Of a DNA stretch of 62,355 nt, positions 1-62,355 are shown piece after piece (the stretch's first letter is position 1; each line of letters opens with the position of its first letter). This DNA comes from a virus (lineage: Duplodnaviria; Caudoviricetes). The notes beneath the pieces were generated by a model, which made no database searches, had not been told where the DNA came from, and worked only from the letters and a program-made list of their open reading frames with translations. The stretch is from positions 1 through 62,355 of the IMG/VR virus record IMGVR_UViG_3300035156_000134, one strand, 5' to 3'. The translations under genes were made by a program, and so were the position numbers.

Positions 1-172
1 GCTCGTTGAAGAGCTTGCGGTGGAGCTTATCCATCCGCTTGATCAGCGCCTCAGCCTGTTTGGCTACAGGTCCCTTCCTGTGGTTCGCATCAGCGAAGCT
101 GTCACGGTCCTGGCACGCGTAGTGAAGCGCTAATGAGATGGTCTGTAGGTCGGACTTGGTGAGGTTGGTCAT
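1..172 (-). CDS. Hypothetical early protein, truncated by window edge (allele of 61389-61640)
   Basis: MTNLTKSDLQTISLALHYACQDRDSFADANHRKG matches 61389-61640; ATG overlaps stop of upstream gene. Confidence 0.75.
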   Translation of the reverse strand, partial: MTNLTKSDLQTISLALHYACQDRDSFADANHRKGPVAKQAEALIKRMDKLHRKLFNE

Positions 173-549
173 GAGTGATAGTCCTTATACTTCTCCCACT
201 GCGCAGCCTCGAGCACTTCTCGGGCGAGAGCTCGTGGATCATTATGGCCTGCAGCGATCTCCTCCAGAGCCTTGGCCAGATGGGTACCAGCGGAGCCGTA
301 GACCGACCGGAAGACGTCGTTGTTGAACCGTTTCTGGCCAGCCTCATTGCTGGCCTGCTCTCGGGCCGCCACCTTGACGGGATCATGAGTTCCACAGTAG
401 CCATTCTCCTTGGCCTTGTGGCTGCACTGCTTGTAGGTGGGCCAGCGGCCGAGGTAGGTCGTCACAGCGGCCTTGCAGCGGGTTGGATCAACAGCGCGCT
501 TGGCGTCCGTGGTGCCGCCGCTGCGTGGGTTGTAATCGTGGACAGGCAT
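169..549 (-). CDS. Hypothetical early protein with Cys/His zinc-finger-like motif
   Basis: Start MPVHDY follows CTGCTGAGGAG RBS; RCKA..QCSH..YCGTH motif; conserved in second copy 61637-62017. Confidence 0.8.
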   Translation of the reverse strand: MPVHDYNPRSGGTTDAKRAVDPTRCKAAVTTYLGRWPTYKQCSHKAKENGYCGTHDPVKVAAREQASNEAGQKRFNNDVFRSVYGSAGTHLAKALEEIAAGHNDPRALAREVLEAAQWEKYKDYHS

Positions 550-556
550 GTCAGTG

Positions 557-603
557 CTCCTCAGCAGATGAGACCTACATATACGCTCCAATGCCACTGT
601 ACA
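557..603 (-). promoter_or_regulatory. Phage promoter plus leader/RBS motif
   Basis: TGTACA (598-603)-N16-TATGTA, then CTGCTGAGGAG (557-567). Confidence 0.7.
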
Positions 604-727
604 CACTTAATTTCATTGATGCTCAAAAGATGGCCGCACCTGACTGAACAGGCACGGCCATAGGTTCCACGGAACTGTCGGGCTGCGGTAGACTTCCGTG
701 GTAAGCGAACTGTGTAGCCGGACAGGC

Positions 728-886
728 TCAGGTGTAGGTGGGCTTCCTGAGCGTCACGGGAGCACGGCCATAGTACTTCTTGATGAAGCGCTGGGCCTTC
801 GGCTCCGGCCCCTTGAACTGCTTGCGGCTGTTCAGGTAGACGGTGACGGTCTTGTCCTTGTTGTAGTTGCATTGCAGGTTAGGCAT
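728..886 (-). CDS. Small basic hypothetical protein (MPNLQCNYNK...)
   Basis: TGCTGAAAGGAG RBS at 894-905, TGTACA at 934-939; conserved in terminal repeat. Confidence 0.7.
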   Translation of the reverse strand: MPNLQCNYNKDKTVTVYLNSRKQFKGPEPKAQRFIKKYYGRAPVTLRKPTYT

Positions 887-1004
887 GGTGTTTCTCCTTT
901 CAGCATGCTCAACCTTGCACACCAACATGTTCATGTACATAATCCATATGGGCTATCAGGCCGCAAAGTGCGTAACCTACGTTAGCTTTATGGCCACTTT
1001 GTGC

Positions 1005-1175
1005 CTAATCGATGCGTTTCTCACAGTTCACACAGTACCACCCGATGGTCCCGCTGTGCCAGCGGCCTTGAGTCGAGCAGTCCTTGCACCTCGGCGGTTC
1101 CTGACTGAACAGGCGCTGCATGACCTTCTTGACCGACTCAGCATCGTCGATGTCCTGCGGTGTCGGTTCGCGCAT
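1005..1175 (-). CDS. Small zinc-ribbon protein
   Basis: CKDC...CVNC; AAGGAGG RBS before MREPT. Confidence 0.6.
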   Translation of the reverse strand: MREPTPQDIDDAESVKKVMQRLFSQEPPRCKDCSTQGRWHSGTIGWYCVNCEKRID

Positions 1176-1389
1176 CTCGTGCCTCCTTAGCAGCTGCGAG
1201 CTTGAGGATCTCGAAGATCTTGCCATGCTTAGGCATCCCCATGGACCGATGCCACTGGCTGCTGTTGCCCCACACCTCCCATGGCCTGCCTGCTCCGTAG
1301 AGCTGGCGCTTGAGGACCGCATACGGGCCGGCATGGTCAGACCGAACCACGTACTTCTCATCGTAATAGATGATGTGCTGCTCGGTCAT
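1138..1389 (-). CDS. Hypothetical protein
   Basis: ATGA overlap with upstream gene; packed leftward operon. Confidence 0.5.
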   Translation of the reverse strand: MTEQHIIYYDEKYVVRSDHAGPYAVLKRQLYGAGRPWEVWGNSSQWHRSMGMPKHGKIFEILKLAAAKEARDARTDTAGHRRC

Positions 1390-1682
1390 ACCAGCTCCAT
1401 CGGTTGGTCGGCGAGCAGGAAGATGTCCTCGCTCGACGGTTCGATCTTGGTGAAGCACGCCTGCGGCCATGCCCAATCGATCATGACAGCCGTGTGAGGA
1501 GCCGGCAAGAAGGCCAACACCTCTCGGCCACATCGGTTGCATTCGGCCACGCCGACGTCAGTCACCCTATAGGTGGCACGCAGCACAGGCTGGGGATAAC
1601 GAGGCGTGGCGATCTCAGGGTCACCACAACACGGACTGTCGAGGCTGACGCAGACCACCACGTCGTTCGTGTCGAAGCTCAT
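1386..1682 (-). CDS. Hypothetical protein (GDxVVC-type small phage protein)
   Basis: ATGA-coupled; N-terminus resembles 2259-2552. Confidence 0.65.
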   Translation of the reverse strand: MSFDTNDVVVCVSLDSPCCGDPEIATPRYPQPVLRATYRVTDVGVAECNRCGREVLAFLPAPHTAVMIDWAWPQACFTKIEPSSEDIFLLADQPMELV

Positions 1683-1945
1683 GCCCGCACCCTCGCCAAG
1701 GCCACATCGATCAGCCTGGGCCGGACGTAGCCGATCACATGGAAGCCGATCAGCTCGTAGCCACGCAGCCTCTCCTCGCGGTCGTCATGGACGATGATGA
1801 ACGGGCGGTTGACATTGTACAGCGTGACAATGCCCTTGCCCTGCGTGGCCTTCAGCTCGACCAGGTTCTGTCCAAACGCCTCTCGGACCCAGTCCACGGC
1901 CCGGCTGTAGCTGTCCGTCAGGATCGCTAGGTGCAGTATTGTCAT
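1679..1945 (-). CDS. Hypothetical protein
   Basis: AAGGAG RBS before MTILHL; coupled to next gene. Confidence 0.65.
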   Translation of the reverse strand: MTILHLAILTDSYSRAVDWVREAFGQNLVELKATQGKGIVTLYNVNRPFIIVHDDREERLRGYELIGFHVIGYVRPRLIDVALARVRA

Positions 1946-2074
1946 GATGGCTCCTTCTTTGGCTTCCGCTTCCTGCACAGCAGTGGGAAGTTATGGCGGT
2001 GACGGATCTCGGTCGGGCTGCCGAGCAAGAACCTCTGACCACACGAGCACAGCGTGTAGTCGGACCAGTGACGC

Positions 2075-2266
2075 TTAGGCACGGGTGTCGGTCATGACTA
2101 CGATCAAAGCGACCAGACGGTACCGAGCCTCAGGCGCGCACCGCTTCGCAGCCTCATACTCCTTGACCGCGATTGCCTTGTCGCTATACCATGGACTAGC
2201 TGCAACCCAGCACGTGGCACCACGCTTCGTCGTGGCCTTGCGCACCACTCGATATTGATCACGCAT
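2075..2266 (-). CDS. Hypothetical protein
   Basis: Overlapping operon geometry. Confidence 0.55.
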   Translation of the reverse strand: MRDQYRVVRKATTKRGATCWVAASPWYSDKAIAVKEYEAAKRCAPEARYRLVALIVVMTDTRA

Positions 2267-2552
2267 CTTCGGTCACCTTTGCTAGGTTCTTGATGTCGAG
2301 CTTCACGAGCTTGTCGAAGTACCAGCCTGGCTCGGCATCAGGCAGCTTCTTGTGTTTGCGCTTCACGAACAGCAGGTAGCCCATGTACGGCGATGGATCC
2401 AACCCCTCGAGCTGAACGCCAAGGCCATAGAAGCTCTTGTAGATCCCGCCGACCGTATAGACCTCGCCGAGCACAGGCCTGACAGCTGGCCGCATGGCAT
2501 CATCACAGCCTGCTGGCCTGGTGCAGACCACCTCGTCACCGACAGCGATCAC
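2259..2552 (-). CDS. Hypothetical protein
   Basis: GTGA-coupled; VGDEVVC start. Confidence 0.65.
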   Translation of the reverse strand: MIAVGDEVVCTRPAGCDDAMRPAVRPVLGEVYTVGGIYKSFYGLGVQLEGLDPSPYMGYLLFVKRKHKKLPDAEPGWYFDKLVKLDIKNLAKVTEDA

Positions 2553-2764
2553 GACTCATTTTCCTCTTGAAACCAGATCATTCCGGCAACTGGCACGAAG
2601 ATCAGCGGTCGAGGGTGTGGACTCAACTCTTCCCACAACTTGATCAAGGCTGTCATGATCTCGTCATGCCTAGCGTCGTTGGGGACCATGGCAGTCCCGA
2701 GCACGAACTTGGCATGGCCAGGATACTGGCACTCAGCGCACCACGCTCTCATCGGTTGGGCCAT
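2549..2764 (-). CDS. Hypothetical protein
   Basis: Coupled ORF in leftward operon. Confidence 0.6.
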   Translation of the reverse strand: MAQPMRAWCAECQYPGHAKFVLGTAMVPNDARHDEIMTALIKLWEELSPHPRPLIFVPVAGMIWFQEENES

Positions 2765-3090
2765 CAGCGTGGGTCCAATTCGTTCAGGTGCGTCCGCTTG
2801 CGAACGTTGGCCATCGTGGCCTCGAGTGTGGCATGAGCACGGTCGTACCGTAGCCGCATGTCTGCGATCTCAGTGTTCAGCTTGACAGCATCTGCCAGCT
2901 TGAGAGCGAACAGGATCTGAGCTTCACTGAGACCGATCTGAGCACCAGCGACGTCGACAAGGAACTCACCAATTGGTGCCACGCCGACGATCCTTGCGCC
3001 GGCGACAAACGGATAAAAGTCCACCCGCCAATAGGCATACGTGCAGACCGTGTCGTTCGTGTCGAAGACGGGTTTGACCTTACGCATCAT
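2764..3090 (-). CDS. Hypothetical protein
   Basis: AAGGAG RBS, ATGA coupling. Confidence 0.6.
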   Translation of the reverse strand: MMRKVKPVFDTNDTVCTYAYWRVDFYPFVAGARIVGVAPIGEFLVDVAGAQIGLSEAQILFALKLADAVKLNTEIADMRLRYDRAHATLEATMANVRKRTHLNELDPR

Positions 3091-3245
3091 GCCTTCTCCT
3101 TCAACCGAACGGCTGCGGTGTAGCCGGCACGTTGGCATGACACCATCCAGAGTCCGGCCTGATAGGCTGCTTCTTCGATGGTTTCAAACTGGTCGCATGT
3201 TTCTTGCCAATCATTGGCAAGGTGCATAGACTCAAATGTCCACAT
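3087..3245 (-). CDS. Hypothetical protein, first gene of a leftward operon
   Basis: Start MWTFES after CTGCTGAGGAG. Confidence 0.65.
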   Translation of the reverse strand: MWTFESMHLANDWQETCDQFETIEEAAYQAGLWMVSCQRAGYTAAVRLKEKA

Positions 3246-3252
3246 GGCTTGT

Positions 3253-3300
3253 CTCCTCAGCAGATGCACATTACCTACAGCCGTTGAGCAATCATGTACA
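3253..3300 (-). promoter_or_regulatory. Phage promoter plus leader/RBS motif
   Basis: TGTACA (3295-3300)-N17-TAGGTA; CTGCTGAGGAG 3253-3263. Confidence 0.8.
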
Positions 3301-3362
3301 CACATAAGTTCATAAAGCTCAAAATAAATGGCGGCGAGCCTGAGCCCACCGCCACATAGTAG

Positions 3363-3971
3363 TCAGACCATCTTGTTGCCGATGTCCATGTCGGCTTCAG
3401 GATCATCCCGATCATTGAGTTCACCGAGCACCTCCTGCATGGAGACGTCAAACGACTCGAGCAGCGTGTCCACCATCATGGCCAGCTTGTCGGCCACGTC
3501 CTTTCGGCTGCCGTTCTTGCCGGCCATCTTGGCGATCGCGTAGGTCATGATCACCGTGCCGATCAGACGCCGCCGCTCGATCTGCTGCATCGCCTCAGGG
3601 AACTCGTCGACATGTTCGACCGAGCCCTTGATCGACCGGGTGACTGTCTCGCCCCTGACGCCGCCACCTCCGACTCCCATGATCGGAGTCGAGTTGGCCT
3701 CGAACGCTTTGGTCAGCTCATCCTCAATGCCAACGAACTGAGGGATCGGCATAGTGATGTCCATCGGATCCAGACCGGCGTGACGCATAAAGATGTCGGC
3801 CATTTCATTGCAGGCGTCGGGCACGGCCAGACAGGCGAGCTGGGACATACCGGCATGGAGGATGGCGAGCTGGCCAACTGCACTTTGATGGGCGACCACG
3901 TCCATGCCCGTACGTAGGGTGAGCATCTGGATGAGCTCTTCGGTCGACGGAACTGCGTTCTCGGTTTGCAT
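3363..3971 (-). CDS. Hypothetical acidic protein
   Basis: 202 aa, CTGCTGAAGGA RBS at 3980-3990, hairpin downstream at ~3328-3355. Confidence 0.8.
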   Translation of the reverse strand: MQTENAVPSTEELIQMLTLRTGMDVVAHQSAVGQLAILHAGMSQLACLAVPDACNEMADIFMRHAGLDPMDITMPIPQFVGIEDELTKAFEANSTPIMGVGGGGVRGETVTRSIKGSVEHVDEFPEAMQQIERRRLIGTVIMTYAIAKMAGKNGSRKDVADKLAMMVDTLLESFDVSMQEVLGELNDRDDPEADMDIGNKMV

Positions 3972-4016
3972 ATTGTATATCCTTCAGCAGCCGCCACCAT
4001 GGCGGCAGGCCACACG

Positions 4017-4068
4017 GATCTACCCTACGAACTTGACAGTGTACATTGAAGAATGGCCGAGATAGCCT
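4017..4068. promoter_or_regulatory. Bidirectional promoter sharing one palindromic -35 box
   Basis: TGTACA 4040-4045; + strand N17-TAGCCT, - strand N17-TAGATC; sits at the strand switch. Confidence 0.7.
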
Positions 4069-4094
4069 GATGCCACTGCTGAAGAGGAACCACC

Positions 4095-4334
4095 ATGATC
4101 TTGATCACTGCCCCATCCAATGGCAACTACATCTGGGTCGTCAAAGACCCGGCTGATGCCCGAGCCATCGCACTCAAGACCGGGTTCCCAACCATCGAGC
4201 AGGCCAAGGATGACGGCCTCGGGTTCATCCTCATGTTGAAAGAAGAGCAGGACTCATGCAACCCAACCCATACAACTACGACGATGAGCCCATCGAAGAT
4301 GAGCCAGTCGCTTTCACAGCCCTCGGCTGCGTGA
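4095..4334 (+). CDS. Hypothetical protein
   Basis: CTGCTGAAGAGG RBS at 4076-4087. Confidence 0.55.
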   Translation: MILITAPSNGNYIWVVKDPADARAIALKTGFPTIEQAKDDGLGFILMLKEEQDSCNPTHTTTTMSPSKMSQSLSQPSAA

Positions 4335-4423
4335 TCGCCTTAGCCTCGGCGTTAACGGTGCTGACCTTGGTCGGCCTCGGCGTCCGCTGGCTGGTCCAGA
4401 CTGCTTGGTCGGCTGTGTCATGA
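4256..4423 (+). CDS. Small membrane protein (55 aa, below ORF-track cutoff)
   Basis: MQPNPYNYDD...hydrophobic stretch; stop overlaps next ATG. Confidence 0.45.
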   Translation: MQPNPYNYDDEPIEDEPVAFTALGCVIALASALTVLTLVGLGVRWLVQTAWSAVS

Positions 4424-4692
4424 TCCCTCGCGTGATCGCCGGGTTCACCCGAGCCTTAGCGAAGCCGAAGAACTGGGATGAGGCGAAGAACGGTCCGTGC
4501 CTCGGCCTCCCGATCCTGGACCACGTGGACGAGAACGGCGAGCCGAGCATGATCAGTGCTTGGCAGCCGACTGACGAAGAGATCATCCGCATTATGGAGG
4601 GTGCACCCGTGTATCTTCGTGTGCGTGGGACCATTCATCCGCCTGTCGGCATCTGGGCCGGCGACGCACCTGAGGACCAAGGCGGCGCGTAG
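4420..4692 (+). CDS. Conserved-type phage hypothetical protein
   Basis: PKNWD..GPC.GLPI..SAWQPT.EE..HPPV pattern. Confidence 0.7.
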   Translation: MIPRVIAGFTRALAKPKNWDEAKNGPCLGLPILDHVDENGEPSMISAWQPTDEEIIRIMEGAPVYLRVRGTIHPPVGIWAGDAPEDQGGA

Positions 4693-4708
4693 CGAGCCAA
4701 CGTTTTTA

Positions 4709-4737
4709 TGTACTAAGGTCCAAGCGGTTGCTACATA
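4709..4737 (+). promoter_or_regulatory. Promoter of candidate sRNA
   Basis: TGTACT-N17-TACATA with T-tract upstream; predicted +1 at ~4744-4745. Confidence 0.65.
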
Positions 4738-4743
4738 TTCCTC

Positions 4744-4831
4744 TGTCAGACCATGGTCGGGTCCTAGCGGACCGGACTCCCGCGTGCCTCGTCGCCGCCT
4801 ACTCTCCTTCAGCAGCGGCCATGGTCTGGCA
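4744..4831 (+). ncRNA. Candidate small RNA antisense to the shared phage leader/RBS motif
   Basis: 16-bp closing stem 4744-4759/4816-4831 with two G-U pairs valid only on + strand; inner hairpin 4760-4773; CTCCTTCAGCAG at 4804-4815; no credible ORF. Confidence 0.65.
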
Positions 4832-4836
4832 CTCCA

Positions 4837-4865
4837 TGTACATCGTCGAGACTTTGAGGTAGAGG
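4837..4865 (+). promoter_or_regulatory. Promoter of holin-like gene
   Basis: TGTACA-N17-TAGAGG. Confidence 0.55.
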
Positions 4866-4914
4866 CCGTGGCTGGCATGCCCTGCAGGGTCTAAGCCGAC
4901 AACGGGAGAACCTC

Positions 4915-5142
4915 ATGAAGAACATCATCGAGTTGCTCAAGGGCAAGAAGACCTACATCGTCGCGATCATCGCCGTCTTGGTGTCGCTGCTGGGCTATCT
5001 GGACGGCTCCATGTCGAGTGTGGAAGCCCTCTACGCGGTCCTGGCAGCTCTCGGCTTCACCAGCGTACGCGCCGGTTCGAAGACCGATGCGATCGCAGTG
5101 ATCGAGTCGAGGCCGACCAACAACTCCAACGCCGTTCCGTAA
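4915..5142 (+). CDS. Holin-like small membrane protein
   Basis: 75 aa, LKGKKTYIVA start, two hydrophobic helices. Confidence 0.6.
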   Translation: MKNIIELLKGKKTYIVAIIAVLVSLLGYLDGSMSSVEALYAVLAALGFTSVRAGSKTDAIAVIESRPTNNSNAVP

Positions 5143-5164
5143 GCGAGAGCTGTCGGGTTGCAGG

Positions 5165-5205
5165 GAAACCCTGGCTGACCAAGCGGTTGGCCAGGGTTTC
5201 TTTTT
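5165..5205 (+). terminator. Rho-independent terminator
   Basis: GAAACCCTGGCTGACC/GGTTGGCCAGGGTTTC stem plus TTTTT. Confidence 0.9.
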
Positions 5206-5264
5206 GCCTGTTTACAAGATGCTCGGAACTACGTTACCACCAAGCCCCTGCTGTAGGAGGTTTC

Positions 5265-5660
5265 ATGCTTAGACCGAACGATGTAATTGGCTGGTTCAAC
5301 CTCCGATCCCAGAAAGGGATGGGGGAAATGGCCCAGCTCACCGACGGGCTGCTAGTTGGTGGACAGATCGTGATTGGCGGGTCCGAGGCCAATATCAAGA
5401 AGGCCCACTCGTTTATGGCCGGCCGCGCCCGCATGGGCCGCATGGCTTCGATCAAGGACGCAGTGCTCGACCCGGACAAGCCGACCACGTTCGACACGCC
5501 GGCCATCGTCCAGCTGCTGCTGATCCAGGCCAACGAAACCTTCCACTCGACTGCTGACACGCTCCTCACGATGATCCAAGACATCACCGATGACGGCCAT
5601 GACGTGTCGGTTGCCCTCCAGCTCGCTCGCGAGCAGGTCAACGCCGTCCACAAGCTCTAA
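5265..5660 (+). CDS. Hypothetical protein
   Basis: TTTACA promoter at 5211 and CTGCTGTAGGAG RBS at 5248-5259. Confidence 0.7.
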   Translation: MLRPNDVIGWFNLRSQKGMGEMAQLTDGLLVGGQIVIGGSEANIKKAHSFMAGRARMGRMASIKDAVLDPDKPTTFDTPAIVQLLLIQANETFHSTADTLLTMIQDITDDGHDVSVALQLAREQVNAVHKL

Positions 5661-5669
5661 GGGTCAGAC

Positions 5670-5978
5670 ATGAAGAACCAGACACAGGCCGTCAAGGATG
5701 TGGTCGCCGAGCGCCTTCGCCAGCAGACCGAAGAGGGTCACACCATTGAGTCCGACGTGAAAGACAATCTGCCCGGCGAGATGGCGCTTGGCGCAGCTGC
5801 GATGGCAGCCCAGACCGGCACGATGATGGCCCGAGGCGAAGACGCAGTCCGCGGAGGAACTCCGTCGCTGTGGCCATGGCCGGCCGGATACAAGTGGCAT
5901 GACGAACGACGGAACCTCGTGATCGCCGCGGCCCTGATCCTGGCCGAGATCGAGCGTCTCGACGCCAGCAAGCAATAG
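5670..5978 (+). CDS. Conserved phage hypothetical protein
   Basis: DVVAERLRQ..EG..WPW..RRNLVIAAALILAEIERLD pattern common in phages. Confidence 0.8.
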   Translation: MKNQTQAVKDVVAERLRQQTEEGHTIESDVKDNLPGEMALGAAAMAAQTGTMMARGEDAVRGGTPSLWPWPAGYKWHDERRNLVIAAALILAEIERLDASKQ

Positions 5979-5982
5979 ATGT

Positions 5983-8112
5983 ATGGCAACACCGTCGAGT
6001 GCACGCAAGGTCAAGCGTGCGACCAAGAGTAGCGTCCCGAAAGGGAGCTCAGCCGAGACCAAGCTGGGCGTAGAGAAGCTGCTGACCTCAGGCCTGTCGA
6101 TGCAGGACGCTGTAGATCTAGGCATCGAGATGCTCTCGGGCTTTCAGACTGCAGCGCTGCATCCGAGCTTCGCCGCCAAGGCCAGCTTGAAGCTGAACTA
6201 CTACGACCTGTCGGGAGCCCCACTGAAGCCTAGGCCGAAGTGGCCGGACTTCTATCGGATCCGGTACCTCGAGGACGTGACCGATGAGGTCAGCTTCGAG
6301 GCAGCGACCGACAAGAAACCACTTCGCTACACCAACGAGCCCGAGGCCGGTGTTGCTGCCTACTTCCCGAAGATCGTGGATTGGTTCGAGCTAGCGGGCG
6401 ACCCGCACAAGCCCCTGATCATCACCGAGGGCGAGCTGAAGGCAGCCAAGGCCTGTAAGGAGGGCTTTGACTCCATCGGGCTCGGTGGCGTGTTCAACTT
6501 CAAGAGCGTGCGGAACGGGATCCCCTTCCTGCCCGAGCTCGAGGAGATCGACTGGGTCAAGCGGATCGTCTACATCTGCTATGACAGCGACTACCGCACG
6601 AACCCGAACGTTTGCATCGCCCTGAACCAGCTGGCTGAGGAGCTGGTGGAGCGGGGCGCTCTGGTCTACGCGCTGAGCCTGCCGGACATGCTGGACGACG
6701 GCAAGACGGGCCTGGACGACCTGCTCTGCAACGCGCCTGACGCCAACAACATGATGCGGGGCCTGCTCAGCGCTGCGGAGCCGATCGGGCTCGCTCGGCC
6801 GCTGTGGCAGCTGAACGACAAAGTCGTCTATGTCCGGGACCCTGGCCTCATCTTGGTTCGCAAGAGCCAGCAGAAGATGTCGCCCGAGGCGTTCAAGAGC
6901 CATGCGTTTGCAACCGTGAACTATACCGAGCAGCTGCTCAGGTCCGACGGCGAGATGAGCTACAAGAAGGTTGGCGCTGCGGGCCCGTGGATGAGCTGGC
7001 CGCTTCGGGCTGAGGTCACGCAGCTGCTCTACCTGCCGGGCGCTGAGAAGATGGTGCCGGACCAAGACGGGCTGGCCTTCAACATCTGGAAGGGCTGGGG
7101 CTGCGAGCCGATCAAAGGCGACATCGGCCCATGGAAGCAGCTGCTTGACCACCTGTTCGTCGGCGCTGACCCTGAGGACCGCAAGTGGTTCGAGCGGTGG
7201 TGCGCCTACCCGATCCAGAACCCAGGCGTGAAGCTCTTCAGCGCCTGCGTGTTCCACGGGACCAAGCACGGCACGGGCAAGTCCCTGGTCGGCTACATGC
7301 TTGGTCGCATCTACGGGAAGAACTTCGTCGAGATCAACAAGGACAATCTGACGGCGGGCAACTACGACTGGGCCGAGGCCAAGCAGTTCGTGCTCGGCGA
7401 TGAGGTGACCGGCTCTGCCAAGCGTGATGTGAACGACATGCTGAAGAAGCTGATCACGCAGGAGTCGTTCCGCATCAACATCAAGTACGTGCCGACCTTC
7501 GAGATCAAGGACGTCATCAACTACTTCTTCACCTCGAACCACCCGGACGCCTTCTTCATGGAGGACAACGAGCGCCGCTACTTCATCCACGAGATCAAGA
7601 CAGGTCCGCTCGACGATGCCTTCTACGAGATGTTCGATGAGTGGATGAAGCGGGGGCCAGGGCCGAGTGCCTTGTTCCACTACATGCTGAACCTCGATCT
7701 GGGCGACTTCAACCCACACGCGCCGGCTCGGAAGACGGTGGCTCGTCAGCGCATGATCGCCGACACCAAGTCAGACCTCGGCGAGTGGGTGCATCGGCTC
7801 CTGGCGGACCCGGACAGCATGCTGAAGCTCGGCCATGTCCACGCCGACCGGGATCTGTTCACGAACCGTGAACTGCTAGTCATGTATGATCCTGAGCAGC
7901 GGACGGGCACGACTGCCAACGGCCTCGGCCGAGAGCTCCGTCGGTCCGGCGTCACGCTCGCGTACGATGGCGGCGTGTTGCCGGGCAAAGACGGCTCGGA
8001 CCGCTACTACATCATCCGCAACCTCGACAAGTGGGTCGGCGCGAACCGCCAACAGTTGGTCAAGCACCTCGACGCAACGAAAAAAGTTCGCAGCACAAGC
8101 AAAAAGTTCTAA
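5983..8112 (+). CDS. DNA primase-helicase (DUF3854/Toprim-like + SF3-type NTPase)
   Basis: ITEGELKA, YDSD, KTGLDD primase motifs; GTGKS Walker A, DE Walker B, TSNH, RRY. Confidence 0.9.
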   Translation: MATPSSARKVKRATKSSVPKGSSAETKLGVEKLLTSGLSMQDAVDLGIEMLSGFQTAALHPSFAAKASLKLNYYDLSGAPLKPRPKWPDFYRIRYLEDVTDEVSFEAATDKKPLRYTNEPEAGVAAYFPKIVDWFELAGDPHKPLIITEGELKAAKACKEGFDSIGLGGVFNFKSVRNGIPFLPELEEIDWVKRIVYICYDSDYRTNPNVCIALNQLAEELVERGALVYALSLPDMLDDGKTGLDDLLCNAPDANNMMRGLLSAAEPIGLARPLWQLNDKVVYVRDPGLILVRKSQQKMSPEAFKSHAFATVNYTEQLLRSDGEMSYKKVGAAGPWMSWPLRAEVTQLLYLPGAEKMVPDQDGLAFNIWKGWGCEPIKGDIGPWKQLLDHLFVGADPEDRKWFERWCAYPIQNPGVKLFSACVFHGTKHGTGKSLVGYMLGRIYGKNFVEINKDNLTAGNYDWAEAKQFVLGDEVTGSAKRDVNDMLKKLITQESFRINIKYVPTFEIKDVINYFFTSNHPDAFFMEDNERRYFIHEIKTGPLDDAFYEMFDEWMKRGPGPSALFHYMLNLDLGDFNPHAPARKTVARQRMIADTKSDLGEWVHRLLADPDSMLKLGHVHADRDLFTNRELLVMYDPEQRTGTTANGLGRELRRSGVTLAYDGGVLPGKDGSDRYYIIRNLDKWVGANRQQLVKHLDATKKVRSTSKKF

Positions 8113-8120
8113 ATTGGCTG

Positions 8121-8197
8121 TGTACATGCGGGCTCACGGTGATACGCATGATCCTGCTGAAGGAGCGCCGACACGCTTAGTGCCCCTTCTGCTTTTT
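8121..8197 (+). promoter_or_regulatory. Promoter and leader with motif inside a terminator-like hairpin
   Basis: TGTACA 8121; CTGCTGAAGGAG 8154-8165 pairs imperfectly with GTGCCCCTTCTGC, followed by TTTTT. Confidence 0.5.
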
Positions 8198-8217
8198 GAA
8201 ACACGAAGGAGGCCACC

Positions 8218-8421
8218 ATGGCAGACGAAGCAGAAAAGACCCAGAAGGCGATCGACAAGGCCGTGAAGACGGCCCGCAAGGAGCAGATGACCGCCGTGAC
8301 CGGGGCGATCAAGGACGCCAAGACGGCGGCCGCCGAGCTCGAGGACAAGGGCCAGAAGAAGGCCGTCTCGACCGCTCTGACCGACCTGATGCGTGCCGTC
8401 AAGGACGCGGTCGCCGAGTAA
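8218..8421 (+). CDS. Small Ala/Lys-rich helical protein
   Basis: AAGGAGG RBS; strong codon bias. Confidence 0.8.
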   Translation: MADEAEKTQKAIDKAVKTARKEQMTAVTGAIKDAKTAAAELEDKGQKKAVSTALTDLMRAVKDAVAE

Positions 8422-8505
8422 ACCCAACAATGGGTTTGGACATTCACAAACCGGACGCTTAGACTCACAAGGTCGGCGTCCGGTTTCGTCTGGAAGGAAG
8501 ATCAC

Positions 8506-8727
8506 ATGCGTGGTTACAAGATCACCCGCAAAGCGGGTACCGAGCACGGCGAAGCAGTCCGGTTCGGCGGCAGCCAGTCCGAGGCATCGGACCACAAGAA
8601 GGCGCTGCTGGTCGAGGCGGGTCTCCGCCCTCAGGCCGATGCGAACATGGTCACGGTCGATCAGATCGAGATCCCCACTGGCAAGGCGGAGCTCATCCCC
8701 TTCCTGAACGCTCTGGTCAGTGGCTGA
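8506..8727 (+). CDS. Hypothetical protein
   Basis: RBS, operon position. Confidence 0.7.
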   Translation: MRGYKITRKAGTEHGEAVRFGGSQSEASDHKKALLVEAGLRPQADANMVTVDQIEIPTGKAELIPFLNALVSG

Positions 8728-8974
8728 GCCTGGCGTATTCGTGGACGATGGCAACCGCGACTACTACCGCAACAGTGATACCGGCATCGAGTGCACCCAC
8801 GCCATACGGGCAGCACTTGGCCGCGAGGGCTACATCATGTGGCTTCGTGGCACTCAGATCAAGTATCTGTGGCGTGCCGGCATAAAGGACCAAGCGCATC
8901 CAGCTGAGTACGCTGTGAAGGTCGGTTGGTACGCTAACGAACTGGCTAGGGTCCTCGGCGACCCGAACGCTTAA
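8720..8974 (+). CDS. DUF3310 family protein
   Basis: GIEC..AI..G..IKYLWRAGIK motif. Confidence 0.75.
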   Translation: MAEPGVFVDDGNRDYYRNSDTGIECTHAIRAALGREGYIMWLRGTQIKYLWRAGIKDQAHPAEYAVKVGWYANELARVLGDPNA

Positions 8975-8986
8975 GGGAGACGGACG

Positions 8987-9319
8987 GTGAGCCTAGAAGC
9001 GATGGGGTTGGGCCCTGATGCAGACGAGGACGCCGTCCGTTCCAAATTCAAAGAGCTCGCCATGCAGGTCCACCCGGACCGCGGCGGCTCAGCCGAACAA
9101 TTCCAAGCAGCTGTGGACCAACGGGACAAAGCGCTCCAAGAGGTCCGGCTCGGTCAGACTCTGGCCCATAACCGATCAGCACTGTTCAAACTTCGCGAAG
9201 CACTCCGAGGCACCAAGTGCCCACGCTGCGAAGGATCAGGCGAACGAATGAAGGTGGCCAGCGGGTTCCGTAGCATGCGGTTCGTCTGCCCCATGTGCAA
9301 AGGGAAGGGAACACTATGA
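8987..9319 (+). CDS. J-domain (DnaJ-like) protein with zinc finger
   Basis: HPDRGG motif; CPRCEGSG and CPMCKGKG repeats. Confidence 0.85.
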   Translation: MSLEAMGLGPDADEDAVRSKFKELAMQVHPDRGGSAEQFQAAVDQRDKALQEVRLGQTLAHNRSALFKLREALRGTKCPRCEGSGERMKVASGFRSMRFVCPMCKGKGTL

Positions 9320-10245
9320 AGCCGACGCTCGCAGCCGATGTGGAGGACTTCACTAAGCTGAGGTATCCGCTTTACGGGTCCTTCAAGGTCGACGGTGTCC
9401 GAGGCCTCATGCCTGATCGGCACCTCCTGCCTCGCAGCCTGAAGGAGTTCGGCAACGAGCCCACCATCAGGTGGTTCGATGGATGGGCTGAGAGCCTCCA
9501 GGGCATGGACGGCGAGCTGACCCTAGGTGCTGATCCGGCTCCGAAGGGTGTGCGCCTGTGCCACGCCACCAGCTCGGCTCTGAGCACCCACGACACGCCG
9601 GCTGAGATCCATTGGTGGATCTTCGACCTGTGTGGCGATCGCTTCGAGGACCTGCCCTTCTCGCAACGGCGAGGCCTGTTGATCGATCGGTTCAGACGGA
9701 TGGGAGCTGCCACCCAGAAGAAGCTCCGGGTGCACCTGCTCGAGCAGCGCCTGATCCGGACGCCTGAAGAAGCTGTGGACTTCGTGGCCGAAGCCTTGGC
9801 CCTAGGGTATGAAGGTGCCGTGTTCAAGGACCCGACTCTGCCGTACAAGAATGGCCGGTCCACGCTCCGCAGCCAGCATCTGTTGCGGGCCAAGCCTACG
9901 GCCAGCTGTGAGGCCAAGATCCTGGGCTTCATCGAGGAGATGAAGAACAACAATGAGGCCACCATCAACAAGCTCGGCGGCAAGACCCGCAGCAGCCACA
10001 AGGCCAACAAGACGGGCACTGACACGCTCGGCGCTTTGATGGTCGAGATCCTGAACGGCCCTTTCAAGGGTGTGTCCGTGAAGGTTGGGACCGGTTGGAC
10101 CGATGCCGAGGCGTCCTGGATCTGGGCGAACAAGACGAAGCTGTCTACGGCCATCGTCAAGATGAAATACTTCCCACTCGGCTGCAAGGACAAGCCGAGG
10201 CACCCTGTCTGGGATAGCTTCCGCGAGAAGTTCGACGTGTCCTGA
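9316..10245 (+). CDS. lig: ATP-dependent DNA ligase
   Basis: KVDGVR, DGEL, IFD, GYEGAVFK, VGTGW, KPRHP. Confidence 0.93.
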   Translation: MKPTLAADVEDFTKLRYPLYGSFKVDGVRGLMPDRHLLPRSLKEFGNEPTIRWFDGWAESLQGMDGELTLGADPAPKGVRLCHATSSALSTHDTPAEIHWWIFDLCGDRFEDLPFSQRRGLLIDRFRRMGAATQKKLRVHLLEQRLIRTPEEAVDFVAEALALGYEGAVFKDPTLPYKNGRSTLRSQHLLRAKPTASCEAKILGFIEEMKNNNEATINKLGGKTRSSHKANKTGTDTLGALMVEILNGPFKGVSVKVGTGWTDAEASWIWANKTKLSTAIVKMKYFPLGCKDKPRHPVWDSFREKFDVS

Positions 10246-10257
10246 AGGAGATGAGCC

Positions 10258-10389
10258 ATGTTTAGTTGGTTAAAGTTCCTCGTGCCGAAGCGGAAACGGT
10301 ATCGCTATCGGGACGCCATCACCGGCAAGTTGGTCAGCAAGACCTATGCTGAGGAGAACCCTGACACCACCGTCCGAGAGCGGAAATAG
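10258..10389 (+). CDS. Small basic protein (43 aa)
   Basis: AAGGAG RBS; RDAITGK..AEENPDTTVRE. Confidence 0.55.
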   Translation: MFSWLKFLVPKRKRYRYRDAITGKLVSKTYAEENPDTTVRERK

Positions 10390-10411
10390 CTCAAATAAGT
10401 GAAATTAGCTG

Positions 10412-10463
10412 TTTACAACATGGGGGAGCTGGGTTAGACCTGGTTCCCTCATCTGCTGAAGGA
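10412..10463 (+). promoter_or_regulatory. Phage promoter plus leader/RBS motif
   Basis: TTTACA-N17-TAGACC; CTGCTGAAGGA 10453-10463. Confidence 0.75.
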
Positions 10464-10472
10464 ATGTGAGAC

Positions 10473-10886
10473 ATGCCGACCAACCCTGCCGCGGCCAAGA
10501 AGCCCGCGTTCAAGATCCCCAAGAAGATCGCCGACTGCGCCGACCGACTGTACGAGCTCAAGGCTCAGATGTCGGCCGTCGCCAAGACCCTCGAGGCCTT
10601 GGACAAGGAGCGCAAGGCGATCCAGGAGTACGTGATCAACGAGCTCCCGAAGTCGAATGCCACGGGCATCAGCGGCAAGACCGCCAACGTCCGGTCGGTC
10701 ACGGCCGTCATCCCGCAGGTCGAGGACTGGGACAAGTTCTACGAGTTCGTCCGCAAGTCCAAGCGGACCGATTTGCTGCAGCGTCGCGTCTCGGACGGGG
10801 CGATCCAGGAGCTGTGGGATACCAACAAGGTCGTGCCCGGCGTGAAGCAATTCACCGTCGTCAAGCTCAGCCTCACCAAGGTCTAA
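10473..10886 (+). CDS. Conserved phage replication-module protein
   Basis: Coiled coil, VEDWDKFY..LLQRRVS..VPGV. Confidence 0.8.
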   Translation: MPTNPAAAKKPAFKIPKKIADCADRLYELKAQMSAVAKTLEALDKERKAIQEYVINELPKSNATGISGKTANVRSVTAVIPQVEDWDKFYEFVRKSKRTDLLQRRVSDGAIQELWDTNKVVPGVKQFTVVKLSLTKV

Positions 10887-10901
10887 GGAGGACCAATTAC
10901 T

Positions 10902-11798
10902 ATGGCACGTGCACCTGCAGCTGGCGCTAAGCCGCCGGCGAAGATCAAGAACGAGTCCACTGCGCTTGTGAACTACGAGCAGCAGATGGAGGCCCAGGCC
11001 GAGAAGGCCACCAACCAAGAAAAGGGCGGCGGCTTCGGCAAGTCGTTCTCGTTCAAGGGCGGCATCCTCTCGTTCGATGGGGCTCCAATCAAGGGCAACC
11101 AGATCCCGGTCTTGGTGGCCGGCTCGATGATCGAGAAGGCGCTCTATGAAGGTCGGTATGACCCGAACAACATCGAGCCGCCAGTCTGCTTCGCCTTCAG
11201 TGACGACGTCGACACGCTCGCTCCGAACCCGGAGGACGTGGCAGACCTGAAGAACGACGACTGCGAGACCTGCCCATTCAATCAGTGGGGCTCGGCTGAC
11301 GTCGGCCGCGGCAAGGCGTGCAAGGACATCCGCCGCCTCGCCCTCATCCCGGCCGGCACAATCGCCAAGAACGGTGATATAGAAATGGTCGACGATGTCA
11401 AGACGATCCAGAAGGCCGAGTTCGGCTACGCCAAGCTGCCGCCGACTAGCCTCAACGCCTGGGCTTCGTTTGTCCGCGGTGTGGCCTCGACGCTGAAGCG
11501 GCCGCCTCACGGCGTGTTCGCCATGATGTCGGTCGAGCCAGATGACACCAACCAGTTCAAGGTGACCTTCGAGGCCCTGGACATGGTACCATCGAAGCTG
11601 CTGCCGGCGATCATGCCTCGGCACGAAGAAGCCATGAAGGAGCTGGTCCGGCCGTACACGTACCCGACCGAAGAGCAGAAGGCTGACCGTGCCAAGCAGG
11701 CCAAGAAGGGTGCGCGTGGCACGCCTGCTGGTCGGCCAGGGACTGGCACCCGAGGCGTAGCAGCCAAGAAGCCAGCGACTGCTCGCAGGAAATACTGA
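10902..11798 (+). CDS. Putative ssDNA-binding/annealing protein
   Basis: C..CPFNQWGS..GKAC..RRLA..LPPTSL pattern; position before PolA. Confidence 0.6.
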   Translation: MARAPAAGAKPPAKIKNESTALVNYEQQMEAQAEKATNQEKGGGFGKSFSFKGGILSFDGAPIKGNQIPVLVAGSMIEKALYEGRYDPNNIEPPVCFAFSDDVDTLAPNPEDVADLKNDDCETCPFNQWGSADVGRGKACKDIRRLALIPAGTIAKNGDIEMVDDVKTIQKAEFGYAKLPPTSLNAWASFVRGVASTLKRPPHGVFAMMSVEPDDTNQFKVTFEALDMVPSKLLPAIMPRHEEAMKELVRPYTYPTEEQKADRAKQAKKGARGTPAGRPGTGTRGVAAKKPATARRKY

Positions 11799-11900
11799 GG
11801 GACTTTAGACCCTTAGCTAGGGCAGGTGGGAACTCGGCATTCGGACTCAACAACCACCCGCAGAGATTGCATCTGCCCGTTTATTTAGAAGGAAGCTCAG

Positions 11901-12137
11901 ATGGCGAAGAACAAGAAGGTCGACCCGCTCGAGAGCTGGCACGTGCTGCAGGCTGAGATCCACAAGCTCTCCGAGAAGGAGTGTCAGGACCTCATCGACC
12001 TGGAGCTGAGCGGCAAGAAGCGCCGAAACATGGTGCTCCGCCTGTATATGAAGATGAACAAGCTCCGGAATATCCGCGAGCGTGCCGTCCTGACGAAGCA
12101 GACGGTCTTGGTCCGCGTCGGGCGGCCGGCGCTGTGA
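11901..12137 (+). CDS. Hypothetical protein
   Basis: RBS, 78 aa. Confidence 0.7.
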   Translation: MAKNKKVDPLESWHVLQAEIHKLSEKECQDLIDLELSGKKRRNMVLRLYMKMNKLRNIRERAVLTKQTVLVRVGRPAL

Positions 12138-12346
12138 GCTCGCTGATCATTGCCCTGAAGATTGTCGTGATCTTGGCCGCTGCTGTTCTCGCCAAAGGAG
12201 GCCTTGCGACTGCGATCGACTCCCCGGGCGATTACCAACGGGGACTGATCAGCAACAAGGCGCAGGTGAAGTTCAATATAGCCGCCGGCATCATTTTGTG
12301 CGTTATTTGCACCTGGATCGCCGTAGCTCTGGTTCGGAGTTTCTAA
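12134..12346 (+). CDS. Small membrane protein
   Basis: GTGA-coupled; two hydrophobic segments. Confidence 0.55.
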   Translation: MSSLIIALKIVVILAAAVLAKGGLATAIDSPGDYQRGLISNKAQVKFNIAAGIILCVICTWIAVALVRSF

Positions 12347-12347
12347 G

Positions 12348-14387
12348 ATGGCTCGGCGTCCGACAATGCCGAAGCCGACCACAGTCGACTTTGAGACCAA
12401 AGGGATTGAGGGTCGGCCCGACTACCCACCTGAGCCCGTGGGTGTGTCGATCAAGGAGTTCGGAAAAAAGGCTCGGTACTGGTCGTGGGGCCACCTGGCG
12501 GGTGGCAACAACTGCTCCAAGGCCGAGGCGGCCAACGCGCTGAAGAAGGTGTGGGCCAAGCGGCAGACCGTCCCGATCCTCTTCCAGAATGCCAAGTTCG
12601 ACGTCGACGTGTGCGAGGTCCACTTCGAGCTGCCGGTCCCGGCCTGGCACGACATTCATGACTCGATGTTCCTGATCTACCTGGAGGATCCACGGCGGCC
12701 CACGTTCGCGTTGAAGCCGAGCGCTGAGTTCTACCTAGACATGCCGCCCGAGGAACAGGACGCGGTCAGGGACTGGCTGCTGGAGAAGGAGCACAAGCTC
12801 TGGGTCGAGAGCCACCTCGGGATCGATCCGAAGACCGGCAAGCGGGAGACCGTTAAGCCGAGTACTTTCGGCAAGTTCATCGCCTACGCGCCTGGAAACG
12901 TGGTTGGCCCGTATGCCAACGGCGACTGCGTGCGGACTGAGAAGCTGTTCGTCAAGCTGTGGACCCGGGCCGCTGAGCGGGGCATGCTGGAGGCCTATGA
13001 CCGTGAGCGCCGCCTGATGCCCCACCTGCTCACGTCAGAGCGAGAAGGTGTCAGGCTGAACATGGCCCAGCTCCGGAAGGACTCGCTCGCCTACGAGGAC
13101 GTGCTGACCAAGATCGATGCGCAGATCCGGAAGATGACCAAGTCGCCGAGCCTGAACATCGACTCCGGTCAGGAGTTGGCGCACGCCATGATCAAGTCGA
13201 ACATGGCCGATGAGGGCCAGCTCGGCTACACCAAGGACGGCAAGGTCCAGACCAACAAGGCGGCGATTCAGGCCGGCGTCACGAACCCGGACATGCGGGC
13301 GCTGCTGTCGTACCGAGCGCCACTGGCGACCTGCCTCAAGACCTTCATGCGGCCGTGGCTCCGGACGGGTGAGCGGTCAGATGGGATCTTGTTCACCAAC
13401 TGGAACCAGGTCAAGCAGGGCGACGGCAAGAACGTGGTGGGCACCTCGACGGGCCGACTCAGCTCCACGCCGAACTTCCAGAACATTCCGAACGAGTTTC
13501 CTGAGCTGATCCAGCTGCTAGGCTTCCTCGTCAGCCAGAAGCCCACGCCTAAGCAGATCGCTGCGGCGGGCGCCAAGCTGAAGGCGCTCGAGATCAAGCT
13601 CAAGGTGCCGAAGGGGCTACCGCAGCTGCCGAAGGTACGTGGCTACATCATCCCGTACAATCCGGGCGAGATCCTGCTCGACCGAGATTACTCGCAGCAG
13701 GAGGTCCGCATCCTGGGCCACTACGAGGATGGGCCACTCAAGGAGCAGTACCTCGCCGACATCTGGATGGACTTCCACGATCGGACCCGGCAGCTCATCT
13801 TCGAGATGCTCGGTGTGCTCTATGATCGGAGGCCGGTCAAGAACACCAACTTCGGCATCATTTACGGGCAGGGCTCAACCAGCCTGGCCATCAAGAACGA
13901 TATCACACCGCAGGAGTCGAAGGACCTGCTCAACGCCATTCTGACCGTGTTCCCAGGGATCAAAGAGATCAACGAGGACATGAAGGAACGGGCGGCGAAT
14001 GAGGAGCCGATCCGGACGTGGGGCGGAAGGGAGTATTACTGCGAGCCAGCCGCATACTCCGAGAAATACAAGCGGGTGATGTCGTTCGAGTACAAGCTCA
14101 TCAACCTGCTGGTGCAAGGGTCGGCAGCGGACGCCACCAAGGAGGCCGCCATCCGGTGGTGCGAGGCGAAGCGGCCAGAGACCCGGTTCCATCTGAACAT
14201 TCACGATCAGCTGACTGGGTCCACGCCGCTGAAGCTCCTGCACCCGGAGATGAAGGTGATGCGGGAGTGCATGGAGGGGCTGGACTTTGATATCCCGCTC
14301 CTGACCGAGGGCAAATGCTCGACCAAGAATATGAATGCGTTGGAGGTCTACGACAAGGCCGGCGTCATCTACTACAAGGACAAGTGA
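12348..14387 (+). CDS. polA: Family A DNA polymerase with 3'-5' exonuclease
   Basis: DFET, NAKFD, TGRLSS, DYSQQEVR (motif A), KNTNFGIIYG (B), VQGSAAD, IHDQL (C). Confidence 0.95.
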   Translation: MARRPTMPKPTTVDFETKGIEGRPDYPPEPVGVSIKEFGKKARYWSWGHLAGGNNCSKAEAANALKKVWAKRQTVPILFQNAKFDVDVCEVHFELPVPAWHDIHDSMFLIYLEDPRRPTFALKPSAEFYLDMPPEEQDAVRDWLLEKEHKLWVESHLGIDPKTGKRETVKPSTFGKFIAYAPGNVVGPYANGDCVRTEKLFVKLWTRAAERGMLEAYDRERRLMPHLLTSEREGVRLNMAQLRKDSLAYEDVLTKIDAQIRKMTKSPSLNIDSGQELAHAMIKSNMADEGQLGYTKDGKVQTNKAAIQAGVTNPDMRALLSYRAPLATCLKTFMRPWLRTGERSDGILFTNWNQVKQGDGKNVVGTSTGRLSSTPNFQNIPNEFPELIQLLGFLVSQKPTPKQIAAAGAKLKALEIKLKVPKGLPQLPKVRGYIIPYNPGEILLDRDYSQQEVRILGHYEDGPLKEQYLADIWMDFHDRTRQLIFEMLGVLYDRRPVKNTNFGIIYGQGSTSLAIKNDITPQESKDLLNAILTVFPGIKEINEDMKERAANEEPIRTWGGREYYCEPAAYSEKYKRVMSFEYKLINLLVQGSAADATKEAAIRWCEAKRPETRFHLNIHDQLTGSTPLKLLHPEMKVMRECMEGLDFDIPLLTEGKCSTKNMNALEVYDKAGVIYYKDK

Positions 14388-14388
14388 T

Positions 14389-14622
14389 ATGAATGCTGAG
14401 GAGCTTGAGGCTGAGGGCAAACGCCTTGTCAATCAGTTCGAGAAAGACTTCGAAGGTGTTATCAGGCCGTTCTACACGGCCATGAAGATCTACGCCGAAA
14501 ACGTCGACAAGGCTCCGATATCGGATCAGATGAAGGTGGCGCTTCTAAAGATCACGATGCAGGGCCTTGAGCAGCTCGGCAACATCGCCGACCGTGTCGC
14601 TGCAGAAGAAGGAATTGCATAA
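14389..14622 (+). CDS. Hypothetical protein
   Basis: Fills gap, coupled at both ends. Confidence 0.6.
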   Translation: MNAEELEAEGKRLVNQFEKDFEGVIRPFYTAMKIYAENVDKAPISDQMKVALLKITMQGLEQLGNIADRVAAEEGIA

Positions 14623-15314
14623 TGGCAGGCGTCGTCAAGAAGTTTCTCGCATGGTCGTGGTCCAGGCTGCAGACCTACGAGCTGTGCCCGCTGAAGGCGA
14701 AGTACGGGTACCTCGACAAGATCGAGGAGCCAAAGAACAACGCCATGCTGCGTGGTGGCGCGATCCACAAGATGGCGCAGGACTACGTCGAGAAGGGTGG
14801 CCGCCTGAAGGACGAGCTGAAGCTCTACGAGAAGCTGTTCAAGGAGGTCAAGCTGCTGCAGAAGCGGAAGGACGTGACCGTCCTGGCCGAGCAGCAGAAC
14901 GCCCTGACCGAGCAGTGGACGCCAGCCTCATGGTTCGGGAAGGACGCGTGGCTCCGGATCATCGTCGATCTGGCCATCATCCTGCACACCGAGAAGCGGG
15001 CGAGGTTGGTTGATCACAAGACCGGCCGGGTCAACACCGAGGGGGCGCAGCAGCTGGAGCTGTACGCCATCTGGGGGTTCTTGACCTACCCGGACGTGGA
15101 CACCATCGACGGCGAGCTGTGGTTCCTGGACCAGCTTGCGAGTAGTCGGCATGTAGTGACCTTCTACAGGAAGGATTTGAAGAAGCTCCAGACGAAGTGG
15201 GCTAACAGGGCGAAGCCGCTACTGAAGGACACACGGTTCGCACCGCGTAAGAACGACAAGTGTAAATGGTGTTGGTACAGTAAGGCCAAAGACGGCCCCT
15301 GCCCGGTTGCATAA
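14622..15314 (+). CDS. PD-(D/E)XK Cas4/RecB-like exonuclease
   Basis: SWSRL..CP, RG..IH, VDHKTG, QLELY, CKWC..CP. Confidence 0.88.
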   Translation: MAGVVKKFLAWSWSRLQTYELCPLKAKYGYLDKIEEPKNNAMLRGGAIHKMAQDYVEKGGRLKDELKLYEKLFKEVKLLQKRKDVTVLAEQQNALTEQWTPASWFGKDAWLRIIVDLAIILHTEKRARLVDHKTGRVNTEGAQQLELYAIWGFLTYPDVDTIDGELWFLDQLASSRHVVTFYRKDLKKLQTKWANRAKPLLKDTRFAPRKNDKCKWCWYSKAKDGPCPVA

Positions 15315-15627
15315 TGGGACGACGTCACCACAGCATGACTGAGCTCGAGTGGCTGCTGCGCAAGACTTATCTTGATGACAGTGGCTGCTTGATGTGGATC
15401 GGCTACAAAAGAATGGCCGCTACGGCTCGATCGCGCTTGGCGACAGCGTTCAGAGGCCGGCGCATGTTCAGATGTGGGAGCTATTCAATGGACCTGTCCC
15501 AGAAGGCATGAAGGTCTGCCACACCTGCGACGAAACTTTGTGCGTGCGTCTAGATCACTTGTTTCTAGGCACGCAGAAAGAGAATATGCAAGACTGCGTC
15601 GCCAAGGGGCGGCACAGATATAGCTGA
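15314..15627 (+). pseudogene. HNH homing endonuclease split by a frameshift
   Basis: GCLMWIG in one frame; GRYG..AH..VCHTCD..LCVRLDHLFLGTQKENMQD in the -1 frame; switch at A-run 15407-15410. Confidence 0.75.
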
Positions 15628-15638
15628 AGGAGATTGAC

Positions 15639-16238
15639 GTGGCGAAGACAAGATTGCTGGTGGCCATGCGGAACAGCATCCGCAAGAAGCTGATCGACCG
15701 GGCGTTCGATCACCGGGAGAAGGAGCTGAAGGATCGGCGCCCGATCATCGCCAAGATGGCGTACGAAGAGATCGTCACGCCCGAAGAGCAAAAGCGCATG
15801 GCGGCTTTGCCGCCAGAGTGGTTCCCATCTGGGAAACGCGTCGAGATCGAGGACCACGCGGATGATGACTACCGCGGCTATCAACGGGAGTGGATCCACT
15901 GGGACATGACTTGGGCTGAGCCGTATCCGTATGATCGGATTTTGAAGATCGGTGCTAAGAAGATGTCGGATGATCTGCTCCAGGCCGTCGAGGAACAGGT
16001 GGCAGCCGAGATCGAACTGGGCGAAACCAAGGCGGCCGCGGTGGCCTCCACCCAAGCGCTCCTGGACAGCTACAACTGGGTCGAAGATCTGGTCACAGGC
16101 TGGCCTGAGGCTGCGTCTGTGATCCATGAGGTGGTGACCACCGGTGGTGTCATGAGGGACCTGCCAGCTGTGACCAGCCTCAACTCACTGCTCGGCCTGC
16201 CGCCGGGTCAGGTCCGTCACGAACATCATAACGCATAA
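15639..16238 (+). CDS. Nucleotide modification-associated domain 5 (Nmad5)-like protein
   Basis: C-terminal L...WPEA...LP...LNSLLGLP pattern; GCTGAAGGAG RBS. Confidence 0.65.
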   Translation: MAKTRLLVAMRNSIRKKLIDRAFDHREKELKDRRPIIAKMAYEEIVTPEEQKRMAALPPEWFPSGKRVEIEDHADDDYRGYQREWIHWDMTWAEPYPYDRILKIGAKKMSDDLLQAVEEQVAAEIELGETKAAAVASTQALLDSYNWVEDLVTGWPEAASVIHEVVTTGGVMRDLPAVTSLNSLLGLPPGQVRHEHHNA

Positions 16239-16249
16239 GGAATAGCACA

Positions 16250-16801
16250 ATGAACGACATCATGGTAGACCTCGAGACGCTGGGCCAAACGCCTGGCTGC
16301 ATCATCCTCTCGATCGGGGCCGTCCAATTTGGCCCGAAGGGCCTCGGCAAGGAGTTCTACGCCGTGATCAATGTGGCGGACCAGAAGAAGGCCGGCCTGA
16401 CCACCGACCCGTCCACGATCGAGTGGTGGGACAAACAGTCGGTCCAGGCGCGGGAGGTCCTGGCGCAGGCCAACAACAAGAAGGAGTCGATCCCGCTGAA
16501 GACAGCGTTGGACACGTTCCAGCTCTACCTGCAGGAGTGCGGCAACCTTCGAAACATCAAGATCTGGGGCAACGGCAGCGACTTCGACAATGCTATCTTG
16601 GCCGTGGCCCATAAGGCGGCGAACCGCGAGATCGGCTGGCAGTTCTGGAATAATCGTTGCTTCCGGACACTGAAGAGCATGGGCTCGAAGGCTACCCAGC
16701 CTGAGCGTCAAGGCACTTATCACAACGCTCTGGACGATGCCAAACACCAAGCTCTATGGGCGATCGAGCTCGGTCGCATTGCTGGCGTTAAAGTGTTCTG
16801 A
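16250..16801 (+). CDS. DEDDh 3'-5' exonuclease
   Basis: MVDLET, WGNGSDFD, HNALDDA. Confidence 0.9.
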   Translation: MNDIMVDLETLGQTPGCIILSIGAVQFGPKGLGKEFYAVINVADQKKAGLTTDPSTIEWWDKQSVQAREVLAQANNKKESIPLKTALDTFQLYLQECGNLRNIKIWGNGSDFDNAILAVAHKAANREIGWQFWNNRCFRTLKSMGSKATQPERQGTYHNALDDAKHQALWAIELGRIAGVKVF

Positions 16802-17181
16802 TGCGGATCAATGTCCCTGGCCGCCGCGAAGGCACTGACGAGGGGTGGGTCAGGGACAAGGCCAAAGAGTTGTACGGAGTCGAGTCGATCAAGGTAGGCC
16901 ATAGCGGCTGGCCTGATCGGCTTTACTTGACTAAGCCGCCGGGTTTGTGGATCGAGCACAAACGCTACAGCGGCACCGAGGCGATGGCTCGTCAGGCCTG
17001 GCGGATCAAGCGGCTGAACGATCTAGGCTATGACGCAAGGGTGATTGATGACCGAGACGAGGCTCTTAGAGCGATCAGCGAAAAAGTGGATCCCGCACAA
17101 GTTCCAGAAAAAAGGCCTCAGACGCCTGCTCGAAAACGCCGTGTACCTCATGCTGGCCAGCCCAGGAGCCGGCAAGACTAG
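16801..17181 (+). CDS. VRR-NUC domain nuclease
   Basis: GWPDR..WIEHK..Q; precedes SNF2 helicase. Confidence 0.75.
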   Translation: MRINVPGRREGTDEGWVRDKAKELYGVESIKVGHSGWPDRLYLTKPPGLWIEHKRYSGTEAMARQAWRIKRLNDLGYDARVIDDRDEALRAISEKVDPAQVPEKRPQTPARKRRVPHAGQPRSRQD

Positions 17182-18580
17182 CATGACGCTCGCAGCGTTT
17201 GTCGAGCTGCAGAAGCGCGGCATCGCCACCCGCATGCTGATCATCGCGCCGCTCCGCCCGTGCTACCTCGTGTGGCCGCTCGAGATCGACAAGTGGCAGC
17301 AGTTCGAGCACCTGACCTACTCGGTCTTGCACGGCCCTGACAAGGAAGACCGACTGGCCGACGACGTGGACATCTTCATCATCAACCCAGACGGCCTGGA
17401 CTGGTTGTTCGGCGCGGAGAGCTACGTCAAGAAGTCAGGCAAGAAGGGCGTGCGGCTGAACCTCGATCGGTTCACTGAGCTGAACATCGACACCCTCGTC
17501 ATCGACGAGCTAACCGCCTTTGCCAACATCAGCTCGCAGCGTTTTCAGATGATGAGCGTGGTCGTGCAGTTCTTTCGCCGCCGGTGGGGCCTGACGGGTT
17601 CGCCCGCTGCTAACGGCTTAATGAAGCTGTTCGGCCAGGTCAAGATCGTTGACGAGGGCGCCACCTTCGGCCAGTGGATCACCCACTTCCGCCACAGGTT
17701 CTTCAAGAACAATCCATGGACGCCGTTCAAGTGGGACATCAAGACCATGGAGAAGGACGGCTTCGATGGCGAGGTCGAGATCTACAAGGCCTTAGCCCCG
17801 ATCGCCATGCGGGTGGACGCAGCCGACTACATCGACATGCCGACCATGATCCCGCTCCGCATCGAGGTCCAGCTCCCGCCGAAGGCCATGCTGCTCTACA
17901 AGATGGTCGAGGAAGATATGTTCGCGCTGCTCGACGGGCCCAAGAAGAAGGATGGGCCGTTGCCGATCACGGCGGCCAACGCTGGCGTGGCCCTCGGCAA
18001 GTGCCGCCAGATCGCCAGCGGCGCCATCTACCCAGATGAAGGCTACAACGTCAAGGGCTTCAAGTCTGCACCCGCCTCGCCCGTCACTCGCCAGTATGTG
18101 GTCGTGCATGACGAGAAGCTGAACGCCCTGGAGGAACGCCTCGAGGAACTGCAAGGCCAACCCTACCTGCTCGGCTATGAGTTCCAGCACGACCTGGACC
18201 GGATCCTTAAGCGGTGGCCGAAGACGCCGTACTTCGACAGCGACATGCAGGCATCCAAGAAGCTCGAGCGCCAGTGGAACGACGGCGAGTTGCCACTGCT
18301 GCTGGGTCATCCGCAGTCGATCGGCCATGGGCTCAACATGCAGGAGTCCAGCCGGAACGTCGGGTGGTTCAGCCTGACCTGGAACTATGAGCTCTACGAC
18401 CAGTTCATCAGGCGGGTCCTGCGCCAGGGCAACAAGAGCCAGAAGGTCTTCGTCGACCACTATATCGCCCTCAACACGGTGGACGAGCTCCTCTACCGGC
18501 TGATGGAGCACAAGGCTGGGACTCAAAACCGGCTGTTCGACGCCCTCAAAGATGAGAAAAGGTGGAGAACCTCAAAATAG
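17045..18580 (+). CDS. SNF2-family DNA helicase
   Basis: PGAGKT, IDE, GLTGSP, GHGLNMQ, QFIRRVLRQG. Confidence 0.92.
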   Translation: MMTETRLLERSAKKWIPHKFQKKGLRRLLENAVYLMLASPGAGKTSMTLAAFVELQKRGIATRMLIIAPLRPCYLVWPLEIDKWQQFEHLTYSVLHGPDKEDRLADDVDIFIINPDGLDWLFGAESYVKKSGKKGVRLNLDRFTELNIDTLVIDELTAFANISSQRFQMMSVVVQFFRRRWGLTGSPAANGLMKLFGQVKIVDEGATFGQWITHFRHRFFKNNPWTPFKWDIKTMEKDGFDGEVEIYKALAPIAMRVDAADYIDMPTMIPLRIEVQLPPKAMLLYKMVEEDMFALLDGPKKKDGPLPITAANAGVALGKCRQIASGAIYPDEGYNVKGFKSAPASPVTRQYVVVHDEKLNALEERLEELQGQPYLLGYEFQHDLDRILKRWPKTPYFDSDMQASKKLERQWNDGELPLLLGHPQSIGHGLNMQESSRNVGWFSLTWNYELYDQFIRRVLRQGNKSQKVFVDHYIALNTVDELLYRLMEHKAGTQNRLFDALKDEKRWRTSK

Positions 18581-18583
18581 TTG

Positions 18584-18629
18584 TGTACAGCGTTGTGAGC
18601 TTTGGGTAGACAGGATCCAGCTGAAGGAG
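18584..18629 (+). promoter_or_regulatory. Phage promoter plus leader/RBS motif
   Basis: TGTACA-N17-TAGACA; CAGCTGAAGGAG 18618-18629. Confidence 0.8.
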
Positions 18630-18637
18630 ACTACCCC

Positions 18638-18886
18638 ATGACGACTCTCATCACCCTCGCCGCCGTGTCCATCATCCATGACGGCACGCAGTACGGCTGG
18701 ACCCACGGCATTGTCAGCCTGTCCCACCAGACGGAAGTCTTCGTCGAGTACGAGACTGGCTTCACCCGCACGTTCTTCGTTGAGACCGACGTGCCACTCC
18801 GGGCCTTCATCGACCTGGTCCACATGGTCGAGCGCTCCACGACCGGCCAGACTCCGAAGATCACTGGCCTCACGGTCGCACGGTGA
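18638..18886 (+). CDS. Hypothetical protein
   Basis: ATG after motif RBS. Confidence 0.7.
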   Translation: MTTLITLAAVSIIHDGTQYGWTHGIVSLSHQTEVFVEYETGFTRTFFVETDVPLRAFIDLVHMVERSTTGQTPKITGLTVAR

Positions 18887-19767
18887 CTCCCGAGCCGTTC
18901 CGCCTTCGCTCCTTCACTGGCGTCATGGTGACGCTGGTGGTGGACAAGGACAAGCACACAGTCGTAACGCTCGCGAACAAGGTGTCTTATATCCAGGCCA
19001 AGGTCTGGGACCGCACCGAGTTCGAAGCCGAGTATCAGCCTGTGCGTCTGGTTGAGGACGGCCTCAAGACCACCCTCCAACAATTCCGTGGCTACGCCAT
19101 CTCGGTGGGCATGACGCCTGAGGCTGCGGTCTATCTCACGAAGTTAATCCCCATGGCAGCGTCCGATGTGGCCGCGGCTATCACCCAAGGCCTAGCAACT
19201 TACGCAGGCATCAAGAAGGAAGCAGAACTGATGGCAAAGGCAGAAGGAAATACGGCTCCGCGGAAGCTCGCAGGCGCAGCAGCGCTGGCCGTCAAGCGGA
19301 AGGAAGAGCGACTCGCCGCTGAGGCCAAGGCTCTGGTGTCCGGCGTGTCGGACCAGCTGACTCAGACCGAGGACAAGGCGGCGCCGGACGCCGGCCTCCC
19401 GAAGGGCCCGGTCAAGGGGACCGGCGCCAAGCGCCAGCCAGACAAGCTGCCGAAGGAAACCGCGGACACGCCGAAGACGTTGAAGGCGGCGAAGAAGATC
19501 CTGAAGGGCGACAAGCCGCCGAAGGCCGATGCACAGGTCAAGGGCGGCCAGCTCGACCCGGCCAAGCTCAAGAACAAGGAGGGGAATTGGAAGTCTGCCT
19601 CGGCCATGTTCAAGGGGCTCCTTCTCGAGGGCAAGCTGAACGACGACAATATCGCCAGCGAGGTAGACGCACGGTTCAGCCTCGGCAGCGAGAAGGCTGT
19701 AGCCTACGTCAAGTGGAACCGCGGGTGGTTCCGTCGCGAAGGCATCGAGCTGCCCGCAGCGAAGTAA
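18883..19767 (+). CDS. Lys/Ala-rich hypothetical protein, possibly DNA-binding
   Basis: 294 aa, basic low-complexity linker, small C-terminal helical domain. Confidence 0.75.
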   Translation: MTPEPFRLRSFTGVMVTLVVDKDKHTVVTLANKVSYIQAKVWDRTEFEAEYQPVRLVEDGLKTTLQQFRGYAISVGMTPEAAVYLTKLIPMAASDVAAAITQGLATYAGIKKEAELMAKAEGNTAPRKLAGAAALAVKRKEERLAAEAKALVSGVSDQLTQTEDKAAPDAGLPKGPVKGTGAKRQPDKLPKETADTPKTLKAAKKILKGDKPPKADAQVKGGQLDPAKLKNKEGNWKSASAMFKGLLLEGKLNDDNIASEVDARFSLGSEKAVAYVKWNRGWFRREGIELPAAK

Positions 19768-19770
19768 TCC

Positions 19771-19798
19771 TGGGCGGCTTCGGCCGCCCATCCTCTTT
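19771..19798 (+). terminator. UUCG hairpin, probable terminator
   Basis: TGGGCGGC-TTCG-GCCGCCCA then TCCTCTTT. Confidence 0.65.
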
Positions 19799-19814
19799 GG
19801 CCTAGGAGCCTAGC

Positions 19815-20354
19815 ATGACCGGCACACAACTCTTTATCCTCGTTGCCCTGATTACCATTTTGGCAGGCGCCATGTTCTTGGCCGGCTGGCTTTGGCGGGC
19901 CATCAAGTATCCCGACATGATGACCGACATCGTCGACTTCCACGAAAAGTTCAAGCTCGAGTACGACGGCGGGCCCCGTATCATGCCTGACGACCTGTTT
20001 GACTTCCGCTTCAAGTTCATGCACGAGGAGCTGGCCGAGTATGCCGAAGAGCAGGAGCGCATCTCGCTCTACAACGCTGGCCCGATCCAGCCCATCAAGA
20101 TCGACCAATGCCTGGAGATGCAGCTCGACGCTCTGGTCGACCTCGTCTACGTCACACTCGGCACGGCGTACCTCCAGTTTGGCGGCAAGAATTTCAAGAT
20201 CGCCTGGAACCGGGTGCAGGAAGCCAACATGGCTAAGGTCCGGTGCGAACGGCCTGGCGACAGCAAGCGCGGATCCACGTTCGACGTCATCAAGCCGGCT
20301 GGCTGGACGGCACCGAGTCATATGGATCTGATCCAGCAGCGCCACGCTAGCTGA
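19815..20354 (+). CDS. MazG-like nucleoside triphosphate pyrophosphohydrolase
   Basis: FH.KF, EELAE, DALVDLVYV..G, V..ANMAK, KP.GW..P. Confidence 0.85.
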   Translation: MTGTQLFILVALITILAGAMFLAGWLWRAIKYPDMMTDIVDFHEKFKLEYDGGPRIMPDDLFDFRFKFMHEELAEYAEEQERISLYNAGPIQPIKIDQCLEMQLDALVDLVYVTLGTAYLQFGGKNFKIAWNRVQEANMAKVRCERPGDSKRGSTFDVIKPAGWTAPSHMDLIQQRHAS

Positions 20355-20363
20355 ACTCAACTA

Positions 20364-20409
20364 TGTACAAAGGCTGGGCTGTGCGATAGCCTGGCCTCTG
20401 CTGAAGGAG
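20364..20409 (+). promoter_or_regulatory. Phage promoter plus leader/RBS motif
   Basis: TGTACA-N17-TAGCCT; CTGCTGAAGGAG 20398-20409. Confidence 0.8.
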
Positions 20410-20415
20410 GATCCC

Positions 20416-21435
20416 ATGAAGACGTTTCTATTGAGCCCATTCTACCCGGTGGCAGACAAGCTGGACACCAGCCACCGAGCTGGCTGGGCGCGGTACTGGA
20501 CACGCGCCCTTGGCGAGGTGGAGGTCAAGCCGACCCTGCTGACGACGGCCACCATGCCCGCGCTGGATCAGGCCAAGAAGGGCGACATCATCTACTGTTA
20601 CCACGGCATGGAGTGGGGTGGCGCCATGAACCTGCAGTCCGGCCTGACGAACGAGATCATCGCCCGGGCCGATCGGCTGGTCGACGCTAAGAAGCGGGGC
20701 GTCAAGCTCGTCAGCCTCGATATCCCCATGCCGTCGTATGGCAAGCTGCTCGAGGCCCGAGGCTATGCCCGGTCCGAGCACCTGACGGCCGCACTCGCCA
20801 AGCAGGGGTACCTGAGGGTGCCAAACGAGCGAGCGGCACACGTGATCATGGGAGACAGCCACGCTCTCAGCCAATATGTGCCTGGCGCTGTGATCTACCG
20901 GACCGACGGCCAGACCCTCCACGGCGCCATGCTGGTCGGCCTCGAGAAGCGCCTGGAGAATTGGGCCTTCGAGACGGCGGTGGAGCTAGAGAGTTTGTCA
21001 AAGCTGACCTCGTACTTCGGCAACATCGACATCCGCCACCACATCTGTCGGCTGCCCGACCCGGGCAAAGCTATCAAGGACCTGATCGACGAATACGGCA
21101 AACAGCTGAACTCGATCCGTAACTCTAACAACATCTCTGAAATTGAGGTGGTCCTGCCGCTCCACATCGAGAGCGAGGACCGCGTGCTGCCCAAGACGGG
21201 CTGGTATAAGGGGACACCGTTCTTCGGCACGTGGAGCGAGCGGCATCAGGTCAAGATCGCGATGATGACCCGGATCAAGGCCATGGCCAAGAAGCACGGG
21301 TTCGCGGTGGTCGACCATCCGAAGCACTTCCTCATGCGGAATGGGCAGCTCGACTTCGCCGTGATGGAGACTCCTCGGTCCGTCCACATCCGGCCGTCCG
21401 AGTATCGCCTCATCCAGGAGGGCATGACATGGTGA
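20416..21435 (+). CDS. SGNH/GDSL-fold protein (putative acyltransferase/esterase) of DNA-modification cluster
   Basis: GDSH, G.TL.G, FGNID, SVH blocks in SGNH order. Confidence 0.6.
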   Translation: MKTFLLSPFYPVADKLDTSHRAGWARYWTRALGEVEVKPTLLTTATMPALDQAKKGDIIYCYHGMEWGGAMNLQSGLTNEIIARADRLVDAKKRGVKLVSLDIPMPSYGKLLEARGYARSEHLTAALAKQGYLRVPNERAAHVIMGDSHALSQYVPGAVIYRTDGQTLHGAMLVGLEKRLENWAFETAVELESLSKLTSYFGNIDIRHHICRLPDPGKAIKDLIDEYGKQLNSIRNSNNISEIEVVLPLHIESEDRVLPKTGWYKGTPFFGTWSERHQVKIAMMTRIKAMAKKHGFAVVDHPKHFLMRNGQLDFAVMETPRSVHIRPSEYRLIQEGMTW

Positions 21436-22553
21436 CCGTGTCGCTGAAGTCCATCCGTGACATGATGTGCACCGCTGCTCGGAACGAAGGGATCTTACGG
21501 GACGAGAAGGGCTACCGCGCCAAGATCGTGGACGTGCGTCCCTTCGTGGAAGCGCACAACCGAGGATTGGTGTTCACACCGTACTTCGTCGAGGCTCTGC
21601 ACTATGTGGCCAAGGCGAAGAAGCTGCAGACAGCGTCGCTGGCTGGAAAGAAGGTGCCGAAGGTCGGGGACCCGCTGATGGAGGCCATCCCGATCTACAA
21701 CACGGTCGAGCGCCGCTATGCCGGGTTCAGCAATGTGCTCGAGCACCTCTGGTACGGGGTTGGAGCTCCGAAGTTTTTTCAGAATAGCGCGGCGGGCCGG
21801 CTGCAACCGCTGGTGCATTGGCAGCACCTCGGCAGTGGTAAGAAGCTGGAGGAGTGGCTTTACATTACGTTGGTTCACCGACTGACAGGTAGTGGTGCTA
21901 GCTTCGAGAGTGATCACGGGTGGCGGAACAACCGGGTGGCTGAGATGGCACACCTCGGGGCGCTGGCCAGCATGGCCAAGTTCATCCGCTATTATCCTGA
22001 GCCGATCTTCACGTCGATCGGGAACCAGATCCCGCCGTTCCCACCGATGGGTGGGCGCGCATATCTGCAGGACGTGGCACCGGAGTTCGTGATGCGTGTG
22101 GCTGACGTGCTTCGTGGCGTGGCGATCATCAACAAAGCGCCGATGGGGATCAAGCTGGCTGTCGACACCGTGCTTGGCATCCACAAGACGATGGGCTACA
22201 AGCAGTTCAAGTTCGTCTTCACGGCCTGGGTCATGGACATGGCCGAGTATCTGCCGCACCTGGTGGACCCCAACAGCGATTGTTACCACGGCAAGAACGC
22301 CATCGAGAGCATGAACATCTGCTTTGACCGGCTGCCGACCATGAAGCTTCAGGACTTCTACGACACGGCTACGCGCCTCTTCGCCGACCTCACTGGCACG
22401 AAGCCGATGGACGTGGAGGACGCCAGCCCGGGCTGTGACCTGGTCCGATGGATCGAGAACTACGTCCCCAAGAAGGGCTTCGACCATGTGCTTGAGCAGG
22501 GAGTCTACAACGGCAGCAGTCTCCGGTGGCACGCGGGCAGACAGCCTCAATAG
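21429..22553 (+). CDS. Unknown protein, candidate DNA base transferase
   Basis: 374 aa; position between SGNH and PLP genes; family assignment not secure. Confidence 0.45.
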   Translation: MVTVSLKSIRDMMCTAARNEGILRDEKGYRAKIVDVRPFVEAHNRGLVFTPYFVEALHYVAKAKKLQTASLAGKKVPKVGDPLMEAIPIYNTVERRYAGFSNVLEHLWYGVGAPKFFQNSAAGRLQPLVHWQHLGSGKKLEEWLYITLVHRLTGSGASFESDHGWRNNRVAEMAHLGALASMAKFIRYYPEPIFTSIGNQIPPFPPMGGRAYLQDVAPEFVMRVADVLRGVAIINKAPMGIKLAVDTVLGIHKTMGYKQFKFVFTAWVMDMAEYLPHLVDPNSDCYHGKNAIESMNICFDRLPTMKLQDFYDTATRLFADLTGTKPMDVEDASPGCDLVRWIENYVPKKGFDHVLEQGVYNGSSLRWHAGRQPQ

Positions 22554-22557
22554 ACCA

Positions 22558-22602
22558 TGTACAGCCGCGTGTGGGCATCGTAAGCCAGACCCGCTGAAGG
22601 AG
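22558..22602 (+). promoter_or_regulatory. Phage promoter plus leader/RBS motif
   Basis: TGTACA-N17-TAAGCC; CCGCTGAAGGAG 22591-22602. Confidence 0.8.
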
Positions 22603-22607
22603 ACACC

Positions 22608-23513
22608 ATGTCACACGACACCCATACCAACGACCGCTCGTTCCTCGAGCTCAACCACGGCGCCACCGTCGAGACCTACCGCCAGATGGCGAAGGGTTGG
22701 AAGGACCCGTTTCCGCTCCCCACCATAGCCAAGGTCGGCCTCGATGCCGAGCGAAGCGTGCTCGTAGTCCGAGACGACTTGTCCGAGCTCGGCAGCAAGG
22801 CTCGCTTTGGCAGCCTGCTGGTTCAACGCATGAAGGAGGACACCATTGTCTATGTCGCACCTCGAGTCGGTTGGGCACCGATCAGCCTCGCCAAGCTCTG
22901 CAAGATGTATGGCAAACGGCTCATCCTATTTGCCCCAGCTTCAAAGGATGCGTCAGATCATCAGCGGGTGGCCGTTGAGCTCGGCGGCGAGATGCGCTTC
23001 GCTCGCATCGCAGCCATGCCAGTGCTTCAGCTGCAGGCGAAGGCATTTGCTGAGAAGCACGGCTATCTCTTCGCCCCACTTGGTCTTCGTCATCCCCTGG
23101 TCACAGCGGCGATTGTGGCCACTGCAGACAAGCTCGCGAAGAGGATGGGGTCACCGCCTGCCGAAGTCTGGTCCGCCATGTCAACTGGAGTTTTGGGACG
23201 AGGACTCCAACTGGCCTGGCCTGACGCAGAGTACCACGGCGTTGCGGTTGCTCGGAATATCAAAGCGGGTGAACGTGGTCGAGCTATAATTCACAGCCAC
23301 CCGATGGCGTTCCTGCAGGACGAGAAGAAAGAGTTTCGGCCGCCCTTCCCGTCTGCGTCGAACTACGACGCCAAGGTCTGGAGGTTCATGCAGGACCACG
23401 CACAGGACGGCGCCCTGTTCTGGAACGTAGCCGGCGAAATTCAGCCGACCAAGCCCAACAAGCTCAAGTCCGACGTCGCATGGGGCGATGCTTCGGCCTT
23501 CAAGAGGAAGTAA
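22608..23513 (+). CDS. PLP-dependent enzyme, fold type II (TrpB/cysteine-synthase-like)
   Basis: VRDD..GSKAR lysine motif, W.AMSTGVL..GL, YDAK.W, LFWNV. Confidence 0.75.
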   Translation: MSHDTHTNDRSFLELNHGATVETYRQMAKGWKDPFPLPTIAKVGLDAERSVLVVRDDLSELGSKARFGSLLVQRMKEDTIVYVAPRVGWAPISLAKLCKMYGKRLILFAPASKDASDHQRVAVELGGEMRFARIAAMPVLQLQAKAFAEKHGYLFAPLGLRHPLVTAAIVATADKLAKRMGSPPAEVWSAMSTGVLGRGLQLAWPDAEYHGVAVARNIKAGERGRAIIHSHPMAFLQDEKKEFRPPFPSASNYDAKVWRFMQDHAQDGALFWNVAGEIQPTKPNKLKSDVAWGDASAFKRK

Positions 23514-23514
23514 C

Positions 23515-24465
23515 ATGGCCGACAGAGTCAAACGCATCATCATTCTTGAGGGGCCAGATTGCGCGGGCAAGACCACGCTGGCCCGAGAGCTTAGTGACAG
23601 GTACGGTAGCGAGATGGCCGTCATCCACCAAGGACCGTTCCCTCGAGTGACTGCAGCGCAGCTGCCTCGGTTCTACGTCGAGAGCATGATGCCCGCCATC
23701 AACAACTACACTGGCCTGATCATGGATCGCAGCTGGTTGTCGGAGCCAATCTACGGCAGCGCCTTCCGGGGTGGGACTAACCGCATCAGCGATGTGGCCA
23801 GGCGCCACCTCGAGCGGATCGCCATGCGGCACGGCGCCGTGGTCGTGCTGTGTCTCCCGCCGTGGGAGGCAGTGGCGACCGAGTGGAAGAAGCGGAAGGG
23901 CTTCGACCCGAAGGCCGAGATGCTGGAAGGCCTCGACCAGCTCGAACATGTCTACCAAGGCTACGAGCGGCTGCATCTCGACACGGACCTCCCGGTGGTG
24001 CGCTACAACTACAAGATGCACGGCAGCCAGAACGGGATCATCCGCAGCCAGCTCGAACGGATCGGGGCCCCGCTGCATGAGCTGAGGTCTCGGATGGTCG
24101 GCGACTTGGATGCCCAGGTGATCTTGGTCGGCGAGAAGGCCAGTGACCACACTGACGCTGACGCACTCCGCCAATTCCCGTTCTGTTCATTCAGCAAGCA
24201 GGGCTCCAGCGCATGGTTGACCGAGCAGCTGTGGAAGGCCGACATCTCCGAGCAGGCGCTGCTGTGGCTGAACGCTTCGGACGGTGTCCACCAGATCAAG
24301 GACCTCTACGCCAGACCCACGATTGCGCTCGGCCAAGCTGCGTCCGATGCTTTGACGGCTCTGGGTATCCCGCATGAGATGGTGGCACATCCGCAGTATC
24401 ACAAACGTTTCACCCCAGGGATCGAGTATCCGCTGATCCCGCTGATCAAGTCCCATCTCAAGTAA
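23515..24465 (+). CDS. dNMP kinase fused to a UDG-like C-terminal domain
   Basis: EGPDCAGKTT, DRSWLSEPIYG; then ILVGE..PF..IALG..A..HPQY. Confidence 0.75.
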   Translation: MADRVKRIIILEGPDCAGKTTLARELSDRYGSEMAVIHQGPFPRVTAAQLPRFYVESMMPAINNYTGLIMDRSWLSEPIYGSAFRGGTNRISDVARRHLERIAMRHGAVVVLCLPPWEAVATEWKKRKGFDPKAEMLEGLDQLEHVYQGYERLHLDTDLPVVRYNYKMHGSQNGIIRSQLERIGAPLHELRSRMVGDLDAQVILVGEKASDHTDADALRQFPFCSFSKQGSSAWLTEQLWKADISEQALLWLNASDGVHQIKDLYARPTIALGQAASDALTALGIPHEMVAHPQYHKRFTPGIEYPLIPLIKSHLK

Positions 24466-24477
24466 AGGAACCAGACT

Positions 24478-25299
24478 ATGCAGACCCTCAATAACGCCTG
24501 GTGGGAACAGCTAGCGTTCGTCATGGCTGGAGGCCGTCAGACCAGCCCGCGGGGCCAGCTGACACTGGAGGTGCCGTCCAGAACTCTGAGCTTCGACATG
24601 AACTACCCCGTCGTGGTCCAGCCACTTCGGAAGCTCGGCTACAAGTTCATGGCGGCCGAGGCATGGTGGATCCTGTCAGGCCGGGACGACGTCGACGCCA
24701 TCGCGCCGTACAGCAAGGACATCAGCAAGTTCAGTGACGACGGCCACAAGTTCTACGGCGCCTACGGGCCGAGGATCGTGGCGCAGCTCGACTACGTCGT
24801 CAATGCTCTGCTGTCGGACCCAGACACTCGACAGTCGGTGCTGACCACTTGGCGGCAGAACCCCACCCGCTCGAAGGATGTGCCGTGCACTGTCGCCTTC
24901 AGCTGGATGATCCGGGACGGCGCCTTGGAGTGCCACGTGTTCATGCGGTCGAGTGACAACTGGCTGGGCATTCCGTACGACGCGTTCAACTTCAGCATGC
25001 TGTCGGCCGAGATTGCCCGTCAACTGAACCAGCACCCGCTCCTCCACGGCGTGCCGATCAAGCTCGGTGACTGTCACCTGACGGCCGCGTCGAGCCACAT
25101 CTACCAGCGCAACTTCGATGATGTGCTGGCCGTGCTGAACACAGCTCCGGTCCGGAACAACGGTGTGCCTGTGCCAGTGTCGCTCTACAACCCGGAGGAG
25201 ATGATGCCTTCATACGGGCGGTGGACCAGCGTAGCGGCGTTCCTCGATATCCTCAAGGACACGAAGGCCGGTCACGAGCTTCGCTGGTGGGAACAGTGA
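24478..25299 (+). CDS. Thymidylate-synthase homologue, probable dCMP C5-modifying enzyme (hydroxymethylase-type)
   Basis: GAYGPR, DVPC, MRSSD..LGIPYD (Asp where ThyA has Asn177), HIY. Confidence 0.8.
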   Translation: MQTLNNAWWEQLAFVMAGGRQTSPRGQLTLEVPSRTLSFDMNYPVVVQPLRKLGYKFMAAEAWWILSGRDDVDAIAPYSKDISKFSDDGHKFYGAYGPRIVAQLDYVVNALLSDPDTRQSVLTTWRQNPTRSKDVPCTVAFSWMIRDGALECHVFMRSSDNWLGIPYDAFNFSMLSAEIARQLNQHPLLHGVPIKLGDCHLTAASSHIYQRNFDDVLAVLNTAPVRNNGVPVPVSLYNPEEMMPSYGRWTSVAAFLDILKDTKAGHELRWWEQ

Positions 25300-25823
25300 A
25301 CACGAAGCGGCTGAGTAGGGAGGCCTGGGCAATGGAGGTTGCCCGGGTCACTGCCAAACGGGCCTCATGCCTCCGCCGCGCAGTCGGCTGTGTGCTGCTG
25401 GACTCGGACGGCTTTATTCTGTCCACCGGCTACAACGGTGTCGCTGCGGGCCAGCCACATTGCAATCGGCAAGCCCAAGACACGTGGCCAGATGGCGATC
25501 CGTTAGGCCCGGTGCAGTATCCGTCGGCTTGCCCCGGCGCTTTCGCCCAGAGCGGCACGAACCTAGATGGTTGCCATGCCATCCACGCCGAGCAGAACGC
25601 GCTCCTACGGTGTGCCGACGTCCGCAGGATCCACAGCTGCTTTGTCACCGCCAGCCCGTGCATGACCTGCACGAAGCTGCTGATGAACACGTCGTGTGAA
25701 CGGATCATCTTCGACCAACCTTATCCGCACAGCGAGGCTGAGCTGCTGTGGATTAACGTCCGGCCAGCTCGCCGCTGGCTCAGCTTCGCAGATTACATGG
25801 AGAACGAAGATGCAGATAGTTAA
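25296..25823 (+). CDS. dCMP deaminase
   Basis: C.RR.VG, TGYNG, HAEQNA, SPCMTC. Confidence 0.93.
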   Translation: MNTKRLSREAWAMEVARVTAKRASCLRRAVGCVLLDSDGFILSTGYNGVAAGQPHCNRQAQDTWPDGDPLGPVQYPSACPGAFAQSGTNLDGCHAIHAEQNALLRCADVRRIHSCFVTASPCMTCTKLLMNTSCERIIFDQPYPHSEAELLWINVRPARRWLSFADYMENEDADS

Positions 25824-26454
25824 TGCCTCCACCGTCGACTTCGTCGACAAGCTCGGGACCGACCTGACCGTGGTTAATGCGGCTCGCGTGTCGTTTGACA
25901 AGCACGTCGACCACATGGAGCTCGGCGACGTCAAACTGCTAGGCTACCTCGGTAAGCACGGCCACTGGTCGCCGTTCGCCCATGCGCAGGTGCAGCTGCG
26001 GATCACGGCCCCGATCTTCGTAGCGCGTCAGCTCGTCAAGCATCAGATCGGCTTGGTCTGGAACGAGGTCAGCCGCCGCTACGTCAGCGATGAACCGACC
26101 TACTTCCTGCCGACCGTGTGGCGAGGCAAGCCGATCAACGGCGCTAAGCAGGGCAGCTCGGGCGAAGTCATCCTGCCGCAGGATTTGATCGACGCAGCGG
26201 ACAAGCTGATGAGCGACTCGATCGACGTCTACCAGGCCTATATGGACTGCGGCGTGGCGCCTGAGCAGGCTCGCATGTTCCTGCTGCAGAACATGATGAC
26301 GTCGTGGTACTGGACGGGCTCGCTCTATGCGTGCGCCCGGGTGTGCCATTTGCGGCTGGATGCCCATGCACAGGGCGAGTCGACCGATGTGGCGAAGGAG
26401 ATTGACAGGATCTGCCGAGAGCACTTCCCACATGCGTGGGCAGCTCTGATCTAG
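25810..26454 (+). CDS. thyX: Flavin-dependent thymidylate synthase
   Basis: VNAARVSF, HWSPF, APIFVARQLVKH, NEVSRRY, APEQARM. Confidence 0.93.
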   Translation: MQIVNASTVDFVDKLGTDLTVVNAARVSFDKHVDHMELGDVKLLGYLGKHGHWSPFAHAQVQLRITAPIFVARQLVKHQIGLVWNEVSRRYVSDEPTYFLPTVWRGKPINGAKQGSSGEVILPQDLIDAADKLMSDSIDVYQAYMDCGVAPEQARMFLLQNMMTSWYWTGSLYACARVCHLRLDAHAQGESTDVAKEIDRICREHFPHAWAALI

Positions 26455-26786
26455 CAGCGCTTCGCCTCGATTTCTTCGAGGGTCTGATCTTCAAGATGGG
26501 CGAGGTCGTCTCGGGCACCAGCTGTGGCCTTGAGGATCTCGTCCAGCTTCGCATGCATGGCGTGATCCCGCTTGACCGATGCGGCCTCGTCCAGGAACAT
26601 CTTGACGATGAGCTGGAGGCCTAAGATGATGGCCCAGATGGAGAGGGCATTTGTCAGGATCTCGGCCGTCAGGCCGGCCCCGAACCACGCAGCGCAACCG
26701 ATGATGGTCGCTAACTGCGTGATTGGGTTGGCGGAGAGCCTGATGTTCCACAGCGTGACTGCGGTCAGGACCTCCTTGAGCTTCAC
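26451..26786 (-). CDS. Low-affinity iron permease family-like membrane protein
   Basis: Two hydrophobic helices then RDHAMHAKLDEILKATAGARDDLAHLE. Confidence 0.6.
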   Translation of the reverse strand: MKLKEVLTAVTLWNIRLSANPITQLATIIGCAAWFGAGLTAEILTNALSIWAIILGLQLIVKMFLDEAASVKRDHAMHAKLDEILKATAGARDDLAHLEDQTLEEIEAKRC

Positions 26787-26917
26787 CGGCTGGCGCGGGT
26801 GATTACGGCCGGCGAGGGGCCGCGGCCCGGTGCGATGCCGCTCCGGGTGATGTAGGTCTTGTTGACGGGCTTGGAACCCTTGGCGCCAGGCGCCTTCCAT
26901 TTCGTTGCGATCTTCAT
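26783..26917 (-). CDS. Small basic protein (44 aa)
   Basis: AGGAG RBS, coupled at both ends. Confidence 0.45.
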   Translation of the reverse strand: MKIATKWKAPGAKGSKPVNKTYITRSGIAPGRGPSPAVITRASR

Positions 26918-27216
26918 CGTGTTGCTCCTGCTGGCGGAACGGTCTCGCAGGCCTTCATCAGAGAGTCCGCCGTCTCTCCGTAGCCTGACCACTCCCGAAG
27001 CTTGGCGCGGAACCGACCGACCATCTCCGTAAGGGTTTCGGGCGCCACCGGCAGGTCCTCCACCAGCTTCGCCGGCCGGACTGGCCGTTGACCTGGCTTC
27101 AAGCAGCTGACCGCCACCGCCGTGGGCACATTCTGGCTCAAGGTGGTCGGGACCGCCTCAGGCCGCGCACAGGCGCATACACCAACCAGGGCCAGTGTGA
27201 CATACCACCGCTTCAT
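26914..27216 (-). CDS. Putative outer-membrane spanin (lipoprotein)
   Basis: Signal peptide with VCAC lipobox, Pro-rich; follows i-spanin. Confidence 0.7.
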   Translation of the reverse strand: MKRWYVTLALVGVCACARPEAVPTTLSQNVPTAVAVSCLKPGQRPVRPAKLVEDLPVAPETLTEMVGRFRAKLREWSGYGETADSLMKACETVPPAGATR

Positions 27217-27608
27217 TGGCCCTCTCCCCACGCGGCCCGGGCCAACCCGGTTGCGGTCTGGCAGTCCTGACCCACAGGCGCTCGGACGCTGAGCAGCCGG
27301 GCCACCTCCGAAGCTGTCACCGGAGTCCGATCCTGAGCCCGCTGGAGCGCTTGGTCCACAGCCGAGTAGGCTGATTGGGTGGCCCGGCTGAGCGCTTCTG
27401 TGGCCGCGCCGGCCGTACCCAGTGCTAGCTGGCAGGACTTGTTGGACACGTCAGAGGCCTGAACCCGGAGCTGGGCAGTCTGGAGCTGCGTCCGGAGGTC
27501 CGCCTTCTCGGTCTTGAGCTTCCCCACGGCCAGGACCTGCCAGATCAGGAGGGCACTCAGGACCGCAGCCCCGAGCACCTCCATAATCGTTCTCGGTGAG
27601 ACCGTCAT
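27213..27608 (-). CDS. Putative inner-membrane spanin
   Basis: N-terminal TM plus coiled coil; follows endolysin. Confidence 0.7.
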   Translation of the reverse strand: MTVSPRTIMEVLGAAVLSALLIWQVLAVGKLKTEKADLRTQLQTAQLRVQASDVSNKSCQLALGTAGAATEALSRATQSAYSAVDQALQRAQDRTPVTASEVARLLSVRAPVGQDCQTATGLARAAWGEGQ

Positions 27609-28219
27609 GCCTCGTTCGTGGAAACCACGCCTGACGATGTGAGGGTCACGTGCCGAGCGCCTTCAGGCTTGATCCGGTAGTTCGGCCGCCGAATGGCGTA
27701 CAGGCGATCGATCCCGATCTCGGTGATGTTGACTGAGTCGCTCTGGTTCCCGCCGAGCACGTGCAGGGTCTTGCCGTTCTCGCTGACGGCCACGACCAAA
27801 GCCACATGGCCGCCACCGTCCCGGACGAACACGGCCACATCGCCGACCTCGATCTCCTTCAGGCGGTAGCCCTCCTTCCCCTTGAACTGGACGCTGTGCC
27901 CGAAGCCGGCCCAGGCGAGCGCCGACAGGTACGAGACCGGCGGCATCCGGTTGAGATGACCTTGGTCAGACCGAACGGCGAGCATGGCCATGAACAGGCC
28001 ACACCAGGGGATCGAGTCCTTGTTGTACCAGTCAGCTGCCCACTTGGTGTAGGGAATGCCCCACAACTTGAAGACCTCGTCAGCCCAGCCGACGATGATC
28101 GGGTTGTTGGCTACGCCCTTCCCTTCGAGCAGGCCATAGAACTTCAGCCCCTCGGTCACCATCATCGGTGCTTTCGGGGCCTTGGTCAGGTACGCATACT
28201 TCTCAGGCACTTTCGTCAT
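27605..28219 (-). CDS. Endolysin, TIGR02594/NlpC-P60-like peptidase
   Basis: PWCGLF, GGGHV, LGGNQSDSV. Confidence 0.85.
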   Translation of the reverse strand: MTKVPEKYAYLTKAPKAPMMVTEGLKFYGLLEGKGVANNPIIVGWADEVFKLWGIPYTKWAADWYNKDSIPWCGLFMAMLAVRSDQGHLNRMPPVSYLSALAWAGFGHSVQFKGKEGYRLKEIEVGDVAVFVRDGGGHVALVVAVSENGKTLHVLGGNQSDSVNITEIGIDRLYAIRRPNYRIKPEGARHVTLTSSGVVSTNEA

Positions 28220-28234
28220 GTCGGCTCTCCTTCG

Positions 28235-29038
28235 TTAAATTCCGAGCGAGGTCACCACGGCCTCGAAGCTCCAGACGTCATAGACATCGCTCTCCATGGT
28301 GACCACCTTCTCCAGGCGCCCGAAGGCGATGTTGTCCTGGATGAATGCCGTGGTCAGGTCCGTGCAGATCAGCGCCGGCTTCGACACGCCGAGCGTTAGC
28401 GTGTACTGCCCAATTAGCTGCTCCATCTCGCTCATGCGATTGTAGCTGAAGCTCAAGCTGACGACGGGCCGGATCAGGCCACTGTCCTCTTGGCTGCGGG
28501 TCTCGCCGGTCTCAGTGGTGACACTCGAGTTTAGGTCCTTCGCTCCGAGCGACGCCTTCTGGGGCCCAACGATGAACTGTTGGCTCTTGCCGACGAATGC
28601 CCGGCTAAACTGGATCCCGCTCGCCTTGGCACCCGACGTAGTCAGCACGACCCGCCAGTAGCGCTGCGTCACCGGGTTGGCCAGTGTCAGCAGCTGCTTC
28701 GCCAACAGCATCGAGTCACGGGCAGTCTGGCCGGTGATGGGGCCGAGGTTCCCGCTTTGGTACTGCACCGCCGTGAACGCCGCCGTGTCCGAGGCCTGCC
28801 AGTTGATGCTGTCGCCAGGCACCATGTTGTGCCACAGGAGGGCGAGACAGTCCACGGCCCTGGCGGTGCCAAGGTCGAAGACGATGGTCGAGGTGTTTCC
28901 GGCCGCCAAGCCGACGGTCCGAACCACTCGACCGTAGTCGTTGTTGACGGCGTTCGTGGCCGGGTAAAGGCTGTTGAACGCAGCGCCTGAGGTGGAGGCC
29001 ACCGTCATGTCCCAGGGCTTGGCAAGCAGTCCGATCAT
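28235..29038 (-). CDS. Minor tail protein
   Basis: Discoidin-like FDLG..RYWRV; position. Confidence 0.65.
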   Translation of the reverse strand: MIGLLAKPWDMTVASTSGAAFNSLYPATNAVNNDYGRVVRTVGLAAGNTSTIVFDLGTARAVDCLALLWHNMVPGDSINWQASDTAAFTAVQYQSGNLGPITGQTARDSMLLAKQLLTLANPVTQRYWRVVLTTSGAKASGIQFSRAFVGKSQQFIVGPQKASLGAKDLNSSVTTETGETRSQEDSGLIRPVVSLSFSYNRMSEMEQLIGQYTLTLGVSKPALICTDLTTAFIQDNIAFGRLEKVVTMESDVYDVWSFEAVVTSLGI

Positions 29039-29042
29039 GGTC

Positions 29043-29405
29043 TTAGCCCCAGCAGCGGAGAACGGTCTGGCCGGTCCCCGGGTTAATGGTGAAGTCCGGA
29101 ATGAGCACGACGAGCCCGGACTGGAGATTGAAGCGGTCGTTGGTTAGCAAGGCGCACGGTGTCTGGCCGTCCAGACTGGAGGGCACCATGATGTTGATGC
29201 CGAGCACCGTCACCTCGAACCGCTGGCGTGGCGCCTTCAAGATGTTGTGCAGGATCACGGCCAACGCATCGGCGTCCGTCAGGTTCGTCAGCCGGCCCTC
29301 GATCTGAACTTGGCGGCTGAGCTGATAGTTCGTGCGCACAGCGGCGTCCGCCTGCTCAGCGTACCGAAAGGGCTGGGTGATGAAGCTGAAGGTGTTAGCT
29401 ACCAT
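29043..29405 (-). CDS. Minor tail protein/hypothetical
   Basis: Ends LRCWG like tail-hub C-termini; position. Confidence 0.55.
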   Translation of the reverse strand: MVANTFSFITQPFRYAEQADAAVRTNYQLSRQVQIEGRLTNLTDADALAVILHNILKAPRQRFEVTVLGINIMVPSSLDGQTPCALLTNDRFNLQSGLVVLIPDFTINPGTGQTVLRCWG

Positions 29406-29784
29406 GATTGTCCGGCTTTTGCTTGTTGAAGATCGCGTACAGAAGTGTCATGACATAGTCCCCGAAGAACTCGACCACGAGCAAGCCCGAGATGCCGAGG
29501 CCGATGCCCCAGACCATGCCCATGCCAGGGCCGAGTACTTTCCCACCAATCTGACCCGACACCACCATCAACAGCACCAAGCCAAGGAGCCCGGTCAGGC
29601 ATCGCTCTTGGTTCTTCGTCAGTTTCCTACGCGATGCCGGCGCAATCGAGCGTGCCAGCATAAGGCCCATGACGGAGAGCCCGAACGCCATAACTGGAAT
29701 GTCAAGTCCGAAGAAGGTGACGATGGCCGGACCGAAGCTCGGCGTGATGACTGCAGTCGTTGCTGCTGCGACCCCGTTCGACAC
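29395..29784 (-). CDS. Holin-like multi-pass membrane protein
   Basis: About three hydrophobic helices, upstream of lysis genes. Confidence 0.6.
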   Translation of the reverse strand: MSNGVAAATTAVITPSFGPAIVTFFGLDIPVMAFGLSVMGLMLARSIAPASRRKLTKNQERCLTGLLGLVLLMVVSGQIGGKVLGPGMGMVWGIGLGISGLLVVEFFGDYVMTLLYAIFNKQKPDNHGS

Positions 29785-30528
29785 CTAAGCATCCAGCCCG
29801 TACGCCTTCGCAAACGTGACCAAGATCGCCATGCCGAAGATAAGCGCGATGGCTCGGTACTGTTCACGAATTTGCGGCGCTACAGGCCAAAGCGGTTCGG
29901 GCTGCATCTTCGCGATGCTGAGCTGGGAGGCGTGGGCCTCGTCCATCGTGACCAGGAGGTAGACGCACGCGACGAACGGCACGGCTGCCAAAGCCTTCAT
30001 GCTTTTATCGATCGTCAGGAACACCTCCATCGTGCCGATGCTGACTTCGCCCCAGGTCAGATAGATTAGGAGGTTTCCGGTCACGCCAAGACAGACGGCC
30101 ATCATGATCAGGATCCACCGCACTCGGTAGATGTTGATCAAGGTCCACTTCGTGATCTTACCACGGATGATCCCACGGCCTGCGTTAAGGTCTAGGTTGG
30201 CTAGGGACCAGGCCATCACCATGACGGCAAAGCTAAGGACTGTAAGCTGTCCGAAGATGGCCGCCGCGTAAGCAATTGGATGCCCAAGAAACCCTGGCGG
30301 GAATGGAAGCTCGTTGTTGGCACTGATCGCTGCCTTGGCTTGGGCCCTGACAGTCGAATTGGAGATACCGTCCTGGGCAGTTACCACGGCCGACGTGATG
30401 AAGATCCCGAGGGCGACCAAAATTGGCTGGAGAGCCGTCCGCATTTCAACCCTTCCTGGTTTAAGGTCTGACATCAACATAAGCATGAGCTCCTTCAGGT
30501 GGCGCTGGTTTATCCTACCAGCTGCCAC
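29785..30528 (-). CDS. Multi-pass membrane protein (start uncertain)
   Basis: About five hydrophobic segments. Confidence 0.65.
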   Translation of the reverse strand: MAAGRINQRHLKELMLMLMSDLKPGRVEMRTALQPILVALGIFITSAVVTAQDGISNSTVRAQAKAAISANNELPFPPGFLGHPIAYAAAIFGQLTVLSFAVMVMAWSLANLDLNAGRGIIRGKITKWTLINIYRVRWILIMMAVCLGVTGNLLIYLTWGEVSIGTMEVFLTIDKSMKALAAVPFVACVYLLVTMDEAHASQLSIAKMQPEPLWPVAPQIREQYRAIALIFGMAILVTFAKAYGLDA

Positions 30529-30541
30529 AATGATACCCAGC

Positions 30542-30988
30542 CTAAAGGCCTATGTCCAGGATGCCCAGCTTCACCCTGACCGCGTTCTTGGCCTTGATAC
30601 GGTCCAGCTCCGGGTTCGGTGCCGCCTTGGCCTTGTCAGCCACGGTCTGGGCGTACACGGCCGTTGGGATCTTCAGAGCTTTGGCCTCAGCGGCGACCTG
30701 GCCATCAATGGCGACGCCGGCCAGCATCAGCCGGGCCTCCAGCGCCTTCATGGCCTGGGCCAGCTCGATCGAGATGCTGACATTGAGGTTCCGGTGGGTG
30801 ATGTCCACAGCGTTTAGCGCCATCTCAGCGTCCACGACCCACTTCTTCAGCTGCCAGTCCCACTTCTCACCAGGCTCTGGCTGCCGTGGCACGGCCGCCC
30901 AGCGACTGACCTCGCCGTGAATAGGATCCTTCGGGTCGGTCTCGACCACCTGGACGCCTAGTGCATTTTCCATAATCCAGTGGGGCAC
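30542..30988 (-). CDS. Hypothetical protein, possible tail fibre chaperone
   Basis: WDW..KKWVVD motif directly after tail fibre gene. Confidence 0.6.
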   Translation of the reverse strand: MPHWIMENALGVQVVETDPKDPIHGEVSRWAAVPRQPEPGEKWDWQLKKWVVDAEMALNAVDITHRNLNVSISIELAQAMKALEARLMLAGVAIDGQVAAEAKALKIPTAVYAQTVADKAKAAPNPELDRIKAKNAVRVKLGILDIGL

Positions 30989-30997
30989 AGTCTGATC

Positions 30998-33900
30998 CTA
31001 CTTCGGGGTTGCGCTGATGGTGCCAGAGAAGCCTGACAAGGCGGTGTTGGTGGTGGCGCCGAGCAGACGGTACGTGGCCTGAGCGCCATTGAACGAGGTG
31101 TGCGTGGTGATCCCGGTGGCGTAGCCCGGCCCGGTCCGGGCACCCTTCGGCGGGTCCTGCGAGTAGTAGTTGAAGGCGCCGGTCCCGAACTGCTGAGGGC
31201 CAACGTCTACCCAGCCGCCACCGTTGATCGACACCTGCCACTGATAGACCAAGGACGTGGTATCTCCCTCCGTCGTTCGGGTGGCCTGGCTGTAGGTGAT
31301 CGACGAAGCCAACTCGCAGGTTGCGTTCGTGCCGATCGTGACTGGCGCGAGCGTGGCCACGACGATGTAACCAGTCGAGCTGCCTGGTCCAGTCAGCGCA
31401 GAGGTGGAGGAAGGGGAACCAGCGCCACTGCCGCCCGTGCTGCCACCCGTTCCTGCGCTGCCGCCCGAAGCCGGCGGAGGGGCCAGAGTTACCGTGATGG
31501 CCAGTTGCTTGTAGAGCGTCACGCCGGCATAGGTCTCCGACACGGTCACCGAGGTGGACCCGCCTTGATAGCCGGTGATGGTCAGATCCCCTCGGGAGTT
31601 GGTCCCGATGTCGTTGTTGATCGTGGCAGTCAGACCAGGCGTAAAGCCTTTTGCGTAAGCCGTCTGAGGGCTAACGTCGGTGATCCCGATCAGGCGGCGG
31701 AACGACCGAACGATGGGGAACTGGCTGGCCGGAATGATACCCTGATAATCGGCGTTTAGCTGGACGTCTCCCACGTCACCAGTCGAGTGTTGGTTCAGCG
31801 CTGTAATATCAGCGTTGAAGGTGAAGGCCAGATCAGTCACCCGGTTCGGCGTCGTGGCGACAGCGGCAACCGCCCCGTAGAACCCCTCGCCGCCGGCGAC
31901 GTTGAGGCTATTGGGCACATAGTCGATAAACACGTCGTCCGCGTAGAATTCAATCCGGTCAATGCCGTTCCAGACGACTTCGAACATCGTGTTGTCGCTG
32001 AACGTAACTCCCGCCTTCGCCTTCCCTTGATTGAAGAAGGTGCCCGAGTTACCGATGTACCAATCGGTATCGGTGCTGCGATGCCACCCTACGCACTGCC
32101 CGTAGGTCGGGCCTGGCTGCGCAGTAGCGAATTTGCTCAGGCCAACCATCGTGCCACCAATTGGCATCTTGCCACGCACCCGGCACGGTGTCCGAGCAAA
32201 GCGATTAGTTGCTGCGTACACACTCCAATCACCGGCGTTGTCTCGAGCGTAGACCGCGTTCCCGACAACCCGAGCTTTGGAGTTGGGGATCATGACGGTG
32301 TCGGCGCTGGCGTTGTCGGCAGGGCGTCCATCGCCGGTGATGCCCAGCCACGGGTTGGCCTCCTTGACCTCTACCTCGTCCACGATCAGTCGAAGCGGCC
32401 CGTTCGTCCAATTGTAGACAGCAGGGCATCCGAATTTTCGGATGGCTGTGAACTTGAACTCGAGAACTGTAAGACCCAAGGTTCCAGGCTGGTTTTCATG
32501 GAAGAAAAGATTAACGACCTGTGAGTCAGTGAAGCCATTGCCGTCGAGAGAGTCGCCCAGCCGCATCCTGACGTAAACGCCATTGGGAGTTGCTTCACTG
32601 GCGTACATCGACACACGCAGGATATACTCCCGCCCGACTTGCAATGGAACTCCGCGCCACGCATTGGCGAAGCCACCCGCATTGGCAGTCTTGTTCATGG
32701 AGAAGGCATATTGGCCTTTGACCGCTTCAGCCGACCCGGTGATAGTCGTCGAGACAGTGCCGCCAGCATATTCAAATGCTTCGATGATCCCGGTCGTTGT
32801 GCCCTGTTCAGCGTCACCGTTGTACACAAGGTTGTTGCCTCGGGTGGCAAACGACTCAGGCTTCCCGATGCCGGTGGTGCCGTCCCACGTGGCGAGCGTA
32901 GCAGCTTTGGCAGCGATGGCATTGAGTAGGGCTTGGCGGGCCGAATAATAGTTGGCCCACATGCCGTTGAACGTAGACGCTACGATCGTGCTGTTTTGGC
33001 TGGTGTCGTTCCACCCATTTGGGATCCCGCCCAGATAGGTGTTGAGCGACGATTGCGAGGTGGTGTAGGCAGAGCTAGAGATGCCAAAGGCTGCGGCCTG
33101 GGCAACAATCCCGGCCAGCTCATTATTGATGTCGTTGGCGCGCCGAATGATCTCCGGCTTTTCACCAGCGGACAACACGTTGTCAGCCTGGATGGCTACT
33201 ATCTGGGTAAGAGCTGTGCCCGCATTGGTCTGCGCCGAGTCGGCCTGGTCCTTCGCAGCCTTCGCCCGCTGGACAGAGACCGTGTTATTGGCCCTCTCGA
33301 GATTGGCGATCGCCGTGTACACGTTCTGGAACATGGTCCGGAGCGTGGCGCCGTTGATGGTCGAGTCAGTTGTGGTCGTGGACCAACCACCTGGAATGGC
33401 GGTTAGATAATCTGCGGCAGCTTGGTAGGCGCTGTACGCAGCGTTTCGCTCGGTAGCCGTATAGTCCGTGCCGTACGTAGCGGTGATGTTGGTTGATGCC
33501 GTGACAGCTCCGTTGTAGGCAGCATTAACTTCGTTCCACCGACTGATCAACTCAGGCTTCTCACTCTTGTGAAGCACGTTGTCGGCGCCGATGTTGCTTA
33601 GATCAGCCAAGGCCGCTGCCGCATTGACCACACCGAGGTTGGCCTTGCTGTTGATGTACGAGGCATTATCGGCCAGCAGCTCACTGATCCGGACGTAGAC
33701 AGTGTTAACTAGGCTCCGAAGCGTTACCCCGTTGATAAAGCTGTCTTGGCTCGGGTCAGCCCAGTTGCCGATGCCGCCCAGGTAGTTGTTCAGGTCTTGA
33801 CGCCCGTTGAACATGTTGGCTCGGCCTGACCCAGTTGGGTCCCCGCCGTAGACGCTGTTCAGCTGGTTCGACGTGGACGCAGCCGACTCGTACGACCGGT

Positions 33901-35926
33901 TCAGATCATTCATCGCCGTCAGGAACGCGAGCTTCTCAGACCGGCTGAGAATGTTATCGCTGCTCAGGTCGTTGATGGCATTGATGGCGTTCGTGGCGTT
34001 CGTCGCTGCCTGAGCTGACTGGTTGATTAGGTCGATCTTGCCTTGGCCACTGACTCCGTCCCACGTGGCCAGCGTCGCAGCCTTCGCAGCGATGGCGTTC
34101 AGGATGGCCTGCCGGTCCCGATAGTAATTCGAGAAGGTCGTGTTGAAGTTCGTGATGTTGATGTTGGTGTTGTTGGCCGTGTCCGTCAGGGCCGGGTTCA
34201 GCGTGCCGACGTAGGTGACCAACGCATTGTAGGCGGCCGTGTACACGCTCGTCGTCACCGAGACGCCGTTCGCCTTGGCGATGATGTCCGCGTACTCGTT
34301 GTTGGCATCGGTGTATTGGCGGATGATGTCCGGCTTCTCACCGCGGGACAGGACACCGTCGGCCTGGATGGCATCGATCTGGGTCAGCGCCGTGTTGGCA
34401 TTGCCCTGGGCCGTGTTCGCGTTGGTAAAGGCGTCATTGGCCTTCTGGATCAAGTCCAGCTTGCCTTGGCCGGTGACACTATCCCAGACGGCCGTCAGAC
34501 CTAGCCCAGCGCCATCGGCCACCTGGTTGGTGTTGGTCACCTGGTTCGACGTTGCGACCCAGGTGGCGCTCTGGCCGTTATACCGGCGGGTCGTCTGCGG
34601 GGTGACCGAGATGTCTGGCCACAGGTCCCCGTCCACAGCTCCAACCGGCGGCGTGGTGGATGGGCCGAAGACCTTGTTCTTCCCGTTCGCGGTGGTCTGC
34701 GCATTCCCAGCGGCCAGCAGCGCTGCGGCGGCATCGGTCCCAGCCTGGGCTAGGGCAGCAGGCACGTCGCTCGTCTGATGGACGAAATGGCACTGCTCAG
34801 CCCCGAGCCGGAGGTCCCAGACCGGCGCCGAGGTGGGCAGCTGGTTGATCCCGAGGACCGTGGGCTCCAGGCTGTTCGTGCCGTCCAAGTTCAGAGTGGT
34901 CGAGCCGAACCGGACCCGGCCAAAGATCAGCTCACCGAGCTCATTGAAGGTGTGGTAGGCACCGAACCCCAGGAGCAGACCGGCCAAGGCGTCGGCGATG
35001 GTCAGCTGCTCATCGAAGCACTCGTCGACAGGCTCGACTTGCAGAGCGTTAAGGTTCGACAGGCTGGTCGCCTTGACAGGCAGAGCCGTCGTGACGCCGA
35101 GGATCCGGTTGATGACGTTCCCGACCTTGGTGATCGCCGTCCCACCGACCACGGTCCCGGAGTCGCCCTTGACGTGGCAAGTCACCGGGAACGAGGGTCG
35201 GCTACCAAGGCGGATCAGGCCGTAGCCGTTCAAACGGCTGAACTTGCCGAGCGGTGGGCTGGCACCCGTCAAGAAGTCGGTCAGCTGCGCCTGACTGAAG
35301 TCGGCGTGAAACGTGATGGCCTGACCACCCTCGAACACGGCGTAGGTGGACTCGATCGGCCCATACGCACTGACCTGGTAGATCTGGCGGACAGGATCAA
35401 GCAGCACTGGCCGGCAGAACTTGGCGTCACCGAAGACCCACGGCTTCAACACGCCCTTGACGTCGGCCGAGCCTTCCAAATTCCCGGTGCCGGCGTAGCT
35501 CTGCGCCAGCATGTTCTGATCAAGCAGCGCCGAGCGGTCGGTCATCGACACAACCAGCTCTAAACGACCCTTGCGGAGGGCACCAGTCCCGACGGCGGTG
35601 AACAGTTGGTTGAAAACGCCCTGTGCAATGTTGCCAGCGAAGACCTTGATCTGGGCACCCGACCACACGAGCCGGGTCAGGTTGTCGGCCTGTGTGTCAG
35701 CCAGGCTGATGACGAAGTCGCCCAGATCGATCTGGCCAGCAGCGGTGAACGCACCGTTGAAGACGCTGCAGCCGATGGTCGGCGACTGCGACACGACCGG
35801 CGCCCAGGACTGACCGTTCGCCGTTGTTGCCCGAGGATCATTGCGGTTGGTCAGCCGGTGCGTGGTCAGGCTGCCGAGCGTCGGATCGTACGCAACGACT
35901 TCGATGAGGGTGGCAAAAACGTCCAT
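30998..35926 (-). CDS. Tail tip/central fibre (host-specificity) protein
   Basis: 1642 aa after tape measure; KPWVFG hub, four helical repeats, CBM-like NLVYNGDAE domain. Confidence 0.85.
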   Translation of the reverse strand: MDVFATLIEVVAYDPTLGSLTTHRLTNRNDPRATTANGQSWAPVVSQSPTIGCSVFNGAFTAAGQIDLGDFVISLADTQADNLTRLVWSGAQIKVFAGNIAQGVFNQLFTAVGTGALRKGRLELVVSMTDRSALLDQNMLAQSYAGTGNLEGSADVKGVLKPWVFGDAKFCRPVLLDPVRQIYQVSAYGPIESTYAVFEGGQAITFHADFSQAQLTDFLTGASPPLGKFSRLNGYGLIRLGSRPSFPVTCHVKGDSGTVVGGTAITKVGNVINRILGVTTALPVKATSLSNLNALQVEPVDECFDEQLTIADALAGLLLGFGAYHTFNELGELIFGRVRFGSTTLNLDGTNSLEPTVLGINQLPTSAPVWDLRLGAEQCHFVHQTSDVPAALAQAGTDAAAALLAAGNAQTTANGKNKVFGPSTTPPVGAVDGDLWPDISVTPQTTRRYNGQSATWVATSNQVTNTNQVADGAGLGLTAVWDSVTGQGKLDLIQKANDAFTNANTAQGNANTALTQIDAIQADGVLSRGEKPDIIRQYTDANNEYADIIAKANGVSVTTSVYTAAYNALVTYVGTLNPALTDTANNTNINITNFNTTFSNYYRDRQAILNAIAAKAATLATWDGVSGQGKIDLINQSAQAATNATNAINAINDLSSDNILSRSEKLAFLTAMNDLNRSYESAASTSNQLNSVYGGDPTGSGRANMFNGRQDLNNYLGGIGNWADPSQDSFINGVTLRSLVNTVYVRISELLADNASYINSKANLGVVNAAAALADLSNIGADNVLHKSEKPELISRWNEVNAAYNGAVTASTNITATYGTDYTATERNAAYSAYQAAADYLTAIPGGWSTTTTDSTINGATLRTMFQNVYTAIANLERANNTVSVQRAKAAKDQADSAQTNAGTALTQIVAIQADNVLSAGEKPEIIRRANDINNELAGIVAQAAAFGISSSAYTTSQSSLNTYLGGIPNGWNDTSQNSTIVASTFNGMWANYYSARQALLNAIAAKAATLATWDGTTGIGKPESFATRGNNLVYNGDAEQGTTTGIIEAFEYAGGTVSTTITGSAEAVKGQYAFSMNKTANAGGFANAWRGVPLQVGREYILRVSMYASEATPNGVYVRMRLGDSLDGNGFTDSQVVNLFFHENQPGTLGLTVLEFKFTAIRKFGCPAVYNWTNGPLRLIVDEVEVKEANPWLGITGDGRPADNASADTVMIPNSKARVVGNAVYARDNAGDWSVYAATNRFARTPCRVRGKMPIGGTMVGLSKFATAQPGPTYGQCVGWHRSTDTDWYIGNSGTFFNQGKAKAGVTFSDNTMFEVVWNGIDRIEFYADDVFIDYVPNSLNVAGGEGFYGAVAAVATTPNRVTDLAFTFNADITALNQHSTGDVGDVQLNADYQGIIPASQFPIVRSFRRLIGITDVSPQTAYAKGFTPGLTATINNDIGTNSRGDLTITGYQGGSTSVTVSETYAGVTLYKQLAITVTLAPPPASGGSAGTGGSTGGSGAGSPSSTSALTGPGSSTGYIVVATLAPVTIGTNATCELASSITYSQATRTTEGDTTSLVYQWQVSINGGGWVDVGPQQFGTGAFNYYSQDPPKGARTGPGYATGITTHTSFNGAQATYRLLGATTNTALSGFSGTISATPK

Positions 35927-38900
35927 CAGTAGTTCATCCGATCTGCGTAGGCCTTGCCGTAATAGTTCGCACCATCACCACTGGCGCCAGTCCCGACTGC
36001 CGTCCCGCTAGCCGCCATGCTCGCAGCGATCTGGGCCAGGTAGTTGTTCGTCTCGGTCCGTTGGGCCGCAGCCGACGCAGCCGCGGTGGTCACAGCGTTG
36101 ACCACACCCATGTCCGTGTTCGCCTGCTGCACGGCCCGGAGAGCATCCTCGGTCGCCGAGACCAGCGTGGCCTTGACCGCCTCGAACTCCGGCGTCGCAG
36201 TGCCATAGGTCTGACGGGCCAGGTCGAAGAGCTTCTGACCAGCATTCGTGAACTCGTCCTGCGTCGTGCTGCCGTCGGCCAGCCCGGCCTTGGCCACCGC
36301 GAAGTCCTTCTGCGCCACGCCGAACTGGTCGAAGATGGTCAGGCCACTGTCCGGCCCCTTTGTGATCATGTCTAGGAACGATTGGTATCCGCTCGTCATC
36401 TCCTCGAGCATCTGCTTCTGCTGAGCTTGGAACACGACCTGGACCTGAGCGATCTCGTCGGCCGAGTACCCTGCCTGCTTGAGCTGGGTGATGGTGTTGT
36501 CCATACCCCGCTTGAACTCGTCAAACGCACCCTTGATCGGATCCCGAAGCATCGCAGCCTGACGGTGCAGCTGCTCGTAGATCGTGGCGGCTGCGACGGC
36601 GGCCTCGGTGTCGTTGGACGAGGACAGCACACGCTTCGAAGCATCGGTGATGCCCGTGATGACACCCTGCTTGACGGCCAGCTGAATGGCGTAGGCGATC
36701 GCCGCTGCTTCGCCGTCGGTGCCGAAGTCCTTGATCAGCCCAGCCTTACCGGCCTTGCTCTTGGCGTGGAGCGGGTCGTTCGTGGTGGTGCTGGCCACCC
36801 GGTACTTGCCGTCCCATGTGCCGATGGTGACATTCGGCGTGCCGGTCACAGACCCACCCAGCTGCGAGGCTATCTGACCAAGGCCTCCGAGGACTGCCTT
36901 CGCATTGCCCGTGGCGCCGGCCTTCAGAGCCGCATTGCTGCCCTGTGCACCAGTCACCTGGTTGGCGCCGTTGGCGTCAGCACCGAAGCTGGCCGAGCTG
37001 GACTTCGGCTTCATGAACAGACCGCCGATCGTGCCACCGACAATGCCGCCGATGATGTTCCCACCAGGGATGGGCAAGAAGCTGCCGATGGCACCGCCGA
37101 TCGCTGCGCCGGTCTGCGACTGCTTCAGGCCCAGGGAGTTCACGATGCCCGAAGCCATCATGCCCATGCCGGCGCCCTTCATGGCCTTGCCGACCGTGGC
37201 ACCGATGCCCTCCAAGGTGCTCGGGAGCTTGATGCCGATCTTGGCCAGGCCAGTTTGGATCGTACCGCCCACGCCCTTGAGTACGCCCTGCATCCCCTTC
37301 GGCATGGCGTTCCACAGCGTGGTCAGTTTGCCGCTCAGGCGACCGACGAACTTCTCTACGATCTGGCTGTACATGTCGGTGCTGCCGGACTTGCCACCAC
37401 TCAGACCAGGCAGGCCGAGCTTCTTCCCCATCACGACGATGTCGGCCTGGGTCGGATCCTCGCCGTTCATGTTCGGGCCGGTGACGCCGTTGCCCTTGGC
37501 CAGGAGCGAGGCCAGTTCAGCGGTCGGGCTGTCGTCCGAGCCGGTGTAGTTGGCAGCGTCCCGCAGCATCTTGGCGCCGTCCTTCAGCGCTGCGGACATG
37601 TCGTACGACGCCGTCTTGATGTCGGCGACCGAGCTCGTCACGTTGAGCGTCTCATCGGCCAGCTGCTTGACCGCTGCATCGACACCAGACTGGCCAGACA
37701 CCATGTCCTCGACTTCCCGCTGTAGGCCTCCGAAGATGTCGTTCGAGATGGTCTTGATCATCATATTCTTGAAGCCGGCGAATGCGTCCTTCAGGAAGTT
37801 GACGCTGGCCTTGAACGGGTTCTTCGAGGCGTCGTTCAGGAACCGCTCGAAGGCGGACTGCAGATCGTCCACGACTCCGACGTAGATCTCGACTTGGCGC
37901 CGTTGATCCTCGAGCGCCCGGTTGATCTGCTCGTTCGCAGCTGCGATCGCCAGGAGCTGCTTGTACTGCTCGGGCAGCATCTTGCCGAACTGGCGCTCGT
38001 AGTCGAACTTCTGCTGGAGGGCCTCCGCCTCGATGTGGCGACCCTGCAGGATCTTCTGCTGGATGGCCAACTCCTCCATGCTGGCCTTGACGATGTTGTC
38101 GAAGGGCTTGTTGGCAGCCAGGTTCAACGTCGCCGTGTCTGCAGCCTTCATGGCATCAGTGTAGCGGACGACAGCGTCACCGACCTGGATCCACTCGCCG
38201 ACCATCTCACCAAGGGCGGCTTTGTCCTTGTCCATGATGTCCAGGAACCGTGGCTGCTCGTCGTAGCGGTCTGTGATGCCTTGGCGCTTGCCCTGGTTGG
38301 CTGCGCCTTCGGCCATCTTCTTGTTGTACGCAGCCAGGGCAGCGCCGCCGGACTTGTGCGACTCACGAAGCTCATTGACGGCCCGGATGGCGTCACCCAC
38401 TCGGGCAGTGTACTGGGCCTGGGTGATCGTGCCGGCCTTGAGCTCAGCGCCCGCCGTGGCCTTCACGACTGCGAGGTTCGCCGTGGCCTTCTGCACATCG
38501 GTGATCGCTCCAGCCTGCTGGGCCAGGGCGTTGGCCAGCCCGACACTCGGCTTGGTGACACCAGTCGTAGCAACCGAGGTACGGTCCTGAGCGGTGACGA
38601 ACTGCTCGAGGCTCTTCCGAGTCTCGACGATGGCCTTGTCATAGAACTTGACGGCCAGAGCAGCCTGCTCAGCGCTCTTCCGAATGCGGCCTTCGTCCGG
38701 CCCGAACCCCAAGGTCTTGGCAGCCGTGTCCGTGGCCACACCGAAGGCCTGACCCACACCGCGGACGATGTTGCCCACGCGTGCCAAGCCGGATCCGCCA
38801 CTAGCCGTCCGACGGGCCTGTTCGGAGCGCTCAGCGAGGCCCACGTCGGACTGCGCCCGGAGCTGGTTGAACGTGACGGCTGCCTTGTTCCGACCAGCCA

Positions 38901-40572
38901 CCAGCTCGGAGAAGGCGGCAGCCTGCTTGGCCTTGGCCAGGTTGTAGAGCTGCTGCGCAGCGTTGCCGACTGCGCCCGCAAAGCTGTTGATCCCGCCGAC
39001 AGCACCCGCAGCACCTGTCCCCACCGCTGCCACGCCCGTGGCGGCTGCGCCGGCCCGCTGGGAGGCCTCACGGAAGGCGAGGTTGGCGTCCTTCAGGGTC
39101 TGGCCGATGCCGTTGACCAAGGCCTGCGTGGTCTTGCCAGCAGAGCTGATGCTCATGAAGGCGAACACCAGGCCGGCGATGCCTGCCGTGACCAACACGA
39201 GCGGGCTCATCAAGGTCATCAACACAGCCTGCAGACCCTTCAGCGCAATGCTGCCGAGTGCGGCTGCGGTGGTCGTGGCGCCGAGCCCGATCTCCAAGGC
39301 CACGAGCTGGCTGACGAAGGCCACCATGACGCCGATCTTGATCGATGCAAAGTAGATCCCGTAGGCGATCGCCGCGTTCTTCAGCAGCCCGATGTTGTTG
39401 CCGAGGAAGCCGATCGTGCTGCCAACCATCTGGCCGAACTTGGCCAGGCTGCCGTCGTTGACCAAGCTCTGCAGGGCGTCGCCCAGACCCTTCGCACCGT
39501 CGGTCAGACCCTTGAAGATGCCTGAGTTGGCCAGCACGCGGACGGCCCGATCGAGCTCGTTCAAGAAGGCGTTGAACCCGGAGTAGGCGCTCTTCGCACC
39601 GTCAGGGATCTCCTTCTGGAGCTGCGCAGCGAACTTCGGCAGGAAGTCACTCGAGACGACCTTGCCGGCTTCGAGCATCTTGCCCAGCTCTTGAGTCGTC
39701 ACACCCATGGCGCGGGCAGCGACTTGGAAGGCACCAGGCAGACGCTCGCCGAGCTGGCCACGAAGCTCTTCAGCCTGGACCGTCCCCTTGCTCATCATCT
39801 GCTGGATGGCCAGGAGTGATCCACGAATGTTGTCGTTCGAGAGGCCGTAGGCTACACCCGCCTTCGTGACGGCGTCAAAGACCTCACGGCTCTTCAGCCC
39901 CTCCATGTTAGTGCCGCGGCTGGCTGCCAGCAGACCCACGTACGAGGCGGTCAGGTCCTTGATGCGGAGGCCGTAGCGGTTGGCCACACCCTCAGCGAAA
40001 GCCATCTCCTTGTTGGCCTGGTTCGTGCTGCCCGTGACGATCTTCAGGGCTTGGTCGAACCCGCGGAATTGGGCTTCGGTGTTGACGATCGACTTGCCGA
40101 GCTCGACCATGCCGACACCGATAATGATGTTCCGGAGGTTGAGGAGCTGTGCACCAAACTTGCCAGCACTAGCGGTCGGACCCTTGAACGGATCCATCCG
40201 GCCCATGCGGTTGTACGAGGCTTCAATCTGGGCGAAGTTAGGCTGCAGCCGCTTGGTAGCGTTGGCCATACGGTCGATGCCGAGGGCGCCCTTGTTGAAG
40301 GCGTTCTCCATCCGCCGAGCAGCCGAAGCCCCGGTGTCACCAGCCTTGTTGGCGGCGGCACGGATCTGATCCATCGACTTCGTCGTGGACTTGGCTGCTC
40401 GGTCGGCGGCTTGCGACCAGTTCTTGTAGCCGTCACCGACCTTGAGACCGAGACCAGACAGGCTGTTGGTGGCCTGCTTGATCTGGTCAATGGACTTGAT
40501 GACGCGGTTCTTGCCGGCCTCGGCTTGAGTCGAGTCAATGCCGATCTCAATGCCATGTTGTTCGTCGGCCAC
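35926..40572 (-). CDS. Tape measure protein
   Basis: 1548 aa Ala/Gly-rich; QMMSKGTVQAEELRGQLGERLPGA. Confidence 0.95.
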   Translation of the reverse strand: MADEQHGIEIGIDSTQAEAGKNRVIKSIDQIKQATNSLSGLGLKVGDGYKNWSQAADRAAKSTTKSMDQIRAAANKAGDTGASAARRMENAFNKGALGIDRMANATKRLQPNFAQIEASYNRMGRMDPFKGPTASAGKFGAQLLNLRNIIIGVGMVELGKSIVNTEAQFRGFDQALKIVTGSTNQANKEMAFAEGVANRYGLRIKDLTASYVGLLAASRGTNMEGLKSREVFDAVTKAGVAYGLSNDNIRGSLLAIQQMMSKGTVQAEELRGQLGERLPGAFQVAARAMGVTTQELGKMLEAGKVVSSDFLPKFAAQLQKEIPDGAKSAYSGFNAFLNELDRAVRVLANSGIFKGLTDGAKGLGDALQSLVNDGSLAKFGQMVGSTIGFLGNNIGLLKNAAIAYGIYFASIKIGVMVAFVSQLVALEIGLGATTTAAALGSIALKGLQAVLMTLMSPLVLVTAGIAGLVFAFMSISSAGKTTQALVNGIGQTLKDANLAFREASQRAGAAATGVAAVGTGAAGAVGGINSFAGAVGNAAQQLYNLAKAKQAAAFSELVAGRNKAAVTFNQLRAQSDVGLAERSEQARRTASGGSGLARVGNIVRGVGQAFGVATDTAAKTLGFGPDEGRIRKSAEQAALAVKFYDKAIVETRKSLEQFVTAQDRTSVATTGVTKPSVGLANALAQQAGAITDVQKATANLAVVKATAGAELKAGTITQAQYTARVGDAIRAVNELRESHKSGGAALAAYNKKMAEGAANQGKRQGITDRYDEQPRFLDIMDKDKAALGEMVGEWIQVGDAVVRYTDAMKAADTATLNLAANKPFDNIVKASMEELAIQQKILQGRHIEAEALQQKFDYERQFGKMLPEQYKQLLAIAAANEQINRALEDQRRQVEIYVGVVDDLQSAFERFLNDASKNPFKASVNFLKDAFAGFKNMMIKTISNDIFGGLQREVEDMVSGQSGVDAAVKQLADETLNVTSSVADIKTASYDMSAALKDGAKMLRDAANYTGSDDSPTAELASLLAKGNGVTGPNMNGEDPTQADIVVMGKKLGLPGLSGGKSGSTDMYSQIVEKFVGRLSGKLTTLWNAMPKGMQGVLKGVGGTIQTGLAKIGIKLPSTLEGIGATVGKAMKGAGMGMMASGIVNSLGLKQSQTGAAIGGAIGSFLPIPGGNIIGGIVGGTIGGLFMKPKSSSASFGADANGANQVTGAQGSNAALKAGATGNAKAVLGGLGQIASQLGGSVTGTPNVTIGTWDGKYRVASTTTNDPLHAKSKAGKAGLIKDFGTDGEAAAIAYAIQLAVKQGVITGITDASKRVLSSSNDTEAAVAAATIYEQLHRQAAMLRDPIKGAFDEFKRGMDNTITQLKQAGYSADEIAQVQVVFQAQQKQMLEEMTSGYQSFLDMITKGPDSGLTIFDQFGVAQKDFAVAKAGLADGSTTQDEFTNAGQKLFDLARQTYGTATPEFEAVKATLVSATEDALRAVQQANTDMGVVNAVTTAAASAAAQRTETNNYLAQIAASMAASGTAVGTGASGDGANYYGKAYADRMNY

Positions 40573-40582
40573 CGGCTACCTC

Positions 40583-40822
40583 CTACTTTTTCGGCTTCAC
40601 CAATTCTAGGTACATCGTGTCGAGCTTCTTGAGGCAGTCCCAGAGGTATTCACGTTCGCCCTCAGAGAGCTCTAGATCAGCCGCGTATGTGGTAAGCGCC
40701 AGGTAGGAGATGGGACCCTGTCCGAACCCGTTGGACCGAGTGGTTGACAAGCGGTTGAAGGCCTGCCAGATCCACTCGGTCCCACTTTCGATCTCGGGCC
40801 GTTCGTCCAGGGCCTTGATCAC
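40583..40822 (-). CDS. Tail assembly chaperone, frameshifted C-terminal part
   Basis: Frame is open from slippery site 40900-40906; AF..LST.R..GFG.GPISY. Confidence 0.8.
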   Translation of the reverse strand: MIKALDERPEIESGTEWIWQAFNRLSTTRSNGFGQGPISYLALTTYAADLELSEGEREYLWDCLKKLDTMYLELVKPKK

Positions 40823-40854
40823 ATGGCCATTGGACTGGTGGAACTCGAGAGCTT

Positions 40855-41286
40855 CTAGGTGCGGTCCGAACTCAACACCCCATTCGAGGACTGCTCGGAG
40901 TTTCCCACCGTGCCATCGATCGTCTCGGCCCGGAAGGCCTCGTACGACGTCATGGCGGTCACCACGTCCTCGAGGAACTCAGGACGCTCCTTGAAAACTT
41001 CCTCGGCGTACGCCGGGGTGAACTCAGGAACTCCGCCGCCGCGCCAGCCGACGATGCCGCCGTGTGCTGCGACGTGACTGGTGACGAGCTTGTTCTGCTC
41101 GGGCGTCAGTTCCTTGTTGCGGCCCATGACCCGGATGCGCTGCGTGATCTTGCCGCGCTCTAGGTTGACCTTCTCGCTCGAGACGTGACGGATGGTGACG
41201 AAGAAGCCGCCGCCGAAGTCGATCTCGGCTCCGTCCTTCATCAGGTTTTCGTCAATCTTGGCGTAGCGGTCGTCAAAGAAACCCAT
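40855..41286 (-). CDS. Tail assembly chaperone
   Basis: AGGAG RBS before MGFFDD; ends near G GGA AAC slippery site. Confidence 0.8.
   Translation of the reverse strand: MGFFDDRYAKIDENLMKDGAEIDFGGGFFVTIRHVSSEKVNLERGKITQRIRVMGRNKELTPEQNKLVTSHVAAHGGIVGWRGGGVPEFTPAYAEEVFKERPEFLEDVVTAMTSYEAFRAETIDGTVGNSEQSSNGVLSSDRT
40900..40906 (-). other. -1 programmed ribosomal frameshift site GGGAAAC
   Basis: X XXY YYZ in correct phase; -1 frame joins 40583-40822. Confidence 0.8.
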
Positions 41287-41372
41287 GGTCTTAACTCCTG
41301 TCGGTGAGTTGTCGGCTGGTTTGGTGGGACTGACTGCCGCCGACACAGCAGCCAGCCCCATAGATACCCGGC

Positions 41373-42308
41373 TTAGGCGGCCGGGGTACGGGTGATCTGA
41401 AGGGACGTGGCCAGCGTCGCATCGATCAGGCCGCGGCCCTCGATGGTCTGCATCATGTCGGCGTTGTTGCCCTCGGCGTCGGCCGTCACGTTCCGGTAGC
41501 GGAGCTTCGGCAGGCGGACCAAATAGGTGTTGGTGCCGTCGGTGATGGTCATGGAGACGTTGCTGTTCGTCCGGTTGAGCATCTTGTCCATCTGCTCCCA
41601 CGACTCGAAGTAGGCATCGAACGTGAAGGTGACTTCCCGCATGCCGTACTGGATGTCGTAGCCGGCGACCTGACCATGACCCTGGTTCATGCGGAGGTTG
41701 TTCTGAATGCCCAGCGTGAAGCCGGTCATGATCAGCGGAAGCGTATCACCCGTGATCGTGAAGACGGTCACGTCCACCATCGAGAGGATGCGGGTTTCTG
41801 CCGGCTCGGTCACGCTGCCGGTGCCGACGATGCTGGTCGTACCCGGGATGGCTGAGAGCGCCATCGCATCGATCGTGCCGGTGGTCTTGCCGCCGACCGA
41901 ACCCGTGAGGGTGATCCCACCATAGCGAAGGCCGAGGAACTTCATGTACTTGCGGCTGCCGCCGGCGAGGAAGCTCTTCTCAAGGCTATACGACCGGCGG
42001 ACGATGCCGGCCTTCAGGACGCCTGCCGTCCAGGTGCCACGAAGGACCGCCTCCAGGACCATGTCGAACGCGGCCGACTTGGCGAAGTCGAACGGGATCG
42101 AACCACCCGCGGACGAGCCGGTCAGGATGAGGTCGGTCAGATCGTAGTTCGGGTTGATCTCGTCCGTCTCGTCGAAGGTGACGTTCGGGCCCAAGGTCTC
42201 GCCGTTCACCCGCAGCCGGTTCATCACCGGGTTGGCGGGCGTGACGCCCATGGTGGTCTCCAGCACATGGGAGACGATCAGGTCATTCGTTGCGCCGAAG
42301 CTTGGCAT
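41373..42308 (-). CDS. Major tail tube protein
   Basis: ETTMGVTPANP start, YSLEK.F, position. Confidence 0.85.
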   Translation of the reverse strand: MPSFGATNDLIVSHVLETTMGVTPANPVMNRLRVNGETLGPNVTFDETDEINPNYDLTDLILTGSSAGGSIPFDFAKSAAFDMVLEAVLRGTWTAGVLKAGIVRRSYSLEKSFLAGGSRKYMKFLGLRYGGITLTGSVGGKTTGTIDAMALSAIPGTTSIVGTGSVTEPAETRILSMVDVTVFTITGDTLPLIMTGFTLGIQNNLRMNQGHGQVAGYDIQYGMREVTFTFDAYFESWEQMDKMLNRTNSNVSMTITDGTNTYLVRLPKLRYRNVTADAEGNNADMMQTIEGRGLIDATLATSLQITRTPAA

Positions 42309-42319
42309 GGTCTAACTCC

Positions 42320-42748
42320 CTATGAGAACAGGTCGACTTGGATACGCGCGTTCACGACCTGGCAGTACCGTCCACCTTCGGGCCGTTCGAAAGTGCTGGG
42401 TTCGAAGAGGGTGATGTCTTGGTGAATGTGACCGGTCGGCTCGGTGGCCTGACGGAGGAAGAGCTCGGCCTCATTGGAAGCGACCGTGACCTCAGTCTCA
42501 CCGGTGTTGATCGGGCCGAAAATCTCAAGGTAGAGGCGACCAATTCGGCGGCGGCGCTTTATGGCCGTACCCACGCCGATCACTTGGGCCTCACCGAGCT
42601 GCATGCTGAAGCGCATCCAGGTGGCGTCCACACCGTAGGCGGAGGTCTCGTTGGTCACGACCAGGGGGAAGGTTTGGAAGACTGGAATTGCATTGACTTG
42701 CGCCCGTACCCACTCTCTCATGGTGTTCCGGAAGCCAAGAAAGTCCAC
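42320..42748 (-). CDS. Tail terminator-like protein
   Basis: Position and size. Confidence 0.65.
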   Translation of the reverse strand: MDFLGFRNTMREWVRAQVNAIPVFQTFPLVVTNETSAYGVDATWMRFSMQLGEAQVIGVGTAIKRRRRIGRLYLEIFGPINTGETEVTVASNEAELFLRQATEPTGHIHQDITLFEPSTFERPEGGRYCQVVNARIQVDLFS

Positions 42749-42758
42749 TCGCAGTCAC

Positions 42759-43142
42759 CTACCTAAATTGAGCTCCCACTCTGTCAAGCGTCACCTGAAC
42801 CATGCCCTGTGGCGCCTGCGTAGAGGTTCCCTTTTCGAGCTCGAGGATATACGGCACATTGTTGGAGATGTACACAGGTCCAAAGACCTGGATCGAGTCG
42901 ATGGTGGCCTGGCCGCGGTAGATTACATCCTGCGCTCCAGCGGGCCAGGAGTCAAGCACACCTGAGGCTGGAACCCCGAGGCTGACCTGCCAGTTGCCCC
43001 TGGACCGGCCAGTCAGGACCGGGTTCATGTTGACCACACCCTCAAGGATCTCAAAGGCGATCTTCTGCTGGATCCTGATCACCAGCTGGTCGATGTCGCC
43101 AGCCAGCTTCTTGGTGTTGATGTTGAACCGGGCTCTGATCAC
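42759..43142 (-). CDS. HK97 gp10-like neck protein
   Basis: PVLTGRSRGNW, NNVPYI..LE.G.S.QAPQGMV. Confidence 0.85.
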   Translation of the reverse strand: MIRARFNINTKKLAGDIDQLVIRIQQKIAFEILEGVVNMNPVLTGRSRGNWQVSLGVPASGVLDSWPAGAQDVIYRGQATIDSIQVFGPVYISNNVPYILELEKGTSTQAPQGMVQVTLDRVGAQFR

Positions 43143-43492
43143 GGCTTCGTGACGGCCAGGAAGGCCACGATCATCACACCGACCGGGCTGGCCAGCTTGA
43201 CGTCCATGACCTTCCAGGTCTTGCCGCCATGGAGGACCAGGCTCTCCGAGGTCGGCTCGACCGGGAACTTGCCCACGACCACGGCGGTGGGCATCTTCTC
43301 GAACATCTTCAAGGCCGTCTCTGTGCTGGTCACCACGGCCAGGCCGGCCTTGTCCACCGTGGTCCGGGTGGAGATGCCCTGAGCGTTCGGCTTCGACATC
43401 GTCACGGTCCGGAGCGTGGCCAGGCTCCCGAACTTGGTCAGGAGCTTCGTGGCCAGCGAGTCCATCCGATCGTAGAAAGCTGTGTCGGTCAT
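43139..43492 (-). CDS. Head closure protein
   Basis: FYDRM..LA.KLL.KFG; position. Confidence 0.65.
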   Translation of the reverse strand: MTDTAFYDRMDSLATKLLTKFGSLATLRTVTMSKPNAQGISTRTTVDKAGLAVVTSTETALKMFEKMPTAVVVGKFPVEPTSESLVLHGGKTWKVMDVKLASPVGVMIVAFLAVTKP

Positions 43493-43983
43493 CCGATCAG
43501 CCGCCGTGCCGTCTGGATGCTGGAGCCGATCACCCGGCTGGTCAGCGGCAGCAGAAGCCCATCGACCAGCGGGAACCGACGGCCGGTGAAACTGCCATCC
43601 TGATACTTGGTCCGGGTGCTGCCGATGCCCTCGAACCGTTCCTCGATCTCACTGATCGTCTGGCCGGTGGTGGATGGCAAGAGCTCACCCTGGCTGGCCT
43701 CGTAGGCGAGCAGGATCTGCGCGGTTTTAACGTTGGCCGGGATGCCGTCCCAGTAGGTGCTCGGCAGACCCATGGTTTGGCTGACACTGAGCGGCAAGCC
43801 CCAGGTGAATGCGATGTTGAGGTAGAGGGCGGCGTTGAGAATATCGGACTTTTGCTTGTCCTCATCCTGCTCACCAAACGAGGCCCGTCCAAGGCCTTCA
43901 AGCGTGGTGACCGTCTCCTCGACGGTGACATATGTGTTGGCGCCCGTGACGCCTGAACCATTCTCGACTACAAGGTCAACCAC
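43489..43983 (-). CDS. Head-tail adaptor (DnaT-like ssDNA-binding annotation family)
   Basis: LVVENGSGVTGANTYVTVEE, IP..VK.AQ..LA. Confidence 0.8.
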   Translation of the reverse strand: MVDLVVENGSGVTGANTYVTVEETVTTLEGLGRASFGEQDEDKQKSDILNAALYLNIAFTWGLPLSVSQTMGLPSTYWDGIPANVKTAQILLAYEASQGELLPSTTGQTISEIEERFEGIGSTRTKYQDGSFTGRRFPLVDGLLLPLTSRVIGSSIQTARRLIG

Positions 43984-44001
43984 GAGCAGCTCCTCAAAGG
44001 G

Positions 44002-44032
44002 ATGAGGGCCCAGACCGAAGTCCAGGCCCTCA
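44002..44032 (-). terminator. UUCG hairpin terminator
   Basis: TGAGGGCCTGGAC-TTCG-GTCTGGGCCCTCA on - strand. Confidence 0.65.
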
Positions 44033-44040
44033 CGTTGTCA

Positions 44041-44337
44041 TCAGGCCTTGGCGGCGTCGTCGGCTGTTGCCGGCTCGTCCGTGGTCAGCTTGATCTCATC
44101 CCATTCCGCCTTGTGCACATCCATGTATGCATCGAAGGTGTAGTTCGGGATGCGGGCGACAAACCCGTCGGCCTTGCGCTTGTACATCTTGCCTGGCAAG
44201 TCACGGTCTTCGACCGCCCCGGCATCGACGAGCTCACGCGCCTTGGCATTGGACACCTTGGACAGGTCCGTGGGGACCTTGATGTCCGACGCCTTATCGG
44301 CTGCCTTGGCAGTCGTGGCGTTGTCGGCATCAGCCAT
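44041..44337 (-). CDS. Hypothetical protein
   Basis: Head operon, coupled. Confidence 0.7.
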   Translation of the reverse strand: MADADNATTAKAADKASDIKVPTDLSKVSNAKARELVDAGAVEDRDLPGKMYKRKADGFVARIPNYTFDAYMDVHKAEWDEIKLTTDEPATADDAAKA

Positions 44338-45214
44338 TGGTCTTGTCCTCTCGTGCGCTCACGATCGCAGCGCGGACGGTCTCGTCCGATGCGTTCTTGG
44401 CGTGCTTCACACCCTCGGTGTCGGCGACCTTGCGGAGCGCGTCACCCTCGAGCGTGGCCGGATCGACCGGCGTGTTGCTGTTGCCGTCGCCGCCGACTTC
44501 GCCAACCAGCGGGATGGAGCCGTCACGTGCTTCGACCTTCTTGGCGAAGAGCTCGGTCATCTTGTTGATGATCGTCTCGTCCTTCATGGTCGCCGTAGTC
44601 TTCAGCCCCATGTCGGCCGCGGCTGCACGAAGCTGCTCGGCGTTCAGGCGGCTGATCGGCACACCGTTGACGGTCGGCAGGACGTTCGAGGTGCGAACAC
44701 CGATACGGCGCTCGGCCCCATCGAAGTTGTTACGCTCGTCCGACCGGCGGTCGAATGCCTGCACGCTGTCGCTGATGCTGAGGCCGAGCATCTGCTCGAA
44801 CTCCGCCTTGGTCGTGTCGGCCGTGACCTCGAGGCCACGGAGGACCGCCTCGGCCTTGGCCTGTTCGAACGTGATCTGGCCGGCGTCTTCCGTCGGGACC
44901 GCCTTGACGATCGTCTGGAAGTCGAAGTCCTTCAACTCCTCGTCGGTATCCGGCAGCTCGACCTGAGCAAACCGATCACGTGCTTCTTCGCCGCCGAACG
45001 TGGCGATCGCTTCGAGACCGCGATCCTTGAACGAGTCGGCGTCCTGCGGCGAAAGGACGAACATGACCAGATCGGCCGGCTCGCCTTCCGACTTGAAGGC
45101 CGGGAGATTGCGTTCCCCGACCGAGTGCCCCTGGTTGCGAAGCTCGTTCGCAGCCTTGGTGACCATCGCAGCGGACAGGGCCGTCGTTGCTGCGTGGAAG
45201 ATCAGAACCTTCAT
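44330..45214 (-). CDS. Hypothetical acidic protein with short helical (HeH-like) repeats
   Basis: LR..A...G....A repeats; follows capsid gene. Confidence 0.75.
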   Translation of the reverse strand: MKVLIFHAATTALSAAMVTKAANELRNQGHSVGERNLPAFKSEGEPADLVMFVLSPQDADSFKDRGLEAIATFGGEEARDRFAQVELPDTDEELKDFDFQTIVKAVPTEDAGQITFEQAKAEAVLRGLEVTADTTKAEFEQMLGLSISDSVQAFDRRSDERNNFDGAERRIGVRTSNVLPTVNGVPISRLNAEQLRAAAADMGLKTTATMKDETIINKMTELFAKKVEARDGSIPLVGEVGGDGNSNTPVDPATLEGDALRKVADTEGVKHAKNASDETVRAAIVSAREDKTNG

Positions 45215-45242
45215 GACTTTACCTCGTGTGCTCGAGAGCAGA

Positions 45243-45266
45243 CTAAGGCGGCCGAAGCCGCCCTAG
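45243..45266 (-). terminator. UUCG hairpin after capsid gene
   Basis: CTAGGGCGGC-TTCG-GCCGCCTTAG. Confidence 0.6.
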
Positions 45267-45272
45267 ACCGAA

Positions 45273-46250
45273 TTACCGGGTGCGGAGACGCACGCCCGGC
45301 AGGTTCTTGGTGTTGCTCGTCACGTTCAGCCAGTTGGCCGACGTTGCAAGCGCCGACGAGGTGGGGTTCGCACCGCCGCCAGCCATGTCCCAGGCGAACC
45401 CGGACACGCGTGCGTTGTATGCGAATTCCGCCTGGTAGCGGTACATGATGTTCTCGAAGCCGGAGAGCTTCTCGAAGATCAGTTCCCGCTCTTCGGACTC
45501 AGTCAGTGCGACCGCGTCCTCGACGAGGCCGAGCGTGACATACTCGTCGACGCCTGCACCACCGCCATTGACGATGACCAGCGAAGGCGAGTCGGTCACG
45601 AGGACCGGCAAGCCGAGGGTGGCGGGCGTGCCGCCATAGATGATCGCGCCGGCGACCGAGTCCAGGTTCATGCCGATCGAGGTGCCGATCAGGCTATGGA
45701 AGACGGTCGAGTGCATGACCCACATGCGTAGACGGCTGTATTGGTCGCCGAACTTTGCACGCGCCTGCGAGAGCAGAAGGTGGTTGATCGCCGTGGCCGC
45801 CGTCGAGTTCACCGCGGCGACGCCCGAGAGGGCTGCGTTGATGATCGCGATCGCCGTGTTCAGCTGTTCTGCCGTTTCGTCTGCTGCTGCAGCGGCACCG
45901 ATGATGTAGCTCATCTCTTCGGCGTCTGCGGCGATCTTGCGGAAGGCGTCTGCCGTCTGCGCGATCGGACCGTGGCGGCGGTTCAGCTTGACGCCGACGT
46001 ACTCGCCCATCTGCAACTTGTTGTCGGAGACGGCCGCCACGCTGGTGACGTCACGGCGCTGTGCCGTACCCGTCAGCTGCTTGATGAACGCTTCCTGCTC
46101 GAAGTCGCCGCGCATCGCCTCGGTGACGATCGTGATGGCACCGTACGAAGCGGCGTTGAATGCATCGACGTTCTGCTGCTGAACCTCGAAGTAACCGCCG
46201 TAGTACTGCTCATTGTAGATCTTGAAGTCGGTCTTCGTACCGGCTGCCAT
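45273..46250 (-). CDS. Major capsid protein
   Basis: 325 aa; FNAAS.GAI, KFGD, WVMHS, LG.PVLVTDSP.L, G..WD..GG.NP. Confidence 0.9.
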   Translation of the reverse strand: MAAGTKTDFKIYNEQYYGGYFEVQQQNVDAFNAASYGAITIVTEAMRGDFEQEAFIKQLTGTAQRRDVTSVAAVSDNKLQMGEYVGVKLNRRHGPIAQTADAFRKIAADAEEMSYIIGAAAAADETAEQLNTAIAIINAALSGVAAVNSTAATAINHLLLSQARAKFGDQYSRLRMWVMHSTVFHSLIGTSIGMNLDSVAGAIIYGGTPATLGLPVLVTDSPSLVIVNGGGAGVDEYVTLGLVEDAVALTESEERELIFEKLSGFENIMYRYQAEFAYNARVSGFAWDMAGGGANPTSSALATSANWLNVTSNTKNLPGVRLRTR

Positions 46251-46282
46251 AACGGCCTCCCTCGCTTGTGTGTCAGATAGCC

Positions 46283-47122
46283 CTAGGAGGCTGGTGCTTC
46301 CTGGGACCGTTCGGCGTTCACCCGCTCATTGTACTTGGCCTGGCCGAGCTCGCCGATCAGAGCCGCTTTCTCTTTGCGGCTCATCGTGGCGATCTTCTTG
46401 CCACCACCCGACGGTGTCGTCGTTTGGCGGTCACCAGACCCGCTATGGCCTGAGCCGTCGAACAGCCGGGCGAACTTCTCGCTGTTCTTCATTTCAGCCA
46501 CGCGCTGTGCGATCGTCATGCTCCCGCCCTGACTGTCACCAATCCGGGTGTTACCCTTCTCGTCGATCACCTTGGTCTTGGGCGTGAGACTCCCGTCTTC
46601 GCCCTCCTCCAACTCGAATGCGACGCTGGGCAGAACATGCGGCAATAGCAGGTCCACGTCACCCTTGGCGGCGGCGATTTCCTTGACTGCTGCTTCGCGC
46701 TGGAAAGTCGACTTGAGGAGCCCGTCCCGGGCTTCGATCTTCTTTTCCAGCTGTGTCTTTTCAGACGTGTGTCGATCGTTGAGTTGCGTCAACTGTGCGT
46801 TGAGCTTCTCTTCGACCAGCCGGTCGACGTCCTTCTTCGGGTCTAACGTGCCCAGCTCCTTGATCTTGGCAACAGCATCCTTGGCAGCCACTGGGTCGAG
46901 ACCCTCGAATGCCTTGGTGCGGGCCTTTTCGGCGGCGAGTGCAGTCCGTTCGGACGACAACGCGTTCTTGAGGCCGTCGACATTCTCCAGGCCGAAGCCA
47001 TTGAATGCCTCCACGTCGAGGATGAACTTGCCGTCCAATCCCTGCTCGGCCGTCCCGGCCTTGTAGTGACTGCGGAACCCTTCGTCCACTGCGTCCAAGC
47101 TGTCGATCACTGATTTGAGCAT
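46283..47122 (-). CDS. Capsid scaffolding protein
   Basis: LKNALSSER coiled coil, GSG tail; own TGTACA promoter at 47245. Confidence 0.8.
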   Translation of the reverse strand: MLKSVIDSLDAVDEGFRSHYKAGTAEQGLDGKFILDVEAFNGFGLENVDGLKNALSSERTALAAEKARTKAFEGLDPVAAKDAVAKIKELGTLDPKKDVDRLVEEKLNAQLTQLNDRHTSEKTQLEKKIEARDGLLKSTFQREAAVKEIAAAKGDVDLLLPHVLPSVAFELEEGEDGSLTPKTKVIDEKGNTRIGDSQGGSMTIAQRVAEMKNSEKFARLFDGSGHSGSGDRQTTTPSGGGKKIATMSRKEKAALIGELGQAKYNERVNAERSQEAPAS

Positions 47123-47256
47123 TGTCTTCTCCGAGTCCGGATGTCCCATCCGCTTGCGACCAAGTTCCCCTTGGTCTCGGCATTGAGCGTGAGCTTCCTG
47201 ACACACGTTCAATGCGCCAGCCTATACCCTGGAATTGAAGCCTTTGTACACGGGCG

Positions 47257-48315
47257 TCAGAACGCAGCCGGATGCCTCTGGCGCAGTTGCGCTAGCGTGT
47301 AGGTGTGACCGGACTCGTCGACGAAGCGGTCCACGGACAGCTTGCCAGAGCGGAACAGTTGGCCACGGGCGGAGCCGAGGACGTCATCCTGGAAGCCGGC
47401 CGGCTGGCGCTTCAGCCAGGTGCCATAGGTCTCACTGGCCGGCACCTGGCCGTTGAGCGAGGCGCGGGTGCCCGGTGGGGACTCCGCTAGGTTGATGCCC
47501 ATCTCCTTCCAGCTCTTCAGGATGGGGATCATGGTGGACCGGCAGTTCGGATGGCCAGGCGTCCTGGGGCCTGAGTCGAGCGGGTAGACCGTACCATCTC
47601 GGCTGATGCAGATGAGGCTGGTCAGGCTGTCCAGGGTGGCCCGCCACTGCATGCCTTTCAGGACCTGGAAGTTCTGTTCGGCCGACTCCTGACGGGCGGC
47701 GGTCACCGTGTGGTTGATGGCAGTCCGAACCAGGGCCTCAGCAGAACGCTTCGTGACACCCTGGATGATACCGTCTTGCCCACCCAGCTTCGACGTCCCA
47801 CGGATCCGCCGGATGGCCGTGTCCACGGTCTCACCCTCAACCACACTGGTCCGAACGGCCTGCTCGATCCGCTTCCGCTGACTGGAGCTGTAGTCCACGA
47901 CCCACTGCTCGAGGAGACGGCCTTCAAAGGGCCGGGCGGTCACGGCTGCCCAGACTTGAACGGGCGCTGGCGTGACGAGGCTGAGCTCGATCGGCAGGAC
48001 CGACTTGACGGCACCGACCATGAAGCCGCTCTCGTAGGTGGCCAGGTCCCTCAGCTGCGACTGGACCAGGGTCATCATCTCCTGGCTGGCGGCATCGCTG
48101 ATCTTGTTGAGGCTGTGCAGCAGCCCATTCAGCCGGGTGCTCTTCACCGACCCTGAGATGTCGCCAAACTGCTGCCCGAGCTGGCCAGACACGTCGTCGG
48201 TCAGCTTCCGCAGGAAGATCACCAGGTCTTGCAGCTGGTTCTTCTTGTAGCGCTGCAAGAAGATCTCATGCTGAAGCATGAGGTCGAGCAGCTCAGTGTT
48301 GGCGTCGTCCGCCAC
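47257..48315 (-). CDS. Minor head protein (SPP1 gp7/Mu gpF-like)
   Basis: LVRTAINH, W.ATLD..TS.IC..RDG, HPNCRS. Confidence 0.9.
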   Translation of the reverse strand: MADDANTELLDLMLQHEIFLQRYKKNQLQDLVIFLRKLTDDVSGQLGQQFGDISGSVKSTRLNGLLHSLNKISDAASQEMMTLVQSQLRDLATYESGFMVGAVKSVLPIELSLVTPAPVQVWAAVTARPFEGRLLEQWVVDYSSSQRKRIEQAVRTSVVEGETVDTAIRRIRGTSKLGGQDGIIQGVTKRSAEALVRTAINHTVTAARQESAEQNFQVLKGMQWRATLDSLTSLICISRDGTVYPLDSGPRTPGHPNCRSTMIPILKSWKEMGINLAESPPGTRASLNGQVPASETYGTWLKRQPAGFQDDVLGSARGQLFRSGKLSVDRFVDESGHTYTLAQLRQRHPAAF

Positions 48316-49758
48316 TTAGGCAGCCGGTGCAGGCGCACCGGTCCCGGTCGGCGGGATGTCGTCCAGCCCTTCGTCGTCACGCTCTGCCTCGTTCTTGTCG
48401 AAGTCGAAGTCCTCACCGACCAGGCTGTTCTGGCGATAGATCTCCAGGAACTGGCGGCGGCTGAGGTCGCCCAGGCGACGGGCCTCCACGATCAGCTTCA
48501 GGCCGGCCTCGGACAGGACGCGGGTGAAGTCGAGGCTGATGTTGACCTGGCCGGTCTGCTCGAGCTTCGAGGAGTCTCCACCGAGCCAGTCGACGGTGTA
48601 CGCCAGGCCCAGCTCGATGGAGTCCTTCAAGGACAAGGCCCAGAGCTGGAGGACGGTGGTGGCTTCTTGCGCATCGATCATCCGGCCCGAGGCGGACTCG
48701 ACCGTGCCGACCTCTCCGGGCTTATCGAACTGGGCGCCGAACGCTCGCATCTGGTCGACGAGGTCGTTCAACTCCAGGCGAGCGGCCTCGAGGTGGCGGC
48801 CGTTCGACTCAACGAACTTGACGTCGCACTTTTCGCCCTTGATCCCGAAGATCGAGTTCGGCCCGAGGACGATGTCCTTCAGGTCGCCGTCGAAGTTGGT
48901 CACGACCAAGATCGGGAATGAATTCACCTGGAGCGAGCGACGCTGCTCGGACCGGATCTGGAAGTGCTCCAGGTTCATGTCGGCCAGATCGTCCAGCGGG
49001 TTCTCGGCCTGAAAGAAGCCGGTCCGCTGTAGATACAGCGGAACTAGCGTGACCTTGCCGAGGGTGTTCACCCCTTCGGCCACCTGCGTCCACACCATCC
49101 GGGTCGTGCGGGGCACGCGGGTGTGCTCCATGACGCGCCAGCCGTCCGGCGTGACGATCCGGATCTGGCGGACGTAATCGGTCTCGAACTCGTTGATGAC
49201 CTTCTCGACGGTCCGATAGTAGCGCAACTGCGTGATCTCACGGCGGCCGTTGATGACGATCGAGCGGAGGGCAATCAGGTCCATCAGAGGGATCGGCACC
49301 CAGTACGGCGCCGTGTTCCGACGCTGGTCGTCAGCTGCCGTGGCTGCCACGACGGCCTCGCGGTCCACCAGGAACAGGCCGAGGCCGCAGCTGCCGAGGG
49401 CGTTGGCCATCAGGTCCTTGGCGAAGGCCTGGACGTCGGTCCCCTCCTTGTCCACGTCCCAGCAGATCGGCTCGATGACCGGCAGCCCGCCCTCGATCTG
49501 GAAGGGCTTGGCGAAGAGCTTGCCAACGGTGTTCTGGACCGTCCGCTTGAAGTAGTTCCGCAGCCGCGCCGTCTTCAGGCGATAGTCGTAGTCGGGGTCG
49601 AACTCGTGCGGGTTCTTCGGCAGGTAGGTCTCGCCGGATGCCTGCATGGCCTTCGAGCCGCCCATGAGCGTCATCGGCAGACTGGCCTTGACCTGCATGT
49701 CGTAGATCCACGGATCCACCACGGATGGGTCCGGTACTCGGCTCGGGCTAACGGCCAT
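48316..49758 (-). CDS. Portal protein (DUF4055 type)
   Basis: YLPK...E....Y.YRL..A...NYF.RT; PL.DLA.MNL.H. Confidence 0.88.
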   Translation of the reverse strand: MAVSPSRVPDPSVVDPWIYDMQVKASLPMTLMGGSKAMQASGETYLPKNPHEFDPDYDYRLKTARLRNYFKRTVQNTVGKLFAKPFQIEGGLPVIEPICWDVDKEGTDVQAFAKDLMANALGSCGLGLFLVDREAVVAATAADDQRRNTAPYWVPIPLMDLIALRSIVINGRREITQLRYYRTVEKVINEFETDYVRQIRIVTPDGWRVMEHTRVPRTTRMVWTQVAEGVNTLGKVTLVPLYLQRTGFFQAENPLDDLADMNLEHFQIRSEQRRSLQVNSFPILVVTNFDGDLKDIVLGPNSIFGIKGEKCDVKFVESNGRHLEAARLELNDLVDQMRAFGAQFDKPGEVGTVESASGRMIDAQEATTVLQLWALSLKDSIELGLAYTVDWLGGDSSKLEQTGQVNISLDFTRVLSEAGLKLIVEARRLGDLSRRQFLEIYRQNSLVGEDFDFDKNEAERDDEGLDDIPPTGTGAPAPAA

Positions 49759-51178
49759 GACTTGTCTCCATCCCTTCCGCGAACATACCCTTGCGGGAGG
49801 CGCTCTGTACATCTTTGACGGCCAGCTCGGTCACGGCCCAGACCAGCGCATCCATCCGGTCAGCCAGCATCTTACCAGCCTGGGCCGGCGAGTAGCTCAC
49901 CATCTGATCTTCGAGCTCCTTCATCATGCCCACGTGGTGGACCATGTTCCGCTCGTACAACGCCGAAACAGGCTCGGCCCGGGTCAACTTGCCGCGACTG
50001 GCATAGACGGCCTTGTAGTTGTAGAGGCCGTAGTTGTTCAGGCCCGCCGTGGTGCGGAGGGTGTTCTCGACCATGGCGCCGCCGTTGTTCGCCTCGGCGA
50101 TCAGCTTGTCCGCCTTGTGCAGGTGGAACTGCGACATGGCTTTCCGGGCCCACTCGATCGGTGTCCCTTGGATCGACGCGTCCTCGAGAACGTAGACGTG
50201 GCCGTTGGCAGCCAAACCAGCCGTGACGATGCCGGACTCGGCTTCATCCTTCTCCGAGATGGAGGGATCGACGGCGGTGACCACCCGGATCAGCGGCGGC
50301 ACGTCTGGCAGCTGGACTCGGTTACGGTCGATGTCCTTGGCCGACCACAAGGCGCCCATGATGTCAAGCAGCAGCTCGCCCGCGATCTCCTGGCGACCGA
50401 GGCGGGTGCCCTCGTAGTTCGAGACGACGGCATCGAAGAAGGTCGGGGCGAGGTTGGCTCGGTTGTCGTAGGTGGACCCGGACGTGATAAACGTCGTCCG
50501 GGCCTTAGCGATCTTCACCAGAGCAGGTACAGGTTTCGGGGTCGTTGTAATGCAGATCTGAGGCCCAATAGTCCGGGTGCGAACGAGACGCATCCCGAAC
50601 AGCAACATGTCCCAGACCGCCTGTGCATCTGGCCAGGCTGCGAGCTCGTCAACCCACGCAACATGGTGCTGCGGACCACGAAGGCGGTCAGCTTCTTCGG
50701 CGGAGAAGAGTGTGGCAATGCTTCCATCCTTCCAGGTCAACCGCCGCTTCGAGCTCTCGTACTTCGGCATGTTGTTCGGTGGACAGATCGCGAGGATGCC
50801 TGAGTCACCTTCGACCATGATATCGCGGGCGTCACCGGCGGTCGGGCCGACGAGTGCACACCGGATGGGCTTCTTCCGACGCTGCGCATCCTCCACCTCT
50901 TGGCGGATATACTCGGCGCCAGCCCGGGTCTTGCCGAAGCCGCGGCCGGCCAGGATCAACCAGGCGAACCACATCAGCTCCTTGCGGTCTTCGTCCTTCG
51001 GATCCTGGCTGTTGGCCCAGGGGAACATGTCCGGCTTCAGCTGGGCAGGGCGCGCGTTGATCGGCCACATGAACTTCAGCTTGGCCTTGAGCTCAGGCGG
51101 AAGCTTCGAGAGCATCTGCGCCACGAGGTGCGCCTTCTCTGGCCCTGCTGCCTTCAACACCTCCTGCAACGTACGCAT
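49748..51178 (-). CDS. terL: Terminase large subunit
   Basis: AGRGFGKTR, LRGPQ, WVDE, TTTP, VDP, DRMDALVWA. Confidence 0.96.
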   Translation of the reverse strand: MRTLQEVLKAAGPEKAHLVAQMLSKLPPELKAKLKFMWPINARPAQLKPDMFPWANSQDPKDEDRKELMWFAWLILAGRGFGKTRAGAEYIRQEVEDAQRRKKPIRCALVGPTAGDARDIMVEGDSGILAICPPNNMPKYESSKRRLTWKDGSIATLFSAEEADRLRGPQHHVAWVDELAAWPDAQAVWDMLLFGMRLVRTRTIGPQICITTTPKPVPALVKIAKARTTFITSGSTYDNRANLAPTFFDAVVSNYEGTRLGRQEIAGELLLDIMGALWSAKDIDRNRVQLPDVPPLIRVVTAVDPSISEKDEAESGIVTAGLAANGHVYVLEDASIQGTPIEWARKAMSQFHLHKADKLIAEANNGGAMVENTLRTTAGLNNYGLYNYKAVYASRGKLTRAEPVSALYERNMVHHVGMMKELEDQMVSYSPAQAGKMLADRMDALVWAVTELAVKDVQSASRKGMFAEGMETSHGR

Positions 51179-51180
51179 GG

Positions 51181-51432
51181 TTACAGGATCCGGGCAGTGA
51201 CGAGGGCGATGCCGTCGTTCAGCTCACTGCGCTTGGCCACGGTCACCTCGCACGCCTCGCCATTGATCTCGACGGTCTTGCCGACCGACGGGAGCTTGCC
51301 GAGGTAGGCCACCTGGTAAAAGCCAGGCTTGCCATCCTGCCGCTTGAGGCTGGCCTCACCAGCGTAGACCATGCCGAAGTCCACATGGGTCGTGGCGATC
51401 GGCGTGACCTGACCATAGACGATGCGGCTCAT
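51181..51432 (-). CDS. Hypothetical protein
   Basis: Coupled ORF. Confidence 0.6.
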   Translation of the reverse strand: MSRIVYGQVTPIATTHVDFGMVYAGEASLKRQDGKPGFYQVAYLGKLPSVGKTVEINGEACEVTVAKRSELNDGIALVTARIL

Positions 51433-51806
51433 TGGTTTTCAGCCTTGATGATGAGCGTCCGCTGGCGTTTGCGGGGCGGGTTGTTGTCGGTCCAGCCCGT
51501 GAAGAGCAGGGGCAGCTTCTTCTCGGTGTCGAACATCGAGTCATCTCGCTTGGTCTCGTCGATCTCGGACCAGAACCGAAGGACGTTCCCACCTGTCAGA
51601 GTGGTCACGTAGCCAGGATCGGTCTTGATCACCAGACCCATCGTCACAGCCTCGAGGTAGCGCTCGAGCGTGTAGGTGACGAAGCTCTCACCCACCTGAA
51701 GCAGATCATCCTCGCCGTCGCCTCGGCTAAAGGTCTCTTCCCAGTCCAGGATCTCGTGCGGATCCATGGTCTGCGTGAAGGGTTCAGCACTCGCAGGTAC
51801 GGCCAT
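51429..51806 (-). CDS. Hypothetical, probable virion protein
   Basis: MDP.E.LDW pattern, beta-rich. Confidence 0.65.
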   Translation of the reverse strand: MAVPASAEPFTQTMDPHEILDWEETFSRGDGEDDLLQVGESFVTYTLERYLEAVTMGLVIKTDPGYVTTLTGGNVLRFWSEIDETKRDDSMFDTEKKLPLLFTGWTDNNPPRKRQRTLIIKAENQ

Positions 51807-51816
51807 CTGAAACTCC

Positions 51817-53676
51817 CTACCCCATGACTTGCCGCCGACTGCCGTCAGCGGTTAGTTCAATCTTTCTCGTGCCGCTAACCGTGAGGGTTTGGCGACGGCT
51901 GCCGACAGCCTTCATGGTGTGTCGCCGCACCACTGACGGTGGGCTGCTCGGCCGTAGTGACGCGGCGTAGACGCTGTCAGCGTCCTCGACCATGTTGGCC
52001 ACCGCCCGTACCATGACTTTAGCCATACCAGCACAGGTGTCCTCACCCTCGGCCAGGCTGGCCTGGGCGCTGACCCGGGCGATGGAGAGGCCTTGGGCTA
52101 GGTCAGCACCTTCCGTCATCAGGGCCTGCGCAACCACGCGGACCTGGCCAGACCCAGACGAGGTATCAGGCTGATCGAAGATGATCATGGCCGCGTAGGT
52201 GGGCAGGACGCCAGTGGCGACCAAGGTGTCGGCCCCTTCGCTCAGGAAGCCGACCATGCCGATCGTGCTGCCCGAGACGCTCTGCACCAGGTCCGCACCC
52301 TCGACCAAGGTGGCCTGAGCAGCCACGCGAGCCTGGGCCGTAGCGACTACGGTGTCTGGCGCTTCACTCATCAACGCCTGGCCGGTGGCCAGGGCACCGA
52401 CGATGCTCACCAGCGTGTCAGCCCCTTCGGCCAACGTGCCGATCATCACCTTCGGAGCGACGTTCACAGATTGGATCGTGTCCTCGCCCTCGGTCAGTGA
52501 GACCTGCGCCGTGACGCGGAGCGTGCCAGTGCCGGATGCGGTGTCGTCGGCTTCGACCAAGGCCGCGGCTGCTGTGGCTCGGGCTGTCCCGGCGGCCACG
52601 ACCGTGTCGGCGCCTTCGACGAGCAGGGCGCTGAGCTGGACACTGGACGTGACCAGGCCAACTGAGGCGATCGTGTCGGCACCCTCGGTCAGGGACGCCG
52701 TGGCCTGGACTGCGACCTTCGTCGTAGCCTGCGTGGTGTCGGCGCCCTCAGTGAGGGAGGCCGAGGCCTTCGTTGCCACCTTGGCCGTGGCGGTGACGGT
52801 GTCGGCACCTTCGACGATCGCGGCGGTAGCCTGCACACGGCCGGTGCCGACCGAGGCGATGGTGTCGGCCCCCTCGGTCATGCTCGCCGTGGCCTGGACT
52901 CGAAGCACTGCCACAGCCGTGGCTACATCAGCTCCTTCGGCCAAGGTTGCTGTGGCAGTCCGACCCGTAGGAGCGGCGTCCATGATCGAGTAGCCAGTCG
53001 GCGGCGGATAGGCGTGGCCCGCCGCCCCGTGGTTGATCGTGATCGGCCCGCCGCCGGTCGACAGATATGCCGCGAACGCGAACGCCGGCGTCGGGCCGGT
53101 GCGGGGCAGGGTCCAGCCGCCGGTAACGGTGAGTGGATTGCCGTACCACGGCCCGGCGTTGACAGCGACGAAGCACATGCCGGTGGCGATGTCGATCGCC
53201 AGCCGGATGAGGTCGTTCGCTGCCCAGGTCGGGCCGAAGGTGTCGTAGCCGGAGAAGTCGTCGCCGAGCGCTCCGTTTGGATATGACCCGAAGCCGTTGT
53301 TCGACTGGCCGAGGTAGCCCGGATTTAGCGGCCCCTCGGCCTGGTTGATCACGCCAACTGCGATCTGCGTTCCGCCGCCCGTGCTAACCCGCATCTCGGT
53401 GTACCATTTGCCTGACGATTTGAAAGGCGAGGCGGCGACGGCATATCCGCTGCCGGTGAAGGCGATCGTGCGGTCACCGTTCGAGCGGGTGAACGGCGGC
53501 GACGCGGTGAAGGCTGGATCGAACCCGACGGGCGCTGCAGCGCCGGCTCCGGAAACCACAGCTGTCGCGACGCAGACGTCAGCTCCCTCGGCGAGATTGA
53601 CGACGTTGCCAGGCGAGGCAGCTGTGAGCGGATTGCCTGCGACTGGGCCGAAGGCTACTGGGCCACGGCCAGGCAT
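51817..53676 (-). CDS. SPRY-like domain plus tandem ~19-20 aa EGADT repeats; probable virion filament protein
   Basis: SGKWY.E..VGV..D.I..A.D SPRY pattern; more than 15 L.EGADT repeats. Confidence 0.75.
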   Translation of the reverse strand: MPGRGPVAFGPVAGNPLTAASPGNVVNLAEGADVCVATAVVSGAGAAAPVGFDPAFTASPPFTRSNGDRTIAFTGSGYAVAASPFKSSGKWYTEMRVSTGGGTQIAVGVINQAEGPLNPGYLGQSNNGFGSYPNGALGDDFSGYDTFGPTWAANDLIRLAIDIATGMCFVAVNAGPWYGNPLTVTGGWTLPRTGPTPAFAFAAYLSTGGGPITINHGAAGHAYPPPTGYSIMDAAPTGRTATATLAEGADVATAVAVLRVQATASMTEGADTIASVGTGRVQATAAIVEGADTVTATAKVATKASASLTEGADTTQATTKVAVQATASLTEGADTIASVGLVTSSVQLSALLVEGADTVVAAGTARATAAAALVEADDTASGTGTLRVTAQVSLTEGEDTIQSVNVAPKVMIGTLAEGADTLVSIVGALATGQALMSEAPDTVVATAQARVAAQATLVEGADLVQSVSGSTIGMVGFLSEGADTLVATGVLPTYAAMIIFDQPDTSSGSGQVRVVAQALMTEGADLAQGLSIARVSAQASLAEGEDTCAGMAKVMVRAVANMVEDADSVYAASLRPSSPPSVVRRHTMKAVGSRRQTLTVSGTRKIELTADGSRRQVMG

Positions 53677-53679
53677 GAC

Positions 53680-54426
53680 CTAGCGAACCCGCTGGATGGC
53701 GAACGCCGCGGAGTTAATAGGCCCGAAGCTGCCGCCGTTGTCATAGTAGACGAACGCGCGGAGCTGTTGGCCTGCCGTCAGCGGCATGAGGCGGCTGTTG
53801 TACGAGCCACTGCGGTTGGGCGCCGTGACCGACCACTGGAAGCCGGGCGAGTCAGCGTTGATGATATCGATGCCGAGCCCGTGGCTGATGCCAGCACCTG
53901 GGCCACCGCCCTGCGGATCCGCTACCCGAACCTTGAGCTGGCAGTCATAGAGGCCGGTCTGCTGAACCGTATACTCGTTGCGGTTGATCTTGTTCCAACC
54001 ACCGTGCGTGTCGGTCGTGGCCGGCCAAGCGTTGCCGCCATTGGCATTGTCCCACGCTATTGTGGTGAAGGCATTTGCCGTGTTGTAGAACGGGTTGGCG
54101 TCCGAGTTGTTGCGCTCGACCACCAGGACCGGCCAATCCGGCACATGCGCTTTGGATAGGTACGCGACTGAGACAGTGGCACTAGTCGAGACGTTGAGCA
54201 GCGCGCCGGTCGAGCTGGCCGAGAGGCCGCGCGCCAGCGTGCCATTGAAGGTGTACGCGCCGGTGCCAGTTTCCCACGCGGTGCCGTCAATGATCAGATA
54301 CTCGACCTGGGTGACGCCGCTCGTCCAGACCGTGTTGAAGTGCCGATAGCCCGGGACAGCAGCCCCTAGGGTCAAGGCGCCAGTGCCGCCACCCGCCACA
54401 GTTGTCATGACGCGGTCAGCGATCAT
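53680..54426 (-). CDS. Probable virion fibre protein with C1q/TNF-like C-terminus
   Basis: ADRV.TT..GTG.LTLG N-terminus; Y.V..TGLY..L.AG.QL. Confidence 0.6.
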   Translation of the reverse strand: MIADRVMTTVAGGGTGALTLGAAVPGYRHFNTVWTSGVTQVEYLIIDGTAWETGTGAYTFNGTLARGLSASSTGALLNVSTSATVSVAYLSKAHVPDWPVLVVERNNSDANPFYNTANAFTTIAWDNANGGNAWPATTDTHGGWNKINRNEYTVQQTGLYDCQLKVRVADPQGGGPGAGISHGLGIDIINADSPGFQWSVTAPNRSGSYNSRLMPLTAGQQLRAFVYYDNGGSFGPINSAAFAIQRVR

Positions 54427-54710
54427 GCGGAATATCCTTCAGCCCAGGCCGTAAGCCGGTTCCATTGAGCAATCGTCGGAGCCCAGTTCGGGTTGGCTGT
54501 GGCGGTCTCCAACTGTGCTAGCACCGACTGCTCAGCTACGGTGAGGTCGTACTCCCGAGCTTGCTCCATCCACGCTTCAAGCTGCTGGCGGTTCAGAGGC
54601 AGGCTCAGATCCACGCGAAGCGGTGGGCCACCCCGGACCGGATCACCGTCGGCCACGACTGGCGGGTTCGGTGGCCTAGGGTTCCTGGCCTTCTTCGGCG
54701 CCAGGGCCAT
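54423..54710 (-). CDS. Hypothetical protein
   Basis: Coupled ORF. Confidence 0.6.
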   Translation of the reverse strand: MALAPKKARNPRPPNPPVVADGDPVRGGPPLRVDLSLPLNRQQLEAWMEQAREYDLTVAEQSVLAQLETATANPNWAPTIAQWNRLTAWAEGYSA

Positions 54711-54711
54711 C

Positions 54712-55119
54712 TTACGCGTTCGCAGCGGTGATCTGGAACGCCGAGATGGTCACGGCCTGGGCGAGCGCGACGTTGGTGTTGTCCACCGTCATGTCGCCGC
54801 CACCGCCGGTGGCCGTCACAGTCCCCTGCAGGTGGCAGGTCGTGCCGTCGCTCGCGTAGATGCGGAAGTGGCCGATCACGCCGGCGGCGTCCGCCGAGAG
54901 GTCCTCCCAGGTGCCGCTCTTGGCCTTCGTGCCGCCCGAGGCGGCCAGGAGCCAGTCGGCGGGCAGATTGAGCGTGGCGACCGTGGTGCCCGAGTTCGCT
55001 GCCGCGCAGCTGGCAGGAGGCGCACCGGTGAAGAGCTTCATGATGGCCGAGACGCCGATGGCTGTCTCGATGGCGTCCAGCCGAGCGTTTCGGACTGCGA
55101 CGGACTGCTGAAGTGCCAT
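54712..55119 (-). CDS. Probable virion structural protein
   Basis: RNARLDAI..FTG.PPA..FRI..QGTV..GGGGDM; GGGAG RBS; TGTACA promoter at 55173. Confidence 0.75.
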   Translation of the reverse strand: MALQQSVAVRNARLDAIETAIGVSAIMKLFTGAPPASCAAANSGTTVATLNLPADWLLAASGGTKAKSGTWEDLSADAAGVIGHFRIYASDGTTCHLQGTVTATGGGGDMTVDNTNVALAQAVTISAFQITAANA

Positions 55120-55227
55120 GCGTGAGCTCCCTGATAGGTTAGCCCGGCGTCATACCATCAGCAGGCGAGATTTGTACATGGGCTCTGGGCCGCTCCAGAC
55201 ATCGAAGCGGCCCAGGCCATAGGCTGA

Positions 55228-55407
55228 TCAGTCGCAGAGCTCTTTGGCGCGCTTGACCGCGGGGCAAGGTGTCTCCACCGTCCCGTTGTCACCGACCACG
55301 ATCGTGTTGGTCGGTTCACGGATCCGGTCCTCGTTGTCACAGGCGACCAACGCGGCCGAGACTGCCAGGCTGGCACAACCGATCAAGAGCATGCGTGAGA
55401 ACTTCAT
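55228..55407 (-). CDS. Small lipoprotein
   Basis: Signal peptide with LVAC lipobox; GGAGG RBS. Confidence 0.65.
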   Translation of the reverse strand: MKFSRMLLIGCASLAVSAALVACDNEDRIREPTNTIVVGDNGTVETPCPAVKRAKELCD

Positions 55408-55418
55408 AACTTCCTCCT

Positions 55419-55574
55419 TCATTCGTAGACGTAAGGGTGAACCAACTCTTTGGTCTGGCGGTCCAGCTCCTCGAGATGGTTCAGCTTCGCCGTCACCGAG
55501 AGGCTGGCCACCAAGATGACGATGGTCATCAGGTTCGCCAGCAGGATGACGAAGAACAGCTTGACGGCGCTCAT
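55419..55574 (-). CDS. Small membrane protein (51 aa)
   Basis: ATGA-coupled to upstream gene; N-terminal TM. Confidence 0.5.
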   Translation of the reverse strand: MSAVKLFFVILLANLMTIVILVASLSVTAKLNHLEELDRQTKELVHPYVYE

Positions 55575-57550
55575 TGGACCTGGCCGATGGCGTTCAAGAT
55601 CGCCTGGCGCTTCGGCGTCTCACTCAGCGGCTGAGCAGCATACTCACGCATGCCCCACGCGCCGTATTGGCTGATGGTGCCGGTGTGGCTGTACATCGTG
55701 AGGTTGTCACCGATGTCCCGCTTCCACTCGGCCAGAAACAGGTCGTACTGCTCCTTCATCCGAGGGTCACGCTGCATGGCTTCAGCCACCACTGCAGTCG
55801 GCCCGTTCGGGCTGATGATGTGCTGACCTGCCTCGTAGGTGATGTAGCGCAGGCCGAACTTCTGCGCCAGCCGCCAGTTGGCCTTGGCCCGATCCAGTGT
55901 GAACACCCGCTGCGCGGCTAGCCGGGTGAACGCGGCATCCAGGTCGCTCACCGTCAGCTTGTCGTTCGGCGGATCGAAGAACGAGTGGCCAAAGTACGGG
56001 GCCGTGGCGAAGGCGTCGTGCCACTTCGCTGTGTCCTTGAACTCCAGCACCCGCTCACCAGCCCAGGGGTTATCGTTCTGGGCTGAAATGACCCGGACCA
56101 ACTTGCCGGGCTGATCAGCGAAGATCGGCGTCAGGATCTTCATCATCTCGGTCGACTTCTGGCCGAGGCGATAGAGGTGGTTGGTGTAGCGGTCTGCCGC
56201 CAGGCCTTGGGCGACGCCCTCGTTCAGCGCCTGCGTGGTTTGGCCGAACTGGAAGTTCCAGACCTCGTTTGACAGCTCGTAGTAGGCACTGCGACCCGGC
56301 TTGAGGTTGGCACGGACATATTCGCCGTGGCGCTTGATGTAATCCGCATCCGCGTTCCAGGGGATGGTGAACCAGGCATCGCTATCCGCGGCGTTGGCCA
56401 GGGCGACCATGTGCTCCACAGCCGTACCGTCGTTGCCACCGCTGGTCGGCGTGGACCGGGTGGCCCAGGTCACTAAGGGTGGGTTCCCGTTGGCGGCCGA
56501 CCAGTCCAGGAAGCGAAGCAGCTTGAACGGCTTCACATCGTCGACGTAGCGCTTGTCGAACACGCCGACCTGCTCAACGCCTGGCTCCCGGCAGTCGAGG
56601 TTCCGGAAGTCCTTGGCGCCGGTCACATAGAGCAGCAGCGACGGTCGACTCTGACCGATCTTGCTGAAGTCAAAGCCGCGCCAGGTGAAGATGACCGACC
56701 CGCTCTCGCTGTAACCACCAGCGTCTGAGTCAACCCGGACCTTGCCGAAGCCCTCCCACGTGCAGGTGACTGAAGTGGCCTTGTTGGCCCACACGGCCTG
56801 CGGCACGTTGATCGCCAGCACACCGGACGAGACCGGGTAGCCATAGGCGTTCAGCTTGTCACGCGGACTGTCATCGTTCCAGCTGACCGCTGGGTCCTTC
56901 CAGCCGCCGGCGCCGTAGGCCAGGTTAGCCCAGACCCGCTCGGTCGCATAGTAGACCGGGCCAGAGACGTTCATGCCGATCACGGTCGGCTTGATCGGAC
57001 CAGCCGGCGATGGAGTCGGCGTGGGCAGCGGGACTGGCGTCGGAGTAGGCGTCGGGCTCGGGGCCGGCAGCGTCGACACGTCGGTGTTGAACTCGCAGGC
57101 CTTCTTGACGTTGACGGCTGGATCCCCGAAGACCTCGTTCGAGCAGACCACGACGCCGGTCTGGACCAGCTTGAAGTTCCACTTGCCGGGCACCCCGTAG
57201 CGGACCACGGCTGGCGTGATCGGCCCACAGACATCATCCTCCAGGCCACATGCAACCCAGCCGCTCGGCTTGGGAGTCGGTGTAGGCGTGGGGACCGGCG
57301 TCGGGGCAGGCGCTGGCAGCTTCGCCAGGAAGGCCTTCCGAGCGTTGACCGCGTCCGTGGCGATCACGCCAGCCCGGTTGAAGCAGGCGATGCCCGTTTC
57401 CAACTTGGTCCGGTTGGTCTGGTCAGCCTTGGGTACGGCCGTGCTGCCGCAGTTGCTAATGGTGGGCGGTTTGGCCACGGTTGTCTGCGCTTTGACGGTG
57501 GCAACACCGCTCATCAGCACAGCGACCATGAGGAAGGCTCGTTTTGTCAT
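55571..57550 (-). CDS. Exported glycoside-hydrolase-like protein
   Basis: Signal peptide, PT linkers, Cys module, LRFLDW, ELSNEVWN, YEAGQH. Confidence 0.7.
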   Translation of the reverse strand: MTKRAFLMVAVLMSGVATVKAQTTVAKPPTISNCGSTAVPKADQTNRTKLETGIACFNRAGVIATDAVNARKAFLAKLPAPAPTPVPTPTPTPKPSGWVACGLEDDVCGPITPAVVRYGVPGKWNFKLVQTGVVVCSNEVFGDPAVNVKKACEFNTDVSTLPAPSPTPTPTPVPLPTPTPSPAGPIKPTVIGMNVSGPVYYATERVWANLAYGAGGWKDPAVSWNDDSPRDKLNAYGYPVSSGVLAINVPQAVWANKATSVTCTWEGFGKVRVDSDAGGYSESGSVIFTWRGFDFSKIGQSRPSLLLYVTGAKDFRNLDCREPGVEQVGVFDKRYVDDVKPFKLLRFLDWSAANGNPPLVTWATRSTPTSGGNDGTAVEHMVALANAADSDAWFTIPWNADADYIKRHGEYVRANLKPGRSAYYELSNEVWNFQFGQTTQALNEGVAQGLAADRYTNHLYRLGQKSTEMMKILTPIFADQPGKLVRVISAQNDNPWAGERVLEFKDTAKWHDAFATAPYFGHSFFDPPNDKLTVSDLDAAFTRLAAQRVFTLDRAKANWRLAQKFGLRYITYEAGQHIISPNGPTAVVAEAMQRDPRMKEQYDLFLAEWKRDIGDNLTMYSHTGTISQYGAWGMREYAAQPLSETPKRQAILNAIGQVQ

Positions 57551-57558
57551 TGGCTGAT

Positions 57559-57614
57559 CTCCTTCAGCTACGGGGTGGAGGCGTCTGAATATAGCCTGGG
57601 CCGTTTGATGTACA
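57559..57614 (-). promoter_or_regulatory. Phage promoter plus leader/RBS motif
   Basis: TGTACA-N17-TATTCA; GCTGAAGGAG 57559-57568. Confidence 0.75.
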
Positions 57615-57899
57615 TCAAGCGGGGTTCTCGGCCCGGACCATGTCGGCCATCCGCTCAATCTCCCACCACTCCTGGCTGGTGAACAGATCCGTACGTCTGG
57701 ACACGTCGTGGGTGAACAGAGCACCCTCAGCCTCCCAGACCACCATCATATACCTCTGGATGAGCGGCAGGCGCATGACGTCATGGTCGACCTTGATCGG
57801 CCCGAGCGTGGATGTGTCGATGGGCTCCTTGCTCACTTCCCTGATCCCATCATCGCGCCTGCCACCAGCTCGATGGCAGACCAGACCTTCTCGCTGCAC
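57615..57899 (-). CDS. Hypothetical protein (start uncertain)
   Basis: Fills gap in leftward operon. Confidence 0.45.
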   Translation of the reverse strand: MQREGLVCHRAGGRRDDGIREVSKEPIDTSTLGPIKVDHDVMRLPLIQRYMMVVWEAEGALFTHDVSRRTDLFTSQEWWEIERMADMVRAENPA

Positions 57900-57912
57900 C
57901 AGCGCCAGAGCC

Positions 57913-58182
57913 TCACGACTTGGCCTCCTTCAACTTCGCCACCACCAGATCAAAGTGCTCGACCACATGGATGACTCCGCCGTCCTCGACACCGGAGTTC
58001 ATCGTGATCCAGGTGCCGTCCTCGACCCAGCGCTTGTCGCTCAAAGCCGCGAGCTTGTCGTCTTCGTGGCAAACCAGCCTCGGGCTGAACGACTCGATCC
58101 GGTCGACGTTGACCACCACCGGCGTCGCAGCGGAGCGTCCATAGATCCTGGACGGCTCGGTAAACATCACCATTCGTAACAT
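57913..58182 (-). CDS. Hypothetical protein (FlbD-like pattern)
   Basis: VN.D.IESF..GT.ITM..V.E..D.V..KL; motif RBS. Confidence 0.7.
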   Translation of the reverse strand: MLRMVMFTEPSRIYGRSAATPVVVNVDRIESFSPRLVCHEDDKLAALSDKRWVEDGTWITMNSGVEDGGVIHVVEHFDLVVAKLKEAKS

Positions 58183-58189
58183 GTGGGTC

Positions 58190-58236
58190 CTCCTTCAGCT
58201 TGATCCCGGCTTAAGCCGCTTGGGATAGTCTGTACA
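58190..58236 (-). promoter_or_regulatory. Phage promoter plus leader/RBS motif
   Basis: TGTACA-N17-TAAGCC; GCTGAAGGAG 58190-58199. Confidence 0.8.
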
Positions 58237-58270
58237 TAGACAATTTCATCATACCAGATAGCCGCCTGAG

Positions 58271-58492
58271 TTAGCTGTAGCGCTCGAAGTCTTCGGCCGC
58301 AACTACGAGGCCATCGAAGTCCTCTTCGGACCCGAGCACATCCGCCAACTCGATCAGTTGATCCATGGGCACATTGTAATCGTCGGACAGGGACTCGAGG
58401 TACGCAAAGCGGCTCTCGTATCCATGGTCGGCATAGACCGAAGTGCCAGGTGCCTCTGCATTCACACGGTCCTTGGTGGCCTGGCTGATCAT
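58271..58492 (-). CDS. Small acidic conserved-type phage protein
   Basis: GY.SR..YL.SL.DDY..LA..LG..EDFDGLV. Confidence 0.75.
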   Translation of the reverse strand: MISQATKDRVNAEAPGTSVYADHGYESRFAYLESLSDDYNVPMDQLIELADVLGSEEDFDGLVVAAEDFERYS

Positions 58493-58722
58493 GCCGGGTC
58501 GCCCGCACCGTTCGGCGCAACATACATGGCGATGACTTCCCAGACGATGTCATCTGAGTTCTTCGACGTCCTGCCACTATATAGCGCGGACATCAACGTC
58601 TTCGTGTCAGCCTTGACGGTGTTGGTCGTAGCGTACGCAGCTGTCTCGGCGTGCCAGCCACCGAAGGTGCTCTCGTAGTGGATGCCGTCCTTTCGGATGA
58701 CGATCAATTTGAAATGTGGCAT
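58489..58722 (-). CDS. Hypothetical protein
   Basis: ATG after TGCTGAAGGAG. Confidence 0.7.
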   Translation of the reverse strand: MPHFKLIVIRKDGIHYESTFGGWHAETAAYATTNTVKADTKTLMSALYSGRTSKNSDDIVWEVIAMYVAPNGAGDPA

Positions 58723-58728
58723 CTTGGT

Positions 58729-58779
58729 CTCCTTCAGCATTGTGGCTCTGTTCATACTGTGGCGAGATGGCCCTGTACA
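58729..58779 (-). promoter_or_regulatory. Phage promoter plus leader/RBS motif
   Basis: TGTACA-N17-TATGAA; TGCTGAAGGAG 58729-58739. Confidence 0.8.
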
Positions 58780-59039
58780 CACATATTTTCATTACCTCGA
58801 AGCTCTCGCATCTTCAATCCAAGCTCGCGTCTCGTCAGAACAATGGCGCCGAGTTCCAAAGCGACTTTGCGTCTAGTTAGCGACACGTCATAGTGCGGAA
58901 AGCTTGTCGGTTGAAACCAGGTGCGGCGCATGCCGATCTGATCAGCCACGGCGTGTAGCTCGTCAAGTGTGTCAGCAATCATGTGACACATCTTCATGCG
59001 ACCAAGTGGGTTCCGGGCTTCGTCGACATAGACACTCAT
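58752..59039 (-). CDS. DUF4031 family protein
   Basis: MSVYVD..MCHMIADTLDELH..A..IGM.R.WFQ..HYD. Confidence 0.85.
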   Translation of the reverse strand: MSVYVDEARNPLGRMKMCHMIADTLDELHAVADQIGMRRTWFQPTSFPHYDVSLTRRKVALELGAIVLTRRELGLKMRELRGNENMCVQGHLATV

Positions 59040-59206
59040 GCTCGAGCTTCTTTGATGGTCGCGAGCAATGCTTCCATGTCTGTGTCTTCCTCGACGGCTC
59101 CGTGCTCGATCATTTCGTCTGCGAAGTCCTGATCAGACTGTGGCATATCGAAACCGTTGGCGACGCAGTTGGCGATATTTTCTTTGATGATCTCGAGCAA
59201 TGTCAT
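59036..59206 (-). CDS. Small acidic protein (56 aa)
   Basis: MTLLEIIKENIAN...; CTGCTGAGGAG RBS; ATGA coupling. Confidence 0.7.
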   Translation of the reverse strand: MTLLEIIKENIANCVANGFDMPQSDQDFADEMIEHGAVEEDTDMEALLATIKEARA

Positions 59207-59212
59207 GGTGGG

Positions 59213-59260
59213 CTCCTCAGCAGATGCACGATGCCTATTTCACTTTGAGACTTATGTACA
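59213..59260 (-). promoter_or_regulatory. Phage promoter plus leader/RBS motif
   Basis: TGTACA-N17-TAGGCA; CTGCTGAGGAG 59213-59223. Confidence 0.8.
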
Positions 59261-59282
59261 CACTTATTTTCATTATCCAAAT

Positions 59283-59360
59283 TCCCCGGAAATGTACCGG
59301 GGTGGCTGGCCGCGGTTCGGCCACGGTACAAGGGGGGACCGCGCGATGAGCCCTAGTCCC
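59283..59360 (-). ncRNA. Second candidate structured small RNA or long leader
   Basis: Downstream of TGTACA(59384)-N17-TACGAT; nested stems; no RBS/ORF. Confidence 0.35.
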
Positions 59361-59702
59361 ATCGTACCACGACCTCACATCAATGTACACAACTATTTTC
59401 ATTCAACCGCATTTATTTTGAGCTCCGCACAGAGCCGCCACGATCATCGAGCTGCCGACACTGTAACTAGCTATCCGCGTATACACGGCTGTGTTCACCA
59501 CGCACCTACGCACAAATGAACATTGCGTCTGTGCTACGCGTATACTATGACCATGTACAGAGCGTCCGCGCTAGCACGACTGTAGACCGTGCTCACACTG
59601 CACACGGTACCGTGCACGTAGCACTCACGTTCACAGCAATGTTCATTTGACTGTGTGCAATGTTCATAACCATGTACGCACGGTGTCCTAGCGCTAGCTG
59701 CC

Positions 59703-60182
59703 TCAGGCAGGCTCTGCGCCTGGTAGCGGTGTGGTGGGATCTTCAGCGCCTGGAAGTTTCAGCGGCTCGGCTCCGACTGCGTTGAGAATGTTGTTGAGCA
59801 ACCCCATCACCATGTCCTGGTCACCAAGCCCATCGTCTGCCTGGCTCAGCTCGACATGCTCCTTAGGTTTCCCGTACGCCCGTGAGAGCAGGCGGTCAGC
59901 GCACTCCATGCGGATGGATGGGTGGACGGCTGGATCCAGTGCGATGTCGCTCATCACCTTGACCATGGCCTCGGTCTTGGGCACAATCAGCTCACGCAAA
60001 CGGTTGGCGCGCTCAACACCCTGCCGTTGGGCTGTGAGCTTGGTCTCCAGCTGCGCCTCACCTAGCCCATGGCCCGCCATGACGCGGTCTGTCTTCTCGA
60101 CTGGGTCCTTGACCGCCCGAGCCCTTGAGCCTCTAGGCTTCGTGGCGCCTTTCTTCACGGGAACTGGGTCCGCCTTGGGCAT
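59703..60182 (-). CDS. Putative terminase small subunit
   Basis: Basic N-terminus, R...AD.LL.RAYGKP motif. Confidence 0.55.
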   Translation of the reverse strand: MPKADPVPVKKGATKPRGSRARAVKDPVEKTDRVMAGHGLGEAQLETKLTAQRQGVERANRLRELIVPKTEAMVKVMSDIALDPAVHPSIRMECADRLLSRAYGKPKEHVELSQADDGLGDQDMVMGLLNNILNAVGAEPLKLPGAEDPTTPLPGAEPA

Positions 60183-60673
60183 TGGTGTGGTCCTCACATA
60201 TCCGAGCATCTCTGTACTCTGAGCCACTGAGTTCGAACATATCGGTGTGCGGGTAGCTCGTCCGCTGCCGGTGGGACCCTCCAGGCTGAAATAACGGAAA
60301 TAACACAAAGAACAGATCCGTTTGGCCGCATTCTGATAGCTGATGGCCCAACCAAATCAACAGCTTAGGCTCAGTTTGGTACAGATTAACAGATCCTACC
60401 CTTCTCTTGTATCTTTGAAGAGATAGAAGGTGGTATAGTAATAAGGATGGTTAGGGTTTACATTCCTATGGAAGTAGAAGGTTGGCCGTCAGAACACAGT
60501 TTCTGTTAATTCCGTTAGGAGGTCCAGGTTTTCGTCTGTGGAGGCCCATCAAAGCGCATCAGCCGCGCCATGCGGTCCCAACACATTCGTTCTGTTCTTT
60601 TGCGGGAACGGAATTTCCGTTATCTTCATAGGCCACGACCGCGTGGCTATGCGAACAAGGGTGTAGACATACA

Positions 60674-61291
60674 ATGCCATACCAATTCAAGCAATTTGCT
60701 GCCGGCCTCTCATACGAGGAAGTAGAGGAGCAACGACTCATCGAAACATGGATCGACCTGATGAACGCCGAGGAAGAGTCCAAGTTGCAGGGCGTCAAAG
60801 CACAGTACCTCACAAAAGACCAGATGTCGGACAGAGCGACTAAAATCAAGGCCGTTATTGGCAAATTGGGGTATGATCCAGCCCAACCACGGCCATCGCG
60901 CCAACGTGGCAGACCAAGAGACGGAGCGATCCCGAACCCATTGCCGCCACTGCAGACGAAGCTAACCTCATGCCTCGGTGAGCAGTACACCATCGTGGCC
61001 TACGGCCGGTCGCCCAGGAAGCTCGGCGAAACATTCGACATGGTGGCGTATATCGATGAGCGTGGCAAGCTCGTGTTCAGGAACCTGGTCAACCTGTTCT
61101 GTGGCATGTTGCCTTCAGGCATTCCGACTGTGACGTGGCCAGAGGATCCTAGAGGTCTGAAGCCTGGCGAGAAGATCCCACTGTCCAAGCGCCGAACAGC
61201 CTCGAAGCAGGATCTGAAACGTGACCGTGACGAGATGGACGAAGATCTGAAGCAGCACAAGGCTCGGAAGGCCTCAGGCCGCATGTACTGA
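60674..61291 (+). CDS. Hypothetical protein
   Basis: Isolated 205-aa rightward ORF after AT-rich region. Confidence 0.65.
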   Translation: MPYQFKQFAAGLSYEEVEEQRLIETWIDLMNAEEESKLQGVKAQYLTKDQMSDRATKIKAVIGKLGYDPAQPRPSRQRGRPRDGAIPNPLPPLQTKLTSCLGEQYTIVAYGRSPRKLGETFDMVAYIDERGKLVFRNLVNLFCGMLPSGIPTVTWPEDPRGLKPGEKIPLSKRRTASKQDLKRDRDEMDEDLKQHKARKASGRMY

Positions 61292-61388
61292 TCGCCTCAG
61301 ATGGCCGTCCCAAGCATCCCAGAAGCGCAATGCGCAGGACGAATGATAGTACGGCCATCTGGTAATCAACGGCGCGTCTGCGGGTACG

Positions 61389-61640
61389 TCACGTGTCGGT
61401 GCGTTGGATATCGAAGATGCTGATGGACGGCGTCAACCGGTCCTGCTCGCGGAGTTGGGTGAACATGGTGGGCTCGTTGAAGAGCTTGCGGTGGAGCTTA
61501 TCCATCCGCTTGATCAGCGCCTCAGCCTGTTTGGCTACAGGTCCCTTCCTGTGGTTCGCATCAGCGAAGCCGTCACGGTCCTGGCATGCGTAGTGCAGGG
61601 CTAGTGAAATGGTCTGAAGGTCGGACTTGGTGAAGGTCAT
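61389..61640 (-). CDS. Hypothetical early protein
   Basis: Coupled to upstream gene; conserved in copy at 1-172. Confidence 0.75.
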   Translation of the reverse strand: MTFTKSDLQTISLALHYACQDRDGFADANHRKGPVAKQAEALIKRMDKLHRKLFNEPTMFTQLREQDRLTPSISIFDIQRTDT

Positions 61641-62355
61641 GAGCGGTAGTCCTTATACTTCTCCCACTGCGCAGCCTCGAGCACTTCTCGGGCGAGAGCT
61701 CGTGGATCATTATGGCCTGCACCGATCTCCTCCAAGGCCTTGGCCATGCGGGCACCGGCCGAGCCGTAGACGGACTTGAAGACCTCGTTGTTGAACCGCT
61801 TCATGCCGGCCTCGTCGCTGGCCTGCTCACGGGCCGCCACCTTGACAGGGTCATGAGTCCCGCAGTAGCCGTTGGCCTTGGGCTTGTGGCTGCACTGCTT
61901 GTAGGTGGGCCAGCGGCCGAGGTAGGTCGTCACAGCTGCCTTGCAGCGGTTAGGGTCGACAGCGCGCTTGGCATCCGTGATGCCGCCGCTGCGTGGGCTG
62001 TAGTCGTGAACAGGCATGCCGTGTCTCCTCAGCAGATGAGACCTACCTAAGCCGCTCCAATGCATCTGTACACACTTAATTTCATTGATGCTCAAAAGAT
62101 GGCCGCACCTGACTGAACAGGCACGGCCATAGGTTCCACGGAACTGTCGGGCTGCGGTAGACCTCCGTGGTGTACGCGAAACTGGTAGCCGGACAAGCTC
62201 AGGTGTAGGTGGGCTTCCTGAGCGTCACAGGAGCACGGCCATAGTACTTCTTGATGAAGCGCTGGGCCTTCGGCTCCGGCCCCTTGAACTGCTTGCGGCT
62301 GTTCAGGTAGACGGTGACGGTCTTGTCCTTGTTGTAGTTGCATTGCAGGTTAGGC
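61472..62355. repeat. Terminal direct repeat, copy 2
   Basis: Diverged copy of 1-884. Confidence 0.95.
61637..62017 (-). CDS. Zinc-finger-like early protein (allele of 169-549)
   Basis: Same protein with conservative changes; TGTACA(62067)-N17-TAGGTA and CTGCTGAGGAG 62025-62035. Confidence 0.8.
   Translation of the reverse strand: MPVHDYSPRSGGITDAKRAVDPNRCKAAVTTYLGRWPTYKQCSHKPKANGYCGTHDPVKVAAREQASDEAGMKRFNNEVFKSVYGSAGARMAKALEEIGAGHNDPRALAREVLEAAQWEKYKDYRS

Follow-up and report, generated by a model that had tools for sequence, protein, structure and literature searches.

The locus raises the question of why some twenty genes of one phage should share an unusually long ribosome-binding sequence, (CT)GCTGA(A)GGAG, and what might read it. 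The window, which is the whole stretch of 62,355 nucleotides analysed, is the complete 62 kb genome of a siphophage, a soil phage. A sequence-only reading had listed 17 copies of the motif, and all of them (17/17) carry the sequence on the strand given there. On the plus strand, these are CTGCTGAAGAGG at 4076-4087 (preceding gene 4095-4334), CTGCTGTAGGAG at 5248-5259 (gene 5265-5660), CTGCTGAAGGAG at 8154-8165 and at 20398-20409 (gene 20416-21435), CTGCTGAAGGAA at 10453-10464 (gene 10473-10886, with a TTTACA module upstream) and GCTGAAGGAGA at 15623-15633 (gene 15639-16238, with an Nmad5 domain and lacking TGTACA upstream), 18620-18630 (gene 18638-18886) and 22593-22603 (the PLP-enzyme-like gene 22608-23513). 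On the minus strand, CATCTGCTGAGGAG is the sequence of four copies, at 557-570 (gene 169-549), 3253-3266 (a 52-aa ORF, 3090-3245), 59213-59226 (gene 59036-59206) and 62025-62038 (gene 61637-62017), and the others are GCTGAAAGGAG at 894-904 (gene 728-886), GCTGCTGAAGGAT at 3979-3991 (gene 3363-3971), GCTGAAGGAGA at 57558-57568 (gene 55571-57550, of 659 aa, at the head of the minus-strand block), GCTGAAGGAG at 58190-58199 (gene 57913-58182) and TGCTGAAGGAGA at 58728-58739 (gene 58489-58722). Since bases 1-884 repeat 61472-62355 at 90-97% identity, as a terminal repeat, the copies at 557 and 62025 cannot be counted separately; the copy at 894 falls just outside the mapped extent of the repeat, with a counterpart that would be expected past the window end. 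The copy at 8154, behind a TGTACA module, is an orphan without a start codon, and a weak hairpin and a T5 run follow it, to about 8200. Three further copies each precede a start codon, namely CTGAAGGAGA at 10242-10251 on the plus strand (gene 10258-10389) and, on the minus strand, CTGAAGGAG at 30490-30498 (gene 29785-30480, in the structural/lysis block) and GCTGAAGGAT at 54434-54443 (gene 53680-54426, with a weak tail-fibre match); the first and last of these lack a promoter-like module. A fourth, at 4804-4815, is a minus-strand copy whose plus strand reads the complement.

The motif is a selected, extended ribosome-binding site. When the window was simulated 200 times with a first-order Markov model, the expected count of CTGAAGGAG was 0.65 (simulation maximum 4), as compared with 13 observed, and that of CTGCTGA{1,2}GGA was 0.34 (maximum 2), as compared with 9 observed, all of them intergenic; a looser 9-mer with one mismatch shows no enrichment in the window (34 against 27.9, a count reached in 13/100 shuffles). 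Conservation was said to extend beyond the Shine-Dalgarno core, and it does: CTG precedes 17 of the 40 predicted genes whose Shine-Dalgarno sequence is A(1-3)GGA[GAT], compared with a 2.3% background (binomial 5.5e-18). In the simulations TGTACA is likewise in excess (27 against 5.4 expected), and 18 of its occurrences fall within the non-coding 10% of the genome. Among our own 84 gene calls, with a module defined as T[GT]TACA 35-85 nt upstream, the motif is found in 15 of the 18 genes with a module and in 4 of the 66 others (Fisher 1.8e-10), at 5-8 nt from the start codon. These TGTACA modules are promoter-like by position and by homology to the canonical TTTACA-N17-TATAAT modules of relatives only, and of the seven that lie in 3200-10600, none was called when this segment was scanned with a sigma-70 consensus. 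Most motif-bearing leaders are alike in -35, -10 and motif only, with differing spacers, and the motif starts 7-13 nt after a -10-like hexamer in most window copies.

The proposed placement just behind a TGTACA promoter, at the first gene of operons, describes almost every early or middle promoter-like module, but four copies lack such a module, so that the motif is tied to start codons and not to operon starts alone. With several more promoterless sites in the related genome L179, the extension goes with start codons rather than transcription starts. The motif had also been reported as absent before head, tail and lysis genes; the comparison with structural genes favours the non-structural ones (P=0.016), as expected, but rarity is not absence, the counts being 8/19 for early-like genes, 8/31 for replication and nucleotide genes and 3/34 for structural and lysis genes.

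The element at 4744-4831, named by the sequence-only reading as one of two candidate partners of the motif, is, as modelled, a structured plus-strand RNA ahead of the replication genes. Its core at 4745-4830 is closed by a helix (4745-4758 with 4817-4830) around some 58 nt, has a fold z-score of -3.4 on the plus strand against -1.7 on the minus strand, and is matched in architecture in four related loci (L001, L133, L134 and L135). Within it, plus-strand positions 4804-4815 carry an anti-motif, CUCCUUCAGCAG, the exact 12-nt complement of CUGCUGAAGGAG, which is mostly unpaired in the predicted fold (probability 0.41-0.99 per base). Across four clade relatives GTCTCCTTCAGCAGCGG is unchanged, and in the window C replaces its first G. 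Upstream, on the same strand, sequence reading gives a promoter-like module at 4709-4737 (TGTACT, 17 nt, TACATA), whose -10 a covariance model aligns with the conserved TAnAAT of relatives; this putative promoter was not called in the sigma-70 scan of 3200-10600 either. Downstream, the plus-strand segment 4837-4914 reaches the ribosome site of a 75-aa gene at 4915-5142 (plus strand); the segment may complete the leader or be another promoter-like module (TGTACA, 17 nt, TAGAGG). The ribosome site of the gene is GGGAGAACC rather than the motif; no family was found for the gene, and a homologue sits behind the leader in L001.

Judged by synteny, core sequence and architecture, the window element is its clade's version of a family leader of roughly 200 nt that is present in related metagenomic loci and three isolates: the 1.4 kb upstream of the primase gene contain a CCT(T)CAGC[AC] core in 70 of the 79 IMG/VR loci, and the isolates AXL3, PW916 and MW202621 have it there too. 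The homology rests on these three features because the covariance-model match is weak; a model from which the window clade was left out scores the element at 9.1 bits (E=0.22 in 12 kb), its best hit in 3000-9000, and L134 at E=0.71. The family leader has no match in Rfam 15, and in the window no Rfam family, C4 included, reached the gathering score and no tRNA-like gene was found. The family helices P1 and Pa are 92.7% paired, compared with 69.0% in shuffles and 31-45% in slid controls, and their covariation score is 0.643 against 0.214, a value reached by 0/500 shuffles. In the consensus, CCTCAGCA is invariant and unpaired. In most relatives the leader stretch, CCUCAGCA, pairs in cis with a downstream ribosome-site-like hairpin loop, GCUGAGG, and this pairing covaries (mean extension 0.94 against 0.38 permuted, 0/5000). 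This cis partner is missing from the leader of the window clade.

The complement is instead found elsewhere in the genome. Beyond the element itself, perfect complementarity to 4797-4822 extending to 10 nt or more is found at fourteen places, namely 10 ribosome sites, the orphan copy at 8154 and 3 positions in coding sequence; the copy at 20398-20409 is complementary to the anti-motif at 12/12 positions, and the four CATCTGCTGAGGAG copies pair with it only via a bulged U. Ten-mer hits to 4797-4822 number 29, against 3.9 simulated (maximum 12). Duplex energies separate targets poorly, as a threshold of -15 kcal/mol is attained by 48 of the 83 ribosome sites, compared with a mean of 16.6 for shuffled anti-motifs. 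Between lineages, sequence comparison indicates that the ribosome-site motif and the exposed stretch of the leader change together. Ribosome site and leader stretch are, respectively, CUGCUGAAGGAG(A) and (U)CUCCUUCAGCAG in the window clade, GCUGAGGAG and CUCCUCAGC in AXL3 and PW916, UGCUGAGGAC(C), in 8-9 copies, and GGUCCUCAGCA in L179, CUGCUGAGGAAC and GUUCCUCAGCAG in L199, and CCUUGCUGAGGAG and CUCCUCAGCAAGG in L195, where complementarity to the stretch covers 13 nt at the ribosome sites and only 7 in the cis loop. For 39 distinct anti-motif types, and with permutations that ignore shared ancestry, cognate complementary k-mers per kb reached 0.255 against 0.130 at k=10 and 0.119 against 0.048 at k=11 (both 0/5000 permutations), and 0.041 against 0.016 at k=12 (16/5000). 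The A/U insertion of the window clade counts as one evolutionary event. Cognate ribosome sites are not in excess in many lineages, among them the L175 type with CCCUCAGC; CTGAGGAG sites are also plentiful in L148 and L149, where they would mismatch the leader stretch; and the ribosome sites of MW202621 do not track the leader on their 3' side.

The proposal that the motif is the target of the 4744-4831 RNA or of an RNA-binding protein is thus borne out in part, with comparative support accruing to the RNA, because a perfect 12-nt complement lies in a mostly unpaired stretch, because the element occupies the position of a family-conserved leader, and because motif and leader stretch differ matchingly in several lineages. 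The motif, taken as Shine-Dalgarno core plus 5' CUGCUG extension, is the exact mirror of the leader's exposed stretch, which suggests a single RNA governing translation for many of the early genes. In our judgement, the chance is about even that the leader works as an anti-ribosome-site RNA on numerous early and middle mRNAs. In the window clade, some 15-19 other mRNAs carry the complement in place of the cis partner. The leader, presumably transcribed in the window phage, would most likely base-pair with the motif ribosome sites in trans, tying early and middle gene translation to its level. The probable effect would be masking of the sites as the leader RNA accumulates, the alternative being that pairing opens the leader, and late genes, mostly without the motif, would escape. 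A point against this trans reading is that a single RNA would need to act on about 17 mRNAs.

A house-style ribosome site combined with a purely cis anti-Shine-Dalgarno leader, which would sequester only the site of its own downstream gene, is unlikely, although several observations speak for it. The pairing with the downstream loop covaries, the AXL3 loop is the primase ribosome site, the L154-type leaders examined have an AUG 5-6 nt after the loop, and in L134 the ribosome site of the downstream gene pairs, by reading, with the 5' part of the stretch. The site shared by other genes would then stem from promoter-leader cassettes duplicated or homogenised by recombination, and the CATCTGCTGAGGAG leaders, 66-72% alike over 61 nt, do indicate paralogous cassettes; however, motif leaders mostly share -35, -10 and motif while their spacers differ. 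Furthermore, although the gene that follows the leader in the window clade uses GGGAGAACC or something similar, a site lacking CUGCUG, CAGCAGCGG is unchanged across five genomes, and in L195 and L185 distant ribosome sites fit the stretch better (12-13 nt) than does the cis loop (7 nt).

It is rather improbable that the reader is an RNA-binding protein of the phage, acting as a translational repressor or nuclease as T4 RegA or RegB does, and that it recognises GCUGA(A)GGAG both in the mRNAs and in the two GCUGAG hairpin loops of the family leader, with the complementary stretch regulating only the leader's own loops. Early mRNA control by RegA and RegB through motifs in the Shine-Dalgarno region is an established precedent, the family leader has two hairpin loops with an invariant GCUG.G that resemble protein-binding hairpins, and many small genes are without assignment. 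Such a protein fails, however, to explain why the 12-nt complement is kept where the clade leader has lost its second, GCUGAGG-type loop, and no RegA- or RegB-like family was found among the proteins scanned (60 of 84 predicted proteins with PHROGs, 20 with Pfam). Very improbable is a DNA-level site, in which the motif would serve a DNA-binding protein as an asymmetric operator, comparable to cluster A mycobacteriophage stoperators, with the leader copy being a site in opposite orientation. The sequence is asymmetric, its copies lie in non-coding DNA and almost all point the same way, and a co-evolving DNA-binding protein would also make all copies change jointly between lineages; nevertheless, copies precede start codons by 5-8 nt with a Shine-Dalgarno core, also at operon-internal genes, the sole inverted copy lies inside an RNA with covarying flanking helices, and hairpins around the leader GCUGAG copies are needless for a DNA site. 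Finally, there is hardly any chance that a phage-specific partner is absent and the extension reflects needs of the host ribosome (longer 16S rRNA pairing) or of the transcription start, since, although UGAGGAG is able to base-pair with the 3' tail of 16S rRNA up to and including its last base, and the motif mostly keeps its short distance from the -10-like hexamer, the extension differs by lineage (CUGCUG, CCUUGCUG, GGAC, GGAA, extra A) in step with the leader while the 16S tail is nearly invariant, the -10-to-motif distance spans 7-29 nt in full, and no promoter-like module accompanies 4 of the copies.

Among known systems, cis anti-Shine-Dalgarno leaders include translational attenuators, riboswitch expression platforms and RNA thermometers. 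Most relatives resemble them, in that the CCUCAGC of the leader and a ribosome-site-like GCUGAGG loop of the same RNA form a covarying pairing; unlike them, several lineages carry the complement of the leader on distant genes too, and the family is absent from Rfam 15. In T4, RegB and RegA control many early mRNAs post-transcriptionally via a short motif in or beside the Shine-Dalgarno sequence, sparing late genes; there the readers are proteins, whereas the candidate reader in the window is an RNA. The closest analogues are the c4 antisense RNA of P1 and the start-associated sequences (SAS) of cluster K mycobacteriophages. The c4 antisense RNA of phages P1 and P7 was reportedly described by Citron and Schuster in 1990, and matching changes in RNA and target determine P1 versus P7 specificity. 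Like the window leader as proposed, c4 is a phage RNA that lies upstream of its target in a shared operon and pairs with the target's ribosome-site region (PMC8198154). It has one operon as its target and a role in the immunity of a temperate phage, whereas in the window about 15-19 ribosome sites carry the complement genome-wide and no integrase was found among 60 proteins scanned. The SAS (Pope et al. 2011, PMC3203893) share with the window motif an asymmetric repeat of about 13 bp with a Shine-Dalgarno core in 11-19 copies, a location 3-7 bp before start codons in the non-structural genome half, one orientation (four K1 phages have a single opposite-orientation copy) and conserved positions unable to pair with 16S rRNA. 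Their partner was left there as 'RNA or protein', and in 2025 their function was still termed unverified (PMC12699233). The SAS, which are often accompanied by 17-bp inverted repeats (ESAS), differ in sequence (GGGATAGGAGCCC), in actinobacterial hosts and in belonging to another phage family, and no complementary RNA is known to have been proposed for them, whereas in the window a conserved structured leader bears the complement.

The 17 copies of the extended ribosome-binding site (CT)GCTGA(A)GGAG listed by the sequence-only reading are all present in the window, where CTGAAGGAG occurs 13 times against 0.65 expected and CTGCTGA(A)GGA nine times against 0.34, all nine being non-coding. In its loosest form, a 9-mer with one mismatch, the motif is not enriched in the window. 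Our own gene calls, made with a simple codon-usage caller, number 84. In 19 of these genes the motif ends 4-12 nt upstream of the start codon, namely in eight of 19 early-like genes, eight of 31 replication and nucleotide genes and three of 34 structural or lysis genes. The motif is thus much rarer at head, tail and lysis genes (3/34 versus 16/50 non-structural genes), but not absent from them, where the sequence-only reading had seen none. Conservation does reach beyond the Shine-Dalgarno core, as also proposed, because CTG precedes the Shine-Dalgarno sequence in 17 of the 40 genes where this is of the A-GGA type, against a background of 2.3%. No start codon lies behind two copies, at 8154-8165 and on the minus strand at 4804-4815, the latter being the one inverted non-coding copy in the window. 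The leader of the gene after the primase contains motif-like sequence without a start codon (8121-8205), with counterparts in three related loci (L001 12150-12225, L134 8125-8195 and L133 8090-8165). In relatives a local hairpin forms between this motif-like sequence and its complement (e.g. GCUGAGGGAGAUG...CAUCUCUCAGC), and the region looks like a second conserved structured leader using the same motif.

The window is one contig of 62,355 bases, the entire assembly, with a siphophage-type genome of 61% G+C. According to family scans, the plus strand encodes primase, ligase, DNA polymerase, exonucleases, helicase and nucleotide-modification enzymes from 4095 to 26454, and the minus strand, between about 57550 and 26451, terminase, portal, capsid, tail, tape measure and a lysozyme-like protein; gene calls add small minus-strand genes without an assigned family at 62017-57615 and 3971-169. 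Megablast of the first 20 kb of the window found no close DNA relative among isolated phages. Stenotrophomonas phage AXL3, Pseudoxanthomonas phage PW916 and the uncultured phage MW202621 have DNA polymerases with 48-49% identity to that of the window, and the nearest isolates have Stenotrophomonas and Pseudoxanthomonas as hosts. Positions 1-884 and 61472-62355 form an imperfect direct terminal repeat (90-97% identity) that contains a duplicated 126-aa gene with its promoter-leader module; this could reflect either terminal redundancy that has diverged or two variants assembled together. An Nmad5 domain, two thymidylate-synthase-like genes, a kinase-like gene, a PLP enzyme, a pyrophosphohydrolase and a dCMP deaminase at 15639-26454 make up a predicted gene set typical of thymidine hypermodification. 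Within the 619-aa gene 51817-53676, a 55-nt unit present five times at a spacing of 63-126 nt (52462-52900) points to a repeated protein module.

Upstream of the motif, the conserved parts are a -35-like and a -10-like element. The typical module comprises an A/T-rich stretch (AATGAAAWTAAGTG or AAAATAGTTG), TGTACA or TTTACA, 17 nt and a TAGnnn hexamer, followed after 7-29 nt by the motif and, 5-8 nt later, by ATG. TGTACA occurs 27 times in the window against 5.4 expected, with 18 occurrences within the non-coding 10% of the genome. A sigma-70 consensus scan of 3200-10600 called none of the TGTACA modules, because their second hexamer (TAGnnn) lacks the final T; since the equivalent modules in relatives are canonical (AAAATAGTTGTTTACA-N17-TATAAT), the TGTACA modules are treated as putative promoters by homology. 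The claim that motif copies mark operon starts behind such promoters is largely borne out, the motif being present in 15 of 18 genes that have T[GT]TACA 35-85 nt upstream versus 4 of the 66 others (Fisher 1.8e-10), but it does not extend to four window copies that, like several in the related locus L179, have no promoter-like module. Given these copies, and because the motif stands at a variable distance from the second hexamer but at a constant one from the start codon, the motif goes with the translation start rather than the transcription start. The idea that the UGA within the motif is the stop codon of the upstream gene is not general, since first genes have no upstream gene and TAA is the stop codon of those seen in L179. 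Gene calling also left two empty stretches, each of about 0.5 kb (59207-59702 and 60183-60673), the first with two more TGTACA modules (59384 and 59554) and no motif behind either.

The inverted copy of the motif belongs to a structured element of the plus strand (4744-4831), preceded by a promoter-like module on the same strand (TGTACT, 17 nt, TACATA; 4709-4737). A long closing helix pairs 4745-4758 with 4817-4830, as read from the sequence and the predicted fold, and the plus-strand RNA folds better than shuffled sequences (z = -3.4), the minus strand being no better folded (z = -1.7). Just 5' of the closing strand lies the anti-motif CUCCUUCAGCAG (4804-4815, plus strand), the exact complement of CUGCUGAAGGAG, which is mostly unpaired in the predicted fold (probability 0.41-0.99 per base). 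Perfect complements of at least 10 nt to 4797-4822 are found at 14 sites of the window outside the element, ten of them at ribosome sites, one at the orphan copy at 8154 and three in coding sequence, and ten-mer matches to the same region number 29 outside the element versus 3.9 in simulations. Duplex energies with the 25-nt anti-motif region did not separate targets. Directly after gene 4915-5142, a strong hairpin with a T run is present (5156-5205), which a terminator scan did not call, probably because of its long loop; if it is a transcription terminator, the leader and this gene form their own short unit.

The element is not confined to the window. In L001, an IMG/VR contig with 65% primase identity in which GCTGA(A)GGAG occurs 11 times in 22 kb and TGTACA 16 times, it occupies the corresponding position, and 18 bases (TCTCCTTCAGCAGCGGCC) are identical between flanking helices that differ in sequence. 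A profile search with four primases yielded 80 loci, and CCT(T)CAGC[AC] lies at most 1.4 kb upstream of the primase in 70 of 79 loci as well as in the three GenBank phages, and 80-230 nt upstream of the primase match in 53 of 66 distinct sequences. The typical family leader is about 200 nt long, lies behind TTTACA-N17-TAnAAT and comprises, in this order, a closing helix (P1) round the unpaired invariant CCUCAGCA, ACACC, a hairpin (Pa) with loop GGCUGAGC, a second hairpin with loop NNGCUGAGG and the primase start. For 32 of the 45 non-redundant typical leaders, the remaining 13 being omitted for poor alignment by eye (L212, L194, L184, L183, L157, L170, L195, L210, L207, L169, L187, L190 and AXL3), the alignment gives 92.7% pairing in P1 and Pa versus 69.0% in shuffles and 31-45% in slid controls, with a covariation score of 0.643 versus 0.214 in shuffles (0/500 reach the observed value). 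A covariance model built from 36 leaders, the window clade not among them, recovered 14 further loci at E ≤ 0.012, including seven of the 13 omitted leaders. Rfam searches of five relatives at E up to 1 found nothing near the leaders. Scanning viral contigs with the 14-mer CATCTGCTGAGGAG returned at least 119 stretches, almost all chance matches, and a 17-mer scan only a known relative and L129, a false lead whose TGTACA copies lie in coding sequence. In the L154-type leaders that were read (e.g. L175 5960-6040), an AUG stands 5-6 nt after the GCUGAGG of the second loop; the short frame opened there, a possible regulatory upstream ORF, extends out of frame to the start of the primase.

The window element itself is taken to be a diverged member of this family because of its synteny, core sequence and architecture, an assignment that the model score does not support. 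At 1.2 kb upstream of the primase, on the same strand, it has the closing helix, CAC and the core, the last with an additional U, and in a five-member clade alignment the helix is kept and GTCTCCTTCAGCAGCGG is invariant. The best model match in 3000-9000 is indeed 4728-4839, but a weak one (9.1 bits, E = 0.22), as is that in L134 (E = 0.71), and with default filters the model made without the window clade did not find the window element.

As to the function of the anti-motif within its own transcript, the bases 5' of CCUCAGC complement those 3' of the second loop's GCUGAGG with a mean extension of 0.94 versus 0.38 in permuted pairings (35 distinct leaders; 0/5000 permutations reach the observed value), which argues for pairing of this stretch in cis with the ribosome-site-like second loop. 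In AXL3 that loop is the ribosome site of the primase itself. In the window clade, the gene behind the leader has the ribosome site GGGAGAACC or similar, and the leader's cis partner is missing.

Comparison of the lineages indicates that the genome-wide ribosome-site motif changes in step with the leader. The window clade combines the ribosome site CUGCUGAAGGAG(A) with the leader (U)CUCCUUCAGCAG, AXL3 and PW916 combine GCUGAGGAG with CUCCUCAGC, L179 has UGCUGAGGAC(C) in 8-9 copies with GGUCCUCAGCA, L199 has CUGCUGAGGAAC with GUUCCUCAGCAG, L201, L202 and L209 share GCUGAGGACC with GGUCCUCAGC, and L195 and L185 have (C)CUUGCUGAGGA(G) with (C)UCCUCAGCAAGG; in MW202621 only the 5' side of the ribosome sites follows the leader. 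For 39 distinct anti-motif types, there are more cognate complementary k-mers per kb outside the leader than under permuted assignments at k = 10 (0.255 versus 0.130, 0/5000), k = 11 (0.119 versus 0.048, 0/5000) and k = 12 (0.041 versus 0.016, 16/5000), figures that are not true probabilities, as the lineages are related, and that were obtained with a mask of 270 nt, under which the cis partner in long leaders may stay unmasked. Many lineages, such as those of the L175 type, have no excess of cognate ribosome sites.

The ancestral job of the stretch would have been to conceal the ribosome site within its own leader. In the window clade, the cis partner is gone and the exact complement stands on the first genes of early and middle units. 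Despite that loss, 15-17 bases including CAGCAGCGG are invariant in this clade, and pairing of the leader in trans with the ribosome sites would best explain the retention, because the cis partner is gone, the stretch is invariant and its complement is found on early and middle first genes. The foremost rival is an element acting only in cis beside a house-style ribosome site, which agrees with the cis pairing in relatives, and which these same three features make the less favoured explanation. Alternatively, a protein could read the motif; no protein like RegA or RegB of T4 was found among 60 of the 84 predicted proteins in PHROGs, nor among 20 in Pfam. A DNA operator would be in keeping with an asymmetric motif that sits in non-coding DNA, nearly always in one orientation, and less so with the position of the copies a few bases before start codons. 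A host-ribosome or transcription-start effect fares worst, the latter being rejected on account of the variable distance to the -10-like element and of the promoter-less copies.

Pairing in trans may mask the targets, or the targets may titrate the leader and open it. The simplest reading is a delayed shut-off of early and middle translation, because the leader RNA, whose putative promoter is of the same type as those of its targets, would build up in the course of time. The proposal that the motif is the target of the 4744-4831 RNA has gained comparative support from the complement, the family leader and the lineage matching. The listed runs that contain the window sequence are all DNA runs of biocrust metagenomes, one of them its probable source, with no RNA run among them. 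In its full extent, the model is put forward tentatively and judged somewhat improbable: the replication-operon leader would also be a trans-acting anti-ribosome-site RNA with a genome-wide regulon, lineages would keep their early and middle sites complementary to their own leader, the result would be an RNA-based clock shutting off or coupling early translation, and the same logic would apply to the start-associated sequences (SAS) of the unrelated cluster K mycobacteriophages. Phage gene-start repeats too long for plain ribosome-binding sites have been known since 2011, with a mechanism lacking, and here an SAS-like repeat is accompanied by a testable candidate partner, a conserved structured RNA that bears its complement, the two differing in matching ways between lineages. 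Such pairing, if real, would be a simple RNA device making all early and middle operons one translational unit, and the pairs of ribosome site and anti-site would be natural orthogonal pairs. The motif also aids the calling of start codons and operon starts in these phage genomes.

Among known systems, the c4 RNA of P1/P7 is the nearest mechanistic analogue of the leader, reportedly an antisense RNA that is made in one transcript with an operon and masks the ribosome site of that operon. In the relatives, sequence and covariation indicate an antisense stretch complementary to a ribosome site further down the same putative transcript; the window is without the cis partner. In contrast, c4 has one target and a different fold, whereas the window motif sites are spread genome-wide; no Rfam family, C4 included, was found in the window at gathering score, and ARAGORN detected no tRNA-like gene there (tRNA or tmRNA). 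The c4 operon and its role are confirmed in another study (PMC8198154).

SAS, as described in the original report, are 13-bp asymmetric repeats with a Shine-Dalgarno core; they number 11-19 and lie 3-7 bp ahead of gene starts in the non-structural half of the genome, with one copy in opposite orientation in four K1 phages. About half of the sites are extended SAS, which have imperfect inverted repeats of 17 bp immediately upstream; the partner of SAS was left undetermined there (PMC3203893). Their function was still termed unverified in 2025, in a text that calls for experimental verification (PMC12699233). The window motif is likewise asymmetric, contains a Shine-Dalgarno core a few bases before start codons (19 genes), is found mostly at non-structural genes and in one orientation, and has one inverted copy, although its consensus differs from the SAS GGGATAGGAGCCC of cluster K actinophages. 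In mycobacteriophage Anaya (L213), genes 96 and 97 are separated by 385 bp, and the inverted SAS copy (34850-34900) lies in this gap; on the sense strand, a predicted hairpin (z = -4.0) has the copy in its loop. Conservation of this stretch extends to 133 cluster K records, and seven phages retain the hairpin. Phage DarthP has an unchanged SAS (13 exact copies) but a different loop in the homologous hairpin (8/10 pairs), so that co-variation between SAS and loop is absent there. Because the DarthP loop drifted while the SAS did not, the parallel with the window leader is suggestive for the Anaya type only. In the literature, strings of the motif occur only as unrelated primers among the matches listed, with nothing found on the motif or the leader, and the AXL3 paper does not treat promoters, Shine-Dalgarno sequences or RNA motifs. 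An SAS-like start motif and an anti-ribosome-site antisense RNA are kinds already known; the leader, which numbers over 70 examples and has no Rfam entry, is a new and widespread RNA family.

What the first reader, a model, noticed from the sequence alone, without database searches (positions are those of the whole stretch)
4709..4831. Candidate master-regulator sRNA displaying the exact antisense of a leader motif shared by ~17 phage mRNAs
Seen: an ORF-free gap holds a promoter of this phage's type (TGTACT 4709-N17-TACATA). Its predicted start (~4744) coincides with the first base of a 16-bp stem (TGTCAGACCATGGTCG 4744-4759 / CGGCCATGGTCTGGCA 4816-4831). Two pairs are G-U, valid only for the + strand RNA. 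Inside are a small hairpin (4760-4773) and, next to the stem, (ACT)CTCCTTCAGCAG (4804-4815). This is the perfect reverse complement of CTGCTGAAGGAG, the extended Shine-Dalgarno motif in front of most promoter-proximal non-structural genes. On the - strand this copy is not followed by a start codon at RBS distance, so it is not an RBS. Inference: one trans-acting ~90-nt RNA pairs with the RBS of a whole regulon (early genes, replication and DNA-modification operons). It could shut down or time their translation, while virion genes lack the motif and would escape. I do not recognise a described phage system of this design.
Basis: partly seen in the sequence, partly recalled or inferred. Interest (0 to 1): 0.92.

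Follow-up and report, generated by a model that had tools for sequence, protein, structure and literature searches.

The report
Phage RNA with anti-ribosome-site seed
A conserved, folded phage RNA displays a short single-stranded stretch that is the exact complement of the extended ribosome-binding motif in front of many of the phage's own genes, and the two change together in related phages, which points to an undescribed RNA switch for phage protein synthesis.

Summary
The promoter (4709-4737), the 16-bp stem (4744-4759/4816-4831, two G-U pairs valid only on the + strand), the inner hairpin and CTCCTTCAGCAG (4804-4815) are all there.

Comparative data support most of the interpretation:
- Five other distinct phages (primase 65-76% identical) carry the element in the same place. 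All 121 pair cells stay paired, 12 of 21 pairs show compensatory changes, and there are 19 G-U and 0 A-C cells.
- The block TCTCCTTCAGCAGCGG is invariant, and the seed is accessible.
- More distant relatives, including cultured Stenotrophomonas phage AXL3, carry an analogous element with a different seed (CCTCAGCAAG). Their gene starts carry GCTGAGG instead of GCTGAAGG, so seed and target co-vary.

The element is absent from Rfam, and my three paper searches on phage-encoded small RNAs found no description.

A discrete ~90-nt sRNA is not supported. There is no terminator, and in relatives the element is the 5' leader of the next gene, often the primase gene. No expression data exist, and the direction of regulation is inferred.

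Best reading (0.6): a leader-borne, base-pairing RNA that blocks the ribosome sites of a phage regulon.

The parts
4709..4737 (+). Promoter P1: TGTACT-N17-TACATA with TGC just before the -10 (extended -10-like). It ends 6 nt before the first stem base.
   Evidence: Sequence. The exact pattern is unique in the window. The family TGTAC-N18-TAV occurs 14 times vs 0.87 expected. A promoter-like pair lies 6-9 nt before the stem in all six close relatives and TAnAAT about 7 nt before the stem in 41 distant ones. Predicted, not mapped.
4744..4759 (+). 5' arm of the closing stem (16 bp)
   Evidence: Covariation: helix 1 has 16 pairs, 9 of them with changes on both sides, and 100% of cells are paired.
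4760..4773 (+). Inner hairpin A (GGUCC-UAGC-GGACC), stacked on the closing stem
   Evidence: Helix 2: 5 pairs, 3 with changes on both sides.
4774..4802 (+). Variable, C-rich, weakly structured linker
   Evidence: mean majority fraction 0.48 in unpaired columns outside the seed.
4803..4815 (+). Seed: U-CUCCUUCAGCAG, single-stranded. It is the exact complement of the leader motif CUGCUGAAGGAG. The block 4803-4818 is invariant in all six close relatives.
   Evidence: Mean P(unpaired) is 0.79. Opening energy is 0.87 kcal/mol against a duplex energy of -20.9.
4816..4831 (+). 3' arm of the closing stem. It starts with the invariant CGG.
4832..4836 (+). C-rich tail after the stem (CUCCA). Relatives have CACC(C/U)-type tails. 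There is no U-tract.
4837..4865 (+). Second promoter P2 (TGTACA-N17-TAGAGG) for the next gene. Present in W, G001 and L135/L136; absent in G002, L130 and L131.
4915..5142 (+). Small gene (75 aa, hydrophobic core) downstream of the element. It is homologous to the gene that follows the element in the close relatives.
   Evidence: The only family hit is a sub-threshold DUF7439 match.
5165..5205 (+). Canonical intrinsic terminator (11-bp stem followed by TTTTT) that closes the unit P1-element-(P2)-small gene
   Evidence: Read. It shows that U-tract terminators are used here, unlike the element.
20398..20409 (+). Exact target motif CTGCTGAAGGAG, 6 nt before ATG 20416 (339-aa protein). Example of a predicted target ribosome site.
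18618..18629 (+). Target motif (CAGCTGAAGGAG) before ATG 18638
22591..22602 (+). Target motif (CCGCTGAAGGAG) before ATG 22608
10453..10464 (+). Target motif (CTGCTGAAGGAA) before ATG 10473. The motif is kept before the orthologous gene in all four close genomes while the flanking leader differs.
5248..5259 (+). Target motif (CTGCTGTAGGAG) before ATG 5265, the first gene of the operon that now holds the primase gene
3979..3990 (-). Target motif (CTGCTGAAGGAT) before ATG 3971, the first leftward gene
58729..58740 (-). Target motif (ATGCTGAAGGAG) before ATG 58722
57559..57570 (-). Target motif (TAGCTGAAGGAG) before ATG 57550 (659 aa), the first gene of the leftward late block
8154..8165 (+). Exact motif copy that is not a ribosome site. 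It forms the 5' arm of a terminator-like hairpin (8156-8192, then UUUUU). The real SD and ATG 8218 lie further on.
   Evidence: -14.5 kcal/mol, z -2.1.

Best explanation
The region 4744-4831 encodes a conserved structured RNA made at the very 5' end of a host-type (sigma-70-like) transcript.

Structure. A long closing stem and a small inner hairpin hold open a multiloop. In that loop the 12-13-nt seed (U)CUCCUUCAGCAG lies single-stranded, directly before the 3' arm.

Proposed action. The seed is an anti-Shine-Dalgarno sequence (CUCCUU) extended by CAGCAG. It base-pairs with the extended ribosome-binding motif (CU)GCUGAAGGAG, which lies 5-8 nt before the start codons of a set of the phage's own genes. 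These are mostly first genes of early and replication-module operons. Pairing over 10-12 nt covers the SD and should keep 30S subunits off, repressing or timing translation of the set. This would be an RNA counterpart of what the T4 RegA protein does.

Form of the RNA. It is probably not a terminated ~90-nt sRNA. It is the leader of the downstream mRNA. Ancestrally this was the primase leader; in this phage three genes now lie between the element and the primase gene. It acts either as part of that mRNA or after processing.

Shown: the structure, the strand, seed invariance and accessibility, motif enrichment at gene starts, and seed/motif co-variation across clades.

Inferred: the transcription start, pairing in vivo, action in trans, and repression.
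For: **1. Structure under selection on the + strand.** Model R1 finds the element in 7 loci, 6 of them distinct. All 121 of 121 pair cells are standard pairs. 12 of 21 pairs have changes on both sides, and 0 of 500 shuffles reach this. Slid controls give 25-47% paired. By my tally of the pair types there are 19 G-U cells and 0 A-C cells. The + strand fold is more stable than the - strand fold in all 6.

**2. Seed conservation.** TCTCCTTCAGCAGCGG is identical in all 6, while other unpaired columns average a majority fraction of 0.48. No reading frame is conserved across the element.

**3. Accessibility.** Mean P(unpaired) is 0.60-0.83. Opening the seed costs 0.9-2.7 kcal/mol. The duplex energy is -16.7 (10-mer) or -20.9 (12-mer).

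**4. The target motif is real and tied to the ribosome site.**
- 9 matches against 0.47 expected.
- GCTGA is enriched directly 5' of AGGAG at gene starts in W, G001, G002 and G004.
- The distance to the start codon is fixed at 5-8 nt, while the distance to the promoter varies.
- Orthologous genes keep the motif while the rest of the leader diverges. This holds in 8 orthologue clusters, one spanning all four genomes.

**5. Co-variation.**
- 41 distinct distant relatives carry an analogous element: a promoter -10, an 11-bp stem with 10 of 11 pairs compensated, a seed just before the 3' arm, and a CACCU tail. Their seed is CCUCAGCAAG.
- At strict gene starts, type-A genomes have GCTGAAGG 33 times and GCTGAGG 6 times. 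Non-A genomes have 3 and 32.
- With at least 10 contiguous pairs, A seeds hit 8, 6, 7 and 11 starts in A genomes and 0-1 in B genomes. B seeds hit 2-3 starts in B genomes and 0 in all 12 A cells.
- Keeping the anti-SD core and randomising the extension reaches the observed count in 1-33 of 2000 trials for 8 of 9 genomes.

**6. Independent annotation.** In cultured phage AXL3 the seed region pairs over at least 9 nt with 8 of 65 annotated gene starts (gp34 13 nt; gp57 and gp65 12 nt). All 8 lie in the gp27-gp65 non-structural module. The type-A seed reaches at most 8 nt.

**7. Position of the promoter.** The promoter -10 lies 6-9 nt before the first stem base in all six close relatives and about 7 nt before it in the distant ones.
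Against: - No transcript data of any kind exist, so the start, the end and the abundance are unknown.
- No terminator follows the stem. In G002, L130 and L131 the next gene's SD follows within about 25 nt, so a separate sRNA is not indicated.
- In the distant clade the same leader holds two hairpins whose loops (GCUGAG, GCUGAGG) are complementary to the seed. The seed may therefore have a partner in cis, and a purely cis function is possible.
- In G002, L130 and L131 part of the seed (CCUUC) can pair with an adjacent GGAAGG.
- Co-variation is imperfect. In G007 and G008 the commonest leader motif (CCUGCUGAGGA) pairs over only 8-9 nt with the phage's own seed. The 43%-complete G009 shows no match of 10 nt or more.
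- The A versus non-A contrast is essentially one evolutionary switch, so the Fisher value overstates independence.
- Any strong SD pairs with CUCCUU, so part of the complementarity is generic.
- Model R2, built from the distant clade, hits type-A L135 only weakly (E 0.0014) and L130 at E 0.31, and does not hit the window. Homology between the two clades rests mainly on shared architecture and position.
Confidence: 0.6

Rival explanations
1. Cis-acting leader element. The structured RNA controls only the gene(s) on its own transcript: primase in most relatives, the small membrane-protein gene here. The seed would pair with complementary sequences in the same leader (hairpin loops, or the gene's own SD) to set translation or stability. 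The match to other genes' ribosome sites would be a by-product of all these sites sharing one SD-like motif.
For: - The element directly precedes a gene, with no terminator, in G002, L130 and L131 and in the primase leaders of the distant clade and AXL3.
- Two downstream hairpins in those leaders display GCUGAG or GCUGAGG in their loops. Hairpin 1 has 6 of 6 pairs compensated in 28 sequences.
- A local GGAAGG can pair with the seed in three relatives.
Against: - In the window, G001 and L135/L136 a separate promoter (P2) lies between the element and the gene, and no complementary hairpin loops follow.
- The downstream genes' own SDs match only the generic CUCCU part and not CAGCAG, yet CAGCAG is invariant.
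- The extension beyond the SD is shared with 6-11 other gene starts per genome and switches with them between clades.
Confidence: 0.2
2. RNA processing or stability element. The long stem would be a 5' stabiliser, an RNase III-type processing site or an unusual terminator between transcription units. The seed's complementarity would have no pairing function.
For: - A 16-17-bp perfect stem lies at the predicted 5' end of the transcript.
- It lies between two genes.
- In the distant clade the stem is followed by ACC and a run of 3-5 U.
Against: - The window's stem has no U-tract, whereas a canonical terminator with a U-tract is used 330 nt downstream.
- A stabiliser or cleavage site does not explain an invariant 16-nt single-stranded block among otherwise diverged loops.
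- It also does not explain the change of that block in step with the leader motif.
Confidence: 0.08
3. DNA-level site. CTGCTGAAGGAG would be the double-stranded binding site of a phage or host DNA-binding protein (an operator or roadblock just downstream of promoters). The copy at 4804-4815 would simply be one site in inverted orientation.
For: - In the window the motif begins about 7-8 nt after the -10 of four TGTACA promoters, where an operator could sit.
- A protein whose specificity changes could also produce clade-wise co-variation.
Against: - In G002 and G004 the motif lies 12-38 nt from the -10 but always 5-8 nt from the start codon.
- All copies at genes are co-oriented with the gene.
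- The single inverted copy is always embedded, unpaired, at the same place in a stem-loop whose covariation tolerates G-U but never A-C. That asymmetry is an RNA signature, not a DNA one.
Confidence: 0.05

Closest known systems
c4 antisense RNA of phages P1 and P7 (Rfam family C4)
   Same: Both are phage-encoded folded RNAs made from the leader of an operon. In both, short complementary sequences are exposed in loops and pair around a ribosome-binding site to block translation. This is taken from passages of the review PMC12197685 read; the processing by RNase P is recalled, not read.
   Different: - c4 targets one site (ant) on its own operon's mRNA and serves immunity of a temperate phage. 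Here the complement is a motif shared by many gene starts across the genome.
- No sequence or structure homology: nothing in Rfam at E <= 10 over 4650-4920 or over a distant-clade leader, and no hit at gathering score over the window or four distant-clade loci.
- Processing is unknown here.
Staphylococcus aureus RNAIII and RsaE/RoxS-type sRNAs
   Same: C/U-rich unpaired seeds pair with the Shine-Dalgarno regions of several mRNAs. RNAIII is also an mRNA for a small membrane-active peptide, as this RNA may be the leader of a small membrane-protein mRNA.
   Different: - Those are cellular regulators with generic UCCC or CCCC seeds.
- Here the seed is extended by 6 nt to match a phage-specific motif.
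- The regulator and its targets lie on one phage genome.
T4 RegA translational repressor (recalled; the review PMC3014915 was seen only in the search listing)
   Same: The proposed job is the same: one phage factor shuts down translation of a set of early mRNAs by occupying their initiation regions.
   Different: RegA is a protein. Here the factor would be an RNA acting by base-pairing.
5'UTR-derived non-coding RNA candidates of virulent Pseudomonas phages (ONT-cappable-seq study PMC10914365; passages read)
   Same: Short RNAs arising from the 5' leaders of phage mRNAs. That study reports 29 candidates in six phages.
   Different: In the passages I read, those candidates have no assigned targets, seeds or conserved structures. 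No sequence relation was tested.

Membership tests
Rfam C4 antisense RNA (P1/P7 c4) | Match to the family covariance model | tested here: not met
   No Rfam family matches at gathering score in the window or at E <= 10 in 4650-4920. The same holds for distant-clade leaders.
Rfam C4 antisense RNA (P1/P7 c4) | Loop-exposed sequences complementary to a ribosome-binding region | tested here: met
   The seed is unpaired and complementary to SD-containing motifs. This is a resemblance of mechanism, not membership.
Rfam C4 antisense RNA (P1/P7 c4) | Excised from the operon leader by RNase P | not testable with these tools
   No RNA data. The stem is followed by a C-rich tail (CUCCA, CCCA, CACCC), but this was not tested.
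Trans-encoded base-pairing sRNA (Hfq-type) | Own promoter | tested here: inconclusive
   A promoter of the phage's type lies 6 nt before the stem and is conserved in position in relatives. It is predicted only.
Trans-encoded base-pairing sRNA (Hfq-type) | Rho-independent terminator that defines a short RNA | tested here: not met
   No U-tract follows the stem in the window or its five close relatives. The distant clade has ACC plus 3-5 U after the stem, which is atypical.
Trans-encoded base-pairing sRNA (Hfq-type) | Conserved accessible seed complementary to several mRNAs at their ribosome sites | tested here: met
Trans-encoded base-pairing sRNA (Hfq-type) | Chaperone dependence and a demonstrated effect in trans | not testable with these tools
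   Needs experiments.
Intrinsic terminator | G+C-rich hairpin with a short loop, immediately followed by a U-tract | tested here: not met
   The closing stem encloses 56 nt and is followed by CUCCAUGUAC. The consensus scan calls nothing there.
Cis-regulatory 5' leader (riboswitch or translational operator type) | Lies in the 5' UTR directly before the regulated gene | tested here: inconclusive
   Met in G002, L130, L131 and in the primase leaders of the distant clade. In the window a second promoter intervenes.
Cis-regulatory 5' leader (riboswitch or translational operator type) | Alternative pairing with the gene's own ribosome site | tested here: inconclusive
   Only 4-7 nt of generic SD complementarity to the downstream gene, by inspection. 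Complementary hairpin loops occur in distant-clade leaders.

The most novel reading that the evidence does not exclude
A whole lineage of tailed phages marks a regulon of its own mRNAs with a private extension of the Shine-Dalgarno sequence. The lineage includes cultured Stenotrophomonas phage AXL3 and Pseudoxanthomonas phage PW916. Each phage would encode, at the 5' end of its replication-module transcript, one folded RNA whose seed reads that mark. Seed and mark co-evolve (CUCCUUCAGCAG with CUGCUGAAGGAG; CCUCAGCAAG with CUUGCUGAGG). The RNA would be a phage-borne global translational switch, an RNA analogue of T4 RegA. Target-mimic hairpins in the primase leader may tune it. At the leader at 8154 it may open a terminator hairpin rather than block a ribosome site.
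Probability: 0.4. Interest if true: 0.88.

Novelty: new variant of a known kind. Interest (0 to 1): 0.8.

Why it matters
Post-transcriptional control in lytic phages is known mainly from proteins (T4 RegA, for example) and from single-target antisense RNAs of temperate phages.

A conserved RNA that reads a phage-specific extension of the ribosome-binding site across a set of genes would be a new way for a phage to time its programme. It would also give a natural example of a co-evolving seed and 'zip code' pair.

This is directly testable, because members of the family occur in cultured phages (AXL3, PW916) with laboratory hosts. The family is absent from Rfam, and the gap is unannotated in the AXL3 record and carries no listed feature in the sparsely annotated PW916 record.

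Tried and rejected
- **Nucleotide search of cultured phages.** blastn of 4300-5300 found no match.
- **Short seed patterns.** The 14-mer and 16-mer seed scans of viral contigs gave mostly chance hits inside coding regions. The complement encodes Leu-Leu-Lys-Glu, which is common in G+C-rich genomes. Only the known relatives and L111 were real.
- **Scan of bacterial genomes.** All 120 loci fetched scored 34 bits or less with R1, against 53-99 bits for true members. No prophage copy was found among those examined.
- **R1 on distant primase relatives.** R1 found nothing credible in 76 loci, because the model leans on the type-A seed. From R1 alone I first concluded that the complete relative G003 lacks the element. 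That was wrong: model R2 and the sequence itself show an element directly before its primase gene.
- **Short words as a statistic.** Counts of 7-8-mers with a loose start-codon criterion were too noisy to use. I replaced them with a first-start criterion.
- **Energy ranking.** RNAcofold-based interaction energies put motif-bearing leaders near the top. They are unreliable here because pairing inside a multiloop is forbidden in that model, and the very top rows (27838, 27840) are probably internal sites. I do not rely on them.
- **Coding explanation.** Rejected: no frame is conserved across the element, and its lengths (75-98 nt) differ by non-multiples of three.
- **Simple consensus scan.** The promoter/terminator scan does not call P1, P2 or the terminator at 5165-5205, so it is uninformative.
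- **Public sequencing runs.** No RNA holder is listed. Three DNA runs of biocrust metagenomes were listed, one of which may be the source.
- **Family scans of predicted target proteins.** PHROGs and Pfam scans gave almost no functions.
- **Papers.**
  - Three searches on phage-encoded small RNAs and c4 and one on AXL3 returned no description of this design in their listings.
  - I read passages of PMC12197685 and PMC10914365.
  - A term search of the AXL3 paper PMC7504290 gave 0 occurrences of promoter, intergenic, terminator and non-coding.
  - Supplementary files were not opened and could hold transcript maps.
  - The PW916 paper (PMC9414467) was seen only in a search listing.
Full report
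**Observation**

- TGTACT (4709)-N17-TACATA (to 4737), with TGC in front of the -10.
- A 16-bp inverted repeat, 4744-4759 with 4816-4831. Its two mismatches are T:G, so they pair only in + strand RNA.
- A 5-bp hairpin, 4760-4773.
- CTCCTTCAGCAG at 4804-4815.

The + strand folds to -43.7 kcal/mol (z -4.0; 0 of 200 shuffles as stable). The - strand folds to -41.6 (z -2.8).

The leader motif CTGCTGAAGGAG is a real family. It has 9 matches at up to 1 mismatch against 0.47 expected. The minus-strand copy inside the hairpin is not followed by a start codon, here or in two relatives.

The promoter type is also real. TGTAC-N18-TA(A/C/G) occurs 14 times against 0.87 expected. The site at 4709 is a slightly deviant member.

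**Setting**

The window is a complete virus record of 62,355 bp. Its first 40 bases recur at 61,472, so it probably has a terminal repeat of about 884 bp. It encodes a primase, a DNA polymerase, a helicase and a portal protein.

The element lies in the gap between a 90-aa gene (4420-4692) and a 75-aa hydrophobic protein gene (4915-5142). After the stem comes a second promoter (TGTACA 4837-N17-TAGAGG). After the small gene comes a canonical terminator with a U-tract (5165-5205), read. The stem itself has no U-tract.

**Close relatives**

Searches with the primase protein and with seed patterns found five further distinct phages. Their primases are 65-76% identical to the window's. All carry the element at the same place, about 1.0-1.2 kb upstream of the primase gene. 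They are G001, G002, L130 (G004), L131 and L135/L136.

In each, a promoter-like pair ends 6-9 nt before the first stem base. The stem sequence differs from phage to phage. TCTCCTTCAGCAGCGG is identical in all.

A covariance model (R1) recovers all seven loci at 53-99 bits. On the model-fitted alignment:
- 121 of 121 pair cells are standard pairs.
- 12 of 21 pairs show changes on both sides.
- 0 of 500 shuffles reach these values.
- Sliding the partners gives 25-47% paired.

The alignment is fitted to the model, which favours the structure. The same pairs are visible by eye.

From the pair types I count 19 G-U cells and no A-C cell. This points to RNA read from the + strand and not to a DNA palindrome. 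The + strand fold is more stable than the - strand fold in all six.

Unpaired columns outside the seed have a mean majority fraction of 0.48, against 0.99 for the seed block. No reading frame is conserved over the element.

The seed is accessible. Mean P(unpaired) is 0.60-0.83. Opening it costs 0.9-2.7 kcal/mol, against -16.7 to -20.9 kcal/mol for the 10- and 12-nt duplexes.

**The target motif**

The motif is tied to ribosome sites and not to promoters. In the window it starts about 7-8 nt after the -10 of several promoters. In G002 it lies roughly 12-38 nt from the -10, by my reading of the leaders printed. It is always 5-8 nt before the start codon.

GCTGA is enriched directly 5' of AGGAG at gene starts in the four close genomes.

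Orthologous genes keep the motif while the rest of their leaders has diverged. This holds in eight orthologue clusters among 59 motif-bearing starts, and one cluster spans all four genomes.

The core is the 10-mer GCUGAAGGAG; the first two positions vary. Most predicted target proteins have no assigned function.

The structural genes mostly lack the motif, but the first gene of the leftward late block (start 57550) has it.

**The wider family and co-variation**

A more degenerate primase search returned 79 loci. R1 found no credible match in 76 of these loci. The 69 with primases 38-56% identical hold only 5 copies of GCTGAAGGAG in 604 kb.

However, 51 of these 69 have CCTCAGC within 450 nt upstream of the primase gene. 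The 41 distinct sequences align into an analogous element:
- A TAnAAT -10 about 7 nt before a stem.
- An 11-bp stem in which 10 of 11 pairs show compensatory changes.
- An invariant CCTCAGCAAG a few bases before the 3' arm.
- An ACACCTTT tail.

A second model (R2) finds four more copies further upstream of the primase gene (L383, L407, L365, L376). It also finds one in the complete relative G003, which I had wrongly scored as lacking the element. R2 was run on 15 of the 18 loci that lack the word.

R2 hits the type-A element of L135 at the correct place (23.8 bits, E 0.0014) and L130 weakly (E 0.31). It does not hit the window. Homology of the two types is therefore likely but rests mainly on shared architecture and position.

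In these phages the repeated leader words are CTTGCTGAGGAG, CCTGCTGAGGA and similar. These are the complements of their own seeds.

Counted at SD-bearing gene starts that are the first start of their ORF:
- Type-A genomes have GCTGAAGG 33 times and GCTGAGG 6 times. Non-A genomes have 3 and 32. The Fisher value of 1e-11 is not corrected for relatedness, and the contrast is essentially one switch.
- With at least 10 contiguous Watson-Crick pairs, type-A seeds match 8, 6, 7 and 11 starts in the four A genomes and 0-1 in three B genomes.
- B seeds match 2-3 starts in B genomes and none in all 12 A cells.
- Keeping the anti-SD core and randomising the extension reaches the observed count in 3, 8, 33 and 15 of 2000 trials (A genomes), 1, 1 and 1 (B genomes) and 31 (G007). 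G009, which is 43% complete, has no match.

The fit is not perfect. In G007 and G008 the commonest leader word pairs over only 8-9 nt with the phage's own seed.

**Cultured members**

A tblastn search with the primase found Stenotrophomonas phage AXL3 and Pseudoxanthomonas phage PW916, both 49% identical. R2 finds the element just before their primase genes (E 1e-8 and 1.2e-7; sequence). The AXL3 record annotates nothing in that gap, and the PW916 stretch, which lists only two features, shows none there.

Using the 65 annotated AXL3 gene starts, the seed region pairs over at least 9 nt with 8 of them (gp34 13 nt; gp57 and gp65 12; gp27 10; gp45, gp37 and gp30 9; gp46 9). All 8 lie in the gp27-gp65 non-structural module. 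The type-A seed reaches at most 8 nt.

A term search of the AXL3 paper gave no occurrence of promoter, intergenic, terminator or non-coding.

**What it most likely is**

The most likely reading is a leader-borne base-pairing RNA. The stems exist to present an anti-Shine-Dalgarno seed that is extended by 4-6 nt to match a phage-specific extension of the ribosome site. Pairing would cover the SD of a set of mostly promoter-proximal, non-structural genes.

The simplest outcome is translational repression or timing. This is inference.

Nothing defines a 3' end near 4831. In three close relatives, and in the whole distant clade, the element runs straight into the leader of the next gene, usually the primase gene. 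The RNA is then an mRNA leader that acts as such or after processing.

In the window, three genes (4915-5142, 5265-5660, 5670-5978) now separate the element from the primase gene.

**The main rival**

The main rival is a purely cis role. Distant-clade primase leaders carry two hairpins that display GCUGAG and GCUGAGG in their loops. Hairpin 1 has 6 of 6 pairs compensated in 28 sequences. The seed therefore has partners on its own transcript.

Against a purely cis role in the window: P2 intervenes and no such hairpins follow the element. The invariant CAGCAG has no partner in the downstream gene's ribosome site, but it does in 6-11 other gene starts per genome.

**Other rivals**

A DNA-operator reading is disfavoured by three things: the fixed distance to start codons, the co-orientation of the copies with their genes, and the G-U-only asymmetry of the stem.

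A plain stability or processing hairpin does not explain the invariant, co-varying seed.

**Comparison with known systems**

The closest described design is the c4 antisense RNA of P1 and P7. It is a folded RNA from an operon leader, with loop sequences that pair around a ribosome site (passages of PMC12197685). This element is not a member of that family: no Rfam family matches, even at E <= 10.

In seed logic it resembles staphylococcal RNAIII and RsaE. In its proposed job it resembles the T4 RegA protein. Both comparisons are recalled, not read.

5'UTR-derived RNA candidates are reported for virulent Pseudomonas phages, without targets in the passages I read (PMC10914365).

My three paper searches on phage small RNAs listed no phage RNA that reads a shared extended SD motif. 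Supplements were not opened.

**Verdict**

The element defines a new RNA family, a new variant of the base-pairing regulator kind, with cultured members in which it can be tested.

Noticed in passing
window 8152-8205 (+): The exact motif copy at 8154-8165 is not a ribosome site. With CCCCUUCUGC it forms a hairpin followed by UUUUU (-14.5 kcal/mol, z -2.1). The real SD (GAAGGAGG) and ATG 8218 follow. This is possibly an attenuator that pairing with the seed would open.
   Followed up: partly
window 1-884 and 61472-62355: The first 40 bases recur at 61472, and the context of TGTACA at 598 equals that at 62067. This is consistent with a direct terminal repeat of about 884 bp, although the record is classed as linear without end repeats.
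   Followed up: partly
window 598, 3295, 58774, 59255, 59384, 62067 (- strand promoters); L002 1747, 9960, 11022, 12028: TGTACA promoters often carry an A/T-rich upstream block (GAAAATAGTTn-TGTACA in G002; ATGAAAnTAnGTG-TGTACA in the window's leftward early region). TGTACA occurs 27 times against about 8 expected.
   Followed up: partly
L367 3926-4010; L355 904-1000; L444 860-968 (primase leaders of distant relatives): Two conserved hairpins lie between the element and the primase start. They display GCUGAG and GCUGAGG in their loops, complementary to the seed. They may be target mimics or partners for loop-loop pairing.
   Followed up: partly
A7 alignment, inside the distant-clade element (e.g. 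L367 about 3853-3868): A second conserved C/U-rich block, GUGUCUCCUUCGG, lies inside the distant-clade element. The type-A seed GUCUCCUUCAGCAG looks like a fusion of this block with CAGCA(A)G.
   Followed up: no
L383, L407, L365, L376 (element 550-650 nt upstream of the primase gene): In some relatives an extra gene lies between the element and the primase gene, as three genes do in the window. The leader appears to be a hotspot for gene insertion.
   Followed up: no
window 4747-4756 and 4819-4828: Each stem arm contains a near-palindrome around CCATGG (GACCATGGTC; GGCCATGGTC). It is not conserved in relatives, so probably incidental.
   Followed up: yes

Follow-up and report, generated by a model that had tools for sequence, protein, structure and literature searches.

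The window analysed is the whole 62,355-nt genome of a complete, uncultured phage of siphovirus type. The eight genes that an initial annotation had read as a single run from MazG to ThyX were all recovered, together with their families, by Pfam, PHROG or structural modelling. All lie on the plus strand, at or close to their initially annotated positions:

19815..20354, + strand: MazG-like all-alpha NTP pyrophosphohydrolase (PF01503, 27.4 bits against a cut-off of 21.3; phrog_671, 4.7e-20)
20416..21435, + strand: 339-aa SGNH-fold protein (phrog_13881; AlphaFold model)
21429..22553, + strand: 374-aa all-alpha protein, helix-hairpin-helix (HhH)-glycosylase-like (predicted structure)
22608..23513, + strand: fold-type II PLP enzyme of the M6 gp52/phrog_7093 family (PF00291, 30 bits, below the Pfam cut-off of 35; phrog_7093, 4.9e-42)
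23488..24465 (ORF; likely start 23515), + strand: P-loop dNMP-kinase-like protein fused to a UDG-superfamily-like domain (phrog_761 'thymidylate kinase', 2.8e-18)
24478..25299, + strand: thymidylate synthase (TS) homologue with a dCMP hydroxymethylase signature (PF00303, 72.5 bits)
25296..25823 (start GTG 25296 or ATG 25332), + strand: dCMP deaminase (PF00383, 61.2 bits; phrog_174, 3.8e-30)
25810..26454, + strand: ThyX, flavin-dependent thymidylate synthase (PF02511, 137.5 bits; phrog_85, 7e-60)

Residues 1-30 of the MazG-like protein are hydrophobic, so its true start may be near 19914. In the kinase fusion, the kinase domain covers residues ~15-181 of the ORF and the UDG-like C-terminal domain residues ~185-325; a structural comparison in Atlas matched the C-terminal part to UDG clusters at TM 0.75 and 0.70, with a feature score of 0.88, which we treat as a lead only.

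The TS homologue and the presumed pre-replicative enzymes

The best PDB relative of the TS homologue was MilA, a CMP 5-hydroxymethylase (3.2e-19). Its motif KDVPCT places an Asp at Cys-3 (position 143) ahead of Cys146, and the segment RSSDNWLGIPYD, present in the translation, contributes Asp169 and Asp177. In alignments, the last Asp of this segment fell opposite an Asp in MilA and an Asn in canonical TS, the same being seen against 44RR td, and at the level of signature this bears out the earlier proposal that the enzyme is of the dCMP type at position 177. According to an excerpt of one study (PMC13326640), the combination Asp143/Cys146/Asp169/Asp177 denotes a cytosine substrate and a hydroxymethyl, not a 5-hydroxy, product, and Asp at 143 counts against a methyl product. 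As controls for the signature, Asn177 was read in M6 gp58, from an hmU phage, together with Asp143, and in 44RR td together with Leu143; the 44RR gene-42 homologue reads Asp/Asp/Asp and so matches the present enzyme. Modified-cytosine metagenome contigs have likewise been associated with Asp177 in the main text of the MetaGPA study (PMC8670742). These results support the assignment of the TS homologue, by signature, as a putative cytosine-type hydroxymethylase (5hm-dCMP synthase) and not as an enzyme of the dUMP, methyl or 5-hydroxy type; judged from characterised homologues, its product would yield 5-hydroxymethylcytosine (5hmC).

ThyX makes dTMP, leaving the TS homologue dispensable for this purpose, and the deaminase would supply ThyX with dUMP; the domain matches of both genes agree with the initial view that they stand apart from the TS homologue. 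The MazG-like protein would deplete dCTP to dCMP, as T4 gp56 does, and the P-loop kinase is probably a 5hm-dCMP kinase.

These four enzyme classes and their pre-replicative logic are shared with the T4-type pathway, which comprises the gp42 dCMP hydroxymethylase, gp1 kinase, gp56 dCTPase and cd deaminase together with glucosyltransferases. Unlike the T4 type, the present phage has a siphovirus-type 62-kb genome, carries ThyX in place of ThyA and has SGNH, HhH-like and PLP tailoring genes; the initial annotation had noted no glycosyltransferase, and a search of the six-frame translation of the entire genome for three glycosyltransferase families (PF00535, PF00534 and PF09198; E<=1) gave no match. 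The 5-hydroxy-dCMP synthases of RB69, DLP3 and RL38JI, whose products are arabinosylated or glycosylated, also combine Asp177 with an acidic residue at 143 and give a hydroxylated cytosine to which groups are transferred later; they differ in having Asn169 (Asp169 here) and glycosyltransferases for tailoring.

In AXL3, a cultured relative that infects Stenotrophomonas, and in Pseudoxanthomonas phage PW916, the MazG, kinase fusion, TS and deaminase genes are syntenic with those described here. Identities to AXL3 were 38% for the MazG-like protein (gp30), 39% for the kinase fusion (gp29; 321 residues, from 23524) and 56% for the deaminase (gp27), and the TS proteins of both phages share 46-49% identity and the same signature with the present one. 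PW916 is classified in Mesyanzhinovviridae, the family of M6. In both phages a SAM-dependent methyltransferase gene, of which the present genome has no homologue, adjoins MazG, and both are without the SGNH, 374-aa and PLP genes, indicating that the core works alone. In the portion of the AXL3 report considered (PMC7504290), the DNA resisted 35 of 37 restriction enzymes; all 35 have G or C in their sites, and the two cutters have A/T-only sites. Such resistance would also fit 5mC or a modification of G.

A three-gene module conserved across viral loci

The SGNH, 374-aa and PLP (PALP) genes, which lie between the MazG and kinase genes, form a conserved three-gene module. We found the 374-aa gene in 80 viral loci, which group into 18 clusters when its protein is clustered at 70% identity; with this recurrence, the arrangement is not a matter of chance. 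SGNH and PALP genes each accompanied it in 77/80 loci; contig ends account for the position of every PALP miss (three) and of two SGNH misses, and at L040, the remaining SGNH miss, there are 1,546 bases upstream and the gene order differs. When all three genes were present, they lay within 4.5 kb of sequence in 73 of 74 loci. A neighbouring TS homologue was seen in 56/80 loci, with Asp-Cys-Asp-Asp in 55 and a truncated sequence in the remaining one, and four of five contigs with no TS nearby encoded one elsewhere, again with Asp-Cys-Asp-Asp (4/4). This linkage to a cytosine-type TS extended across 10 clusters at 50% identity, the kinase gene was always between the PLP and TS genes, and all clades had the module embedded in the nucleotide cassette. 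In a marine clade, a dUTPase_2 protein (PF08761) occupies the MazG place and a 147-aa kinase stands alone, free of the UDG-like domain. SGNH-374 fusions were detected in eight of the nine long (494-790 aa) cluster representatives tested and in L047, corresponding to at least nine lineages.

The 339-aa protein had no Pfam match. Its AlphaFold model (pLDDT 93.7) consists of an N-terminal alpha/beta domain (residues ~1-135) and an SGNH-fold catalytic domain (~136-337), for which Foldseek returned sialate O-acetylesterases and GDSL lipases (E 1e-5, prob 1.0) and VIA a match of Z 13.8 (rmsd 3.7, 175 aligned), confirming the SGNH call made from the sequence. Residues G146-D147-S148-H149, G170, G202-N203 and H324 were invariant in 45 sequences, including all four SGNH catalytic residues (Ser, Gly, Asn, His). 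SGNH enzymes are usually hydrolases, a point against the activating role proposed below; this one would be an esterase or acyltransferase working on 5hmC in DNA jointly with the 374-aa product.

The 339-aa and 374-aa genes overlap by 7 bases (stop of the former, start of the latter). The protein had no match in three libraries (Pfam, PHROG and NCBIfam) and belongs to a family of 224 homologues, nearly all metagenomic (169 representatives at 50% identity). Its model (pLDDT 91.8) has an HhH DNA-glycosylase-like fold, and the top match in a wide VIA search was 8z2m_A, PaMx11 gp46 (Z 9.3, rmsd 4.2, 210 aligned), a value below the Z of ~13 needed before a resemblance between helical folds can be taken as more than chance. 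PaMx11 gp46 is a DNA-bound, base-flipping amino-acid:DNA transferase (ADDT), whose own best glycosylase matches are at ~Z 6 (PMC11472151). The next matches were HhH-GPD glycosylases and DUF2419 (Z 5.2-7.5); DUF2419, a queuosine nucleoside hydrolase, ranked second (Z 7.5), and its substrate is a nucleoside, not DNA, which counts against a DNA-level role. The initial annotation had proposed an unknown transferase here: the predicted fold agrees with an amino-acid:DNA transferase, and it is by fold alone that the model would tie the protein to the ADDT family. At the sequence level, a genome search with the ADDT HMM PF18724 found nothing at E<=10, and hhalign of the two family profiles gave a probability of 1.7%. 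The Foldseek check suggested for both genes recovered the SGNH fold for 20416-21435 and nothing at E<=0.001 for 21429-22553. E330, D331, C336, D337 and R340 are invariant in the family, the Cys being within an acidic cluster, and the many invariant polar residues together with this Cys suggest catalysis; an active-site thiolate has been proposed for ADDT enzymes. The protein may flip the base out and transfer a group at the cytosine 5-methylene.

The PLP enzyme falls in phrog_7093, as does M6 gp52 (2.2e-159). Alignment of its family profile (A3) with gp52 by hhalign gave a probability of 96.9% (E 2e-10, 218 columns) and placed K64, the Schiff-base Lys, invariant in 24 sequences, on gp52 K36, so the suspected tie to thymidine hypermodification stands on profile-level homology. 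M6 gp52 and ViI gp226 are described as proven decarboxylases of DNA-borne amino acids in the section consulted of PMC8989533, and by analogy the PLP enzyme could remove the carboxyl group of an amino acid borne by the base. Searched against the PDB, its profile found cysteine synthases (best E 1.2e-5); the nearest solved relatives by sequence are beta-replacement enzymes, not decarboxylases.

Part of the module also occurs in a second 5hmC setting, that of Aeromonas phages 44RR, 31 and 25, which have genes 42 and 56 and no glucosyltransferase (PMC2993671). These phages carry an SGNH fusion protein (in 44RR, the N-terminal third of ORF233c is homologous to the 339-aa protein), in which the SGNH domain is joined to a helical region differing from the 374-aa family, with weak, sub-threshold matches to PF18723 HMUDK_hel (E 0.0036) and phrog_2396, the M6 gp55 family (E 0.0014). 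A PALP gene was not detected in them, indicating that SGNH can work without PALP.

A candidate two-stage pathway and its alternatives

We consider it reasonably probable that the cassette replaces cytosine with 5hmC and then hypermodifies it with an amino-acid-derived group. The initial annotation had inferred replacement of C by a 5-substituted C followed by such a decoration, and every part of this that could be examined in silico held up. In the first, T4-like stage, before replication, MazG would lower dCTP, the TS homologue would convert dCMP to 5-hydroxymethyl-dCMP, the P-loop kinase would form the diphosphate and host enzymes would complete the triphosphate, for the phage family-A polymerase to build 5hmC in for C, with the deaminase and ThyX keeping up the dTTP supply. 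In the second stage, on DNA and parallel to thymidine hypermodification in M6, ViI and PaMx11, the SGNH and 374-aa proteins would act as one unit on flipped-out 5hmC. The former would esterify the hydroxymethyl group, the latter would swap this leaving group for an amino acid via Cys336, and the gp52-type PLP enzyme would decarboxylate it, giving an amine-bearing C5 side chain. The gene families, signature residues, synteny and fusions beneath this scheme are direct readings of the sequences, and characterised homologues point to the 5hmC product and the decarboxylation; activation by SGNH, the sequence of steps and the choice of amino acid are purely what we infer.

The M6, ViI and PaMx11 pathways use a dUMP hydroxymethylase, 5-HMUDK, ADDT/aGPT-Pplase2 and a PLP decarboxylase. 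They share with the present cassette a TS-family hydroxymethylase that feeds a hydroxymethyl pyrimidine into DNA, a homologous PLP enzyme (phrog_7093) and a glycosylase-like helical protein, here nearest to the PaMx11 gp46 fold; in some thymidine systems the enzymes for activation and transfer form a single fused protein, as in the SGNH-374 fusions. Unlike in those systems, the base would be cytosine (Asp177) and not uracil, the 374-aa protein is a sequence family separate from ADDT, and profile searches found neither the P-loop DNA kinase (5-HMUDK, PF18748) nor HMUDK_hel, an SGNH-fold protein being present instead. The activating step is thus not accounted for by a known kinase type, and, as a guess, SGNH may provide it in place of the 5-hmdU-type kinase. 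Non-sugar decoration of 5hmC has a precedent in the 5-carbamoyloxymethylcytosine of MetaGPA, reached by metagenomic association with Asp177 TS homologues; there it is made by a carbamoyltransferase, unlike here, and the main text of that study (PMC8670742) does not contain the terms PALP, pyridoxal, SGNH, GDSL or aGPT. If true, the proposed pathway would be a cytosine counterpart of thymidine hypermodification, of which no description was found in the literature searched.

The recurrent SGNH-374 fusions would also suit a 5hmC O-acyltransferase leaving an ester mark (acetyl or aminoacyl) with no ADDT-type substitution, in which the role of the 374-aa protein is limited to base flipping, like that of HMUDK_hel beside the 5-hmdU kinase, and the PLP enzyme edits the esterified amino acid. 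The Aeromonas fusions to another helical region and the undetected PALP in those phages point the same way, as does Mom, in which the amino acid put on DNA comes from charged tRNA, where it is ester-bound (PMC13219725, in excerpt). We hold this to be unlikely, given the signs of catalysis in the 374-aa family, the lability of esters as a genome-wide mark and the free carboxylate that a decarboxylase homologue needs, which an alpha-carboxyl ester would presumably lack.

Rather unlikely, in our estimate, is a route in which the three module enzymes tailor the free nucleotide, be it 5hm-dCMP or a derivative, ahead of replication; the kinase would then activate the finished nucleotide and the polymerase incorporate a hypermodified dCTP analogue. 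The constant place of the kinase gene between the PLP and TS genes, the DUF2419 match and the absent DNA kinase favour it; nevertheless, a bulky charged side chain would need to be tolerated by polymerases and kinases alike, the best match by fold is to an enzyme that binds DNA and flips out the base, and the characterised relatives (ADDT, gp52, gp226) all act on DNA after replication.

AXL3 and PW916, with the core and no module, raise the question of whether the phage makes only 5hmC (or 5mC) and the three inserted genes have a purpose unrelated to the base, for instance in nucleotide salvage, host takeover or anti-defence, and the roles of all three module proteins do derive from comparison. 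We regard this as quite improbable in view of the strict linkage of the module to a cytosine-type TS, its position within the nucleotide cassette in every clade and the homology of the PLP enzyme to a DNA hypermodification enzyme, while Asp143 disfavours a methyl product.

Modification of thymidine via 5-hmdU, as in M6 and ViI, which the gp52 homology, the dCMP deaminase and the synteny with AXL3 and PW916 (the latter in Mesyanzhinovviridae) might suggest, is very improbable given the presence of ThyX, the lack of 5-HMUDK and ADDT HMM matches, the cutting of AXL3 DNA at A/T-only sites and Asp177 in 59/59 module-linked homologues read, where M6 gp58 has Asn.

A predicted 5-hydroxymethyl-dCMP synthase in a conserved cassette

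The thymidylate synthase (TS) homologue of the cassette (19815-26454, + strand) has the thymidylate synthase fold, matching PF00303 at 72.5 bits, and its closest solved structure was MilA, a CMP 5-hydroxymethylase (E = 3.2e-19). In the alignment, the cysteine of its KDVPCT motif fell on the catalytic cysteine of MilA and of canonical TS (Cys146 in the numbering of E. coli ThyA), and the final residue of RSSDNWLGIPYD fell on an aspartate of MilA and on the asparagine of S. aureus TS and of td from Aeromonas phage 44RR, which identifies it as Asp177. An acidic residue was also found at position 143, an aspartate three residues before the cysteine, as in MilA, M6 gp58 and the 44RR gene-42 homologue, with leucine in the canonical 44RR td; because MAFFT places a gap nearby, Asp143 was assigned by counting back from the cysteine. 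The complete signature in the window is Asp143, Cys146, Asp169, and Asp177.

The residue rules set out in PMC13326640 (2026) use this same ThyA numbering. There, catalysis depends on Cys146, an aspartate replacing Asn177 makes cytosine the substrate, an aspartate or glutamate replacing Leu143 accompanies a hydroxymethyl product instead of a methyl one, and an asparagine replacing Asp169 is the mark of 5-hydroxy-dCMP synthases. The controls behaved as expected, with Asp143 and Asn177 in gp58 of M6, a phage making hydroxymethyluracil (hmU), Leu143 and Asn177 in 44RR td, and aspartate at all three positions in the 44RR gene-42 homologue. Whereas the RB69 gp48-type 5-hydroxy-dCMP synthase has asparagine at position 169, the window and all the relatives read (59/59) have Asp169. 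The MetaGPA study associates Asp177 with contigs resistant to cytosine deamination (PMC8670742). Together, the signature residues, the MilA match, the controls, and the MetaGPA association lead us to predict that the TS homologue is a 5-hydroxymethyl-dCMP (5hm-dCMP) synthase, agreeing with dCMP hydroxymethylases in every sequence criterion.

The initial annotation had proposed a cytosine-type TS homologue, as is now borne out by Asp177 in alignment with the MilA aspartate and by Asp143 and Asp169; its argument for a separate dTMP supply also holds, genes for ThyX and a deaminase being present. Three other outcomes were rejected: an XP12-like 5mC product on account of the aspartate at position 143, 5hoC on account of Asp169, and a thymidine pathway on account of Asp177.

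The window is a complete virus record (62,355 bp; CheckV 100%) with a G+C content of 55-67%, in which the + strand carries the replication and nucleotide genes and the - strand the large structural-region ORFs. The replication region also encodes a family-A DNA polymerase, a ligase, a PD-(D/E)XK nuclease, and a helicase, and the window is syntenic with the cultured Stenotrophomonas phage AXL3 (protein identity 32-56%). All eight ORFs named initially were present and of the families named, the MazG-like pyrophosphohydrolase, TS homologue, dCMP deaminase, and ThyX each scoring above the Pfam cut-off. The reported absence of a glycosyltransferase was reproduced for three families, which gave no match in six frames of the whole genome at E ≤ 1. 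Megablast of the cassette DNA against 50,697 phage records returned no near-identical match. Consecutive genes of the cassette share 4-26 bases or directly adjoin, which suggests translational coupling within one operon:

21429-21435, + strand, overlapping or abutting cassette genes
23488-23513, + strand, overlapping or abutting cassette genes
25296-25299, + strand, overlapping or abutting cassette genes
25810-25823, + strand, overlapping or abutting cassette genes

The P-loop kinase matched phrog_761, and against the PDB the window kinase fusion gave matches at the P-loop level only. No 5-hmdU-type DNA kinase was detected by PF18748 in the genome at E ≤ 10, and PF18723 was absent among the cassette proteins at E ≤ 0.1. 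The kinase was rejected as a 5-hydroxymethyl-deoxyuridine DNA kinase (5-HMUDK), the short kinase being unlike M6 gp54 beyond the P-loop. The end of the kinase ORF resembled the UDG superfamily (Atlas TM 0.75 and 0.70, features 0.88), which we regard as a lead only:

24040-24465, + strand, UDG-superfamily-like domain, C-terminal ~140 residues of the kinase ORF

This domain is common to AXL3, PW916, and the closest relatives, and is missing in the 147-aa kinases of a recurring marine clade that carries the module.

Two further observations concern the surroundings of the cassette. A 199-aa protein (15639-16238, + strand) matched Nmad5 (PF18757, "nucleotide modification associated domain 5") at 35.7 bits (cut-off 27); its gene is flanked by those for the PD-(D/E)XK nuclease and for an Rv2179c-like exoribonuclease, with the cassette starting ~3.6 kb downstream, and the protein may be part of the modification system. 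The first ~30 residues of the MazG ORF (19815-19910, + strand) are strongly hydrophobic, and family matches start at residue 32-41, so that either translation really begins at a pair of internal Met residues near 19914 or the segment is a membrane anchor.

The SGNH, 374-aa, and PLP-enzyme genes

Three inserted genes form a module within the cassette: those for the SGNH protein (20416-21435), the 374-aa protein (21429-22553), and the PLP enzyme (22608-23513), all on the + strand. The model of the 339-aa SGNH protein (pLDDT 93.7) had an SGNH alpha/beta fold at residues ~136-337. Foldseek returned 67 matches at E ≤ 0.001, with GDSL esterases at the top (E = 1e-5, prob 1.0), and VIA gave Z scores of 13.8-9.9 among the 50 matches listed (best rmsd 3.7, 175 aligned residues). 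G146-D147-S148-H149, G170, G202-N203, and H324 were invariant in 45 homologues, providing the catalytic Ser148 in its GDSH block, the oxyanion residues Gly170 and Asn203, and the catalytic His324. Both the fold and the catalytic residues of SGNH enzymes are therefore present, in agreement with the initial assignment. The usual aspartate at His-3 is missing, and an invariant E318 lies close by. No Pfam family matched this protein at E ≤ 0.1, GDSL/SGNH models included, nor did any NCBIfam model. SGNH enzymes acting in DNA modification were not described in the literature searched (main text of open-access papers).

The 374-aa protein gave an all-alpha model (pLDDT 91.8) with no Pfam or NCBIfam match and no Foldseek match at E ≤ 0.001. 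In an exhaustive VIA comparison with 48,161 chains, the best match was 8z2m_A, PaMx11 gp46 (Z 9.3, rmsd 4.2, 210/287 residues), a Z score under the caution level for helical proteins; the next 11 matches (Z 7.5-5.2) were all HhH-GPD glycosylases or DUF2419. PaMx11 gp46 is a 5-phosphomethyl-dU glycinyltransferase of the amino-acid:DNA transferase (ADDT) family, whose own best matches among other folds reach about Z 6 (PMC11472151), and its two-bundle helical, glycosylase-like fold is present in the 374-aa model. By sequence, PF18724 (ADDT/aGPT-Pplase2) matched neither the 374-aa protein at E ≤ 0.1 nor anything in the genome at E ≤ 10. With hhalign, the family profile reached a probability of 1.7% against a 25-sequence ADDT alignment, 2.1% against M6 gp51, 0.2% against M6 gp55, and 0.2% against 44RR ORF233c; BLASTP against ORF233c was negative. 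Kinship with nicotinate-nucleotide adenylyltransferases, from a profile search of the PDB, was insignificant (E = 0.038-0.057) and was dismissed as chance.

Cys336 is invariant in the 374-aa family, as are Glu330, Asp331, Asp337, and Arg340 on either side of it. The family consensus is EDxxC, with two extra residues in the window, and the ADDT invariants include Glu243 and Cys247 (gp46 numbering), motifs that hhalign did not align. ADDT enzymes are thought to act through a thiolate (PMC8989533). The transferase suggested initially, to be sought as an aGPT-Pplase or HhH protein, thus stands as far as the gp46-like HhH fold is concerned, but not as a profile-level member of PF18724 or the ADDT family. 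Since the fold is ADDT-like but the ADDT sequence tests failed, we regard the 374-aa protein as belonging to a new family, which may act in an ADDT-like manner.

The PLP enzyme scored 30 bits against PALP (fold-type II), under the cut-off of 35, and matched phrog_7093 at 4.9e-42; its close homologues reached 40.6 and 46.3 bits against PALP. M6 gp52 (39.5 bits) belongs to the same PHROG (2.2e-159), and a 24-sequence profile of the window family aligned with gp52 over 218 columns (hhalign prob 96.9%, E = 2e-10). The invariant K64 was aligned with gp52 K36, the proposed Schiff-base lysine (PMC8989533), and a C-terminal PFPS..YDAK..FWNV block was common to both. The solved enzymes nearest to the family profile were cysteine synthases (E = 1.2e-5), which together with the PHROG match confirms the fold-II PLP enzyme of the initial annotation. 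These alignments place the PLP enzyme in the gp52 family. M6 gp52 and ViI gp226 decarboxylate amino acids already on thymine in DNA, as described in PMC8989533.

Distribution of the module and other 5hmC phages

The 374-aa family comprised 224 homologues in a word-indexed search and 169 representatives at 50% identity in an exhaustive search. Among 185,579 species genomes only four relatives were found, each on a MAG contig; a Gallionella one of 59,081 bp, similar in length to the window, is probably a phage contig binned with the MAG and a weak host hint at best. A tblastn search of the phage records with the 374-aa protein gave no hits at E ≤ 1e-3; none of the records in that collection was thus seen to carry the full module.

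IMG/VR yielded 281 candidate stretches, of which 238 were confirmed. Counts were made on the best 80 loci, whose 374-aa proteins group into 32 clusters at 90% identity, 18 at 70%, and 10 at 50%. The SGNH gene was present in 77/80 loci; two of the three misses had just 32 or 59 bases upstream, and the third (L040) had 1,546 bases upstream and another gene order. The PLP gene was likewise present in 77/80, all three misses having ≤153 bases downstream. All three genes occur in 74 loci, and in 73 of these they lie inside 4.5 kb. A TS homologue was found inside the locus in 56/80 by tblastn and 60/80 by clustering, and the Asp-Cys-Asp-Asp signature was read in 55 of the 56, the remaining one being truncated at the edge of the locus. 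On five contigs no TS lay nearby; four of them have it elsewhere, with the same signature (4/4), and the fifth contig is 82% complete. The largest recurring clade (~37-kb contigs) has the order deaminase, dUTPase_2-type pyrophosphatase, SGNH, 374-aa, PLP, 147-aa P-loop kinase, TS, and the entire seven-gene logic is therefore conserved beyond the version in the window.

The SGNH and 374-aa proteins were also found as one polypeptide. In the fusion locus L047, the SGNH frame continues without a stop via a charged linker into the 374-aa domain. Among nine long representatives (494-790 aa) from the exhaustive search, eight matched both the SGNH (E = 1e-70 to 1e-104) and the 374-aa profiles (E = 6e-18 to 2e-118), and one matched the 374-aa profile only. 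That the fusion recurs is an argument for joint action of the two proteins on one substrate.

The cultured phages AXL3 and PW916 have the same run of MazG, kinase fusion, TS, and deaminase genes and the same TS signature as the window, but lack the three inserted genes. Directly upstream of MazG they encode a SAM-dependent methyltransferase (Methyltransf_23, 2.2e-13; AXL3 gp31, L002:6644-7468; PW916, L001:934-1758) with no homologue in the window, which may provide a different tailoring of 5hmC. Of 37 restriction enzymes tried on AXL3 DNA, 35 were reported not to cut it; the exceptions were TasI and Tru1I, which have A/T-only sites (PMC7504290). This pattern fits global replacement of cytosine and does not by itself pin down the base. 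The PW916 paper contains no restriction data.

Aeromonas T4-like phages carry the SGNH family (6.9e-98) in fusion with another region, of 460 residues, which gave only weak, sub-threshold matches to HMUDK_hel (E = 0.0036) and the M6 gp55 PHROG (E = 0.0014). Phages 44RR, 31, and 25 have genes 42 and 56 and lack a glucosyltransferase (PMC2993671), and the fusion therefore places the SGNH family in a second, unrelated 5hmC context. In 44RR2.8t (ORF234c and ORF233c; L005:4408-8388), the 795-aa SGNH fusion adjoins a gene whose annotation likens it to sodium:solute symporters. Such a gene is unexpected next to a DNA-modifying enzyme and could be a sign that a small-molecule donor is imported.

A candidate route to amino-acid-derived cytosine

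In the most likely scheme, the first stage of the pathway would be T4-like: the pyrophosphatase would lower dCTP, the synthase would make 5hm-dCMP, the kinase would phosphorylate it, and the polymerase would incorporate the product, with dTTP supplied by ThyX and the deaminase. The second stage would parallel thymidine hypermodification. Homology of the PLP enzyme to gp52 points to an amino acid with free amine and carboxylate on the base, and the gp46-like fold of the 374-aa protein to a flipped-out base with transfer of a group at the C5 methylene. Because the genome lacks a 5-hmdU-type DNA kinase, we infer that the SGNH protein might esterify the hydroxymethyl group, making a carboxylate instead of a phosphate the leaving group.

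We consider it possible, if rather unlikely, that uncultured phages of 18 lineages (70% identity clusters), with a 62-kb genome here and recurring ~37-kb contigs elsewhere, carry a new base in which 5hmC is turned into an amine-bearing, amino-acid-derived cytosine such as aminoethoxymethyl- or aminoethyl-cytosine. Activation would proceed by SGNH esterification and not phosphorylation, via a two-domain SGNH and glycosylase-like enzyme, and this SGNH unit would also account for what becomes of 5hmC in Aeromonas phages 44RR, 31, and 25. Alternatively, the ester itself could be the final mark. The module enzymes could also act on free nucleotides, as the resemblance of the 374-aa fold to the nucleoside hydrolase DUF2419 would allow, although gp46 is its best structural match. 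A module function unrelated to the base is a third alternative, to be set beside the recurrence of the Asp-Cys-Asp-Asp synthase in the module loci.

In the literature searched (main text of open-access papers), phage cytosine is described as bearing sugars or a carbamoyl group, and thymine alone as bearing amino-acid-derived side chains; no amino-acid-type hypermodification of cytosine was found there. The pathway logic is known for thymine; if the reading as an amine-bearing cytosine is right, what would be new is the base, together with the activating component and one enzyme family. The cassette thus predicts the missing cytosine counterpart and offers three new enzyme families to test. SGNH esterification would be a new way to activate a DNA base for substitution, and the literature searched offers no earlier case, in DNA modification, of an SGNH protein coupled to a base-flipping domain. 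Because the module is widespread (169 clusters of the 374-aa family at 50% identity, 238 confirmed viral stretches), it bears on how much phage DNA in the environment goes unseen or is skewed when sequenced, and on how phages resist restriction and CRISPR. The modified bases of the cultured phages AXL3, PW916, and Aeromonas 44RR, 31, and 25 could be identified straight away, and new DNA enzymes tailoring 5hmC would be useful as epigenetic labelling tools.

The nearest PALP relatives in phage records were found in Erythrobacter phage vB_EliS_R6L (gp1, L006) and Microcystis phage Mae-JY30 (L007:7114-8705), with 34-37% identity. R6L gp1 has the PALP domain fused to an N6_N4 DNA methylase domain, and the Mae-JY30 gene lies downstream of ParB-like and methylase genes. 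Neither phage has the SGNH or the 374-aa gene, and these PALP genes may serve a separate PLP-dependent DNA modification.
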